A DNA stretch of 63,806 nt, counting the filler, from Conidiobolus incongruus B7586 (Eukaryota): NCBI GenBank assembly GCA_000697335.1. It is 8 parts of 8 records of this genome, joined end to end, with 100 filler letters (N's around TTAATTAATTAA, not from the genome) between each part and the next. Parts side by side here need not be neighbours in the genome. Positions count along the whole stretch, not along the records: positions 1 to 10,246 come from JNEM01006123.1; positions 10,347 to 27,599 come from JNEM01006127.1; positions 27,700 to 29,344 come from JNEM01006130.1; positions 29,445 to 47,535 come from JNEM01006131.1; positions 47,636 to 53,452 come from JNEM01006132.1; positions 53,553 to 60,419 come from JNEM01006134.1; 2 more parts are not named here. One strand, written 5' to 3'. Numbering within the stretch: position 1 is the first letter of the stretch; every line of letters starts with the position of its first letter. A program made the position numbers and the translations under genes. The notes below the pieces were generated by a model. It did not search any database and had not been told where the DNA came from. It saw nothing but the letters and a program-made list of their open reading frames with translations. Of the stretch, positions 1 to 63,806 are shown piece after piece.

Positions 1-1184
1 AATTATTTCAAATATTACTATATATGTTTTTTTATTTAAAGAAGAAAATAAACTAATAACTATATTTCATATATAAAAGAAAATGTTAATAAAGTTATTT
101 ATAGTTTGGAATTATATAACATATTTAATAATTATAAATTTCAAAAATATATATCTTATAATTTGCATAAATTTCATAAAATTGATATAAAATTTGAATT
201 TAATCCATAGATATTATTATTAAAATATTAAAAGGAATATTACTGATTATATTAAAAATCAACAATATTTATAGCAGTTGATGATTTAGTTTGGATTATT
301 TACAATTGAAATTAAAAAATAAAAAAATTCAAAAATTCTGCTATAAAAAATATGTGGATTCAAAACCTATGCTTAATCCATTCTGATTCATTGAAATTTA
401 CAAATTCATCTTAATAACAGTTGTCAATTTTAGAAAATAATATGTTAAATGGTAAAATACTAAATCAGAATATTTGAATCCTTTTGATATCAAATTTGCA
501 ATATAAATATTAAATTCAAGAATTATTGAAACTATATAACAAGTGAGTAATTATATGAAATAATCAATTAAACGGCCAAATTGGCTTTTATACTGACTGA
601 AATAATTTTTATTAGAAATTAATAAAATATTTATTAACAGTTATTTATGAAGTAGAATTGATAGCATTTTCCATTATCATTGTATTAAAACCCAAAAACT
701 CTATAAATCTAACAAATTATAAAGTACATCACTTTTATATATTTCGTTTTGTTTAAAATTATAGTATCAAGATTATGAGGTGTATATACACCAAATCAGA
801 TTTTAAAAAAAATAAATTTAGTGATCAAATTATGTGTGAAAATAATAAAAATATAATCTTACCTATATGTATTATAGTTACCAAGCTATCATGATTTTAA
901 GTTGTATCATTTTAATAATAATAATATTTGTAATTAATAAATCTTTTATAATTATTTTTATCAAAATATATTAATTTTACTCATTTCATGAATCAATGCA
1001 AAATATCTAAATATATCTAAAATAAAATTTATAACTTTGAAAATAATTGCAACAATGATTAAAATATATAATATAATTTGCTGCTTTTACAAATTATTCA
1101 ATATATATAGTAATTTGAAAAATCTAATAAATAATACAAAAGTTTATTCTCACTATATAATATATAATAAAATGTTCATGTTAT

Positions 1185-1603
1185 TGTCGGGTGTTAACAC
1201 TGACAACAATGGGCTTTACGAGCTTAAACGGGGAATCGCCAGTGGTAAACGATAAATTACCACGTAATTAAGGGAAATTATTGGGGTTCACCAAAGTAGG
1301 TGAAAATGACTTGTTACGAATCGGGTTCTTTGAATAAAGTAAATATCTCACGCTCGTCACGACTCAACACTTTTGTGAGGGCTACGAGAAAAACTTAGAG
1401 ACGGTATACTTTTGAAAATGAAGATAGAAGATGTGTTTATTAGTTTGCTTGTGATAATCTTATATTAGGTTCCATTGTTGATTTTTGTGGACATGAACAA
1501 CTTACGGGCAGAAAGTAATAGGATCAACTAGTTCATGGAGTGTGATATCTCCAATGTGACTTCTCGAATCCTGCGGTAATCGGAGTTTCTTGAGTAATTG
1601 ACA
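1185..1603 (-). mobile_element. Candidate solo LTR (~419 bp)
   Basis: GC-elevated non-coding island bounded by TGTC...GACA. Minus strand has TATAAG (1459-1464) followed by AATAAA (1436-1441). Flanks TTAT/GGAT are not a clean TSD. Confidence 0.5.
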
Positions 1604-2225
1604 GGATTATTCTCCATCATTATATTGCATTATCATGCTATTTAGTAATGCTGTATAAATTTTCAACAAATTCACTTATACTTTTTTTTAAAAATATACA
1701 ATTGCTCATTTAATGTATATAATATTATCTAAAAATATTTTAAATTATGTACAAAAATATATTTCTATTAATTCACATATAAAAATCGTCATTCAGATTT
1801 AATTGAAATTTTTCTTGAGAAATGAATACAATAATAAGTGCCCCTTGCTTAGGAATGTTTGAAGAATTAAGTTGAGAAATTTTAAAATTATAAATAGTGA
1901 AATGTTAAAAAAATATTCATATCTCTTATATATAATTGTTATATTATCAGAAAAAAATACTTTATAGTTAATTAAAAATTTCAATTTTTTTGACTTGGAA
2001 TTTCCCAATGTTCTGAAACAGAACTAGTAATTAATATTTATCTAAATTATTATTTGTCTTATATACGTAAAAATGCGAATATATAAATGGTTGTAATATT
2101 GGTACTAACGATGAATCGTTGAATTTTGTTCAATAATTAATATATAATAATATCTTGATATTGTAAGGAAATTGTATCAATGTTCGCGCTGCAAAGTCTA
2201 ATTTATAGTAGTTTAAAGTACTGAT

Positions 2226-2265
2226 ATAATATAATATAATATAATATAATATAATATAGTATAAT
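2226..2265. repeat. (ATAAT)n pentanucleotide microsatellite
   Basis: ATAAT x6, ATAGT, ATAAT read directly. Confidence 0.9.
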
Positions 2266-2665
2266 ATTGTTGGTTTATAGAAATGGTAAACTAAATTATA
2301 ATAATTGCAATAATGTATATGATTAATAACTATTAATATTTTAAATAGGTGATACATATAAGTACTGGCTAATAATATGGGTGTTGATAATCTTATAAAT
2401 GCTAAAAGTGTATTCCTGATCATAGCTAAGTGGTTATTATCAATTGAAAGAGCAATAATGTTTTATATATAAAATAATATGATTCAATCTATAGAGTATA
2501 AATTAAATATGTATGATTTTTACCTTGAAAATACTAGCCAAAATGGATCAAGCAATAACAGAGAATGGCAAGAGCTTGAAAGAGTGTATTGATCTAAATG
2601 GTATTAGCACCATGCGACTTTACTTTGAAGACAAAGTCATTTTATTAATAAATTGGTTGCAGATT

Positions 2666-3450
2666 TTAGTTGGTGACTGATTTGACAGCTTCCTTGGCTT
2701 CTTCGACGGTAGTGGGGACGGATTCAACAGCCTTGGAGACAGCTTCTTCGACTTTAACATATGTATCAGCAACCTTTTCCTTGGCTTGTTCAACAACGCT
2801 TTGAGCTTGTTCCTTCTTTTCTTGAACAGCTTCAGCAGCAGCTTCCTTCTTGTCTTCAGCAGCCTTGGTAATTTGTTCCTTCTTGTCTTCAACAACCTTG
2901 GTGGCTTCTTCCTTCTTTTCTTGGACAGTTTCAGCAGCAGCTTCCTTCTTTTCAGTGACAACGGCCTTAACTTGGTCGACCTTATCTTCAACGGCAGCCT
3001 TGATTTCATCCTTCTTTTCAACAACGCCTTGGACGAATCCTTGGGTGGTTTCCTTGGCATTTTCAACGGCTTCCTTAGCGTGTTCAACAGCACCCTTGTG
3101 ATCGTGACCATGACCGTGATGATCGTCAGAAGGAGAAGTTAAATAGAAAGCCTAAAAATCAGATCAACAACCATAAATTATTTAATCATAGCATAATACT
3201 TACCAAGGGAACAAAAACGAGGAGGGAACCAATCTATTAAATATCAAATTAATAATTTTAATAGAATAGAATATATAATTTGGCTTACGATCCAGTTACG
3301 ATCAGTTTCAATGAAAGAAGGTTCGGGTTTAGCAGATTGAGAAGTGGTAGATCCCCAGCGAGCGGGAGTGCGAACGGCTTGTTGGCTTAATCTAGTAGTA
3401 CGTAAAACATTCAAAGGTCTGGCAGCTCTAGTTAAATGACGGAAAGACAT
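2666..3450 (-). CDS. Mitochondrially targeted single-pass protein with LEA group 3-like 11-mer repeats (225 aa, 3 exons)
   Basis: Exons 3450-3289, 3233-3204, 3151-2666 with GT-AG introns keep frame. Arg-rich presequence MSFRHLTRAARPLNVLRTTR, TM WIIGSLLVFVPLAFYLT, HHGHGHDH, then repeats EKKEAAAETVQ/EKKEEATKVVE/DKKEQITKAAE/DKKEAAAEAVQ/EKKEQAQSVVE. Confidence 0.8.
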
Positions 3451-4360
3451 TTTGATGAATTATTTTAAATATTAATAACAAATAATAATTACAATTTTCA
3501 ATATTTTTAATAATTGAACTAAATTACATCACTCTTTGTCATCGTTTATGGGTTCAATTTAAATTATATTGATTTAAATTGATAATTATGCATTTTGAAA
3601 AATTATGTCAATATGAAATAATTAAGCTGTTCAATTATTTTCTTTCAAATTATAGCATATATAATATAAAATATTTATTATAAAATCTCACAATACAGAC
3701 ATACTATCGTTGTTAAATATTTTCTAATAAGGATTTTCTTAAAAATAGTTAAAATATATAATAATATAAAAATTTAATTAGTTTTGGATCTATGGTATTA
3801 AATGTTTATATTGAGTCATATGGATACCAAATCATGGTACATTTATTTTATGTATAAAAATCTCGTAAATTTAATGAATCCATTAATATATGATTAATTC
3901 CATATTCAGTTATATTTTAATATTGATTAACTATCTTATTTATTGAAACATATCATTATTAAACTAAAGTCATATCAAATAAATTGAATTCTTGAAATAA
4001 TTGTTTATAGTGATAAAAAATAAAAATTATTATTAATTATTGGTCTAATTAATACGTTATCTATAAGCAATATTCTGATCATAACAATCAAAAGTATTAC
4101 CAAATAAATAATTTTTATTAAAATACAAAAATTGCGAATTTTTTTTATAAAAATGATGGATATAATAATCATCTTCAATTCATGGAATAGCTAATTCTAA
4201 TAATTTTCAAGCCTTCAAATAACTTTCAAATTTCATATTATATCCATAGTAATTTAATTGTCAGAGTTTTTTATTAATTTGAAATATTAAATAAATGAAT
4301 AAAAATTGTATCATAAGAATTTTAAATTAAATACTCTACAAATAAATATATTTAATATTA

Positions 4361-5814
4361 CTATTTGGTGTGCTGTTTAACTAAATCGGTCAATTGGTGA
4401 GCTAACGAGGAGAACATATTATAAAAATTAAATAAATCAGGTTGAATTTTGAGGGATTTGTTTTCACTACATTTTACAAATAACTGGATTTTAGCGTCTT
4501 GGAGTTGAAGTTTGTCCATGATCTCTAAACTAATTTGCAGGATTGATGGACTCATTTGTAAAGAGTGTCGCTTTTTCAGTTCAATGTCGAGTTGGGGCAA
4601 CTGTTGATAGCTCTCAGTGGTGGGGTAGTCCAACTTGAGATTCAGGTCAAATGCAGAGTCCACTAGTTCCAATCCCTTATATAAGTATTCTTGATTGCTG
4701 CATTTTTTACAACTTTTAATGAGTGCTAATAGAAGCCCTGAGTCAAATTTCATATTCCTCTGAGTGAGCTCCTTATAATCGAGTTTAGGGGTATCTGGGA
4801 TAACATCATCGAGGGAGTACTTGGATCTCCTACTTTTCAAAGGATTACTCTTGAGCTTGAGCTTATGTCTATTCTTCTGAATAAATTGTTCAAATGATAT
4901 GAAATTTTCCAAATCCTGTTTGTAATCTAGCCAAATAGAAATAACTTGTTCAAAAGCATCATCTGGAGCAGGAATCGTTGACAATCCATTAATAACGGTT
5001 GTATAAGAAAATACATCAGGAACAATTAATTTTTTGGGATCTAAAGGTTCATCAAATTCATCAGTACGTAGCTTGTTGCCATAACCATAACATTGATATA
5101 ATAAAGGTTGCTGTTCTCTCAGTTGATCGTAAAGTTCAATCATTTCCTTGAGTTGATTCTTTTTAGAGTACATATTTAATAAGTTGTTATAATGAATAAT
5201 ATTTGCACCAGGAGTGTCTGAATTCATTTTTGGAACAATATCCAAATGATCATGAGGCAGTTGAACAGGTTCATTTAATTTTTTAGCAGATTCTATGAGC
5301 TTTTGAGCGAGACGATTGGAGTTGATACCTGGATTATTGGAGCATCCCTTTAATAGGATAGTATAAGTTTGTGGATTTGGTTTAAATCCTCTCTTTTTCA
5401 TCTAATTAATTGATTAATAAATGTAGCTCACTGAATATGAAAAACATTTGAGCTCACTTTATTATACATTTTATATGCTGCTTTCAATCTATTTAATTTA
5501 ATTAATTCCTCAATTAAATGGTTATAAACGACTGTTGACAATTTTCTTATTGGTGTATTGTCCACTAGTTCGATAGCTTCTTCAAGTCGATGCATGTTAG
5601 CCAAGCTAGTAATATGCTCAGAAAGTTGATAAGCATCCATTGAATGCTTATTATTAGATCTACTTACTTTCCCATTCGAGTTAGCTCGAAATTGAACATA
5701 TCGATTATTTAAATTTGAATTTATTATAGTTGCCAAAAATTGAGGATTTTTAATAAAAGAGTTGAATAAGTAATGATTATTACAAGTTGAGAATTTTTGG
5801 ATTAATTTTATCAT
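4361..5814 (-). CDS. Pentatricopeptide repeat (PPR) protein, probably mitochondrial (2 exons)
   Basis: Exons 5814-5458 and 5401-4361, intron GTGAGC...TAG. PPR motifs VVYNHLIEELIK...AYKMYNKMKKRGFKPN, QTYTILLKGC, IIHYNNLLNMYSK, PDVFSYTTVINGLS. Confidence 0.88.
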
Positions 5815-6108
5815 TTTTAATATATATTTATTGAGTTTAAGTTATTATAATATTATTAATTTAATTTTGAAAATTAAAAATTTAATAAATTGCTTAACGA
5901 ATATTTAAGATTTTTAATTAAACGTATTTATTTATGGGATAGAAAATTGGTAATTAATCTTTAATTTTAGAAAAATAGATTAAATATTGAATGATTAATA
6001 AACATTGTATGCTAAATGAAAAGACAGAATTAATCGCCTTGATTTAAAATTTACTATTATCATTATTTGTAAATAATTTAACCAAAATTATGATGAAGAT
6101 AATTTAAA

Positions 6109-6483
6109 TTATAAAAATAACACTACCAAACAAAATACGCCGAATAAACCTACGCCAATGACGGGAGTAGCGGAAACGATATGCTGAGGCTCAGAGTTAT
6201 AAAAATTCAATTCTGTATTAAAAAAGCTCTTCTTCGGAGGCGATGGCGACTCCTTAGGAGATTCCACACAAGATATGAATGAATCAAAATTCAGGGATGA
6301 AGGAGAGCTTGTCAAAAGTTCCCACCATTTGATCAATTTTTTAGTTGTATTCAGATTCTGTTTCAAATTGTATAGTTTAATTTCTAAAACATCATTATCA
6401 TCGTTTATATCTTGACATTGATAAAGACTTCGATATTGATTTGCCCCTATCTTTAATGATTCGAAAGAATGTAACGCAATATC
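6109..6483 (-). CDS. Last exon of a hypothetical protein with C-terminal hydrophobic segment; upstream exons unresolved
   Basis: Open frame from a CAG acceptor near 6484 to the stop at 6109, ending VIGVGLFGVFCLVVLFL. No recognisable family. Confidence 0.35.
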   Translation of the reverse strand, partial: DIALHSFESLKIGANQYRSLYQCQDINDDNDVLEIKLYNLKQNLNTTKKLIKWWELLTSSPSSLNFDSFISCVESPKESPSPPKKSFFNTELNFYNSEPQHIVSATPVIGVGLFGVFCLVVLFL

Positions 6484-9400
6484 CTGGTTTAATGATAAAA
6501 TGTTTATATGGTTGAATGTGACTTATCTATCTAAAAATTCATATCTATTTATCTCTAATATCATATATTCCAACATTACAGCATAAGTTAAAATATTTCT
6601 CGCATTGATAATCATCTCTTATAAAATTTAAATGTAAATGAAAATGAAAGAAAAGTCATAACGATGACATTATATTTAGTCAATATATATGAAATAAACC
6701 TGATACATAATTATTACTTTATCATTAAATTTTGTTATTAAATTTTAATTTATTAAATACTTGTTAGATTATAACCAATCAATTTGGATTTTAGTTATTG
6801 AACTTAAAATTGAACTTTTAACCCTTCTTGAAACCTTTAATTAAGAATCCTTCACTGTCTGAGAGTATTATATTATATAATTTTCAAGGACTTTTATATA
6901 TATTATTATGTATATAGTTTACTATATGATTTGTTATATTATATAAAATATCTTTAAAAGTTTGAATATGTAAGTATAATTAATATTATCAGTATTGGTT
7001 TTTGTTTTAATTATTATTAATATTATGCGAAGTTTTAAAACTAAAATTTAAAAAGTAGAGTATAAAGTAATTTGACTTTAAATTATTCAAAATTTTATAA
7101 TTAAATTATCTAGTATACAAAGTATACTCAATTTATTAATCATTTTTATTATTCATTATTATTTAATTATATAAATCCACTTCAAATTGGGAATATATTA
7201 TTAAATTTTATATTCTAGATTTTTATTATTTCTTATCAAAGAACTTTAATAAAATAAATATATCTTAATATAAAGATATCAATAAATATATTAATAGAGA
7301 AATTTTATTATAAAATCAATAGTGGTAATATATATTAAATATGATAACTATTTTATGATTATATCTTAATAATTTGATAATATATTAAAATAGAGATATT
7401 TTAATTTTTAAAATAGTTCAATAAATAAATTGATATTAAATAAAATATATGGCATTTTATCAATTATATATTAAAAAGTAGTATCCAAATGGAATATTGG
7501 AAAAATTATATAAAAAATAAAAAATTGATATTTTAATACTCAAATGGTTTAAATCATATTTTATGCAATTATGAATTTTTCTAAAATATCAAATATTTGA
7601 ATAAGGTTCAGATTTAAAATTAAATACATAATATCCTTTTATTTAATCACTTTAAATTTGAATCTTTTAAAAATTAAACCATGTCTTATATTTTTTGATA
7701 ACAATGAAAAAATAAAGTACAAATATAAGTATTTAATTAATAACAGTATACTCACCTTAACAGTCAAAATGAGTATATATGGAAAGTATATGTTTAATAA
7801 TTAGTGGTATTTCAATGTATATCTGTTTTAAAATATTGGGGAAGGGTTATATTATTTCTTCAACAGTGCTAACATTATAGACTTAGTTCCAATAATATGA
7901 ATGGTGATAGATAAAAAATTAATCTATCAATGGTGGCTTTTCAGTTAATGATTCATGATTTAAGCTCAAAAATACACTTGTTAAAATATCAATTTTGCTT
8001 TTATAATTAGATAGGAGATTTAAAAAATCTCCATAAAATATATATTATTCATCTTATCAAATTGTTTTCGCAATTGAAATAGGGTAAATTAGAATAGTTT
8101 AAGCACAAGTATTTAATTTGATTTAATTATATTGCTGCTGATCTGTTTTTTTTCAACTCACTAGTTTAAAGCAATAAAAAATTTTGATTTTGGTGATATT
8201 GGCTTTACCTATTATTAAAGATAAAATATCCTTTGTGATCTGGATGCTTTTATATTATAGTACAAATTATTGCCATAATAACAAAGGATTGATTCATAAT
8301 TCCCTAAAGTAAAAAAGAATAAATAAATTGATAGATGAGTGATTTTGTACTTTAGAAGCAAGCTCTTTAATGAATATTTGGTTCGAAGGTGTAATTTTTA
8401 TAATGGTGATCCATTAAATGAATGCCAGTTGTTTACTTCAAGTGATTTAATAATGATGTGTAAAGATAGTAATATTGCTAATGTGTTAATATTCAGTCTC
8501 TAGTGAGTTAGAGTGAATATGAAACAAAATTTTGAAAATTGTATACTATATATTGATGAATAACAGGATGTCATTGATATTTTGTCAGTCAAACTGCAAA
8601 TTAGAAAAGATTGTTCAGAATATTGAACTTGCTTAAATATATACAAATAAGAAAGAACTACAAATGATTCATCGAATCTATCACAATATTATAATATATG
8701 ACTAACAATTATTAAACGAGTTATATATTCTGTAGCTTCTTAGCACCTATTTCAATACTATGTATCATTCACAAATATAGAGATAATTTGACTCAGTTAT
8801 TGTGAAATATTGTATTTTTTTGAAATAAACTAAATCTTTGTTGATATATTGAAATAATAAAATAATAATGTCAAACTTTTTCATATTGAAAATTGATAAA
8901 CTAAAATAATCAAATTATTGTAAAAAATAATTTTCAAATTTGATAAATATTTACTGTCAGCTTGTTATTTCTGATTCTGATGATGATGGCGTACGAGTGC
9001 AAATTCGATACATGACTGAAATCAGGTAAATAAATTGTAAATCATATTAAGTATATGGTATCTAGGTAGATGAAAATTGAAAGCATCTATGGCAAGTTTG
9101 GAAAGTTTTTTCAGAATTTCTGAATATTGTTAAGTTCCTATGTTCAAATTGAATATAATTATCTATATATTCAAGAGAAAATTCTACCCTATAACATCTA
9201 AAATGAGACTTCATAGCCTCAATATGGTTAATAACATTGAAATAATTGAATCAGATGATTGAGGGAAGTTGCAAACATAAATAAAATGAAAAACACCTGA
9301 TCATTTTGCCAATGACATTATATTTACCCTAAATTCAATTATTTTGATTTAAAGAAAACGTCTCATGAATAATGAGTAGTATGCTGGCATTTTTAAATAT

Positions 9401-10246
9401 TGTAATTAAGAAAAGTCTATAGTTTTTTCATCAAAATTAACCCAAATATATATTTAAGATAAAACTCGTAGAGTGTTTAATACCAATTTGGCGAATAAAA
9501 TATTTAAAAATCTACTAATGGAGATTCGCTGACAATGAGCGTGTTTGTAATTTTTACCCATTAAACCTCCCAAAGCAATCAAGATACTCTTGCAATTGGG
9601 ATTTAATTCGGATATATAAATTTCCTATTTTCGCTTTAATTCCATCCTTCCAATATAAAATATTAATAGACATTTTTCAACTCTATACTCCAAATTCAAT
9701 TGATACATTTTCATTTTGAAACACCATTTCTTGCTTTGACTATCTATTATTTTGAAGGGAAATTAAAATAAATATGATTGATAATACTCTGAATTTTTAA
9801 TTATGAGAATTTTTTGAGGTTAAAAATAAAATAAAAATTTTAATATATAAAGTTACAAAAATAAATAAATATTGTTAAATCAATACTCTCTTTTATTATT
9901 AATAACTTTTGACATATAAAAAATAATTTATTAAAAATTGATAATTTAATATTTTATAAACCAATTAATTTTTTATAAAGGTCTTCTTTCTTATAAGCTG
10001 ATTTTTTAATTGCTTAAAGGAATTATAATCACATAAGCTATAATTTAGTGAATATAATAGATATAGTAGCTTTTTCTAATTATTTTTAATTAGAAAGTTT
10101 TTTATAGTTTAAACTTTAAAAAGTTTATAATCATTATATAAAATACTAAATATCTTTAAATTATATTAAAAATAATAATTAACAATAGTATTATTTAAAA
10201 AATAATACAAAATTTTTTATTAATTAATTTTCTTTTAAAAATTAAA

Positions 10247-10346
10247 NNNNNNNNNNNNNNNNNNNNNNNNNNNNNNNNNNNNNNNNNNNNTTAATTAATT
10301 AANNNNNNNNNNNNNNNNNNNNNNNNNNNNNNNNNNNNNNNNNNNN
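10247..10346. other. Assembly linker (44N-TTAATTAATTAA-44N)
   Basis: Identical 100-nt spacer with stops in all six frames, found 7 times in the window. Confidence 0.98.
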
Positions 10347-12853
10347 CTAAATGAATGAGTGAGTTCGTAGTTAACATAAATAAATCTATATTTCATTCTT
10401 ACAGTTTCTGTGAAGTATTTGAATCTCAAATCATCAGCATCCTTAAAATTAGTACATCTGACTTTGTGGAAAATCTAAAGACAATATATTAAGTTAATGT
10501 TACTTGATGATAATTCGAATCTTGAAACTACCTGTTTAACAGAAGTTCTAACTTTAGCCAATTGATCTTTATAATCCAATTTGTATTTGATTTTACCAGC
10601 AATATTCAGAGCATATTTGTTGAAGATATTTAGGAGTTCAGGGGATAAGAAAGATGATAAAAAGATATTCTGTCTAAGGGTTGGTAATCTAATATAAATG
10701 TTAGTCACCAATTATTTGAAGTAGTGTTGAATTGTAAACTTACTTGTCATTCAAAACATATTGCTTAACTCTGGAGAAGTCACATCCGTGTGGATTCACA
10801 GGTATTAAATTGAGGTGAGAAAATATATGGGTGACATGATCCCAATTTTGCATCATCATATGTTCGACTTGATCCATACACAATACTTCAATACTGGATA
10901 AGAAGTCATGATCTCTCTTTTTATCACTAAAAATCAAAATTAGTTTTTTGTATTATATACATAGAATACAATAACTTACCCAGGTGCGCCAATAATCAAT
11001 CTTAAACCTAATGGGGAAGCGACAAGGATATCTGAGTCATAGAAATTGGCATAGAGTTTCAATGAACCCTTAGTCAACTTAATACCCAATCTAAAGCAAT
11101 CGTCATTGTGACCACTGAAAGCTTCAATAAAATCAGCTAAATCATAAAATTAATAAATCTGTATAGAAATAAATAAATTATAAAATATACCTGGTTTATT
11201 CTTATTAATTTTATCTTCTTCAGGAGCTAAATAAAATTCTGAAATAAATCTATTTTTATTTTCCTAATATTATAATTTAATTAATAATTAATACTTTAAA
11301 ATAATTTAATAACTTACAACTTCAGCACCGATAATATCCATAAAGAATCTAACGATTTTATAAGCTACAGATCTGAAAGGGACTAAAATTAATACTTTGG
11401 GACGAACGTAACTCCCATCTCGTACATCACTATATAATCATATTAATTGAGATATTTTTTGAATTTATATTAAATTGTAATTACTCTAGTGGTTTGCCTT
11501 CTTTTCTTGCCATAATTAATTGAGAATTGTTGTTGGTAATTTCTTTTCTCACTCTATTCAAATGTTAGTATATTATTATTATTTGAAACAAAAATAACTA
11601 TATACTTGATTGCGTGGTTTAAGGCATGAAGCAGATAAGTTGAACGGATTTCAGGAGTGTTATCAATGGTTCTGTGGGGATAAAGTACATCTTGATATTG
11701 ACTGAGTTGGTTGAAGAGTTGAGCTTGGAATGGCGTAAATAAGTTTTCGTTGGGGTCCAATCCATTTTCTAACAATTACATTAATATTTTTTTGATATTA
11801 TTAAAACCAATATTTACCTTCTAACAAAGCTTTATTTGCCTTTCTCCATCCTTCTTGAATTTTATATCTCACAGACCATTGATCCAAAGTTTTAAAAGAT
11901 TTATAGCTAGTTGAATCGAAAGGGATATTGAATTGCTCTTCTTCAACTGATAACCTCACAATTTTTCCATATTGATCTTGTAAATCGCTTTCAATTGTAT
12001 CTGATTTCCATTGCTTTCGCTTTGATAAATCTGATAAAACTTCTAAATGTTCTACACCATAACTATTATCTCCAAAATGCTTGAAGAAACAATCATCTCC
12101 TTTAACACTAACAGTTTTGTCATTTTCGTCGTCAGTTTCCATATCTTCTTCCTCTTCTTTAGCATCTTCGAAGTCACCAACATTTCCATTAGCTTCAGTG
12201 TTGAGTGGTTTGGTTAAAGAGTCATCATTCATATGATCGATAAATTCCTCAGTGATTTGAACATTTTCAACATTCTTATCTTTCTTAATCTTTTCATTCT
12301 GACCTGTTTCCCTCTCCTTCTTAACCTGGTTTACTTTAGCTTTCTCTGGAAGATTCAAAATAGATCTCTTAGAATTCCTCTTAAACTGACCCAGCAACTT
12401 ATTCAAACTGGATTTATTCTTATTACTAGGATTTAATTTAGAGTTGAGAGAGTCTAAAGGATTGAGTAACGATGATGAAGAGTTCATAATAGGCAGATTT
12501 TCATATTTTTTGCTGTTTGATTCAGTTTCAACCCTGTTTAAAGTAGGTAAATCGTTTTCCGTAGATTCGATTAATTCGCCCTTAGCGTTGAAAGTCCAAG
12601 ATTTTCTACAATTGAATTGAATTAATACAAAAAATTTTAAATATGAAATTTAATCAAATTACTCATCAGCAGCTTCGATACCCTCTTCCCCATTTTCATT
12701 GAATTGAGCGTCTAGTGCGTCCAGAGTACCGTAATCCTCCAACTGTTGCCTCTGTTTACGACTTAAACCGCCACCCTTAGAATTTGATTTTTTAGTTCTA
12801 ATAGATTGACTTTCAGCCTCTCTAAGCCTTTTTAATGCTGTTTTCTTTCCCAT
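10347..12853 (-). CDS. UTP25: U3 snoRNA-associated protein 25 (Utp25/DEF family), multi-exon, 3' end lost at the linker
   Basis: Basic/acidic N-terminus; [80 protein letters not shown]...[20 protein letters not shown]. Confidence 0.92.
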
Positions 12854-13277
12854 TAATTATTCTATTTTTTTTTTGTTAATTCAAATTTTTAATAAATTTT
12901 CGAATTTGGATCAATTTATACCCTAAATAGGAATTTCACTTTATGGGATTAACTTTAAATTTTATTCTAAAATCATTATTTTTGATTTAAATTATATTCT
13001 TGGCTGAATGAAAAAAAAACAAAATAAGCATAGCATCAATTAATTAATCACTTAACTGTTGAAATTACTTATCACCTATTAAATATACAAACTATTATTA
13101 ATATTTCAATATTATTATTAATTTATTTTTTTAATTTAACCAAATATAATCATAAAACCCATAAATGAAAAATTCCAATTTACCAAAATAAATTATGAAT
13201 GAAATTGGGTCCTCATTATAATAATTTGATAAAATTTTAATTAAATAAACTTTATAAATATTTTTTTAATATTTAAA

Positions 13278-13776
13278 ATGACTGTTACTGCTGAAGATAT
13301 CAAACAAGCTATTGAAAGTCGCATTAAATGTACTCATGTGGTAATTAATAAGCTATTTTTATACACTAAAATCATAATTTATCAATTTTAATTTATCATA
13401 TAGGAAGTAACGGATACTTCAGGTAAAAAAACTAAAAGATTTTATTCAGTAATACAACTTAATAATATATTATAAAGGAGGTTGTGGTCAAAGCTTTGAT
13501 GTCATCGTAGTTTCTGAAGAATTTGAAGGACTTACCTTATTAAAGAGACATAGGTAATATTTGATTTAATATAATATCTATTAAATAATAAATTTACAAA
13601 TCAAATTTTTTAGATTAGTTAACGAAGCTGCAGCTTCTCAAATTTCTCAACTTCATGCCTTCTCTCAAGTAACTTTATACAAATAATATATAAAATTTAT
13701 ATAAATACTAATTTTATATTAGAAAAATTATACTCCTAGCCAATGGGAAACTCATCGTCAAAGCATCAGTCTATAA
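13278..13776 (+). CDS. FRA2: BolA-like protein, BolA2/Fra2 type (5 exons; missed by the ORF track)
   Basis: Spliced product MTVTAEDIKQAIESRIKCTHVEVTDTSGGCGQSFDVIVVSEEFEGLTLLKRHRLVNEAAASQISQLHAFSQKNYTPSQWETHRQSISL, with the DxSGGCG, RHRLVN and HAF motifs. Confidence 0.9.
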
Positions 13777-14730
13777 TTTTTATTATTTAATTCATTTTTT
13801 ATATTGGTTTTTGATGAATAAATTACCATCATTTCTTTACCTTTATAACTAACTATTGATAGCTTTTTTTATAGATGAATTGGAGCTTGGGATATTTATG
13901 AGCTTAAATTAATTTGTGTCATTAATTTATTTTGACTCTTTTTGTAATTATATATGAATTAGGATACGTTCACTAATATACATATTTAAGGATATCACAC
14001 GTATCTTAATTATAACAACTTAATAGGCTTTATATCTTCAATCTATAGTATATCATTGTAAATTGTTGATTTAATTTTTTTAATTCGATATAAATTTCGA
14101 AAACATTTATATTGATTAGCATTATTTAAATAACTAATCGAACCTATAATAGTAAAATTAAACTTTTATAATAGTATAAAAATTCGATTTTCTTGATCAT
14201 TTTATCATACTTTAATAAATAAATTTATTTATTTTAATCGTAAAGAGTAGAAGCAATATCCTCAGATTTTAATATTCAGAATATGTCTTATTTCTGAACC
14301 TGATTATTTTCTGCGATAAAAGCAGCCAAAATAAAATACCTAATAAGGGAATTTGAACCTTTTATGTACGGAAAAATGAATGAATTTGGTATATATGATT
14401 ATAAAAAATCAAGGTTGGGTAAATGGTATCGAGATCAGGATAACAATTTTATTATTTCAATTTTTTGATTAGAATATTTATCTAAACTAAAATCTCTAAA
14501 TATAAAAATAAAATTTATTCAAATATATTTTAAAATGATAAGATTTTTCCATATTAAGTGAATTATATTGAACTTAAGATCATATGAAAATTCCATAACT
14601 GAAACAATAAATTAATTTCACTTTATTACTTGAGCAAAACCAAGTCACCCATAAAAACCAAACTAATTTAATCGGCCTTATCAAAGTTGAATAGACAGTT
14701 TGTTCTTGTTTAAATTCTAATATAATAAAT

Positions 14731-15462
14731 ATGGCTAAATTTAATAATAAGCTAATCATTCATAGAAATTTAACTAATAGTGAGAATTTATCCAACTTGT
14801 CAGAAGATATTCGAAACGAGCTTGACAAATGTCCTTCTGTAATTACTTTACCTGTTTTGTGGGGTCAGCAAGTAAATTCAAAACACATCCATTGATATGA
14901 ACTAATATAATTTGATAGGATGCTAACCAACATTTGAACAATGTCAACTGGCTACGGTTTGCAGAGTCAGGTAATTTAAATATAGCTAAAATAATATCAA
15001 TTACTGAAAATCTTCAATAAGGGCGTACGGATTACCTAACACTATTGAGTCTATATATGGACCCCCAAGAATTCTTCCAACTCTTTGGCAATAATTCTGG
15101 AGGTTTGATAGTAAAAAAAGTATCTATGAATTATATCTTACCTGTCACTTATCCCGATTCGGTAATCCCTTAATCATGAGAAATACCTTAATTTCTAATT
15201 ATTTTTATAGTTGACAGTTGCTACCAAAGTGAAAAATTTAACCAAGGATTCATTCATCTTTTACACCAAGTTCTATTCACACGCAAGAGATAGGTTAGCT
15301 GGAGAGAGTGAAGTATTAATGGTAGGATACGACTACAAACTTGGAAAAAAGAGTGACATTCCTGAAAATGTGATGAATGCACTCGCCAAATTGGAAGATG
15401 ATCCGAAAACTGCTCAGGAATTGGCTTTACAATTACCAACTAGAATTTATTCAAATCTTTAA
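14731..15462 (+). CDS. Hotdog-fold acyl-CoA thioesterase (4HBT/YbgC-like), 4 exons
   Basis: PVLWGQQ|DANQHLNNVNWLRFAESG|RTDY...YILPVTYPDS|LTVATKV...VGYDYKLGKK; ends YSNL. Confidence 0.88.
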
Positions 15463-17206
15463 TTGCTTTAATATATTTGATTCAACCTTTTTAATTATAT
15501 ATATTTCGATAGATTAATTTTGGAATTTTCAGACAATCGATTATGAAATAGTAATTATGCATTATATAACTTTTTCAATTATTACTTTTCAACTTGGAAT
15601 TGATTTTATTTTACTTTTCGATGTATAATTACAATTTATATTCATTGTCAAAAATACTAATGTTTAGCTTATTTTTTTAATATAAAATTATACTAAATTA
15701 AATCCTTAATATGTATAATATAATCTTTGAATTGTTTATTAGTAATCAATTAAAACTAACAATGATAGAACAAGTTATAAATGTTTTATAATAATATTTT
15801 TGAAATACAAATCATTTTAATATTATAAGTATTATTGTATATGTTACAATATAATCGAAATGTTTAATCATAATTTTGAACAATAATTTATTTATTTCAA
15901 AATCACTCTATTTGTGTTATCAATCCTAAAATTTTTTAACTAACCTAATATAAAATTATTTGCCAATTTTTCTTCTGAAAATAGTATTTAAATAAAGAAT
16001 GGGAAATTTAAGTCGATATATGTGAATGTATCTAATAAGTGATCAAGTCACTTTTTCTTTATAATTTTATCCAAAATTTTATAATTAACCAAAAATAATA
16101 ATATTTAAAATACATTACCATAATTATATCATTATCAGAAAATCAATAGTTGAATTAAATAACTCAAGATTGTAATTTTTCGAAGAATAATTATAGAAAT
16201 TATATTGTTATTAAACTTCAGACTATTTTAGATTCTTGTACCAATATCCAATATTTTAATTTATAATAGTAAATTTATATTTAATAGCATTATTTTAATA
16301 ATTTTGTTAATACATATTTACTAAACTAATAACCTATTTTATATTAAAGTTTAGATTATTTTTTCTAAATTACTTAATTAACATTATACTTAAATATATC
16401 CTAAAAAATATTCGAGTGAAAGAGAATATTAAATAATATAAAAAATATAATTTGATAATTTTGGATTAAAATTTCAATATTATAATTTTTCTGAAGTATA
16501 TTTGTAACCATGATTATTAAATGATATTTTGATGATATAAATAACTATAATAATCTTAAAATTTATAATATAAGCCACTGGTTTTAATGAAGTTAGCTAT
16601 TAAAAGGTATTGAGATAATTAAAAATGATAAAGGTGATTGAATCACTAATAAGACTCGTTTTTATTTCAAAAATTATAGTAATACATAACATAGTATCAT
16701 TTTATTGAAATAATTAAATTTAAACAATGATTTCCGAAAGGTTATTCATAAATAATTTACAATATCAAGTGGCCTATTCTAAGGGTGTTATATCAAAAAT
16801 GTTCTAATTAATATATAAATGAACAGATATATTTTTTGAATTAATTTATATAATTATACTTTAAATTAATCATATGAGAAGCTAAAAATATTAATTAAAA
16901 TAAATCAATAATAAACTATTCAAATATAATATTACATATTTTAAGGATATAAATCTATCATAAATAAAGATGAATATGTCTACCTAATATCAATATTTGT
17001 TGATAGTGAGTCTATCTAATAATATACAAATTCATTGCAATTGAGTAATACATCATGCAATTATAATCTTTCAAATATTTTTAATACATAATTGGAATGC
17101 ACTATTGGTAATTTGTGAACTATATTTTTGAATCAAAGCTTGGTAAAATGAATTTATTATATTTCTATAATCTAATAATAACTGTATCAAATATTTTAAA
17201 AACGCC

Positions 17207-17940
17207 AAAGATTTGAATATATACTTATTAGTAATTGTAAGGCTAATTCCTGAGTAGTTTTAGCATCTCTTTCCAACTTCGTCAGTACATTTACAATATT
17301 ATCTATAATATTACTATTTTTACTAAGCTTAAAATTGTATCAAATCACTAACGTTTCACACTCCCCAGCTAGTTTATCTTTGGAATGAGAATAAAATTTG
17401 GAATGAAAGGTTAACGAATCCTTGGTTAAATTTTTCACTTTGGTAGCAACTGTTAGCTATATAATAATTGATTAATGGCAATAAAGGGATTAATCTTGTG
17501 ATGAATGGATATACCGAATCGGGATAGGTAACTGGTAAGATATAACTCATGGATACTTTTTTCACTTTTAAACTACCTGAATGATACTGAATGCTTGAAA
17601 CTCTTAGGGTTTCAAATATAATTCAAATAGCATCATATAGTTGGAACGTCCTATATTTTAAATATTAGTAATCAATATAATTGAGAATGTAATTATTATA
17701 CCAAATTTGCAAATCGTAGCCAGTTGACATTGTTCAAATGTTGGTTAGCATCCTATCAAATTATATTAGTTCATATCAATGGATGTGTTTTGAATTTACT
17801 TGCTGACCCCACAAAACAGGTAAAGTAATTACAGAAGGACATTTGTCAAGCTCGTTTCGAATATCTTCTGACAAGTTGGATAAATTCTCACTATTAGTTA
17901 AATTTCTATGAATGATTAGCTTATTATTAAATTTAGCCAT
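17207..17940 (-). pseudogene. Thioesterase pseudogene, inverted paralogue of 14731-15462
   Basis: Same exon layout. In-frame TAA at 17604-17606 (CAA in the paralogue), a frameshift in exon 3, and TGA at 17340-17342 (GGA in the paralogue). Confidence 0.85.
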
Positions 17941-18691
17941 ATTTATTATATTAGAATTTAAACAAGAACAAACTGTCTATTCAACTTTGATAAGGCCGAT
18001 TAAATTAGTTTGATTTTCATGGGTGACTTGGTTTTTATTGAATAAAATAAATTTATTATCAAACAAATTTAATTTAATTTAATTACTGTTTCGAAATCAA
18101 ACATTTAAAAATTCAATCAATGACACAATAATATTCATTATTACTTTTCATTGTTTTTAGAGTAATAGCTATATTAATAGTCGAACAGGTTTATCTTTTT
18201 TGTTTATCACAATACGAGATATCGAGTTGGGCATTATGTTACTTTATGTCTTCAATCTTGAATACTATCATGATTAATACAGATATCAATATTGGGTTTT
18301 TTTTAATTCGTAGCAAATACTTCAAATTATTAAAAAATTAAAATAATATTATATTTATATGATTTTTATTAACCAAAATTTTTATTCCAAAATATATATG
18401 ATTTTACATTATTTTATTACTACTGAAATTTGATCACAGGGTAATTACAAGTATTTTACAGACAATTGATTATTTAACAAAATCCAAAATTCGATATATT
18501 TTATTGTGAATATGTGGTATTAATATATGCATGATTTTTATAGCTGTATATATTTCTAATAGGGTTCAAACTTATTAAAAAACGTAACTCTACAAATAAC
18601 ATTTGGAATTAAATAATAAATCTTTGAATAAAAGATATAATATTATATAGATTATATTTATTTTATAAATCTAGAGCAATCAATACAGTAT

Positions 18692-19025
18692 TGTGGTTAC
18701 ATAAATGTTAACCCGCCCGACCAACTTCATCTCGCGATCTATTACCTTATGGAGTCTTAACCCCAAAAGACCTATCATACCACTTCAAAGTCTCATTCTT
18801 CTAGCAACCCAATACACTTCTTTACACTACCTACAGCAGACAATTGGTCTATAAAAGAACCACTGTCGGGACACATTACCATCATCACCTCCGGTCTTCT
18901 GTGAAGCCCATTAAACCCTTAACAAACCTCAATAAAACACTCTAACCTAAACTGCCAAACAGGTTAATAAACAAGCAGCTTCCTTATCTATTATTAATGT
19001 TCTACTAGCAATCGGTAGAACCACA
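18692..19025 (+). mobile_element. Solo LTR (334 bp) with 4-bp TSD GTAT, probably Ty3/gypsy-type
   Basis: 7-bp inverted termini TGTGGTT...AACCACA. GTAT at 18688-18691 and 19026-19029. TATAAAA at 18850, AATAAA at 18931. C-rich against an AT background. Confidence 0.85.
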
Positions 19026-20006
19026 GTATTTATCCTTTTGAACTGTTTTTTGGTATATATATAATTTTTCAAGAACTATATAACAAATAGATAATGTTTT
19101 TAATGTTAAAAATTTAGTAAAAATGTCAATAAAATTGAATTTATTTTTGATAAAAATGATATAAGTTCAAATTCATAATATATAATCCCTGATATATTAT
19201 ATTATTATGTTCATAGAATTTTATCAAACTTCATTACTTTATATTTTAAGATAGGATATGTTTTTAAAGTTAAATCAAAATATAATTTTTAACACATAAT
19301 GTAAAAATATATATATATATATATATTCTCTATCATTAATATCTATTAAATATATTTTTTTCAAACTTTTATTATTCAAATACCAATATTTTTTTTAAAA
19401 AAACAAATAGTAACTGCCTAAATAAGATATAAAATCTGAATGAGCTTGATAACAGACATGATGACAAAGTTATAATTTTTATACATTAATAGTAATGATG
19501 AAATATGATATATGCGTATATATATATATATTACATGTATAAAATTTATTTTTTTAAAGAGTTAATATAATTATTCTTATTTGAGTGATAACAAGTTAAT
19601 TTAGGAAATTCCAAGTTTGATAATAATAAAAAATTGACCTCCCGAAAATTTAAGATCTTTAATCATGGAAAATTAGAAATATCCACTTTCAAAATGGGCT
19701 GACAATAACTAATCAGAGTTGCTGTGAACCACTAGAAGAACCAATTGTATGGATTTTTGAATTGCTTTTTTGAATGTTAAAGACACAAATTTAAGCGTGA
19801 GGTTCATATGATTATTATTGACAATAAGTAAAATTCATTTCAATATATTCTTTTAGATTTTTTATATATCAATAATAAAGGTTATATTATAAAATATTAT
19901 AAGATATAGATAAATATTAACTCAATTGTAAGTTGAATAGAATATTATGAATAAATTTGAAATTTAATAATATTTCGATGTGTTTTAATTTACTAATTAA
20001 TTATAA

Positions 20007-20787
20007 TTAAAGGTTGGCATAAAGTCTACAGGGTAATTTTTTAGCCTTTTCTTGAGCTTTGACAGGTTCTCTCTCTAATTTCAAAATCGCATTGACTAGA
20101 TACTCTTCAAAGTTGGATTTAGTCAATTTGTTATAGTCATAACCCACGCAAACTACCATACATTCTCCAGCGAGTTTATCGTGAGCGTGCGAATAGCATT
20201 TAGTATAGAAAGCGAATCGATCCTTCTCTAAGTGCTTTACTTGGGTCGCAATAGTTAACTATTAAATCATTCAATTAATAATGAAATGATAATGGTTATA
20301 AGTATATATTAATTACCGCATCGGGATAAGTGACAGGTAAACGGTATTTCATCTCTTGAGATTTTACAATGAATCCAATTCCTTTGCCTTTTAATAAATT
20401 ATCAGTTTGTTCTTTGCTCATATGTAAGCCTAACATTGACATATAGTCAATACGACCTAAATCAAACCAATTTTATTAGTACATTAATATCTAAATATTA
20501 AAAATAAGTATACCTGATTCGACGAAACGTAACCAATGAACATTATTTAAATGTTGAAAAGGGTCCTAACAAAAATTAATCAAATAAATAAATACCTAGT
20601 TATTCAATAAAACTACCTGTAAACCCCATTGAACGGGCATAGTAATCACAGAGGGATACTGCTCCAACTCAGTTAAAATTCTTTGATTTAGAGGTTTCAA
20701 ATTGCTATTGGAATAAGCTCTAGCCATAAATTGAGTGGATTTAATATTGGAAATAACAGGTGATTTTGACAACAATTTGGCACTCAT
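20007..20787 (-). CDS. Hotdog-fold acyl-CoA thioesterase, third paralogue (4 exons)
   Basis: PVQWGLQ|DPFQHLNNVHWLRFVESG|RIDY...YRLPVTYPDA|LTIATQV...VGYDY. Same intron positions as the other copies; ends LYANL. Confidence 0.9.
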
Positions 20788-23583
20788 TTTACTATTTAAT
20801 ATATTTTGAAATTAAGAAAAGTTATATGTGTGACCATTAAATATTAAGATCCATTTAATTGAATAAATGAGAATTAGTGGTTATGGGATCACATGAATTA
20901 TGGATAATTATTTTAAACGTAATACATATTATTTAATAATATTTGAAAGAGAAACAATAAAATTAATCAAATTTTTAATCAATTTTATCAACTATTCTAT
21001 ATACTTTATGCAAACCTTATATATGAGATGAAAAATTATTAAAAGAGGCGAAAGAGTGAAGATGGTATGTATCACCATTAACTTGTATTTTGAGTATTAT
21101 AATTCTGTCGTCCTCTTGGCTATATACACTCCCTTGGCCATCTACATATTCAAAGTGCACAATAGAACATATTTATAAAGTTGAATTGTTGAGATTATAT
21201 TAAAATAGTGGATTTTAACTTAAATATTTGATATCATCTTCAATTACAACATATAAATTTTCTGATTCTGTCTCAAATACCTTGTAAAACGTATATTCAA
21301 TTATATATACTAAAACAAGTCAATTTAAATAATTATAATTCTAACTCCTCTTGTCAACAAAGATTTTTTTCGCATAATTCAAGTTGAAATAATTTGACTA
21401 AAATTTTTCAATTATCAAATTTGTTTGTTAAATTAGAAAAAAATATATATATAATTATTTGTATTATATTTCAAGATCTTATAGATTATAGGTTTTTATT
21501 ATCCAATTAAAATATTTAGGTTAACATAATTATGAGGGAGGAACTTTTGTATTCAGATTCAATTAGAATATTATTCAATATAGATTACAACCAAGTAAAT
21601 ATAATTATTTACAGATAGAGGATGAAATTTTGATTGAACAAGTATTTTAAATTGAAACTATATCTCTCTCAATCACTTAGGTAAAATTTTTCAAACATGA
21701 AATTATACAGTACTACTTGTTTGATGCGTAATTGATAAAAAATCTTTAAAATTATAATTTAATCAATAAATACTTTCGCCCAAATTAAAATTATTTAAAA
21801 TTAAAGATTAAAGTGCTTTTAATAATTGATTTAATTTAATATTATATCATAAAAGTAATAAAGCAACCAAATTACCTTTTGGTACTTGCCTAAAATAAAC
21901 AGATTCAAATAACATAAGCCTCTTTTAACAAAATATTATGAATAATTGTATTTATAGCTTTGTTTATATAATTTATACCTAAGAATTATATATGGTAAAT
22001 AATATTTTAAAGGAGTATATTCTAATAAGGCTTTATAAAAATAAATTATATAAATGAAAATTATTAGGAATCTTTAAATAATTGGATAAAAATATTACTT
22101 AAGACTTTAGATATTAAGATATTTTTAAACTCAAATTTGAGTGTAAAATCAATTTATGATATACAAAAAATATTAATAAAATAATTTAGTATTTTGTTGG
22201 ATCATTAATAATATTTGCTATATTTCTACTTTATTTTTCATTTTTTAAAAATAATTCTTTTCATTAAAAATCTAAATTTTTTTTTCATAATTAAATTAAA
22301 TATGCTCATATAAGTTTTGTTTTATTACAAGAATATATTTTAATTGTTTAAAGCAACTAAAATCAAATGCGTAAAAATATAATAGTTTTATTGAATGTTA
22401 TAGTTTTTATACATTTTTAAGATTTATTTAGAAAACGTTTTATGGCTATATTTATTTATTTATTACGTTTAATGAGAAATATCTTTAATATTTCATAAAA
22501 TTATTAAGAGTTTTTTATTCTCAACTAATACAAAACTTGTTATTAATTGATTGGACTTTAAAAATAAACTTGATAGATTATGCAATATTATATTCTATTA
22601 CAATAATCAATATTTATTTAATAATAAAATACTTATTTACTAAAGTTTATACAGCATATTATTTTAGTCGAACTGAATATTTTATATTTTTAATATAAAA
22701 TTATTTAATATAAGAGTTTAGATTTTTATTCATATTTCTATATATTTTATTTTGCTATAGTGAATTTAGTGTTTTTTCTATATCTTTATCAAATTATAAA
22801 ATAGACTTTTTTTTATTTTATATATCAAGCAAAATTTAAAATTTAAAATATATAATATTTTGATAATATTAATTTAAAACCAAAAAGTTCTTTTTAATAT
22901 ATATAAATATTTCTTTGTTAATGATTGAAAAAATAAAAATAAAAATTAATAACTTAAATTATATCAATTATTAAATAATTTCCTTTCAAGCTTAAAATAA
23001 TAAATTTAGTGTTAAGTGGTAATTTTGGATAAAAACATTATGTTTATATGATGTTTATAAATTTTAAATGATTTTTCAAGGTTTATAATAGTTTTAATAA
23101 TTTTAGTTTGAAAAACTTTTGATGATTATTATCTATTTTAAATATAATTATATTTAACAATAAATTTTTAAATACAATTTTTTTAATGAAAAACACAACT
23201 ATAAATATTAAGATATATATATTCTATATATATATTATTTAAAACTATAAATTCTATGATTTATTTTATATGGAATATATTTGAAAAATTGTCAATTAAA
23301 AAAATTTCCTATTTCTTTTGATTTTGAATAATGAAATTATTTAACGAATATTGCCAATAAAATTTAAGTATATGGTAATAAAATCATGATGTGTAAAAAA
23401 AACTTCTAAATAATTATATATAAATAAAAACACAATTTTGATGTATATGACTGATCAAATTTAATTAAAACAATCGCATCAAAGAATCAAAGAATTTTTT
23501 TTTAAAATGATTATTTGATTAAATTAAATGGATATTTCAAAATTCAAAAGCTAAAAAATAAAATACAAAATGGATGATGATAA

Positions 23584-25711
23584 TTAATTGATATGGAGAT
23601 CGGTATCAGGTCGACAAACATATTCAATATCCACAATTTCTTTGGGGGCTTCAGCGGATAATACGATGGGTTCATCTAAATCAGTAACGAGAATATCGTC
23701 TTCGATACGAATGCCAATACCTTGGTACTCTTTGGGAAATTGGTCGTCGTAAGGGATATAAATACCGGGCTCAATGGTTACGACCATGCCTGGGACGAGT
23801 TTTCTGGTTCTTGAAACGCTTGGGGTATCGTGAATACCCAATCCAAGGTAGTGAGAAATATGATGCGGATACAATTGATTCTGTAGAGTCTATTAAAATA
23901 AAATGTCAATAAATTTAATAAATAAGGCATTTAGACAGGATAATACCTTGTAACTACAGTTAATACCAATTTTATGTAATTCTTCAAGCATTAAATCCAA
24001 AGATCTAAGCAAAATTTCATTTAAAGAAACTTCCTCTTTAATGGTGCACATCTTCTCAAAGTTAATAAGAGCAGGTAATAATTTTATGTATGCGATATAT
24101 ACCTTAATACATTCCTTTTGTACATTTAAAACTGCTTGGTAAAGTTTTCTTTGAGGTTCTGTGAATTTACCATTAATAGGCCAAGTTCTGGTAACGTCAC
24201 TGGCATAGCCGTGGTAAAACTTTAGAAAATGATTAGTATGATTATATAAAAATCGAAATAAATAGAATTACGGCTCCAGCATCCATCATGATAAGATCAC
24301 CGTCATTCAACACACCATCATTAGCAACATAATGAAGGGACAAAGCGTGATTTCCTCCAGCAACAACGGGTACGAATGCATTCCCTTGCGAACCCTGTAA
24401 TCTAATATTGTATTCGAAATAATTAGCTACATCGTGTTCAGTCAATCTATAGGAGATAGGTTCAGTTGGTTTAAGTCTCATTCTATCAGCAGTGAATCTC
24501 ATAGTCTAAAACCACAAACAATTAGGTTATGAGTAGCAATTATAAACACTAAGTGATTATTACTTGAACAAAGGATCTACCAGCAATTCTGCCAGCAGTT
24601 CTAATTAAATCAGTTTCATACTTAGATTTAATTACTCTCAAATCATCTAATATAGGTTTCAATTTTTTAACTTTAGACTGCCATTTTTCTATCAAAATAA
24701 ATATAATATTATTAATTTTCATATAAAATAATCGATATTGAGCTTTACCATTATAAATCATATTATGAAGACTGTGTTCTTTAGAATGCATAATCACATC
24801 ATTAGGCAAATCTAAGAAAACGGTGTCATATTGACTGAAAATATTTTTGATAGTTGATATAAATTCTTTGATATTTACAGCCTATAATGAAATGTTAAAA
24901 ATATATTATAACGAAGAATTGACTGTTATAATTACTTCATCTGCCTCAAATACACTCACAGCATTTTCTAAGCCACATTTAGCACCTTCCCAAAGTTCAA
25001 CTTTAGGGTCCTTGGGTGAAACTAATAGAGTCATTTTATATCCTTTATGATTTGATGAGTCAGTTTCTAAAATCATAGCACCATCAGGTTGATTAAATCC
25101 TAAATAATATCAAATCAATATATTATTCATAAGTTATCACTTAATAAAATTTGCCTGATAAATATAAAAGGTTAGGATTTTGATGAAATTGGTGACTATG
25201 TAACTTATGTTAATAATTAATAAATAGAATTAATTGAATAAAATATTACAAAATATTATGATCTTTAAATTGTAATGAATTGCCAACGCATACAACTGCT
25301 GAACCTTTGGGTAATAAACTAATTAATTTTTGTCTTCGAAGTTGATATTCAATTTTAGGAATTCCAACAGTGACTATAAAATATTCAAATATTAATATAT
25401 ATATCTTGTTGAAACATAACATAATATTAAAAATATATACTTTCATTAGGTTGAATTAAATGAGAATGAGTCAAATAATGAGGTTGACCAATATTTGCAT
25501 CTAAACCAACTTTAAAATCTTTAGAAGTATCCAAAACGACATCAGGAGTAGCTGGTGTAGTTGAATAAAAAAATTTAGGTCTGGCTTCAAGTGGAACAGT
25601 TCTTATAGCTAAAGCAATTAATAATTAGTGTATGTAATTATTTATTAACTTACTATTTCTATTATTATTATTAACCAATTTTCTTAAATTTAAAACCCTT
25701 CTAATCGACAT
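23584..25711 (-). CDS. ICP55: Mitochondrial Xaa-Pro aminopeptidase (M24B, intermediate cleaving peptidase 55 type), multi-exon
   Basis: Presequence [96 protein letters not shown]. Confidence 0.88.
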
Positions 25712-27599
25712 AATTATACCAAAGGATGAATACTATACGATAAAATATCTAATCAAATAATAATAAAATTTATTAAAAAGAAGATTATTATAAAATTGAG
25801 AGTTTTGATTTGATTTTTTATTTTCGTCACTGGATCCTTAAAATTAACTACAGTCCATTAAGGAGAAAATATATGGGATTAAAAAAAGGGTTAGGAATAT
25901 AATTTGTGTCCATTGCATCTATAATTGGTAATAAATTTCAAGTGATTTCATATAAATATTGGGTCTATAGTGTGATATTTTGTTTGAATTTATGTTCTCA
26001 ATTCTCATGTTAATAATTATTCCAAATTCTTGAAAGCAATAACGAGAAAATCATTATAAAATGATGATGTTGATTATTTGTATTATTTCATTAGCAATTC
26101 AGCAGAATTGATACAAAACCAACTTTAAAAAGAAGTTAAAATTTCTGAAATTAATTTTAATTCAATACTTAATAAAATTTATTATCTGTTTGTTAAAATA
26201 TAATTTTTTACAATGGTACCACCAAAACCTAATAATAATCTTCTAGTAAATATTATGCTATTCCATGTTGATCAAGTATATGATGAAGTTACTGTTACTC
26301 TCAGATGTTTTCAAAAATGATTTGTATATTTTTGAAATGATGATTATTATACTAAAGATAAACCACACATAATTAGAAAAATACAAGTATCTAATAAAGA
26401 AATATTAGATACTGTAGACATACAAACTATCCTAAAGAAGAATTTTCAAGTCAATTAAATATAAGTTTTGTTCAATTATCAAAATAGTTCACAAATAATA
26501 AAGTTTATAAAGTATTAAACTAGGTACTTTATAAATTAATAATATTTGACAAATTAGATAAGCTAGTATATGTTTCTAATTTATAAAATTAACAAAAGAA
26601 ACTTAGATTATTTAAAAAATATGATCATAATAATTAATGAAACCTGGATTATATTTGATGTTATAACTTGAGAATGCTACTAGGTGATGAAAGGAATAAA
26701 GGCTAAAAGTTAAACAAAACCAAATATCCAAAGAATAAAATAATACTTATTATATAGCTGGTTTAAAAAAATATTAAATTTCATTAGTTAGGAAAAAAAT
26801 GGCAAATTTTTTTATTTTTAGTGTTTCAAATTGTTATTTTTATAAAATAAGTTATATTTAAAATATATAGGAGATTTAATCTTTTAAACTATATATATAT
26901 ACATTCATAATTATTCGTTAATAAAAGTATTTTCACTAAGCATTTTAATGTTGTATTTAATTATATAAAAACTTGATGATGATTATTAAAAGTCTTAATT
27001 TAGTAATATTAAAGCATAATCACAAACCCTCTAAAATTAACTAAAGTTTGTAATTAATTTATAAAGCTGATGATTTATTTAAAATTAACATTTATTGCTA
27101 AACTAGTCATTTTAAAAATATAAGTGATATTATCCAAAATTTATAAAGTTCAAAAAATTAAATTCTATAGTTACTTTTCTAATTAATAGCTAAATAATAA
27201 ATGCAAAATCTTTTTTATATCATTTAAAGAGTTATTAATTTAATATTAATTATATAAGTATATTATATATTAAAGCTCAAATTTGGTTCAATAAAAGTAT
27301 AGAATGATTATTATATAATTTATCAATAGTTTAGAAAAAGAATAAAATAACCATATATAAATAAAACTTTTAAAGATATAATTAGAAAAGAAACTTATAT
27401 TAATTAATTATAATTAATAAATATTAAATTATTTACATATTCCTTTATTTAATAATAAAATCAAATATTATATTAAGTTAAAATAATTTTTTACAGATTT
27501 CAATAATCAAATATTCTATTCATAATCAAATATTTCTTATTATAATATATTATAATAATATTTTATATTTTATATTTTATATTTTATATAATAATTTAA

Positions 27600-27699
27600 N
27601 NNNNNNNNNNNNNNNNNNNNNNNNNNNNNNNNNNNNNNNNNNNTTAATTAATTAANNNNNNNNNNNNNNNNNNNNNNNNNNNNNNNNNNNNNNNNNNNN
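27600..27699. other. Assembly linker
   Basis: 44N-TTAATTAATTAA-44N. Confidence 0.98.
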
Positions 27700-27789
27700 A
27701 TATTATAAATTTAATAAACTTTTAAATAATTGATTATATATTTAAAGTATATTTTATTATTATCAGTATTATTTTTATATTTATTTATA

Positions 27790-29344
27790 CACTAACCTAC
27801 AAAAATGAGTCATATAATCAAAAATATATATATTTTAATTAATAACTAAAATAAATATATATATTAGATTACTTAAAACTATAATATATAATTAAGATAT
27901 ATTATTTAATAATAAATAAATATATTTAGATATATTTAGTAAACTATTAGCAAAAATATTAACCCTTAATATTTAACTAAGATAAGTTATAAATTTGTGG
28001 GTTTTGGAGATAAAGGGATATATTTAATAATATATAACCATATCTTTTTTATCTCTTTGTTATTATTTTATATAATATTTTATAAATATACTAAATTTTT
28101 TTATTAATATTATTATACTTAAATCCCTCTCTAAAAAAATTTACTTGTGTATCAATTAACTTTATAAAGAAGGTAAATTAACCAATGATATTGCTAGAAT
28201 TATTAGTGTTAGCTAGTCTACTATAGTTAAAGTTATTAAGAATAACAATAACGAAACATTTAAACTTAAACTTAAATATGTTAGAATTATAGATAAACAT
28301 GATAAAAAGTATATTTATAGGTTAATTAGTATAGGTAAATATAATACTACTGTAGTAATATAGCAAGAATTGTGAAACTATATAAAAATATTAATTAGCA
28401 CTAATATTATTATATGTGTTTTATATTAGCATAGATACTACTTACACTTTAAGAAAAAACACCCCTAATTAAAGAAATCCCATTATAAAACTAGGTGGGA
28501 GTTTAAATATTATCATTAATATTAAATTAAAACTAATTAGAGTAAAGTTATTTAGTTTAATAAAACAAAAATATACTTTAGTAGATTTGATAGAAAAGCT
28601 AGATGTTTTAGAAAAGATGTAAAATTACTTTATAACTATTATGTTAATTCTACCCAAAAATACAATAATAGGTTAATTATTATTTAAAGATATATATTAT
28701 CTTTAGGTATAAAATATCTTTGTAAAGTTAATAAAGGAATTAATATTAAGATATTCTAAATTATTCTAAATAATAAATTAAAAAAAACTATTAAATAATA
28801 TAGGTTAAATAAATCTAATGTTATTTTCTAGTAAGATAATATTTTTTGCTATATTATAACTTTTATTACTAAATAGTTTAAAAATAACAAGATAATAGTT
28901 ATAAAGTAGCTTCTTTAATTTTTTAACTTTAATTTAATTAAACATTTTTAGGATTAGTTAAAAAAAGCTATTAAAGTTTTCCCTTTAGTAAAAAATTTAA
29001 ATTAACTTTAAAAATATATTCAAGAAGTATAGAACAAAATTAACTTTTTTTAGTATAAGAAGTTAGTTGATTCTATACCCTATAAACTTAAAGAAGTTAG
29101 AAAAGCTAAAGGTAAATATATTAAGTTTTGATTTTTTTTATCATCAAAAATCTATAAATTTATAACTTATCTTAGGTAAAATTTAAAGGTTTATATTTTA
29201 GCTAATTAATAGCTAAATATCATCATTTAATGATATATATAATTAATAAATATAATAGATTTTAATTATTTAATTTAAGTTTATTTTATTAAATATTAAT
29301 TAAGTTATTAGTAAAAATATAAGTATTTTTAATTTTAAACTTAT
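27790..29344 (+). mobile_element. Tc1-type (DD34E) DNA transposon copy A, hypermutated, right end cut by linker
   Basis: TA|CACTAACCTACAAAAATGAGTCA terminus; ghost ORF ~28116-29131. TAG AGT AAA GTT ATT TAG TTT AAT AAA ACA AAA reverts by transitions to WSKVIWSDETK. Exactly 34 codons lie between D (28835) and E (28940). Ends DS(M)P...KAKG(G)Y(T)KF-stop. Confidence 0.9.
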
Positions 29345-29444
29345 NNNNNNNNNNNNNNNNNNNNNNNNNNNNNNNNNNNNNNNNNNNNTTAATTAATTAA
29401 NNNNNNNNNNNNNNNNNNNNNNNNNNNNNNNNNNNNNNNNNNNN
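29345..29444. other. Assembly linker
   Basis: 44N-TTAATTAATTAA-44N. Confidence 0.98.
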
Positions 29445-30839
29445 TAGTAAAACTTAACTATAAATTTTTTATAATTTATAAACAACTTATAATAATAAAA
29501 TTTTATTTAAATTAACTATTTATTGCTTGGTGAATTACTTTAAAATTAAGAAAAAAACTATTTAAAACTTGTTAAAATTTAAAAAACTAATTTTAACTAT
29601 TATTTTTTTAATTATTAATAAAATGAAAAAATATATTGAAAAGCATCTTTTTATTTTAATTGAAGAATTATTTAAATATTTTAATATTAGTTATATAAGT
29701 ATTACATATATATTAATGTTTAAATTTAAATTAATAAATAAAAATATAAAAAAAGTACCATATAATTTAACTAGAGTTTAGAAAAAAGTTAAAATAGTTA
29801 TTATTAAATAAAACTTACTAAAATATTACTAGAAACTTAAGCACTTATAATAAATAATTATAATTAATGAATTTTAAATTTTTATAAATAATCTTTTATT
29901 AAAACATAAATCAAAATAATAAATTAAATTAAATTAACCTTTTTTTCAAATTTTTAAATAAACATTTTATTAATAAACTAATATTAAATATTATAATAGA
30001 TTATAATGGTATATGTTACTTTTATTTAATTTTTAAAGGGAAATCAATTAATAATAAGCTTTATATTGCTTTTTTAAATAAAAGTATTTTTAATTAATTT
30101 TCTCAATATAATTTAAGAAAACCTATTATTTTACCTGATAATTATAAAATATATAAATTTAAAATTATAAAAAACTCTCTAATTAAGTATAACTAGAAAA
30201 AACCACTACATCTAGTATATTGTTTAAATTATAACTTATGTAATTATAATTGCTTTAAGTATTTAAAAAACTAGCTTGTAGAAAAGAAAATTTCTATAGG
30301 AAAATATAATTAGTTTGTAAAACATCAAATTTTAATCTTTAATAAAAAGAATTATTTTTTAAGTGTTAAGAGTTTGTTAAAAATATAGCAAAAAGTTATT
30401 AATAATAAAAGAAACTATTAAATTCATATTATATATTTATTTTTATATATCATATATCCAAATGTTTTTATTTTCAATCACAAAAAATTCCCATTATTTA
30501 AATTGCAGAGTAATAATATCAATTATAATGAATTAATTATCTTTTCTTCAAAACTAAATAATACTATATTTTAATAGAACTATTAATTTTGAAATTAAAT
30601 ATTAGTTGATATAATTAGCTATATTAAAATTATATCTTTCCAGTCAAGTAAATCAATAATAACTTAGTTAATAATAATTTAAAACTATTTTATTATATGA
30701 AAATTTTTATAATTGATTCAATTAAAAAATTGAACTTGATCAAAATCTTTTTTTCGATGAAATCTTTATAATTATTATCAAATACCAAAAGGAAATATCT
30801 AAAATTATATGAATAAACTATAATTGATAGTCAATTGTT

Positions 30840-33766
30840 AACACATCTAAATCTCTAGGGTGATGAAGTTTCCTTGTAAGTTGGTCTGTCTTCAATACGG
30901 CAATAGAGTGCCAATTTGATAGAGTCGAATTCCACAGTGGTAGAAAGTGGTCAGGAGCTGGTCAATCAGTTGAAATTCCATAGCATGTGTACAAATTTGC
31001 CTTGATGTTATGCATATTGCAAAAAGTTGCCAGTGTTAAGGAAGATCGCTTTATGATTGGGGTCCAAGCAGTACAAGAATCAACAGTTGAAACTATTACA
31101 AAGATTGGAATTGACATTGTGAATGTCATTTAACTAATTCAAATTGGGAATATTTAAAAAAGCTCTTGCAATTGCATTTTTTCCACATTTGAGTGGGTCA
31201 CTATATATTAGTTCATTACTCAGTTTCATAATTTCGGAATTGATTGTATAATGATATCGTATCTTTGTACTGGGTCGTGATGAGCTTCTACAAGTATCAT
31301 TGCCATTGAAGTATTGGCAGCATCTTTTTGCAACGTTGAATCTCTGATTAATGGCAGTACTTGGTAATAATCCCCAACTAAAAAAACTTGTTCGAAGACA
31401 TATGATTAATACAATACGGTTTAATGGCTTCGTACACTTTGCTGAGCGATCCAAGTAGTAAGAATTGCGTCGCATTTAATACTGGCAACTTGAGTGGGAT
31501 GATATCGAGTGACTAATGCGCGTATATCATGTTATTAATATCGCTTAATATTACCATTTGACTAAATACTTAACAAAATGCGCAATCGCCGTAGTTTTAC
31601 CTGTTCCTGGCATACTTAAGATCACAGTGTAATCGTCATTATTGATAGTGTCTTCACATGCCATATCCTGGTCCCAATTCAAGCAACCTTGGGAGTTGAA
31701 CTTAATACGGTCACGATCGTCCTAACCCAATTTTCCTCTATGAAGTCTAGGAGACTTTAAATTCATGATCAATTCTCTTAACCTGATCGCCTGCGGAGCC
31801 ATATCAGTCATCAACTTGACCAAATTTCTTCCCGAAAATTTTACACCCTGTTCTTACCCATGCTTGTCAATTTGAAACAATTCTTCCCAAAAAATTAGAA
31901 TTTATCGATTGGATAAACCCTTGAAAACTTTCAAATTTAAGAAATATTTGATTTTTAAAATCTTTAAAAGTATGGCATTTTTTAATGGTGATCAGAATGC
32001 TTAACTTAGGGAGATTTTGATACTGATTACACTAAATTGTAGAAGGTAGCCGACAGCTATACTGAATATTCCAGATCCGGTCGAGTTAATCACGTGTTCA
32101 CCGATCTCGATATAAGTTGTAGGCAGTGGACCCTTGGAGGAAGTAGGATACGACACGTTTGGCATATCGGAACCAACACAAAACAGGAGACTATTCGATT
32201 TCGAAGTGTCAAAACTCCTGTTCAATTCCTTGAATTCAACAGCGTTGACGAAATCGGAAGAATCCAAGGAGTTAAATAGAATCATGCTCCTCAAGCACTT
32301 GCCCTTCCTCTCCAAAACTTTGGAGCTTTTGGACCAGATCTCCTTCTTATAAATTTTAATATGTTTTTCTTCAATGTTAAAAATTCGATCTACTCGGGAT
32401 AGAATTGGAGTTAGTGTGGGATTACGTAGAATGTGATTTAATTATAGATTCGAAATCTTGCAAAGTGGACCGCGTTTCAATTTCCAAAGTCTTGCGATGT
32501 AGCATATAGCTCAGAAGTTGATTACACTTGGAGCATATGCTACTGTTCCTGATTATTGGAGGCAGTGGTAGTTCTCTCTCTCCCACAAATTGGAGGTTAA
32601 TTTATTCCTAGTTTGAATCAAAGCCACCAGGTTGTCCCTAGTGGAATGAATTCTGACTAATTGTTCCTCCTCTTGCGCATTCAGTATAAATATGAGACAC
32701 AGTTGGGCATTTTAATCGTACTTTTCACTGAAAACTACTTAATCCAGAATTATTAGAAAATAATAATATAGGTTGAAGCTAACTTTCCCAGTTTTAAATT
32801 CTAAGGCACCAATATACACTTTGCTACGGTATGATTTATTGGTTTGAATTGTAATTCAACTATTAAATGAACATTAACCTTAATATTACCTTTTTGAGAA
32901 CATATCATATCCACTGAGGATTTAGTTTCAGACATTAAGAACCCTCGAGTTCATCATTAGGATTTAAATATTTTTGATTGAATCTTGCAAATTGTTTTGA
33001 TTTGATATTATTTGTGATACAAGTTTTGATTCATGTTTGTAATTTGAATTTCCCTTCTAAAATATCTTCAACGATGGATTCTTCCATGCGGTTGACACTA
33101 TAGAATTTATTACTGTAAATATGGCATAATTGGTGTTTTTGCAATTCATAAGGCCATCGATAAAATCATTCCTCATAAGACAGAGTTCTAACAACTCATG
33201 CAACAATTGACCAGGAATTAGTGGTTCTGTGTAGGGACTTACTAGTATAGATCTCTACTGAAGAATATTCATCCTAATATCACTGTTAGAAGTTGTTAAT
33301 GATACTGAATTGATCAGTTGATCAGTACCCATAATGTTGAGATTTTCCAAATCGTTGATGATACATTCATTACTATAGGATTTGCTGATGAAATTGGCAA
33401 TATTACCAACTTTTGCCATTGTGTAGTACTAGGACTCAAGTAAGTAAATGATATCGCTCATTTTTGTCAACTTATGTAATATTTTCAACTCCTTTTGAGG
33501 TTCCCAATACCCTCCTCCGCCACTCGCAGTGTTGTAGTAGTTTTCGGAATAACTTGAATCACCGTAAGTCTGAGGTAGGTGCCACTGTCTAGGTCAGGAG
33601 CGTTCTGAACTGGGAGCAATGATTGATTCGCTCCCATTTCTAATAGACTTAGATCTTCGATAGAAAATCCGGAAAACATATTGTCTATTTTGTTTCGTTC
33701 TGTGATATTGTCAACGTTTAAAGAAACAGGATTGCTAAAGTTTGAGGTATTATTGGGATTGTCCAT
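30840..33766 (-). pseudogene. DNA2: DNA2 nuclease/helicase pseudogene with many stops and frameshifts; limits approximate
   Basis: Collinear DNA2-like blocks: KGNIKVNV and GALEFKTG (nuclease, ~32790-32900); RLRELIMNLKSP; DDYTVILSMPGTGKTTAIA (Walker A, ~31585-31645); YHYTINSEIMKLSNELIYSDPLKCG; VSTVDS. Confidence 0.8.
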
Positions 33767-34627
33767 TGTAGAATTGCCATCCTTGTAAATTCTGAATATA
33801 AATTACAATATATAAACAATGTGAAAATTGTAAATCTACCTTTAAATATTGAAATATTAAATTTGTTAATTCCAAAGGTCTTTTAACTCAAAACATTAAA
33901 TTACAATTAAATAATATTAAAGATTTATTTAACATTATTATTGAAACTAATATTAATAGAATTAATACTATTACTATCTAATTATCAATTATCAATTGTA
34001 AATTTTAATACTTAAAAAAGATAAATTTAGAAAAGTAAATTACTCGAGTTAGAGTTTGGAGTTGGTTCTTTATATTATATATATATATTATATTCCACTA
34101 AATCAATTCATTAGATACAATGTAATATATATTTGAAGGTTAATAGTATATGAAATAATCATTATAAACTATAAACTACTTTATCAATTTTAAATTTCAG
34201 TAGATTTTACGATATTTGTATTTATATTGAAAGTATATTCGGTTATTAGGATAATGTTTAAATATGAATTTAATAATTTAATGATGAATTCAATGAATAT
34301 TTAACAAAATTAAAGTTCACCAATTTTGAAAAATTATATTAATTTAATATTATAATAATTTTTGTTGTAAAAAGAGATATCATATTCATCTATCTGTTAA
34401 TTGTGTAATATTGATATAGTAATCATATTGTAAACATAATATAAAGAGAGATTGAAATATATGGGAAAAAAGGTAAAAGATGTATAAAAGGAGGGAAATA
34501 ATGTGAAATTAGAAAGAATCAAATACATTATGTTATAGAAAAATTATGTAAATTATAAAAAAGAAAAAATATTTAAAATTTACTACGCAAATTTCACTTA
34601 AGAATATTATAAACATTTTTTATTTAA

Positions 34628-34699
34628 GACGTATTGGGGCGATGATAGCGAGTCTGACTTCAGAGCGGAAGGCTAAGAGTTCCAGTCTATCACTCATCT
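34628..34699 (+). pseudogene. tRNA-Trp-derived relic with TCA anticodon (pseudo-tRNA or SINE head)
   Basis: GACGTAT TG GGGC GATGATA GCGA G TCTGA CTTCAGA GCGGA AGGCT AAGAG TTCCAGT CTATC ACTCATC T aligns without gaps to the eukaryotic tRNA-Trp layout (..GTCTGACTCCAGATCAGAAGG..GTTC..). Acceptor, D and T stems are mispaired. Confidence 0.7.
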
Positions 34700-35696
34700 T
34701 AGTCTAAGCGCTCATTTTCGTAGTATTTATTCCAATTTTGAATCTTATTTTTTGTTCTTCAAGATATATTAATATTTTTTTTCTTTTGTTTCACGCATAT
34801 TTTTTCAATTTGTTTTATAAATTTTAATTAATGTTGATTATTATTTGAATTGCTATATATTTTATTCAAATATTAAATTTGATACTATAAATAATAATAT
34901 ATTTGAAATATTTTTTTGAATTATTAAATTTATAATTATTAAAATTAATACTAGATTATATAGATGCAATTTTCAGTAAAATATAAATGATTGATATTTG
35001 ACAATTGTCAATATAGTTTATATGACATTGTTAAATTATATTTTTAGTTTTTAAATCACGAAAAGAAAAAGACAATAGTATAATTACCGTTAATATTGAT
35101 AGTTTGTAACTATTTCAACTATTGTCATTTAAATAAAAATATAAATTGAATTATATAGAGTAAATATTTGATTCAAAATTCAGATATTAGCTATTATTCA
35201 CTGTTCAAATAATGTAATTTTTTACAAAATTAACTAATTCAGATCATTTCAAATTTGGGAATGATTTAAAAAAGATTGAATAGGTCATGTTTATAAACAA
35301 ATTAAACTTATCAAATATCAATTTGTATTATATTATTACATAAATCTTATTCGTCGATTGGATTGATGATGTGTTTAATCCATGTTTAGAAATTTTTAAC
35401 TTGATTTTCACTAACAATTTTTATCATATTATCACATCATTTAGTATTTTTGGATTCCAAAGTCGAGATTATCCGTGATATCCATAGTTATATATAATTA
35501 ATCTAAAAACTCGAAATTTTTAATTAATCTGAGAGCATTAATAAATTTAAAATTACATAGAAAATAATGGGATAATATAATAAACGTAGAATAATTTTAA
35601 AAATTTGAAAATTATTGGAAAGAAATGTATATATAATTTTATTTTTTAAAAGCAACACATAATAATATTTATAACAAAAAGAGTTAATCAATCAAA

Positions 35697-38600
35697 TTAA
35701 TCGTGGAAGTCTTTTCCATTTTTAACAGCTTTAACAATACCTTGACGAATGACGAAATCTCCAAACCTTTCTCCTTCTAGACGCTCTAGGGAGTATTGCT
35801 TGATCAGAGGTCGCAAAGTATCAAGGATCTGTTGCTCATCCACCGATTCTTTGTACAGTTTGGCTACGCGGTCACCGTAGAAGCCACCACCGAGGAAGAG
35901 ATTGTAGGTGTTAGGAGCTTTGCCAACGAGGGCAATTTCCGCGACGTAAGGACGAGAACAGCCGTTGGGGCAGCCGGACATACGGATCACGATGGAATCG
36001 TCCCGGAGGCCGCAGTCGAGGATGGTTTCGTCCAATTTGTCGATTAATTTGGGTAGGTAGCGTTCGGCTTCGGCCATTGCAAGACCACAAGTGGGTAAGG
36101 CAACGCAAGCCATGGAATTGAGACGAAGTTGGGAGAAGTCGACATTGGAGAGGTTGTAGCGATCCATCAATTGTTGGAGATGATCCTTATCCTCAGGCTT
36201 GACATTCTTAATAATCAAATTCTGATTAGGAGTGAGGAGGAAAATATCCTTGTGAGCATTGGCAATCTCTCTGAGACCTGTCTTCCAAGGTCTTCCAGGA
36301 GTATCTCTAATACGACCATTCTCAAGATAGAGATTATAGTGCCATAAGCCATCGGAGTCGGTTTGCCATCCGAATCTATCTCCGTTGTCTTTGAATTCGA
36401 AAGATCTAGCGGGCTGGAGGGGATATCCGAGTCTGGTGGCGAGCTCTTCTTTGAATTTTTCTACCCCCATATCTTCAATAGTGTACTTTAGACGAGCATG
36501 CTTACGGTTGAGACGTTCACCAAAATCGCGTTGGATGAGCATGACCTTTTCACCAACATCGATAGCTTGTTCTGGGGTACAGAATCCGAGGACATCAGCC
36601 AATCTGGGATATGTTTTCTTATTATTGTGGGTAGCACCCATACCACCGCCAACAGTAACATTGTAACCAACAACTTTATCATTTTCAATAATGGCAATAT
36701 AACCCAAGCAGTGAGCGCGAACGTCAACGTCATTACTAGGGGGAATAGCAATAGCAATCTTGAACTTTCTAGGCAAATAGCTGGGACCGTAAAGGGGTTC
36801 AACGTCTTGTACAGCTTGTCCAGCAACCATCTTGTCATCCAACCAAATTTCGTGGTAAGAATTGGTGCGAGGGAGTAAGTGGGCGTCCAAAGCCAAAGAG
36901 AATTTGAAAATTTCGTCATGGATGGATTTCTTGACAGGGACTGAACTAACATGATGTTACGGTTGACATCACCACAAGCAGCTAAGGTGGTCATGAGTGC
37001 CTTGTTGACACCTTGGATAGTCTTTCTTAAATTCTTCTTGAGGATACCGTGGAATTGAAGGGTTTGTCTGGTTGTGATCTTGAGACCGCCGTCGCAGTAT
37101 TCTTCGGCGAGTTTGTCCAGGGCGAGCCATTGAGCGGTAGTGAAAACCCCCGCACACCCTCTCATACGAGCCATAAATGAGTATGCGAGTTCGAGGCCGC
37201 GTTCAATACGTTCTTCTCTGATATCTCTGTCGTCTTGTTGGTAGATGCCGTGGAATTTGGTGAGTTTAGTATCTCTATCGCTGAGAGCACCAGTGGATTC
37301 GTCGCGAAGACCTTCAGCAATAGTACCTCTCATGAAATTACTTTGAAGCTTATTCTCGTGATCGCTCAAAGTGGTAGGCAAAGAGAATTGCTCTGAAGCT
37401 CCAGAGATAACTTCAGCTCCAAGAGCTTTCCAGAGTTCGGGCTCCCAAATTTGGAATTGGGTTTCAAAACCATCGGCATCTTGATCGTCTCCAAGACCAA
37501 CGTCCACGATAGGTTGAGCGTTTAATGAGATGAGCTTCTTGTGGATATCTTTACCAGGTTTGTTGTAGAAGATAGCATCTTCTTCCTTGGGCCAGTAGTG
37601 ACTATCACCAAGACCGAATACTGCAAATCTCAAATTGGGTAAAGTAGTTTCAGAAGCAGATAGAGACTTCCAGAATTCTTTAGCATTGACCGGGAACTCA
37701 CCTTGGCCAGCGGTTGATACGACGAAGAGTAAGAGAGATTCGTGCTGAATGTCTTCAACTGGGACTTCATTAGCGGGATGGCAGCGAGATGAGAAGCCAC
37801 GGATCTTGGCACCGTGATCAAGGCGACGAGCAACTTCTTCGGCTCTACCACCATCAGAACCGTATAAGACAACAAGAGGAGGACCATTCAATCCATTCAA
37901 AAGCTTGTTCAAAGCATCCTTAGCATCCTGAACCTTAGTTTCAATTTGGTGTCTGGCATTGATCTGCTGAGAACCGATTTGAGCCTTGGGAATCTGAGCA
38001 ATCTTTCGAGATACAGCACTCAAATGAGAGTTTCTGTCTAAAAAGTCTTGGATTTCCTTTCTAATTGAGCTTGAAAAGAGTTCAAATTGGTCTTCTCCAT
38101 TCTCTTCGATGGATGGCACCCAACGGTAGATGGGCCACTTGCCGGAATCAATAGCGATCTTGGTTTGTTGCAAAGTGACGACATCTGAAAGGGAGTCCTT
38201 ATCGCTACCGGTGATGACAGGCAAATACCCTAATACAACGGAAGGTCCTTTGAATTGATTGGCTTCCAAAATGAATTTGAAGGCTTGGGAGTAAGAATGG
38301 TTGATAGCGCTAGAAGCGACGAATACGTCACCAAAGTTCATGGCGTAGAGACCAAGATCTTTCTTCCTAGGTTGTGTGAGATCTCTGGTACGGGATTCGT
38401 TCAAAGCTTCAGTTTCCAGAACCAAAATGTTGATATCTTCACCTGAGCTGATGACGCTTTGCAAACCACTGTTGCTCAAATCATAAGACCATTCGTCAGA
38501 ACCGACGAGCCAGTAAGAAGGTTTGGTGAATAAATAGGATTGAGAGTTGATTTCTTCAAGTTCTGGATTACCATCGATGGATGATTGGGCGAAGAGTTCA

Positions 38601-39820
38601 ATTAAGGAGTCTGCGGCAGTCTTGCTCTTTTCAAAGTCATCCTTGACCAAGAGCCAGTTGGTCAATCCATTTCTCAACTCTGAACTAATATTAAGCTTAG
38701 AATTCAAAGATACCTTGGTAACGAGTTCAGTGAATTGTTGTCTCCTTTTGATTTGAGCCAAAATTGTACCATAACCGTATTCGGGACGATTGTAGGTGGA
38801 TTGACCATAGATGGAAGGGGATCCAATTTGATTAGCAATAACTAACTGAGAGTCGAAAGCTTGGTTAAGAAGAGAAATATATGGAATATCATTTGGGAAG
38901 GTTTGGTTAGAGGCAGTAGCGCACACTGGAGAGGTTTTGGGGATGATATCTTCTTTGACTACGAGTCTGACTTTGGAAGCCAATTCAGGCACATTGAGAA
39001 GATCTAAATACAAAGGAGCTACTACTTTAGTCTTCCAGCTCCATAAATCAAGTCTTTCGATAGAGCTAGAGAGCACAGATTGGAGTTGGCTAGCATTGAA
39101 TGGTTGATATACTCTGACTCTGACATCAGCCTGAGGCAATGAGGTAAAGATGTTGAAACCAATGGATAATTGATCCACGTCAATTGGGTTAGACAATTCG
39201 AAGGACTTGTAGTTGGAAGATCTTAGTTGATTGATATGTTCCAAAATATCTTCAATTGTAGTCGTGCTGGGCTTGAATTCCTTAGCGTTTTGAATCAATT
39301 GGTCGATAGAAACTTGTTCTAAAGGGGCAAGGTTGGACCTTTGATATACCAAATACAGGTCAAACACATGGATGAAAATGGAATTATTATGTAAAGCGGC
39401 AGTATGAGCTAGTAAAGCCATATCGTTAATTTCATCAGCATTATTGGAAAATATGGCACCAATTCCCAAATCTTTGAAGGATAATAAAGTTGTCAATCTT
39501 TCCAAATTGCTAGAAATATCGTGACGATCAATGGCGACATGCAAAACTGCAGGCTTCTTAGATTCGGTTAAAACGAATAGAGAGGGTAAAAACTGTGTGA
39601 TTTGGCTAGCTTGGATGAATAATGTGGAAACTTCAGTATTTTCCTTTTCTTTTGAATGGTAGTTCAAAAACGGAGCGACAGGATCTCGATCGCTTTTAAG
39701 GGTAACATAATTCAATGATTGTGACGTTTTTTGAGGAATTAACCCAGTAGTAAATATTTTGTTAGTGAATTGGGATGCCAATTGAAAGAGTTGGTTGATT
39801 ACAGAGTTATTATCTGACAT
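35697..39820 (-). CDS. MET5: Assimilatory sulfite reductase beta subunit (PFOR-like, flavodoxin and siroheme/4Fe-4S domains); intronless, 1-nt frameshift at 36948-36949
   Basis: Flavodoxin VLYGSDGG..AE and FAVFGLGDSHY; TKFHGIYQQDDRD, ACGDVNRN, YLPRKFKIA, CVALPTCG, SGCPNGC. The two long ORFs join by one missing base. Confidence 0.93.
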
Positions 39821-40198
39821 CCTATATAATGTATCGAATTTATCAACTACTGAATATATGAATAAATAGTTGATAATAATTACCTTATATTATATAATTA
39901 ATTGATAAAAATAGAGCTAGGAATAAAAAATGTATAAATATGGAGTTGATTATATATAACAAATTAAATAATTAAAAATCCTATAGCATTAAATATTATT
40001 GACAACTTTTTACAATCATAATTCCACTATTAAGGGTATTCATTTAGTTTAAATAGTATTGACAATTTTCTACAGATTGATTAGATCATCAGAATTCTGA
40101 TTAATTTTATCAAATTAAATTATGAATTTATTTGATTGAATCAGAATAGTTGAAAAGCTCGCAAACTTTAGGCAAATTCAAGCAATTTTCAATTGGAA

Positions 40199-40517
40199 TC
40201 ACGTCATTCTAATTTGATTATATAAATACCTCAATTTGATGACTCAGCTATTGAATTAGTAATACTGATTAATTATTTCAACTCGAATGAATATATTCTT
40301 AAATACCTTTTATTTTATTTTATTATATAAATGATTGATATTTATAAATATATTATAATGTTTTAAATTAGAATATAAATATTTTTCATTCTTTGAATTT
40401 ATGAGAAATAACAGCAAAATTTTAATTTTTCAACCTACTTCTATAATAGGAAATTCTGGATCTATTCATTCGAATTTTTAAATATATTTTTATTCTATCA
40501 TGTGTAATATGAGTCAT
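40199..40517. promoter_or_regulatory. bZIP-type sites upstream of MET5
   Basis: TCACGTCA 40199-40206, ATGACTCA 40239-40246, ATGAGTCAT 40509-40517 (Gcn4/AP-1/CRE-like consensus). Confidence 0.35.
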
Positions 40518-40955
40518 CGTTTTAAAAATTTTTTAATCATCTGTTCAATAGTTAATTGTAAGGAGTTTAGGATTTATTGTTATTGCCTTATTTAGTAACT
40601 CAAAATTTGCAATCTTTAGATATTGAATAAACCTCAAATTGTTTTATTATTTTAATTCAAATTTTCGGTTCAATCATAATGTAATGAATAATTTTATTGA
40701 ATATCAAATATTGACCATATTAAACCTGAATATACAAATAAAACTACCCAACTTTATATTCAATTTCGATCTTATATCTATATAACTAATGATACTAGTT
40801 GAATTATCTCAAGCACCATTTTAGATGACAGATATAATTAGTTTATATCCCATTCTAGCCACTTATATTTATAATGATAGATAAATCAAATGATTATTGG
40901 CTAAATAAATGATTACTAGGTATATATTTCAGTCTAAATATTATTATCAATGTAT

Positions 40956-41419
40956 TGTTGGGGCATCTATAGGCAAACATATTTAAATTTTAATACTAAA
41001 TATAATTATAAAGAATTTTTTTCAAATATTGAAATTTAAATTATATTTTAAACTAATAAATTATAATATAAAAACTTATTTAAAATATTGCAAGTCTGCT
41101 GTAAAGTGGTCTTGCAATACGGATCAAGTAGCTTCTATAAAACTTGATAAAGGTGGTTAGCGATAAACTTTAAGGAGTTTTATCAAATTATCAACTTGAA
41201 CAGCTTAATCCTGATGAAAAATGATGTTCAAGAAAGTATTTACTTGTTGATGATTTTAGCGTCATCACGCCTTAAAACAATAATTTGCATTACTGATTGT
41301 AGTTGTTGTCCCGGATTTCACATCGTACAAGGATTCTGCTCAGTAGTTGTTTGAGTTATATTCTTAATAATGATGGATGGTTTAGGTTGAATAGCGAGCG
41401 GACTTCTCGATCCGCGACA
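40956..41419. mobile_element. Candidate solo LTR (464 bp) with 4-bp TSD GTAT
   Basis: Imperfect inverted termini TGTTGGGG...CCGCGACA. GTAT at 40952-40955 and 41420-41423. Right two-thirds GC-elevated and non-coding. Confidence 0.5.
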
Positions 41420-42143
41420 GTATATTTTATACATTTATCTTCTATCAATTATCATATATATGGTAATATTTACTCTCATTTTTATTGAGATAATTCTAGA
41501 TTTTACAACTTAGTTTATTCCATTCCAAATTGAGTGTCTCCCAAAATTATATTAAATGAATAAGAAATTAAAAACACGTTTTCAGAAAATAAAATATTTA
41601 CCATATCTTTTATTGAAAATAACTTTACCTTTGAATATTGATATCATTTAAATAATAAACTGTTTTAATTATATTTTACATTATTAATTTTCAATAAAGT
41701 TATTGTATTTGATCGCTCTAATGTCATAAAATTTCAACTTTTTTCTTATTTTTCCATATATCCTAAATATTTTTTGATTTTTATTAAATTGCGATAGACA
41801 TTAGTTAATATATAGGATTTATAAAACTAGTATTGTAAAATTTTTGAGGTATTGAATACTATCAATCTTTTTAATTATGGCTGATTTTATTAGTTTGAAA
41901 TTCAATTTTAACTTCATTTTATCAAACTGTCATATTTTTTATATAAAAGTCAATACAATTTCTTGATATAATCGTAATAGTTATACAAAAATAATTTTTA
42001 TCCAAATTTATTTATATATTTTTATTAATTTTTAGATTCAATATATATTTGGTAAAATTAAAAAATAAAAAAATTAAAAACTTAAGAATTGGTATTAGAG
42101 ATAATAGATTGTATCAAGTTATTGGATTTAACCCTTAGTACAA

Positions 42144-44561
42144 TTATAAAGCTGTGGCCTTCTCCATTTCATCAACTATAGGCATGCTTCGGTCGGATGT
42201 TTGCATGAATGACAACTCCTCAGGAACTGCAGCGCGATTGTTGTGACTAGCCTCTTCGAATGGAGCGGGTGTATTGGTGAAAGCAGTAGGTTGCTGTTCT
42301 TTATAGTCATTCATATCAGGTACTGGAGAGGAAGGGTCAGCGGTTACTTCTTCTTCTGTTTGATCTTCTCTTTCAGTTTCTGTTTCTGGTTCAGGGTGCT
42401 CTGATGCTTCAGCGTGCTCTGTATGTGAGGTGTGTTCGGCATGTTCGGCATGTTCAGCATGTGGGGCATGTTCAGCGTGCTCTGTGTGTTCTGTATGCTC
42501 CGCGTGCTCTACATGTTCTGAGTGTTGGGCATGTTCTACATGCTCGGCATGTGGTGCATGAGCTGCATGAAGTTCGTGTCCTTCCTTAGCTTCTTGATGT
42601 CCTTTTTCGATAGTCTCTTTTTCAGAAGTGGAAGGTTCAACAATTTCAGGTTGAGGCCCAGCAGAACTTGGTTCTTTTACAATTGGAGGCTGTGGTCCTG
42701 CAGAGTTAGGTTCTACAACAGCAGGGAAAGCAGGATCAGATGTGCTCATCAGATCTATTACTTGACGAGCTTTTTCTTCTGATTCTGATTTGGATTCATG
42801 CTTGGCCTCATGATGGGCTTCACTTGCAGATTCTTTATGTTCGTTCTCTTTACTACTTGCCTCTAATTTAGCAGACTCTTTTGATTCCTCTTTCTTTGAA
42901 GATTCAGTTCCTTCAGGTTTGGGTTCATCCGACATTTCACTAGATTCAGGTTTGGATACATGGCTTCCTTCAGGTTTCATTTCAGGCATTTCATGAGATT
43001 TAACAGGCTCTTTAGTCGTTTCTGACACACTATGATTATCAATAGAACCTTCTGGTTTCATTCCGGACATTTCTTTAGAACTAGAAGATTCAATGGATGA
43101 TTCTGGCTTACTAGAAGGCTTTGCTACTCCTTCTGGTTTACTGGGTTCTGCTAATTCCTTAGGCTCATTGGTTTCTGATGAATGATCCTTTGCTTCAGGA
43201 GCTTGTTCGGTTATACTCTGAGATTCTGCCGTCTCAGGTTTATGTGCACCGGATTTAGTTGTATGCTGAGCATCATGAGATTCAGGCTTGGATTCTAATA
43301 CTTCAGGCTTATGTGCACTAGATTCGGTAGAATGCTGAGCATCGTGAGCTTCAGGTTTAGTTCCTTTGGCTTCAGGTTTTGACTCAGTAGTGCTTTGCGA
43401 TTCCATATTTTCAGATTTAGGTGTACTAGATTCGGTAGCATGTTGAGCTTCGTGAGTCTCTGGTTTAGCTTCCTTAGTATCTTGATTCTCTGGTTTAGCA
43501 GCTTCTTTGTTTTCTGAATGAGTTGAAGCTCCATTTAATTTACCTTCACCTGACGATCCATGAGCCTTCTCACCAGCTTTGGCAGCTTCATCCTTTTCAG
43601 TTTGCTTTGGAGTTTCGGTTGGTTTTTCACTAACTTCGGAAGCTGTTTCAGGATGAGAAGCATCAGTCTTTGCTGCTTCAGCAGAGTCAAGTGGTTTTTT
43701 CTGATCCAAAGTGGTTTCTAATGTTTCTTTAGAACCAGCGTCTGCGGATGGCTCACGATCTGCTCCTGAAGGTTTTACTTTATCATTAGCACTAGGTGAT
43801 ATCGCACTTTCTCCAGATTTTGATGTCTCTTGATTGGTTGTTGATTCTGTTGGTTTTGATGCGGGAGTTTCGGGCGCTTTGGCTGTTGAAGCATCAGCAA
43901 CAGGTGATTCTGCAGGCTTCGGAGCTGATACAGCGGCAGCTGCATCAGTACTTGGTTTTACATCAGTAGTTGACTGCGAGGATTTTTCAGGTTCTGCAGG
44001 CTTTGCAGGATCTTTGGATTCAGAATTTTCTGAACCTTTACTCTCAGTTCCAGCTGCCGCAACGGGAGTAGTACCAGCAGCATTAGGCGAAGCTGAAGGT
44101 GATGGTGCAGCAGAAGTGCCATTAGAAGATGGAGTAAGGGCAGATGATGCCGCATTGGCAGCATCCGTTGAGCCAGTAGATTGACTAGTTGCAGTAGCAG
44201 GAGCCGCTTGACCTGCAGCTTGTACTTGAACTTTATCATACTTCGATGGCGTCCATTGTCCGTCATCATATGCTGGAGAAGGTGTTGCAGCAGCTGCACT
44301 AGCAGAAGCGGGCGCTGATGCTTGACTGGCTGCGGACGGAGAACCAGCAGCAGCCACTGGTGCAGCTGATTGACCTGGGGAAGCACTTTCAGCGCCGACT
44401 GAATTAGTGGGAGATCCGACAGCAGGGGATGCAGCAGATGAATCACCAGGAGGAGGCTGTGGAATACTTCGTAAAGCATTTGCATTAGGTACCTCAATAG
44501 GAGCTGGCAATGCAGCTACTTGAAGGATGATGGGTAAGAAAACAAATAATAAACCCTTCAT
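42144..44561 (-). CDS. Secreted low-complexity (S/A/P/E/K/H-rich) protein with His-X-X tandem repeat
   Basis: Single exon; likely start MKGLLFVFLPIILQVAA (signal peptide) at 44561. Three KPExHxAQHxTxS repeats; 19 HXX repeats at 42408-42578. Confidence 0.85.
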   Translation of the reverse strand: MKGLLFVFLPIILQVAALPAPIEVPNANALRSIPQPPPGDSSAASPAVGSPTNSVGAESASPGQSAAPVAAAGSPSAASQASAPASASAAAATPSPAYDDGQWTPSKYDKVQVQAAGQAAPATATSQSTGSTDAANAASSALTPSSNGTSAAPSPSASPNAAGTTPVAAAGTESKGSENSESKDPAKPAEPEKSSQSTTDVKPSTDAAAAVSAPKPAESPVADASTAKAPETPASKPTESTTNQETSKSGESAISPSANDKVKPSGADREPSADAGSKETLETTLDQKKPLDSAEAAKTDASHPETASEVSEKPTETPKQTEKDEAAKAGEKAHGSSGEGKLNGASTHSENKEAAKPENQDTKEAKPETHEAQHATESSTPKSENMESQSTTESKPEAKGTKPEAHDAQHSTESSAHKPEVLESKPESHDAQHTTKSGAHKPETAESQSITEQAPEAKDHSSETNEPKELAEPSKPEGVAKPSSKPESSIESSSSKEMSGMKPEGSIDNHSVSETTKEPVKSHEMPEMKPEGSHVSKPESSEMSDEPKPEGTESSKKEESKESAKLEASSKENEHKESASEAHHEAKHESKSESEEKARQVIDLMSTSDPAFPAVVEPNSAGPQPPIVKEPSSAGPQPEIVEPSTSEKETIEKGHQEAKEGHELHAAHAPHAEHVEHAQHSEHVEHAEHTEHTEHAEHAPHAEHAEHAEHTSHTEHAEASEHPEPETETEREDQTEEEVTADPSSPVPDMNDYKEQQPTAFTNTPAPFEEASHNNRAAVPEELSFMQTSDRSMPIVDEMEKATAL

Positions 44562-47535
44562 ATTAAGATTAACTTGAACCATTTCTTCCAATTATGAATA
44601 TAATTATAATTAATAAACAATTTAGAATAAAATAAATTAATTAAATAACAATTAAAATCTATTTTGATTAAAGTTTCATTCAATGAAATAGAGTTCAAAT
44701 GCTACCATATTGTCAAGTATTTATATCATAATTTAAAACTGAAAAAATTTCAATTAAATCATTTACCACATATTCCTGAGGCTAAAATTGTTACAAGTAC
44801 TAAGTTTAAGTGTAGCAAAAAATATCCGTTGAATTAGAATCAAATTTGAAAATTTCAAAATTTTGTTAGATTGATTAACTGTTAGTTTTTGTTAATCTTG
44901 GATTAAATTACCCGATTTGACTTAATGTTTCAAATTGTTGTGATTTTGAATCAAGCTATTAATTTAATATTAGTGATTTAGTTAAATACATAACAATATA
45001 TATTCTTTATTATTAATTTGGGTTATTTTAGTCTAATTATTATATAATTCTTTTATTTGTTGAAAAGTTTAATTTAATCAAATAATGAAGAGAGAATAAA
45101 CATACACCACATATAATCAATATCCCTACGAAGGTGTTGTTTGATCTTAACATTTATAGTTTAGTTTCAATCCTCCAATCTCCGCTAATATTATATTTTT
45201 AATTATCAAAAAGTAGAATTTAAGTTCTTCAACTAAAACCCAGGGTAGAACAATATTGATTAATAATATTCGGTTGATTTACTAAGTTATACTAACTATA
45301 AAGATAATTTTAATAAGAATTGATTAGCACGTTGCATGTATAATATTAATATCTAATTCGAGATTAAGAGGTATGTAATATTTATTTTGATATATATATA
45401 TAACAATTTTGAATGCATCATCAATACACTAAGAACTGACGTTAACAATTCCTTGTAGTAAATTCAACTTAATAACTAGTTATAAATGAGTTTATTTAAA
45501 TATATCATAAAACTTATTTACCAAATAAAATCCAAATCCAAAAATTTTCATTTTTAACAATGATTTAATTAACTTATGGTTACGCCTACCATATTTTTAT
45601 ATTTGATATATTAGTTGAATAATGTGGCGGATCTCAATCAATGCTTATAAAATTTTATATCTGCTTAAAATAACACTCTAATTGTATTAAATTAATTATT
45701 TACATTGATTCTCTATCCAAAATATAAGTTAAATTTTGTATTAATATATTTCATCATATCTCAAACGTAAGAATGTTTATTTAACTATTTTAAAGATATA
45801 ATAAATATTCTCAATTCATATTTTTTATTACTTATAAAGTCCTATTATTTAATAAGATAATTCAATAGTCTTTATATTCAAAATTAATAAATCAATTAGA
45901 TTAATTCCATATATGCATTTCTATGACAAGATCAGCTAATTAAATTTATTATATTCTGAAAATAACTCTGAGTTTTGATTTGATAATTTAACCAATATTA
46001 TTTCTAATTCATATTGACTTTCTTGGTTCATAATTAAATTGTACACTTTGTTCTCTGTTAAATTTTAATCAAACCTTATGTAATTGACTGAACAAACTAT
46101 AAAAACCAAAGATTAACAAAAAGAGGAGTTTTTTTGATAATTTGCTATAAATTTAAATAATCAAGTTTAAGAAATAAAGTCAAAATGTTAAAAAACACTA
46201 TTAATAAATTAATTTATTAAAGTTTATTATAAGTTCTTTTTGAAAAATAATTTATATTTATAAAACATAATAAAAACATAATAAAATATTTATATTAGAA
46301 TACTTAGGATTTTGATAACTTTGAAATATTAAATTGATCAAATTAATATTAATTATTTTTTACCAATATAATATTATCTTGATATAATTAATATAAAATT
46401 TATTTCTCATATTATTTTATTGGGCAAAATAATAATAATAATAAAGATAAATCAAAATTTATTAATATTATTTAATACTACCATAATAACAATTGGAAGA
46501 AAATATAAAACGGACTTATGTAATATGTATTATTATTAATACTTGTAAAAATTATTAATTATAATAATTTACAATATTTATGTAGAAGAAATATTCTTAA
46601 TTGATTAATATCTTTAATCAGATAAAAAAATAAATCAAAATTTTAGAAAATATTCACTTAACAAGGTTGTATATTTAAAAAACTTGTAATCTTATAACTA
46701 GTTTAAATATTATATTAAGTTAAATAATACAACTATCGAAATATTGATTTGAAATATATAATACTACGGAAATATAGCAATAACAATTATTACAAATCTT
46801 ATATATGTTCAAAAAAATATAAAGATAAAAATAGTCTATTATTAATAAGAAATTATCTTATTATATACTCATAAATATATATCTATTTAACCAAATTTAT
46901 TTTTAGATTATTTTTATACTATTCATTATTAATTTTGAAATAAATATTTGTAAATTTATTTTAATAGTTAGTCGTGGGTTCAATTTTATATAAGATATAT
47001 ATTTTAAAGTATTAGATATAATCTATTTTCAGGATTTATTTATCAATTTTCATATAAAACATGGTTATATCCTTTATTTTATATTGATTTGCTTGTTTTT
47101 ATAGTCAGAGAAAGAATTGATTTAATATATATTAATATAATCATTTTATATATTATTTTATATTATTTATATATAATAATATATTAAAAGATTATTTAAT
47201 TTTAAGTTATATATATTCTGCTTTTATGACTTTGCTTGACTAAATATCTTAATAACTATATTCTTATTTTGTAAAAATATTATAACTTGCAAAGTTAAGC
47301 TATAAAAAAATAATAACTCATATATTCTGCTAAAAATGAGATTATTCTTAATTAAATTAACTTAGACTAGGGTATAATTAAAGTATATTATTTGATTTTA
47401 ATAAATTATATTTATTTATATTTAATTTATTATTGGATAATAATTTAAAACTTAAAATTTAATAATAATAAGCTATAAACTAATATGTTTATAAACTAAT
47501 TAGGTATATAAAATAAACATTATTTAAATTATTTT

Positions 47536-47635
47536 NNNNNNNNNNNNNNNNNNNNNNNNNNNNNNNNNNNNNNNNNNNNTTAATTAATTAANNNNNNNNN
47601 NNNNNNNNNNNNNNNNNNNNNNNNNNNNNNNNNNN
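47536..47635. other. Assembly linker
   Basis: 44N-TTAATTAATTAA-44N. Confidence 0.98.
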
Positions 47636-49930
47636 TTAATTAAATTAATAATTTAATATTTTATTATTATATATATATATATATTTAATTAAATATATAA
47701 TAGCTTTTCTATATAAATTAACAAAGCTTAGCCTAATATTAATATTAGTTTTCCTTTATAAAGGTTTAAGGATTATTAGTTCATTTATTCCAAATTAATC
47801 AAAAAAAAGTAATATTAATAGTTAGCTTTTTTTATTTATAAATAAAAATTTTTTATTTAAAAAAACTCAGAGAAATAAAGGGAGTTAAAATTTATAAAAT
47901 TAAACCTATTGATTTATATTATTCTTAATAAATAAAATTATTCAAAATGTATTTAAATTTATAAAATAATTTAATTAATGATTAATAATAAGGTTAGTAT
48001 TATCTATTATAAATTACATATACATTATTTTAAATTTTAAAATTTTTTTATTATTAATTTATAAAATTTAAAAATTAAATTAGATTATCAATATATAAAT
48101 ATATATTAAAAATTTTATAATAATGTAATAATAGTGCTAAAAATATAATATAATTAAAGATTAATTAAGTTTTTTAAATTTTTCAATAATATAAATAAAT
48201 CATAAAACTATTTTAAAAAAATTTAAATTAGTTTATCTTTATTAATTATATAATTAATCTTGTTAATATTAATAAGTTTAATAATATATTTACGTTCATA
48301 AACTGAATAATTCAAAGGAATATTGATTTACTATTAATTTTAATTTATCAATTAATAAGAGATATAAATTAATAAAAATATCTAGCTTATTAGATTTTAC
48401 TATTGTTTCTATCTTCTTATAACATATAATTTGGTGTAGTTTAAATATTAGGTTAATTATTATCAAGGTAATTATATAAATAATAATTATTATTGGTTTT
48501 ATAATAATAAAAACAATTATTTTTTTAATATAAAAATATTTAAATAAGAATTATATTAAAGCTTTTAATAGTTGATCAGTAGGTATAATATATGAATAAG
48601 TGTTATTAATAACTATAATATATAAGTTATAGTTTATAAATATACAATTAATATAATAATAATTAACTTTATTATAGCAATGTTTATATTAATTAAAATA
48701 TAATAAGAATGATTATATTTATTAAGATATATAGTAAAATTAATTATATTTTGAAATAAGTTTTATTATGGCTTTATTTATTAATATTTATCATAATATA
48801 GATAAAAAATAAATTATTTGAAAAATACATATTATAATTGAATTTTTGTTTTAAAAGTAATTGATATTTATAATGATGAATTTGTTCAATAAATTTTTAA
48901 ATAAATTGTTTATAAACAAGCTTTTTAATTTGCTTTATAAAAAGATAATATTGTTAAGAAAATAATATACTTGGTGTAATTTTTTGATAAGATCTTTAAA
49001 GGTTTAAATGTTTTTGCTAATGTATTTGCTTAAAGCTATTTAAGCATAAATTTGTTAGTGATGTTTAAATTCATTTTATATATTTCTGGAAAAAAATAAA
49101 ATCTATTAATAATTTTTCTTTTGCATTATAGCTGGTTGTGTTAAAATAATTGTTTAGCATATCTTTATAGTTTTGAAAAATATTAATTTTATTGTAATTG
49201 TGGAGTTTTTTGTGATATAGTTTCAATATTAAGGTTTTATGTTTATTAGTAGTTATTTGAATGACAATATTGTTGTTAATGTTTATGGCTAATATATTAT
49301 GCATATATGTGGGTATAGAGTTAAGGAAACTAATTTTAACTAGTTAAACTATTAATAAACACTTGAATTTAAGATAATTTAAGTTCTTGGTATTTTTAGT
49401 GTTAATGTGAGGATCAAGTGTTTGTTGCTACCAAATAACAAGGTTAATGTGAACAAGTAGATTTAATATAAACAATATGAAAAGTCCCTTGTTTATTTGG
49501 CAATGTTTCCCATTTTTATATGTAAAAGTTGATAATAGTTGGAAGATAAAATAAGATAAAGTAGAGAAAGAAAATAAGACTGATGGCATCATGATTTCTG
49601 TGATGACAACAAAATGATCCAATTCATAATAGTTACTTATTAAAAACATTAATAAATATTATTTTAAATATCGTATACCAAATTTTGACAATTCAATTTC
49701 TGTCAAACTGAAATTCAAAAGTGTATTTTAAACCAATTATAGGTTGATGGAAATGGACTAATATCATTTTATGTATATTCATATTACCTGAAATTTATTT
49801 TAGAGAAAATTTAAAGTCAATATATATATATATATATATTCAGTGTAAAATAACAACAATATAACAAAAATGTGATTAAATTTCCAAAACAATACTCAAA
49901 TTTACTAAAAAATTTATTTGAAAAATAAAA

Positions 49931-50680
49931 TTAAGAAGGTAACTTGAGTTCATTATTCTTTGTAGTCCTAGTTAAATGTGAGAATTAATAAAAATGAAGG
50001 AATGATATTAGGAATATCAAAACTTACTTGGTAAAATAAAGATAAAAGAAGACCAAATAAAATGTATATTGAATAACGCCTGGCATCCAATAGTGTGAAG
50101 AGACATAGAGGCCAAGATGCCATTTATAGAACCAATTCAAAATATAAAAACCTCGGTAAGTAACTAAGGAAATCAGATAAGGTGGTGTGATGATTCCAGC
50201 CTCTCCCTTCTTAATAAATAACATAATTTGGGGTAAAATAGCTACAGCTTCCAAGTAACGAGAAAATATTGTTAAGCTCTAAAATTATAAAATTAAACTC
50301 TGAATTAAAATTGATTGATATCTAATATAAATTACTTGTTGTGATACATAATTGTCTGTAAAATAAGTACATAAAGCCGAACCCAAAAATAAAAACTCAA
50401 CTTTGAAAACATCATATGCCCTGTCATAAGTGTCTTTATATCGATGTATTTGATAAATTACAAGACTTGCACAAGCTATGAAAAGTAATTTCATAATAAA
50501 AGTATACCAATCAATCCATGTAGAAAACATAGAAGAATATCTGGTGAGGAATACAATCAAATATAATACTTCATACTTCAAAGAAATACCAGCGCACGAC
50601 TTGTTAGATCTTATTTGGTATAGTATGATAAAGAAAGAAAGTAAATGAGAAATATCTGCAACGACTTGAAAAGGATTCAT
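49931..50680 (-). CDS. ERD2: ER lumen protein-retaining (KDEL/HDEL) receptor family member, divergent (3 exons)
   Basis: MNPFQVVADISHL, KSCAGISLK, VFLTRY, YLEAVAILPQ, YRGFYILNW, FFYLYFTK, C-terminal LKLPS. Confidence 0.85.
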
Positions 50681-51924
50681 ATCAATTATAATTATCAATC
50701 TAATTTGTTTAAACTGAATGATATCCCTATTTATACTAATTACTCGCATTAACTCCCCTATATTTAACTTTTTTGAATAAATAATATCAGCAAAATTTAG
50801 ATTCAATTCCCGATTTAATTGGTTAATCTTTCACAAATTTATGCTATTCTATATTTATTTATTTTAGAACATCAAGTTATGAGAATTATTTTCTTTTTTT
50901 GGTATACAAATAATATAAATTCCAATATTTATATTTATATTAGCTGAGAAATATAGAGAAATTAATAATTTAGGAGATTTGGTCAAATAGGGTACGACAT
51001 CTAATTTTAAAACAAATTTTTTTTATAATTAAGAGATAAAAAATGCACAGCCTATATTGAGTGAATAGTTTTCTAAATATAGGTTCAAAAGAATGCTTTA
51101 TGGTTGTAGTGAAATGTAATAGCAGTGTATTACTTGTACGTCAGATAGATCAGGATTTTACATCCCTGAGCAAGATATATATTAATACCAGAATTGGATT
51201 AGTTTTAAAAATGATCTCAATTTAAATAATTAGTAAACATTACATCATATCTCTGACAACAAAAATTAAGATTTGTTATTTTTTTGATCTGGATTTGGTA
51301 CGCTATATATGAGATTTCACTTTAATAATTATAAAAACAACTTCTTAGTTATATTTAAAATATTTAAAGAATCTTAAATTGGAAATTATATGATTAACTT
51401 CTATTAATTTATTATAATATTTTATATTCTAATTTATTACTTTAATTATTTAAGAAGTATATATGTCTTATTAACAATATTAACCTGATAATATTTTATG
51501 TTAAAAATATAATGCTACTTGGAAACATCCATTATATTATTAAAAAATTAGGGTTTCTATTGCTAAAGTATTGATATAAATTCTGATAAAAATATAAAAT
51601 ATTAATATTATATTTCAAATTTTAATTAATTTAATATTAAAAAACTTCAAATAATGATTATTAAAATGAAATAATTATATTATCAAAAATAAAACTTATC
51701 TTATAAAATAGAGGTAAAAAACATTCTATAAAGGATATATTCAATAATACCTGATATTTGAATTAATAAAAGGAGAATAATATTTTTTTAAAAATATTTA
51801 ATTTTAATAAAAAAGTTTTTTTTAAAATATAATTGAATATAACTTCCAGATATAAATAATTTAAAATTAATATATTTTTTAATTATTATTTGCTTTTCGT
51901 TATATTTTAAAAACTTCTTATATT

Positions 51925-52060
51925 TGATATTATTTTTATATTTTAAAAAATTATTTTAATTAAAGAATCTTTTATAAAGTAAAATAAAAGTTTAAATATT
52001 ATTATTAAAGATTAAATAAAACTTATTAAAATAAGGTAATTTAGTTTAATAAAACAAATA
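51925..52060 (+). mobile_element. Older Tc1 transposase fragment interrupted by copy B; left limit approximate
   Basis: TAA AAT AAG GTA ATT TAG TTT AAT AAA ACA AA reverts to WNKVIWSDETK. Homologous to 28440-28570; ends at the TA before copy B's TIR. Confidence 0.65.
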
Positions 52061-53452
52061 CACTAACCTATAAAAGTGAGTTATAAAATCAAAAAAATTT
52101 ATATTTTTACTAATAACTTGATTAATATTTAATAAAATAAACCTAAATTAAATAATTAAAATCTATTATATTTATTAATTATATATATCATTAAATGATG
52201 ATATTTAGCTATTAATTAGTTAAAATATAATCCCTTAAATTTTACCTAGGGTGAGTTATAAATTTATATGTTTTTGGTGATAAAAAAAATTGAAATCTAG
52301 TATATCTATCTTTAGCTTTTCTAATTTCTTTAAGTTTATAAGGTATAGAATCAATTAACTTCTTATATTAAGAAGGGTTAATCTTATTCTATATTTCTTA
52401 AATATATTTTTAAAATTAATCTAAATCTTTTACTAAAGGGAAAAATTTAATAGCTTTTTTTAACTGAACTTAAAGATATTTAATTAAATTAAGGTTAGGA
52501 GATTAAAGAAACTATTTCATAACTATTATCTTGTTATTTTTAAGTTATTTGGTAGTAAAAGCTCTAGTATAGCAAGAGGTATTATCTTGCTTGAAAATAA
52601 TATCAGATTTATTTAACTTATACTATTCAATGGTTTTTTTCAATTCATTGTTTAGAATACTTTAGTATATTTCAACATTAATTCCATTATTAACTTTATA
52701 AAAATACCCTATATTTAAAAACAATATATATCCCTAAATAATAATTAACCTATGATTATACTTTTAAGTAAAATTAACATAATAGTTATATAGTAATTCT
52801 GTATTTTTTCTAAAGCATTTAACCTTTCTATCAAATCCATTAAGATATATTTTTGCTTTATTAGACTAAATAACCTTACTTTAATTAGTTTTAGTTTAAT
52901 ATTAATAATGATATTTAAACTCCTGCCTAGTTTTAAAATAGGATTTCTTTAATTAAAGGTGTTTTTTCTTAAAATATAAGCAGTATCTATGCTAATATAA
53001 AGTATATATAATAATATTAGTGTTAACTAATATTCTTGTATAGTTTTATAATTCCTGCTATATTTCTACAATAGTACTATAATTACCTATATTAACTAAT
53101 CTATAGATATATTTTTTATTATATTCATCTATAATTTTAGCATATTTAAGTTTAAGTTTAAATGTTTCTTTATTGCTATTCTTAATAGTTTTAACTATAA
53201 TAAACTAGCTAACATTAGTAATTCTAGTAATATCATAAGTTAATTTACCTTCTTTATAAAGTTAATTAATACACAAGTAGATTTTTTTAGAGAGGGATTT
53301 AGGTATAATAATACTAATAAAAAAAATTTAATATATTTATAAAATATTATAAAAATAATAGCAAAGAAAGAAAAAAGATATGGTTATATATTATTAAATA
53401 TATTGTTTATTCTTAAAAACTTGTAAATTTATAACTTATCTTGGTTAAATAT
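52061..53452 (-). mobile_element. Tc1 copy B, hypermutated, cut by linker
   Basis: TA|CACTAACCTATAAAAGTGAGTTATAAAATC terminus; reverse-complement homology to copy A throughout; direct repeat GTGAGTTATAAA at 52076 and 52251. Confidence 0.9.
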
Positions 53453-53552
53453 NNNNNNNNNNNNNNNNNNNNNNNNNNNNNNNNNNNNNNNNNNNNTTAA
53501 TTAATTAANNNNNNNNNNNNNNNNNNNNNNNNNNNNNNNNNNNNNNNNNNNN
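53453..53552. other. Assembly linker
   Basis: 44N-TTAATTAATTAA-44N. Confidence 0.98.
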
Positions 53553-54629
53553 TACAGAAACTTCATATCTATCGTGGAGGTTCTTGCCAACACCAGGTAA
53601 ATGGATCTTAGGAGTGATACCCACAGCGGCTAATTCATCTTTATCACCAATACCAGATAACATGGCCAATTGGGGGGAGTTGAAAGTACCAGCAGAGATA
53701 ATGACTTCTTTCTTGGCATAGACATTTTCAAGCTTGGGAAGAGGCTTATTTTCGCGACGAGCAATAGGACTAGCTCTGTACAAATGTTCGCCTTTAGCGA
53801 ATTCTACACCAGTAGCAGTAGTACCATTCAATAGAATCTTAGTGACCAAGGTTTCAGTCCAAATAGTCAATTTAGGATCGTTGCGACGAGTTTTCAAATA
53901 CTCAGGAATACCTCTTCTGAAAGGAATGCCTGTGCTCAATTCATCAATGTTAGATCTAGGCAAGAAATCGGATTCCTTATCCGTATTGAGTCTGCCGCGA
54001 ATATCGTAGCCATTGGGATCGTAGCCAGTAATACTGTTGAAGTAAGGACCCAAGATCAATTTAGCCAAACCTAATAATTTAGTATCTAAATCTAAAATAC
54101 GGAATACATTCAAAGTGGAGAGAGGTAACCATCTACGAGAGCGCTCTTCATCACTTCCACTAAGACGATATAATGCGATAGTTTCGAGATATTTACGGAA
54201 AGTAGGCTCAGCCCAGGATTTGTCACCAGTTAATTCCACCATTTCTTTAAAGTCCCTGGAATTGGGATAGACGTGGAGCATACTATTGTGGAGAGTACAA
54301 CCACCAAGACCAGAAGCTTTAGGGTACAGCACTCTTTGTCTCAAGCCGGTAGATTCGTCATAGTGCTTGACCCAGTAATCCCATTGGATCTGTTCAGTTT
54401 CCAAAGCGTTGAATTGGAAAGCTGGTACGGTGATATTAGGATGTAAGTAGTCCTTCCCAGCATCGATTAAGAGAGTGGAGAATCCCTTTCTAGCTAATTC
54501 TGTAGCGACCATGGATCCGGTGGGACCAGCACCCACGACGATGTAATCGTAGCTAGCATCCTGAGCTGCTATGGATCCGAAGGAAAAGTAAATAGAGCTT
54601 AAACTGGAAATATAATTAATTAACTGCAT
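53553..54629 (-). CDS. Secreted GMC (glucose-methanol-choline) oxidoreductase, 3' end lost at the linker
   Basis: Signal-like MQLINYISSLSSIYFSFGSIAA; YDYIVVGAGPTG (FAD), GLGGCTLHNSM, EVIISAGTFNSPQLAMLSGIG, PGVGKNLHDRYEV. Confidence 0.9.
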
Positions 54630-56030
54630 ACCTAGTTTTGTACACAATTATGTTAGCATTCAGCCATATTTATATTATTTAACTATTTTCTCACGGATGA
54701 TATAACCAGTATTATAGATCATTTATCATTTTAATTTCAATTAAAATTTACACATTGAACCTAATTAAAATCCATTAGATTTGATAATTTTCAGATTGAA
54801 TTTTGAGCTTTGACATACTTCAACTTTTCTCAAGCTTATAGTATTGGTGGTGGATCTTTCGGAGTCTTAGTCCATATGTTTTATTTGATATTAGAGCTAA
54901 TAATTTTGCATACCGTATTTAGTTTTAAATACTTATAATTCGATTTATTTATCAGTTTCAACTAGGTTCTTTTTATCCAAAAGAACAATTTGAAAGGTGG
55001 ATAAATTAATAAAAACTTTATCAATTAAATTAATTTAAATGTTCACAATATGAAAAATGACAACATTGTTACAAATATGATTTTTATATTGTTAGAATTA
55101 ATTATTGGAATGAATCATGGATTGAAAGATTCATAATATGTGATCGAAAATATAGAGATTAATTGCTTTTAATTAATTTAATCTATCAAATAATCAATAT
55201 AAGAAAATATTTTCAAGTCGAATAAAGGATAGTTTTCACACATTATAATGTTTTGTGTTAATCAAAATTATATGAATGACCAATTGATTAATTTAAGATT
55301 ATTATGGTATTTATCTTTATAGGATTAAAATGGTTCGAACTAATATAAATCTTAAATAATGATGTTACTAACATTTTAATCAATTATGATATTAACCACG
55401 AGTAAAATTTTATGACATAATTTAAGTTGCATCAATTCAAAATAATTTTAAACAACTCAAAAATTATGTTTTTTAAAAAAAATTTTAAATCTATCAATTT
55501 AATAAAAATTACTTATATATATCTTATAATTCTTATATTCATTATTTGATTTTTTAATATTTTGTGGCAATATTGGTTGCATAGATCTCAATTTAACACA
55601 GGAGATATTGTTGAATTGGGCGTTAGGCCATTATAATATATTCCAATTAAGGCTTGGTCAACTTTTTTATTAAATAATATTAATTATATATGAATAGGAT
55701 AATAATAAAATTTAATTGATGATATAGTTATTGAACAGATGACACTAATTTAAAATTACAGTAAATAACCTAAAAAATATTTATTTTAACTCATAAAAAT
55801 TTTGTATTCTCTTTATTGTTGACCTTTAAAAAATACCTTTGGTTTAAATAATATTATCAACATTGGTATTTCAACATTGAGATTTATTTATTTAATAGTT
55901 AAAAAATTAATTCATTTAAATTTATAAATATTGAAAAATAGATATTTTTCACAAACTTAAATATCATAATCATTAAATCAAAAAATCAAATTTTATTGTA
56001 AAAATTAAGAATCATATATTAATACAATTA

Positions 56031-58612
56031 TTAAACATTCAAATTGCTTAACAAATCTACTAACTTATCAACCTTGTTGTCAGTGTCTTGATTTGCCATC
56101 TCCGCCAACATAATCAGTTTCTTGATACCAATTGGTAAGTCGTTCAACTGTTCATTAGCATTCAATGTGTTGGTCAGGGCGTTTAATTCGTTGGGGGTGA
56201 AATGATCCAAACTCTATAGTCAAATATTAGTTACAAGCTATGAGCATTATCTGTGGTTGATTTACCTTGACAACATTGTGAATTTGCTTACTGCCAATGA
56301 CGTTGGGAACGTAGAGATCCGCATCGAAACAGTCCAACATACTCATTTGGTCCAGGACGCCGCGGTTGGTACATGTGGAGATGAGGAGAAGACGATGATT
56401 CTTAGGAGGTCTCTTTTTGAGTAAGACCATTAAGGCTTGGAGGACTGTGTTAGAGAATCTGGGACCAATAGGAACCCAATCTATATATATATATGAGTAT
56501 TTTATATAAATCAAATGGAATCAATTTATATTACCTAACAATCTTTCAATATTATCAATGACAATGACCGATAGTGGCGATTTATAAGAATCCACAAAAA
56601 CTTTGTTAATGGCTGCGGTTTTAGAACTTTCGTTCATGCCCACCATAGTTTCAGGGGATATCAACTTAATGAAAGGGAAACTACTGCCCATGGCAATAGT
56701 GGCAGCGAGTGCAGATTTACCAGCTCCAGAAGGTCCATGCAACAGGACACTGACCAATGGAGTGGATTGAGAAGTCTTCACCTGTTCGACGAATAGTTGA
56801 CCATCATTTAAGATACGCTCAACGTGGTATTCAAATGGAATGATGTTGTTTTGGACTAGGAGTTGGAGCTCGTTGTCGCTGACACCGAATGCGGGTTTGA
56901 CTTCTTCTAAAGCGTTGAGGAAATCGTCGCGAAGCACTTTCATGTTTTCGACATCGTCACTCACTCCTGCCATGGTACCAACTTTGACGTGACGGTTGAA
57001 TGCGTAGGATGATGCGCTTTTCACCAAACCTAACAAACTTATCAGAATTATAATACTATAATAATGGATATTGATAAAAATTACCTTCAATCTCAGCACC
57101 ACTAAAATTCTTAGTCAATTGAGCCAATTCGTGAAGATCGACATCGGGACCCAGCACGTCGTTACTTCTCATCTTAGAGGTATGAATTTGAATAATTTGG
57201 TAACGTCCATGCTCGTCAGGCAAACTTATTTCAACTTGGACTTCGAGACGTCCAGGACGTAATAAGGCTTCATCGATCATATCCAATCTATTAGTCATAC
57301 CAATTACTAAAATATTGTTGAGCTGTTCGACACCGTCCATCTTGGACAACAATTGATTTACAACAGAATCGCCAACTCCTGTTCCTGAAGATTGAGAACC
57401 TCTCTGCTTACAAATGGCGTCCAATTCATCAAAGATAATGATATGAAGTGCACTTTCATCTCCCTTTTCCTTGTATTCCTTTTCGGCATCTGCGAACAGT
57501 TTACGAATGTTTTCTTCAGATTGACCTACGTATTTATTCAAAATTTCGGGTCCGTTGACAATCTTGGGTTCCTTAGCATTCAACATCTTGCCAATTTGTC
57601 GAGCCATTAAAGTTTTACCAGTACCTGGGGGACCGTGCAACAGGATACCTCTCACGTGTTTAATTCCTAGCTTTTCAATCAAAGTTGGAGGGAAGATACG
57701 CGAAGCGAAAGCTCTTCTAAAAATTGCCGAGAATTCAGTATCTAACCCACCGATGCCCATATCCTCAAATTTGAAATTGGGTTGAATTATATTGGCTGCT
57801 GCAGATCTCGTCTTCTGACCCTTTAACTTAATAGGATTATCACCAGCTTTGACGAAGTTGATACTGGTTTGGTCCATGAGCACTCCGCTGTGGATTTGTG
57901 GATTGTTTCTTGCACTGGTGGTATTGGATAGGGATTGGAGATCAACAACATTGAGGTTTAAGACTTTGGCATGTAAGTTGATGCCGTGAAATTCAAATAC
58001 CATAATCTATTAAAAAATTCATCATAAATAAATTAAAAATATATTGATAAAATTAAATTACTTGTCCAATACTAAATATTTGGTCTCTAAAATTCTATAA
58101 GTTAAAATCAGTAAATGTTTAAATGTAGTAATATCAATATAAATAATTAATACTTGAATAAAAATTGAACTCATTTCCTGAACGTCAAATACTTCATTAG
58201 TTTCTACAACTTTTTTCAAAAAAGAAACCTAAATCAAAATAAATAAAATATATTCAAATAGAAAAAGAATATAATCTACTTCAAATTCTATTGTTGATAA
58301 ATAACAATTGCCATTATTATAATCTTCAGGGCGATAGGGTTGTAAACTGACTTGTTGATTAAGTGATAAATAAGCCCATCTACGTTGAATCATAGATGTA
58401 CCAATATTTCCCAGAGGGACGGAAGCATCACGTCTAAACTTAAATTAAATTTCATATGGTGTAAATTATGACAATATTTACTTGACAGTAAAAATAAAAG
58501 CGTTATCCATAATAACGTATTTGGCGTTAGGCAAGTCATTGGGGTTGATAATTGCACAATTTGTTAGTGCTAAGCTATCTTTAGGACACTTTATTACTTG
58601 AAAAACTGACAT
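56031..58612 (-). CDS. SEC18: Vesicle-fusing AAA+ ATPase NSF/Sec18, multi-exon
   Basis: [54 protein letters not shown], second Walker [18 protein letters not shown]. Confidence 0.96.
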
Positions 58613-59116
58613 GTTTTGATTTATTTTTTTAAAGAATATTATTATTGTTATTAATAAAATATTAATTTTTGATTGAATTGATATTAAAGAATAAGTATAA
58701 TTTAAATGAGATATTCATTTTTAATTAATGTTAAGTGGGATCAATTAATTAGATGATGCGGTTAATTAAAATACCAGTCAAATTGGGTGTAATTTATTTG
58801 GCAATAATTGTTAATATTCCAATAAATGCTGCAATTTTGTGTTATGAAAATAGCTATAAAATGAATTTAATTTATTATTGTAATAACAAAATAAAAAATA
58901 GTGTATAAATTATATTAATAGTTATTAATTATTTTTGATTGATTTAATATACTATTGAATATTCAATATTTTCAATATTTTCAATTTATTCAGATTTTTT
59001 CAAATAACTGATAGAACTGTAATTTAGTTATTTTTTAACTCTTCGTTATTAATCTATGATTTTTCAACTTCTCAATCGATTTATATATTATATTGATTTA
59101 TTCATGAATTTATTAT

Positions 59117-59581
59117 TGATGATGCATACTATTCCTTCGGATTAACTAGAAAAAGTATCAGTCCAGAGAAACGCCACAAGAATCTACTGTTATTCAGTCA
59201 CGCCATCAAAACTCCCAAATACACTAAATACACTAGTAGCTTCTATGATAGAAACCCGATTTTTGGTTTGACTAATCAAAACTAGACTTCTATTAACAAT
59301 TATTCTCTCCTTCTAACTTAATAACTTCTAAGAGCAATGCTACTAATATAGCGTGTTACTGCCCCTATCTTCCTACACCATTATTATTTATTCTTCTCAA
59401 TATCCTTAAGTTAATCAAACAATTTCAATACAATCTTTCATTCTTTATTTTATTCATCGTTTTATAACATTACACCATGGCGCTCGCTCGATTTGCTTTA
59501 CCAGAGTTTTATAACACATAATCACTTATATCCCTGACCATTAAGATGAAATCATGGATCTGGCATTGAAGCCCATCATCA
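59117..59581. mobile_element. Candidate solo LTR (465 bp)
   Basis: 8-bp perfect inverted termini TGATGATG...CATCATCA around a C-rich non-coding island. Flanks ATTAT/ATCTT match only partly. Confidence 0.55.
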
Positions 59582-60419
59582 ATCTTCCTATAAAATTAAA
59601 AAATAGTTTGTAATAAAGATAAAAATAAAATAAAACACAGAATTGTAGATATTATAATATAATTTATCAGTATTCTACATTATTAGTAGATATTACAAAA
59701 TTTCTATATATAGAAATAATAATTAATAAATTTCAAATATCAAAATTTTTTTTAAATTTATAATTTTAAATAATTAACTTAGTAATTATTTAATAGCTTT
59801 ATTATTTTAATTGATTAGTTCAATTATCAAATATCTTAATTATATCTTTATATTATTTAAATTTGTCAAATTTGAGAGAAAAAATTATTACCAATTCAAT
59901 ATTTTTATTTGGTTAAAATTATATCCAATTATTAAGTTAATAAAGATTATATATTATGACTAGTATTTATATCAATTAAAAATTAATAAATTCACTTTTA
60001 TTGCTTTTAAGTATTAAAAATAATGTATCTTTATAGAAATCAAATATATTAAATTCTATTTTGTTTGATTATCTAATTTTTATTAGATATATAATATTAA
60101 AAATTTAAATTTTTTGATTAATTAAATGAATTTTGATTATATTCATCAGATTAATATTATTTTATAAATTAAATAAAAATAATCTATAAAATAATAATAT
60201 AAGATTTTTATTATTAATATTTTTAGTCCCAAGAATTAAAAGAAATATTCAATATATATAATAATACTTAAAGTTTATCTTATTTCTTTAATTAAATTAT
60301 TATATAAATAGATCATTATTAATATGGAAATTAAAAAATAACTAATTTTTTAATTTTTGATCTTTCAAATATATTATATTTTTTGAAAAATTATATATAT
60401 ATATATATATAAATATTTT

Positions 60420-60519
60420 NNNNNNNNNNNNNNNNNNNNNNNNNNNNNNNNNNNNNNNNNNNNTTAATTAATTAANNNNNNNNNNNNNNNNNNNNNNNNN
60501 NNNNNNNNNNNNNNNNNNN
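60420..60519. other. Assembly linker
   Basis: 44N-TTAATTAATTAA-44N. Confidence 0.98.
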
Positions 60520-60621
60520 TTTCAAATATTATATTTTTAATTTAAAATGCTATTTTTCAAAAAAATACAAATTTATAATTAATTATATTAATTTGATATT
60601 ATAATTTATTTAAATATTATA

Positions 60622-62190
60622 TTCTAATCTATAAAAATAAGTCATAGAATCAAAAATACTTATATTTTTACTAATAACTTGATTAATATTTAATAAAATT
60701 AACATAGATTAAATAATTAAAATCTATTATATTTATTAATAATATAAATCATTAAATGATGATATATAGTTATTAATTGGTTAATATATCAATCCTTAAA
60801 TTTTACCTAAAATATATTATAAATTTGTAGGTTTTTAGTGATAAAAAAATAAAACTTAGTATATCTACCTTTAGCTTTTCTAATTTCTTTAAGTTTGTGG
60901 GGTATAGAATCAACTAACTTTTTATATTAAGAAGGGTTAATCTTGTTCTATGCTTCTTAAATATATTCTTAAAGCTGATCTAAATTTTTTATTAGTGAAA
61001 AAGTTTTAATAGCTTTTTTAAACTAATTTTAAAGATATTCAATTAGGTTAAAGTTAAGAAATTAAAAAAGCTACTTTATAATTATTATTTTGTTATTTTT
61101 AAGCTATTTGGTAGTAGAAGTTATAATATAATAAGAAACATTATTTTATTAGAAAATAATATTAAATTTATTTAACCTATATCATTTAATAATTTTTTTT
61201 AATTTATTATTTAGAATATTTTAATATATCTCAATATTAATTCCCCTATTAACTTTACAAAGATATTTTATATCTAAAGATAATATTTATCCCTAAATAA
61301 TAATTAACCTATTATTATATTTTGGGGTAAAATTAATATGATGGTTATAAAGTAATTTTGTATTTTTTTTAAAATATCTAGTTTTTTTATTAGATCTATT
61401 AAAATATATTTTTGTTTTATTAAATTAAATAACTCTACTCTAATCAGTTTTAATTTAATATTAGTGATAATATTTAAACTTTTGTTTAACTTTATGATAG
61501 GATTTTTTTAGTTAGGGATGTTTTTTCTTAAAATATAAGTGGTATCTATGCTAATATTAAATATATATAATAGTGTTAGTGCTAATTAATATTCTTATAT
61601 AGTTTTATAATTCTTGTTATATTTTTACAATAATACTACATTTACTTGTATTAACTAACCTATATATATACTTCTTATTATATTTATTTATAATCTTAAT
61701 ATACTTAAGTTTAAGTTTAAATATATTTTAATTACTATTCTTAATAGCTTTAACTATAGTAAACTAGCTAACACTAGTAATTCTAATAATATTATAAGTT
61801 GATTTATCTTCTTTATAAAGTTGATTGATATATAAATGAATTTTTTTAAAAAGGGATTTAGGTATAATAATACTAATAGAAAAATTTAATATATCTGTAA
61901 AATATTATATAAAATAATTACAAAAAGAGAAAAATAATATGGTTATATATTGTTAAATATATCCCTTTATCTTAAAAACTTGTAAATTTATAACTTACTT
62001 TAGTTAAATTTTGAGAGTTAATATTTTTGCAAATAATTTACTAATTATAGCTAAATATATTTATTTTTTATCAAATAATATATCTTAATTATATATTATA
62101 GTTTTAGGTAATCTAATATATATAATTGTTTTAATTATTAATTAATATATATATATTTTTGATTTTATGACTCACTTTTGTAAGTCAGTA
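60622..62190 (-). mobile_element. Tc1 copy C, full length (1569 bp), hypermutated
   Basis: Both TIRs present, with TA at 60620-60621 and 62191-62192. Right terminus reads TACTGACTTACAAAAGTGAGTCATAAAATC on the minus strand; the transposase ghost matches copy A. Confidence 0.9.
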
Positions 62191-62305
62191 TATAATATTT
62201 CTATAAGGTATTGATAGTTTGTAATAATTAAAAATTATTTAATTAATAATCACTAACTTATTTTCATTATTATTAAATTTTATCATTCAAATAATATTGA
62301 AATAA

Positions 62306-62405
62306 NNNNNNNNNNNNNNNNNNNNNNNNNNNNNNNNNNNNNNNNNNNNTTAATTAATTAANNNNNNNNNNNNNNNNNNNNNNNNNNNNNNNNNNNNNNN
62401 NNNNN
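62306..62405. other. Assembly linker
   Basis: 44N-TTAATTAATTAA-44N. Confidence 0.98.
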
Positions 62406-63806
62406 TGTTAATTCTTAATCAAATTAATTTAAATTAAAATATATAATAAATTTATATTATTTATTTATAATTAAGTATATTTGATTTAATTATATTAACT
62501 TTTAGTTAATATATTAATATTTAAATTTTACCTAAGATGAATTATAAATTTGTGTGTTTTAGTTATGGAAAGAAAATTAAAACTTAATATATCTATCTTT
62601 TACTTTCTTAACTTCTTTAAATTTATAAGGTATAGAGTTAATTAACTTCTTATATTAAAAAGGATTAATTTTGTTTTAAGCTTCTTGAATATATTCCCAA
62701 AGCTCATTTAAATTTTTTACTAGTAGAAAAACTTTAATAATTTTTTTAACTAATCTTCAAGATAATTAATTAGATTAAGGTTAAAAATTTAAAAAAGCTA
62801 CTTTATAACTATTATTTTATTATTTTTAAACTATTTAGTAGTAGAAATAATAATATAACAAAGGGTATTATCTTATTGGAAAATAACATCTGATTTATTT
62901 AATCTATATTATTTAATAATTTTTTTAAATTTATTATTTAGAATATTTTAATATATTTTAATATTAATTCCCTTATTAACTCTATAAAAATACCTTATAT
63001 TAGAAAATAACATATATACTTAAACTATAATTAACCTATCATTATATTTTTAGGTTGAAATAACATAATAGTTACAAAGTATTTTTTGTCTTTTCTAAAA
63101 TATCTAGCTTTTTTATTAAATCTACTAAGGTATATTTTTGTTTTATTAAATTAAACAACCTTACTCTAATTAATTTTAGTTTAACTTTAGTGGTAATATT
63201 TAAACTCCCACCTAGCTTTATAATAAAACTTCTTTAATTAAAGGTGTTTTTTCTTAAGATATAAGTGGTATCTATTATAATATAAACTATATATAATAGT
63301 ATTAGTATTAACTAATAATCTTATATAGTTTTGTAATTTTTTCTATACTTTTACAGTAATATTACACTTACCTATATTAACTAACCTATAAATATACTTT
63401 TCATTATATTTATCTATAATCTTAATATACTTAAGTTTAAGTTTAAATATATCTTTACCATAATTTTTAATAACTTTAGTTATAATAGACTAACTAACAC
63501 TAGTAATTCCAATAATCTTATAAATTGATTTACCTTTACTATAAAGTTGATTAATATATAAGTGAATTTTTTTAAAGAGGGATTTAGGTATTTTAATACT
63601 AATATTATTTAAAATAATAATTTACAATAATAATATTAGTATATATATATATATATAATTTAATAAAAAAAATTTAAGTAATTTTTATTTTATATACTCT
63701 TTTAACTCTTAAACCTATAAATTTATAACTCACCCTATTTAAAATTTAAGATTTGATATATTAACCAATAATATATTAAATATAATTAAATATAACTTAT
63801 TATAAT
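62406..63806 (-). mobile_element. Tc1 copy D, hypermutated, both ends truncated
   Basis: Collinear with copies B and C. Minus strand GAT GTT ATT TTC CAA TAA GAT AAT ACC CTT TGT TAT reads DVIFQ(Q)DNT(P)C(H). Confidence 0.88.

Follow-up and report, generated by a model that had tools for sequence, protein, structure and literature searches.

A positioned, single-orientation CCCATAA motif upstream of genes in Conidiobolus incongruus as a candidate core-promoter element

In the mouse, TATA is favoured at positions -31/-30 with a pyrimidine-purine start (PMC1779604), and in fission yeasts and Yarrowia a distance of about 30 nt between TATA and start is reported (PMC7849388). Human TBP is reported to bind CATAAAA in vitro with a KD of 29-46 nM, and CATAAA is described as a TBP-bound TATA variant in human promoters (PMC3570547). 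The Homol D element of fission yeasts can outweigh a TATA box (PMC4770384, PMC4138321). In the literature searched, no description of a promoter motif was found for the lineage of Conidiobolus. Microsporidia carry a CCC-like signal before start codons, which consists of the triplet only and lies close to the ATG.

The stretch of DNA analysed here (the window; 63,806 nucleotides of C. incongruus B7586) holds 12 intact genes, two of them paralogues, and is the only window covered; start codons were backed by homology for SEC18 and UTP25 and were otherwise picked from the reading frame. CCCATAA occurs seven times in the window. Six of these copies precede an ATG by 83-124 nt in the sense orientation, and for 8 of the 12 intact genes the word itself or a near match lies 83-166 nt ahead of the start codon, likewise in sense. 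The observation of the preliminary description was confirmed: all nine sites listed in it were recovered in place and on the sense strand, and the absence it had noted before MET5, ERD2, the GMC oxidoreductase gene and the secreted-protein gene was borne out, with no motif within 300 nt of any of the four. The sites, with the distance from the first C to the ATG, are as follows:

3545..3552, minus strand: CCCATAAA, -102 to the LEA-like ATG (3450); predicted start A at 3520 (TTA)
5931..5938, minus strand: CCCATAAA, -124 to the PPR ATG (5814); predicted start A at 5906 (TTA)
12940..12947, minus strand: CCCATAAA, -94 to the UTP25 ATG (12853); predicted start A at 12915 (AAA, no preceding pyrimidine)
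13158..13165, plus strand: CCCATAAA, -120 to the BolA ATG (13278); predicted start A at 13190 (ATA)
14648..14655, plus strand: CCCATAAA, -83 to the thioesterase 1 ATG (14731); predicted start A at 14680 (TTA)
18016..18023, minus strand: CCCATGAA (CCCATGA), -83 to the ATG of a broken thioesterase copy (17940)
20880..20887, minus strand: CCCATAAC, -100 to the thioesterase 3 ATG (20787); A at 20855 (TAA)
25870..25877, minus strand: variant CCCATATA (CCCATAT), -166 to the ICP55-like (M24 peptidase) ATG (25711); predicted start A at 25845 (TTA)
58732..58739, minus strand: variant CCCACTTA (CCCACTT), -127 to the SEC18 ATG (58612); predicted start A at 58707 (TCA)
33328..33334, plus strand: seventh exact CCCATAA, opposite in strand to the decayed helicase-like gene in which it lies

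The UTP25 and BolA sites are two outward-facing copies of the motif within one divergent promoter. The broken thioesterase copy has an in-frame stop in its last exon, and its site is not independent of that of thioesterase 1; the label 'LEA-like' was unconfirmed by Pfam. Sequencing reads, from runs that are possibly the source sample of the window, agree with the letters at 12947 and 13158 and, as contigs with 0 differences, at 14648 and 18023.

A blind word search tested every 5-8-mer, at each of three band widths, over the 250 nt that precede each of the 12 genes. CCCATAA was the top-scoring word, with six genes inside one 45-nt band, and its score was reached by 0/400 shuffled sets and 0/400 random non-coding sets under look-elsewhere nulls. 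When thioesterase 3 was removed as a paralogue, CCCATAAA was present in 5 of 11 genes and neither null reached the score. What stands out is solely where the copies lie and in which orientation; their total count is not elevated (7 versus 10.06 expected, with 87 of 100 shuffles reaching 7). Antisense CCCAT was found in the promoters of none of the 12 genes (8 sense sites versus 0 antisense, P = 0.008), and the motif thus keeps a single orientation relative to the gene, as a canonical TATA box does. All five copies of CCCATAAA in the window lie in promoters, and TATAAA has 355 copies in its non-genic DNA, the non-coding DNA being 82% AT.

New in this analysis is that position +32, counted from the first C of the motif and 30 nt beyond the C of CATAAA, is an A at all 8 promoter sites, as YA in 6/8 and as YYA in 5/8. 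In a rotation null over the 8 sites this gave P = 0.003-0.004 at any offset and P = 0.0002-0.0005 within +30..+35, for a score that was defined after the sites had been seen, and the result was stronger without thioesterase 3 (P = 0.0016). The six exact sites alone gave P = 0.10 at any offset and P = 0.009 in the TATA window, a plain YR test gave P = 0.012 (8 sites) and P = 0.135 (6 sites), and A in 8/8 by itself at any offset has P of about 0.06, with weaker A peaks at +13 and +19 (7/8 each). At +32 of other non-coding CCCAY sites, A was found in 6/18 and YA in 2/18 (Fisher P = 0.002 and P = 0.003, respectively, versus promoter sites), and at genic CCCAY sites in 17/43 and 10/43. The copy at 33328 has no A at +32 and is taken as chance.

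The four genes without the motif each carry a canonical TATAWAWR:

39951..39958, minus strand: canonical TATAWAWR, 138 nt before MET5
44718..44725, minus strand: canonical TATAWAWR, 164 nt before the secreted-protein gene
50728..50735, minus strand: canonical TATAWAWR, 55 nt before ERD2
54667..54674, minus strand: canonical TATAWAWR, 45 nt before the GMC oxidoreductase gene

Between -200 and -30, TATAWAWR was present in 0/8 motif genes compared to 4/4 of the others (Fisher P = 0.002); over -200..-1, its occurrence in at most one of the 8 motif genes happened in 152 of 5000 shuffles. Of the four canonical boxes, just 2 are followed by an A at a distance of 30 nt. The motif had been put forward in the preliminary description as a core promoter element of constitutive genes, and the first part of that claim gains support because an A/YA is fixed at +32 and the motif genes lack a canonical TATA.

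We favour, at a little less than an even chance, a reading of CCCATAA(A) as a predicted core-promoter element at the TATA position, which would direct the start to the A at +32; the idea of a TATA variant preceded the discovery of the +32 signal. TBP would sit on the CATAAA part, which would serve it as a weak form of TATA; the other two invariant C's may be read by a partner, be it TFIIB, TFIIA or another factor. The rationale would be that the ubiquitous TATAAA cannot mark promoters in DNA of this composition, whereas each copy of CCCATAAA lies in one. A wider proposal, which we consider unlikely, is that in Conidiobolus the C-extended box CCCATAAA displaced the canonical TATA at most genes because TATAAA is uninformative in 82% AT DNA, that TATA was left to a minority class, and that the new box would be read by basal factors (TBP, TFIIB or TFIIA) of altered specificity.

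The sites themselves depart from TATAWAWR by 1-4 mismatches, with C at position 1 in 9/9 sites and at least three mismatches in those of UTP25, thioesterase 3 and SEC18; the CATAAA core is present in 5/9 sites and the full CATAAAA in 1/9. Conservation peaks at CCCA (8/8) and not over the TBP footprint, which counts against the TATA reading. The BREu element has the consensus SSRCGCC and lies directly 5' of the box; all nine sites differ from it at 3-4 of 7 positions, and only the final CC agrees.

This placement of the information in CCCA, outside or at the edge of the TBP footprint, is what would be expected if TBP were not the reader and a dedicated sequence-specific factor, comparable to that of Homol D or to a general regulatory factor, bound immediately 5' of the start in a fixed orientation and recruited the machinery to TATA-less promoters, a possibility that we hold to be real though rather doubtful. 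The SEC18 site CCCACTTA fits it, as CCCA and the TCA at +32 are retained despite 4 mismatches to TATAWAWR, and CCATAAA, which is a posterior-Hox/Cdx homeodomain word, is exact in 5/9 sites, with 4 more non-genic copies outside the motif promoters. Precedent is found in Homol D, at about 45 nt ahead of starts (PMC4770384) and no farther than 100 nt from the ATG (PMC4138321), and in the GA, Reb1, Abf1 and Tod6 motifs, reported to co-occur seldom with TATA (PMC7849388). Against a dedicated factor, the spacing between motif and YA fits TATA geometry to the base, and in Arabidopsis only the canonical TATA, and not the TC element or TATA variants, is reported to be spatially tied to the initiator (PMC2842252). 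The words of Rap1, CSL, telobox, CArG, YY1 and Homol D do not fit, and no candidate factor was found. Measured against consensus words, the sites have 2-6 of 12 mismatches to the Rap1 RPG box ACACCCATACAT and 2-5 of 9 to the telobox or Tbf1-Teb1 repeat of the AAACCCTAA type; a literature search found no printed telomere repeat for the lineage. The symmetric 6mA context of early-diverging fungi, VATB (PMC11258239), does not match the motif consensus, which reads C-AT-A. The earlier statement that the motif matches no recognised fungal motif stands for the fungal motifs compared, on such consensus words, but its CATAAA core is a known TBP-bound variant of human promoters (PMC3570547).

Two further readings are quite improbable. 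In the first, the motif would be a regulon site of one functional class, for example mitochondrial, read by a CCAAT-like (NF-Y/Hap) complex of altered specificity with CCCAT in place of CCAAT. The LEA-like, PPR, thioesterase 3 and ICP55-like genes, four of the 8 with the motif, encode 3-6 basic and 0 acidic residues in their first 25 codons, compared to 0/4 of the other genes, and these acid-free basic N-termini look like mitochondrial presequences; UTP25, BolA and SEC18 are presumably not mitochondrial, judging by their families, which counts against such a regulon. These presequence-like N-termini, the lack of the motif at ERD2 and its presence at the LEA-like gene, which is no typical housekeeping gene, leave the 'housekeeping' or 'constitutive' part of the earlier claim only loosely supported. 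CCCAT is one base from CCAAT and stands in place of an intact core, and the sites have 2-4 mismatches to the 9-nt consensus; CCAAT boxes function in both orientations, while the motif is confined to one, and the fixed A at +32 would be left unexplained. In the second, the motif would lie inside the transcript, as an initiator or as a 5' UTR element acting as RNA, from which the strict strand bias would follow naturally and for which a CA dinucleotide is present. RNA folding around the sites was ordinary in 3/3 tested (z 0.48-0.98), which argues against it. In the 45 nt that follow the motif there are 8 upstream ATGs where 3.5 are expected, and farther downstream there is 1 where 6.3 are expected, a pattern that fits a start downstream of the motif but weakly, as the depletion in the far zone is confounded by G-poverty there (AAG 0 versus 8.1); with starts at +32, the leaders of BolA and thioesterase 3 would retain 4 upstream ATGs, a point against the TATA reading.

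That the motif is chance or a repeat relic, selected after the fact from a small gene set, is very improbable, for although there are 12 genes with two paralogues among them, gene starts were set by eye and the overall count is under expectation, the look-elsewhere null was survived with and without the paralogue, the other non-coding DNA (35.3 kb, decayed dispersed repeats included) holds 0 copies of CCCATAA, the flanks of the sites are unrelated to each other, and a repeat search found no pair linking the two divergent UTP25/BolA copies, whose apparent longer likeness did not come out of it as an inverted repeat. A branch-point or polyadenylation signal was rejected, as no exact sense copy lies inside any intact gene and two copies occupy a divergent promoter without an upstream 3' end. 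The window was also screened against Rfam, which gave no credible family, and no tRNA was found.

Relatives of the sites were sought in several ways. The UTP25-BolA spacer has a second, diverged copy, whose alignment is confined to 12831-12936 (10 differences) and 13185-13214 and crosses neither motif at 80% likeness. Three runs bearing the same species label gave only short scattered matches over 10400-26600, and there was no RNA run among the sequencing runs listed, which is no evidence about expression. A metagenome scan with the PPR query returned 1 locus from 122 candidate stretches, which was 26% identical, about 47% GC and unrelated, and protein searches gave no close metagenomic relative among the 120 matches listed for each. 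MAFFT did not place the thioesterase 1 and 3 motifs in register, and conservation between the paralogues was judged by eye.

The reading of the motif as an element at the TATA position yields a precise prediction, a start at +32 from the first C. If true, it would offer a simple handle for start annotation and promoter building in Entomophthoromycotina and would represent turnover of the TATA-position element outside Dikarya; if the C-extended box did displace TATA, the basal promoter code would have been rewired in a free-living fungal lineage.

Among described systems, the microsporidian signal is also a C-run upstream of genes in AT-rich fungal relatives, but it is a triplet near the ATG, whereas the motif of the window is a 7-8-mer 83-166 nt upstream. 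Homol D (CAGTCACA, fission yeasts; PMC4770384) is likewise a fungal core-promoter element with a set position, ahead of the start and no more than about 100 nt from the ATG (PMC4138321), but it differs from the motif at 3-4 of 8 positions, lies about 45 nt from the start versus about 30, and is enriched at ribosomal-protein and snoRNA genes, a class absent from the window. The GA element of budding-yeast TATA-less promoters (PMC3217976) and the plant TC[-39,-26] elements (PMC2842252) resemble the motif in being non-TATA words at the TATA position that are rarely found with TATA; their sequences differ from it, and TC lacks the fixed initiator spacing that the motif apparently has. The CATAAAA variant of the human beta- and delta-globin genes and of the IL1B -31C allele (PMC3570547) shares the CATAAA core, with C at TATA position 1; the spacing predicted for the motif, some 30 nt to a pyrimidine-A start, would be the same. 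In the window the 3' half of the box is not as well conserved as in the human variant, and while human CATAAAA is a single-gene deviation, the C form of the window, with two more invariant C's, is the consensus of most genes.

CCCATAA was found seven times in the window, below the 10.06 copies expected from whole-window shuffles, and six of these copies are in sense orientation, their first C 83-124 nt upstream of the ATG of the LEA-like, PPR, UTP25, BolA, thioesterase 1 and thioesterase 3 genes. Variants of the motif precede three further reading frames:

-166 from the ATG, CCCATAT, ICP55-like gene
-127 from the ATG, CCCACTT, SEC18
-83 from the ATG, CCCATGA, broken thioesterase copy

No motif was found upstream of the remaining four genes (MET5, ERD2, the GMC oxidoreductase and the secreted protein), and the rest of the non-coding DNA (35,333 nt) contains no exact copy on either strand. 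Counts cover 12 intact genes; a decayed helicase-like gene was excluded, as was the broken thioesterase copy. In a search of every 5-8-mer at three band widths over a second-order background, which guards against post-hoc choice of the word, CCCATAA ranked first (6/12 genes inside 45 nt), and its score was equalled by 0/400 shuffled promoter sets and 0/400 random non-coding sets. The outcome was the same with thioesterase 3 left out, with CCCATAAA in 5/11 genes. The pattern is real within the window, and the preliminary description was right as to the strand and position of the motif before six genes, its absence before four and the improbability of chance; its 'housekeeping' label fits loosely, the motif being absent before ERD2.

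The window is fungal DNA whose non-coding parts have a GC content of ~18%. Among the matches listed, MET5 shared 86% identity with a protein of Conidiobolus coronatus (next rows ≤42%), and the top-scoring named match of normal architecture to the SEC18 AAA exon was from Neoconidiobolus thromboides (77%); on these protein matches the window belongs to a Conidiobolus relative (Entomophthoromycotina). A Pfam scan of 65 reading frames backed the labels PPR, UTP25, BolA, thioesterase, M24 peptidase, sulfite reductase, ERD2, GMC and AAA, and gave no LEA family for the LEA-like gene.

Further features were noted in the window:

27785-29344, 52037-53450, 60601-62200 and 62408-63794, a dispersed repeat in four copies, all of them decayed and extremely rich in AT, which adjoin assembly gaps and are 79-86% alike to the third
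30800-33800 (-), decayed helicase-like gene, which we take to be DNA2-like, with many stops and frameshifts and weak AAA_11/AAA_12 matches
6112-6522 (-), 1161-1600, 41100-41500 and 59100-59600, islands of higher GC, or reading frames that matched nothing in Pfam, possible gene or transposon relics

A CCCATAT at 34465 (-) lies ~700 nt upstream of the first clear ATG of the helicase-like gene, and its +32 base is not A. An isolated island at 34630-34730 (45% GC) matched no Rfam family, was not called as a tRNA and showed nothing unusual in its fold. The element at 18690-19030 (40% GC, one copy in the window, read depth ~2900 vs 30) is repeated at high copy number and may be a solo LTR. TTAATTAATTAA flanked by N runs (10291-10302, 27646-27657 and other gaps) is a non-biological assembly linker.

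The DNA runs represent one sample, possibly the source of the window itself, and contain diverged extra copies of the region (window 10400-26600 and 12790-13340), one ~81% alike at 16486-17513; coding parts collapse at depth ~90-140 and spacers assemble separately at ~30. Such a pattern points to a genome that is duplicated, hybrid or polyploid. Also in these runs is a diverged second version of the UTP25-BolA spacer, whose alignment to the window ends 4 nt before one motif and starts again 20 nt past the other; both motifs fall in the unaligned part, so this copy lends no support to in-register conservation. It is identical to the window over 30 nt of the BolA promoter (13185-13214, including the predicted start at 13190 and two upstream ATGs), an identity that is partly by construction as this is a contig junction. 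The one metagenome scan, queried with PPR, found nothing related. Thioesterase 1 and its broken copy, which carries an in-frame stop, are 81% alike overall, and share an identical 298-nt tract (14659-14956 and, inverted, ~17715-18012) spanning leader, two exons and an intron, which may stem from a recent conversion event between the genes or from the assembly. The motif mutation in the broken copy is one of two differences directly before this tract; as a single change it cannot demonstrate relaxed selection.

When eight independent sites were aligned on the first C, from which offsets are counted, CCCA was invariant (8/8), and A at -2, T and A at +7 were each conserved in 7/8. The sole distant invariant position was an A at +32, preceded by one pyrimidine in 6/8 sites and by two in 5/8. 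The summed +32 score, set after the sites had been inspected, was equalled by 0.3-0.4% of rotated or shuffled flanks at any offset and by 0.02-0.05% within +30..+35; the signal was weaker with the six exact sites alone (10% and 0.9%, respectively), as was a plain YR test at +32 (1.2% with eight sites, 13.5% with six). Other non-coding CCCAY sites (n=18) had A at +32 in 6 cases and YA in 2, and genic ones (n=43) in 17 and 10.

TATAWAWR was found at -200..-30 in 0/8 motif genes vs 4/4 others (Fisher, 0.002) and at -200..-1 in 1/8 vs 4/4 (Fisher, 0.010). Shuffles gave ≤1/8 motif genes in 152/5000 and 4/4 non-motif genes in 160/5000. Non-genic DNA holds 355 TATAAA and five CCCATAAA, every one of the latter in a promoter. 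Just 2/4 of the canonical boxes before the non-motif genes have an A 30 nt downstream, so that these too are putative as functional TATA boxes.

Position, strand, the +32 signal and this TATA exclusion are shown by the sequence itself; start, reader and rationale are what we infer. The likeliest account, to which we lend somewhat less than even credence, is that the element sits at the TATA position, with TBP on CATAAA, a partner protein reading the extra C's and initiation predicted at the +32 A. That A falls 30 nt past the C of CATAAA; in mouse, TATA boxes are preferentially placed at -31 and -30, together with a PyPu start (PMC1779604), and the TATA-start distance is kept at ~30 nt in fission yeasts and Yarrowia (PMC7849388). 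Human TBP is reported to bind CATAAAA at 29-46 nM and the TATAAAA allele of IL1B at 7 nM, and accounts of the transcriptional strength of CATAAAA differ widely (PMC3570547). Against initiation at +32, such starts would leave four upstream ATGs in two leaders.

The main rival, a rather doubtful but serious one, is a site for a dedicated factor acting like Homol D, which lies ~45 nt upstream of starts (PMC4770384 and PMC4138321), or like the GA element (PMC3217976). It accounts better for CCCA being the invariant part and for three sites having 3-4 mismatches to TATAWAWR; the Arabidopsis result that spacing to the initiator tied only canonical TATA (PMC2842252) speaks against it, and also against TATA variants in general. 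Taken together, these two readings make a core-promoter element just upstream of the predicted start quite probable. A mitochondrial-regulon site (presequence-like N-termini occur in 4/8 motif genes), a 5' UTR element and chance together share most of the rest.

The consensus words for Rap1, telobox, CSL, CCAAT, CArG, YY1 and BREu, and that for Homol D, did not fit the motif sites. CCATAAA, the posterior-Hox/Cdx word, matches 5/9 sites. The statement that the motif matches no fungal motif holds for the fungal words compared. The 6mA context VATB (PMC11258239) did not fit. In literature searches confined largely to open-access papers, no description of the motif in fungi was found; Fig. S14 of PMC7849388 could be relevant to whether it is new. 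From the sequence of this one window, the motif is a real, positioned and apparently undescribed promoter element, for which the preferred reading is a novel form of the elements that occupy the TATA position.

Follow-up and report, generated by a model that had tools for sequence, protein, structure and literature searches.

RIP-like C:G-to-T:A hypermutation of Tc1 transposon copies in Conidiobolus and a candidate methyltransferase source

The window analysed here is a stretch of 63,806 nucleotides, filler between joined contigs included, from Conidiobolus incongruus B7586. Copies A to D of a Tc1 element were found at the coordinates given in the initial annotation, A on the plus strand and B, C and D on the minus strand; a fifth, fragmentary copy was also located.

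27790..29344, plus strand: Tc1 copy A, nearly full length; an assembly gap cuts the 3' terminal repeat; 5' end preceded by TA; 25 in-frame stops
28115..29131, plus strand: dead transposase frame of copy A, without indel relative to the intact relative P0123; start codon now ATA
28559..28942, plus strand: DD34E positions of copy A (28559 now AAT, 28835 GAT, 28940 now AAA), mapped to P0123 residues 149, 241 and 276
47280..47535, plus strand: fifth Tc1 copy, a 5' fragment cut by a gap; 78% identical to the 5' part of D; RIP index +0.48; no CpG
52061..53452, minus strand: Tc1 copy B; a gap cuts the 5' end; TA at the 3' end; tblastn E 2e-47
60622..62190, minus strand: complete Tc1 copy C, with long but imperfect terminal inverted repeats and TA at either end; G>A excess on the coding strand
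62406..63806, minus strand: Tc1 copy D; two 1-bp deletions; both ends cut; probably a sister subfamily
56118..58006, minus strand: SEC18 exons, 93% and 85% identical to C. coronatus KXN72063.1, used for organism placement

Copies A to D are members of a high-copy Tc1 DD34E family. The transposase frame of copy A was recovered by profile search (E 3.9e-65) and by tblastn (35% over 331 aa), whereas a word-seeded protein search with copy A gave no match; the Pfam scores of the copies by themselves were weak, and matching pieces on copy A in sequencing runs numbered none in X5 and two short ones in X7, counts that carry no weight either way. The copies resemble the P0123 cluster of Tc1 elements in the collinear 338-aa frame, the HTH_Tnp_Tc3_2 and DDE_3 domains, the TA sites and the terminal inverted repeats; terminal repeats with TA target duplication were observed at both ends of C, the 5' end of A and the 3' end of B. 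They differ from that cluster in that all four are dead, with 19-26 in-frame stops each and a GC content of 15-18%. The DD34E arrangement, with 34 residues from the second Asp to Glu in DDE_3, is given by residues 241 and 276 of P0123. The exact spacing described earlier for copy A holds, but the first Asp codon reads AAT in four of four copies, and the Glu codon is kept in one.

Three copies run into assembly gaps (A and D at the 3' end, B at the 5' end), D also into the end of the window. D probably belongs to a different subfamily from A-C, since it has diverged ends and 26 transversions not shared with the other copies, 13 of them at third positions. The view that D is merely older and at a mutational plateau was dropped, as the excess transversions concentrate in the ends and third positions. 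A second, older repeat family is likewise CpG-poor, and a six-frame Pfam search of two of its copies gave no match. As judged from SEC18 identity, the host is a Conidiobolus, a zoopagomycete closely related to C. coronatus, in agreement with the earlier suggestion of an early-diverging fungus and not with a RIP-competent ascomycete.

Subsequently, the direction of mutation was examined. Transitions and transversions in the ORF core numbered 136/15 for A-B, 144/14 for A-C and 164/19 for B-C, that is, 9-10 transitions per transversion, and the pairs with D gave about 4:1. For polarity, P0123 served as the intact reference, and the four copies were scored at 72 residues shared by at least 70% of 25 homologs. 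Among these 288 codons, 130 were unchanged, 142 differed by C>T or G>A only, none by T>C or A>G only, and 16 needed a transversion. The claim that C:G>T:A change is directional and affects both strands is thus confirmed (142:0). About half of the cytosines were lost in the dead copies (46-65% per strand, both strands being hit). The corrected C>T rate per ancestral C/G site was 0.69-0.84 against 0.5-0.9% for transversions in A-C; C>T stood about 150-300-fold above each single transversion type there. Variant places across the family were likewise mostly transitions (269/284 in X3, 268/283 in X1). Polarisation by the GC-maximal base of the four copies alone underestimates loss, and outgroup-guided counts were used instead; these are biased toward fully lost sites fixed by the outgroup, and hence a weak 5' pyrimidine trend is left unclaimed. 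The stretch derived from WPPQSPDLNPIEHLW is present, starting at 28907, and all the copy-specific codons quoted with it were found.

Mutation struck each copy separately after insertion, as proposed earlier, and free of selection. The extent of shared losses does not differ between pairs of copies (p 0.31), and variable sites are even over codon positions (93/85/74). These two results speak against damage inherited from a master copy, although 73 of the 374 fully scored ancestral C/G sites were lost in all four copies. An assembly artefact might be suspected from the gaps that terminate three copies; however, the same transitions recur in contigs from two runs, which represent a single sample, probably that of the window itself.

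To judge whether the change is confined to repeats, as had been claimed, the following regions were compared with the Tc1 copies.

14560..18100, strand not assigned: inverted thioesterase-like host paralog pair, free of hypermutation; the two share an identical block of 298 bp (14659-14956 / 17715-18012)
30820..33590, minus strand: probable DNA2 pseudogene, Pfam Dna2 with in-frame stops; GC 35.5%; RIP index -0.52; CpA and CpG kept
51311..52060, strand not assigned: flank of copy B, GC falling 15, 12, 9%; CpA low

Within this one 64-kb window, a positive RIP index was obtained for 10/10 Tc1 windows and for 5/47 equally AT-rich unique windows (GC 22% or less; p 9e-7). The mean GC of unique non-coding DNA (18%) is close to that of the copies (17%), as general AT-biased drift would predict, yet the CA:CT ratio was 1575:1220 in unique AT-rich DNA and 152:417 in the copies (p 5e-39). 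The DNA2 relic, a comparison proposed at the outset, also retains its GC and CpG, unlike the Tc1 copies; no homologs of it were returned, and as a control it relies on its base composition and in-frame stops, its single-copy state being presumed. The unique AT-rich DNA lacks the signature, and the contrast in RIP index rejects both general drift and CpG-only decay. Drift, a damaged master copy and an artefact are refuted within the window, and we hold this group of explanations to be extremely improbable. The flank of copy B has a CA:CT of 29:46 (p 0.003 against the unique AT-rich DNA); mutation possibly spread there from the element, or the flank may be an unrecognised relic. In Neurospora, mutation through DIM-2 is described as spreading into flanks (10.1101/115501).

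Sequence context was then considered. At residue-fixed sites, loss amounted to 50/56 for CpG, 91/108 for CpA, 54/104 for CpT and 61/144 for CpC; per site, the values were 0.79, 0.71, 0.47 and 0.36, respectively. CpA and CpG losses are equal (p 0.22) and CpA exceeds CpT and CpC, so that a preference for CpA over all others, as in the Neurospora type, was not found. The broad context named in the initial annotation therefore stands for CpA above CpT and CpC, whereas CpG, absent from its list, is lost as strongly as CpA; mutation limited to CpG does not fit the CpA loss. Converted Trp codons became TAG in 19 cases and TGA in one. At Trp265 in the family-wide depth, the G in CpA context was kept at 17-22% and the G in CpC context at 93-94%. 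The context is more than the dinucleotide, because some CpT/CpC sites (3/22 places in the family-wide data, kept 4-15%) are depleted as much as CpA. Editing of the element by a cytidine deaminase would account for C>T only and for the non-CpG contexts. However, the 3' base effect (0.36-0.79) exceeds the 5' base effect (0.47-0.61), which is not a mark of APOBEC/AID enzymes, and both strands are hit; to our knowledge, cut-and-paste elements have no single-stranded copy stage, which also counts against such editing. We consider it highly unlikely.

Passive decay, in which CG and non-CG methylation of transposons is followed by slow spontaneous 5mC deamination and no dedicated mutator, would agree with CpG as the most depleted context, with the CpG-poor older family, and with changes spread evenly along the element and nearly equal strands in three of the four copies. 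The excess of C>T over each transversion type is nevertheless several times the ratio for human methylated CpG, which is about 60-fold. CpA was lost nearly as fast as CpG, and copy C is strand-biased (G>A 72/112 against C>T 48/99; permutation p 0.014). Such decay is unlikely. In Zymoseptoria, the site-wise C>T rate with Dim2 is reported not to follow the site-wise 5mC level (PMC8016269). The asymmetry of C, seen in this one copy, is better accounted for by a few RIP-like bouts than by steady mutation; none was detected in A, B and D (p 0.56), and changes showed no clustering within 60 bp (p 0.33).

True RIP would mean recognition of duplicates through premeiotic pairing, at zygospore formation, followed by bursts of mutation due to a RID analogue or to DIM-2. 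The Ti/Tv of 9-10, the CpA preference and the asymmetry of C are in line with this, as are ORF identities of 81-86%, close to the RIP identity limit of roughly 80%. In C. coronatus, none of the 1-kb repeats has 95-100% identity and 555 have 80-95% (PMC12543289 supplement 3). On the other side, CpG loss matches CpA loss, A, B and D lack asymmetry, and RID homologs are reported solely from Dikarya in the account available (PMC5751038). The host paralogs lie 2.8 kb from each other; 37 CpA/TpG and 4 CpG sites survive in their identical block, and their diverged part shows 68 transitions/56 transversions. Homology as the trigger, proposed earlier, is accordingly not supported yet. This control is weak, because the block, which was chosen for its identity, could stem from recent conversion or from a collapse in the assembly, and mutated genes would be purged by selection. 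We regard true RIP as possible but improbable, and see a similarly small chance that Conidiobolus has a genuine homology-triggered RIP with CpA/CpG targets and without RID.

The pattern was further compared with known systems. It shares with RIP of Neurospora crassa and other Pezizomycotina (RID; DIM-2/heterochromatin, 10.1101/115501) the both-strand, repeat-confined C:G>T:A change, a Ti/Tv near 10, CpA above CpT and CpC, Trp and Gln codons turned to TAG/TAA, and a positive composite index, a likeness of sequence pattern; it differs in that CpG is lost like CpA, the host duplicates in the window are unmutated, and the host is a zoopagomycete. The mitotic mutation by Dim2 in Zymoseptoria tritici is similarly described as transposon-confined and near-pure C>T with strong CpA loss, and needs no sexual cycle; in that species, CpA takes more than 98% of C>T and CpG is spared, whereas in Conidiobolus CpG (79-89%) and CpT/CpC (36-52%) are hit as well (PMC8016269). 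The TpCpG hypermutation reported from Pucciniomycotina also shows near-total CpG loss in transposons outside Pezizomycotina, but Conidiobolus additionally loses 72-84% of CpA and 36-52% of CpT/CpC (PMC3318451). In the host's own order, Entomophthorales, a composite index of the same kind is reported to give a RIP signal of 24.2% in Zoophthora radicans and 2.4% in Entomophthora muscae (PMC11105155). The available text of that report gives window indices with stated caveats, and holds no copy alignments, polarity, context or C. coronatus value. CG-type decay was reportedly described by Clutterbuck in 2017 for basidiomycetes and "some lower fungi"; it compares with Conidiobolus in the same way as the Pucciniomycotina case, CpG loss being common to both and the loss at CpA, CpT and CpC setting Conidiobolus apart.

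Taken together, these findings suggest, with moderate confidence, that a DIM-2-type cytosine methyltransferase acting on heterochromatin-marked repeats, likely independent of RID, is the probable source of the Tc1 hypermutation. The copies acquired their many C-to-T changes after insertion, in both strands and chiefly at CpA and CpG, through a process acting within transposon DNA alone. The repeats may be singled out by chromatin or small RNA and not by pairing alone; the lesion would be made by the candidate methyltransferase, and its conversion to T would be enzyme-assisted rather than purely spontaneous. Dim2-driven mitotic C>T at CpA is reported for Zymoseptoria repeats (PMC8016269), and C5 methyltransferases are described from entomophthoralean fungi (PMC11105155), while the description of Zoopagomycota as 5mC-poor (PMC11258239) counts against a methyltransferase. 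The asymmetry of copy C, the non-dinucleotide context and the weak paralog control also count against this DIM-2-like reading. An additional enzyme of the CpG type may be required, because the Zymoseptoria Dim2 is reported to spare CpG (PMC8016269), the most depleted context here.

Conidiobolus is far outside the groups with accepted repeat-induced point mutation. To call the finding entirely new would be an overstatement, since index-based RIP signals had been published for entomophthoralean fungi; that record, in the text available, is an index-based hint with caveats (PMC11105155). A kingdom-wide screen in 2025 found RIP-like signatures to be unique to ascomycetes and scored C. coronatus as "no_rip" (PMC12543289). 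The window supplies polarised evidence, drawn from alignments, that a close relative of that species has hypermutation which reaches the strength of RIP and includes CpA. Screens for k-mer enrichment in coding versus non-coding DNA can miss the signal where unique non-coding DNA has a GC of about 18%. If a RID-less RIP does operate in Conidiobolus, RIP would predate the split of Zoopagomycota and Dikarya or have arisen twice, and AT-rich genomes would escape k-mer screens. Under the DIM-2-like reading, a methyltransferase-driven repeat mutator would be either much older than Dikarya or have evolved again, and both alternatives would allow the origin of RIP to be tested in a fungus that can be cultured.

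The Tc1 copies of the window and the gaps that interrupt it are as follows.

27790-29344 (+), Tc1 copy A
52061-53452 (-), Tc1 copy B
60622-62190 (-), Tc1 copy C
62406-63806 (-), Tc1 copy D
47280-47535, fifth Tc1 copy, truncated by a gap to its 5' end
Starts 10247, 27600, 29345, 47536, 53453, 60420 and 62306, seven gaps, each of 44 N, 12 bases and 44 N

Copies A to D represent one element (mutual identity 79-87% by blastn; GC 15-18%), although D probably belongs to a sister subfamily. Three of them, A, B and D, run into a gap. A six-frame stop linker was found inside the gaps (two of seven read out), and the sequences on either side of each are not assured to be neighbours in the genome. When a profile of the A, B and C translations was used, with stops written as X, we recovered an intact 338-aa transposase, P0123 (E 3.9e-65), which is collinear with the copies and shows no indels. 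This protein contains HTH_Tnp_Tc3_2 and DDE_3 domains with DD34E spacing. Such an intact relative occurs in 14 records whose contigs are about 1.2 kb long; in some organism, then, the family is active or was so until recently. Copy C is flanked by TA at both ends; its inverted repeats are long and imperfect and include an internal copy of a terminal motif, resembling IR/DR-type Tc1 ends. The family is large: 36,112 contig pieces from sequencing run X3 and 28,142 from run X1, both from one sample, probably the window's own, matched copy A, these being pieces and not copy number.

The SEC18 exon at 57059-58006 showed 93% identity to a protein cluster containing Conidiobolus coronatus KXN72063.1 (other matches, 83% at most), and a second SEC18 exon showed 85%. 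Judged by SEC18 protein identity, the source is a Conidiobolus (Entomophthoromycotina, Zoopagomycota) distinct from the C. coronatus reference, and not an ascomycete.

Hypermutation of the Tc1 copies was real and strong, and the codons quoted in the initial annotation are present in them. In the transposase frame, transitions and transversions numbered 136/15 (A-B), 144/14 (A-C) and 164/19 (B-C), with a ratio of about 4:1 in pairs involving D. Polarity was assigned with P0123 as the outgroup, using the 72 residues that 70% or more of 25 additional homologs have in common, which gives 288 codons over four copies. Unchanged codons numbered 130; 142 required only C>T/G>A, none only T>C/A>G, and 16 a transversion. 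At a 50% threshold the counts were 219 for C>T/G>A and 5 for T>C/A>G (shuffled means, 63 and 10). Indeed, the 40 codons at ten Trp positions read TAG (19), TAA (18), TGA, TGG and GAA (one each). Among about 390 inferred ancestral C/G sites, 50-57% were gone per copy (corrected, 0.69-0.84 per site); transversions in 1020 bases were 5 in A, 9 in B and 6 in C. Family-wide, 269 of 284 (X3) and 268 of 283 (X1) variant places were transitions, some differences being left uncounted. The C>T excess over each transversion type was about 150-300-fold in A-C and 65-fold in D. This is above what is known for spontaneous methylated-CpG decay, and passive decay is accordingly a quite improbable explanation.

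Losses common to exactly two copies were even over the six pairs (16, 10, 14, 10, 14 and 21; p 0.31), and the 252 variable transition columns were even over codon positions (93/85/74). Mutation postdated insertion, and selection did not filter it, which bears out the proposal that each copy mutated independently. Loss in all four copies was seen at 73 of 374 fully scored sites; near-saturation of CpA and CpG largely predicts this, and some part may reflect shared history or outgroup divergence.

At dinucleotides fixed by an outgroup residue, 50/56 CpG, 91/108 CpA, 54/104 CpT and 61/144 CpC were lost (with the site as unit, 0.79, 0.71, 0.47 and 0.36). CpA was lost more often than CpT (p 7e-10) or CpC (p 2e-13), with no difference from CpG (p 0.22). 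The broad context suggested earlier was thus recovered, here with CpA above CpC and CpT, and loss extended well beyond CpG. Family-wide shares at 22 places in a 126-bp stretch, weighted by depth and drawn from contigs with 80% or more similarity to copy B, agreed at the clearest sites: CpA-context bases of Trp265, Gln268 and Met263 were retained in 17-35%, and CpC-context bases of Trp265, Pro266 and Pro270 in 70-94%. Other places speak against a simple context rule: retention was only 4-15% of depth at one CpC and two CpT sites, and 60-90% at two further CpT sites.

The composite RIP index was positive in 10/10 Tc1 windows of 400 bp (mean +0.78) versus 5/47 non-repeat windows whose GC did not exceed 22% (mean -0.51; p 9e-7), windows containing N, overlapping copy edges or above 22% GC being omitted. 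With both strands counted, CA:CT was 152:417 in the Tc1 copies and 1575:1220 in the non-repeat AT-rich windows, and CG:GC was 2:68 and 216:326, respectively. The probable DNA2 pseudogene (30820-33590, minus strand), which bears in-frame stops and frame changes, had a GC of 35.5%, an index of -0.52 and ordinary CpA and CpG content. General AT drift was therefore ruled out. A second, older repeat family (copies 70-80% identical) was tallied separately, with 7/13 windows positive.

9754-10246, second repeat family
22152-23318, second repeat family
26793-27584, second repeat family
29462-30546, second repeat family
47700-48400, second repeat family

It is CpG-poor, with GC of 11-13% and Ti/Tv of about 0.2-1.2; two copies scanned gave no Pfam match. 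The kilobase at 48500-49500 (CpG 0, GpC 30, strong GC skew, normal CpA) is possibly another relic. Elsewhere, the sulfite reductase beta subunit gene (35697-39889, minus strand) has two overlapping frames around 36490-36956, owing either to an intron or to a one-base error in the assembly, and 42144-44591 (minus strand) encodes an 815-aa low-complexity protein with His/Glu/Ala repeats, predicted to be probably secreted and giving no Pfam match.

Two hints of mechanism disagreed in direction. The 750 bp adjoining copy B were low in GC and CpA (CA:CT 29:46, p 0.003), resembling the spread of DIM-2-mediated mutation into single-copy DNA described for Neurospora (10.1101/115501). Copy C showed a strand bias (p 0.014), as after a few bouts of RIP, but none was found in A, B or D, nor was local clustering. 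Two thioesterase-like host paralogs, in inverted orientation to each other, share a 298-bp identical block (14659-14956 / 17715-18012) that retains 37 CpA/TpG and 4 CpG sites; the diverged part shows 68 transitions and 56 transversions. The block may reflect recent gene conversion or assembly collapse. The spared pair argues against a mutator acting on every duplication, although conversion, collapse or selection could explain the sparing. The block lies in the 5' part of the paralogs, which are otherwise about 70-75% identical, and a third paralog lies near 20000-20700. True RIP is rather unlikely. Weighing the flank, strand-bias and C>T-excess evidence, we lean slightly towards a heterochromatin-guided DIM-2-type mutator that would act on the Tc1 copies, perhaps alongside a CpG maintenance enzyme; we infer the enzyme, methylation and timing.

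The Tc1 copies are like RIP in outcome and unlike it in that CpA is not preferred over CpG; because of this, and with trigger, timing and enzyme putative, the process is RIP-like yet not classifiable as RIP. In published work, RID is placed in Dikarya (PMC5751038), a mitotic CpA mutator depends on Dim2 (PMC8016269) and Pucciniomycotina are described as showing TpCpG hypermutation (PMC3318451). A full-text literature search found no alignment-level report for Conidiobolus; Clutterbuck 2017 may cover the genus. PMC12543289 reports RIP-like signatures from ascomycetes alone and lists C. coronatus as 'no_rip'; its repeat-identity table gives, for C. coronatus, 0 1-kb repeats at 95-100% identity and 555 at 80-95%. 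The present findings place targeted C-to-T mutation of repeats in a lineage counted as without it by this recent survey.
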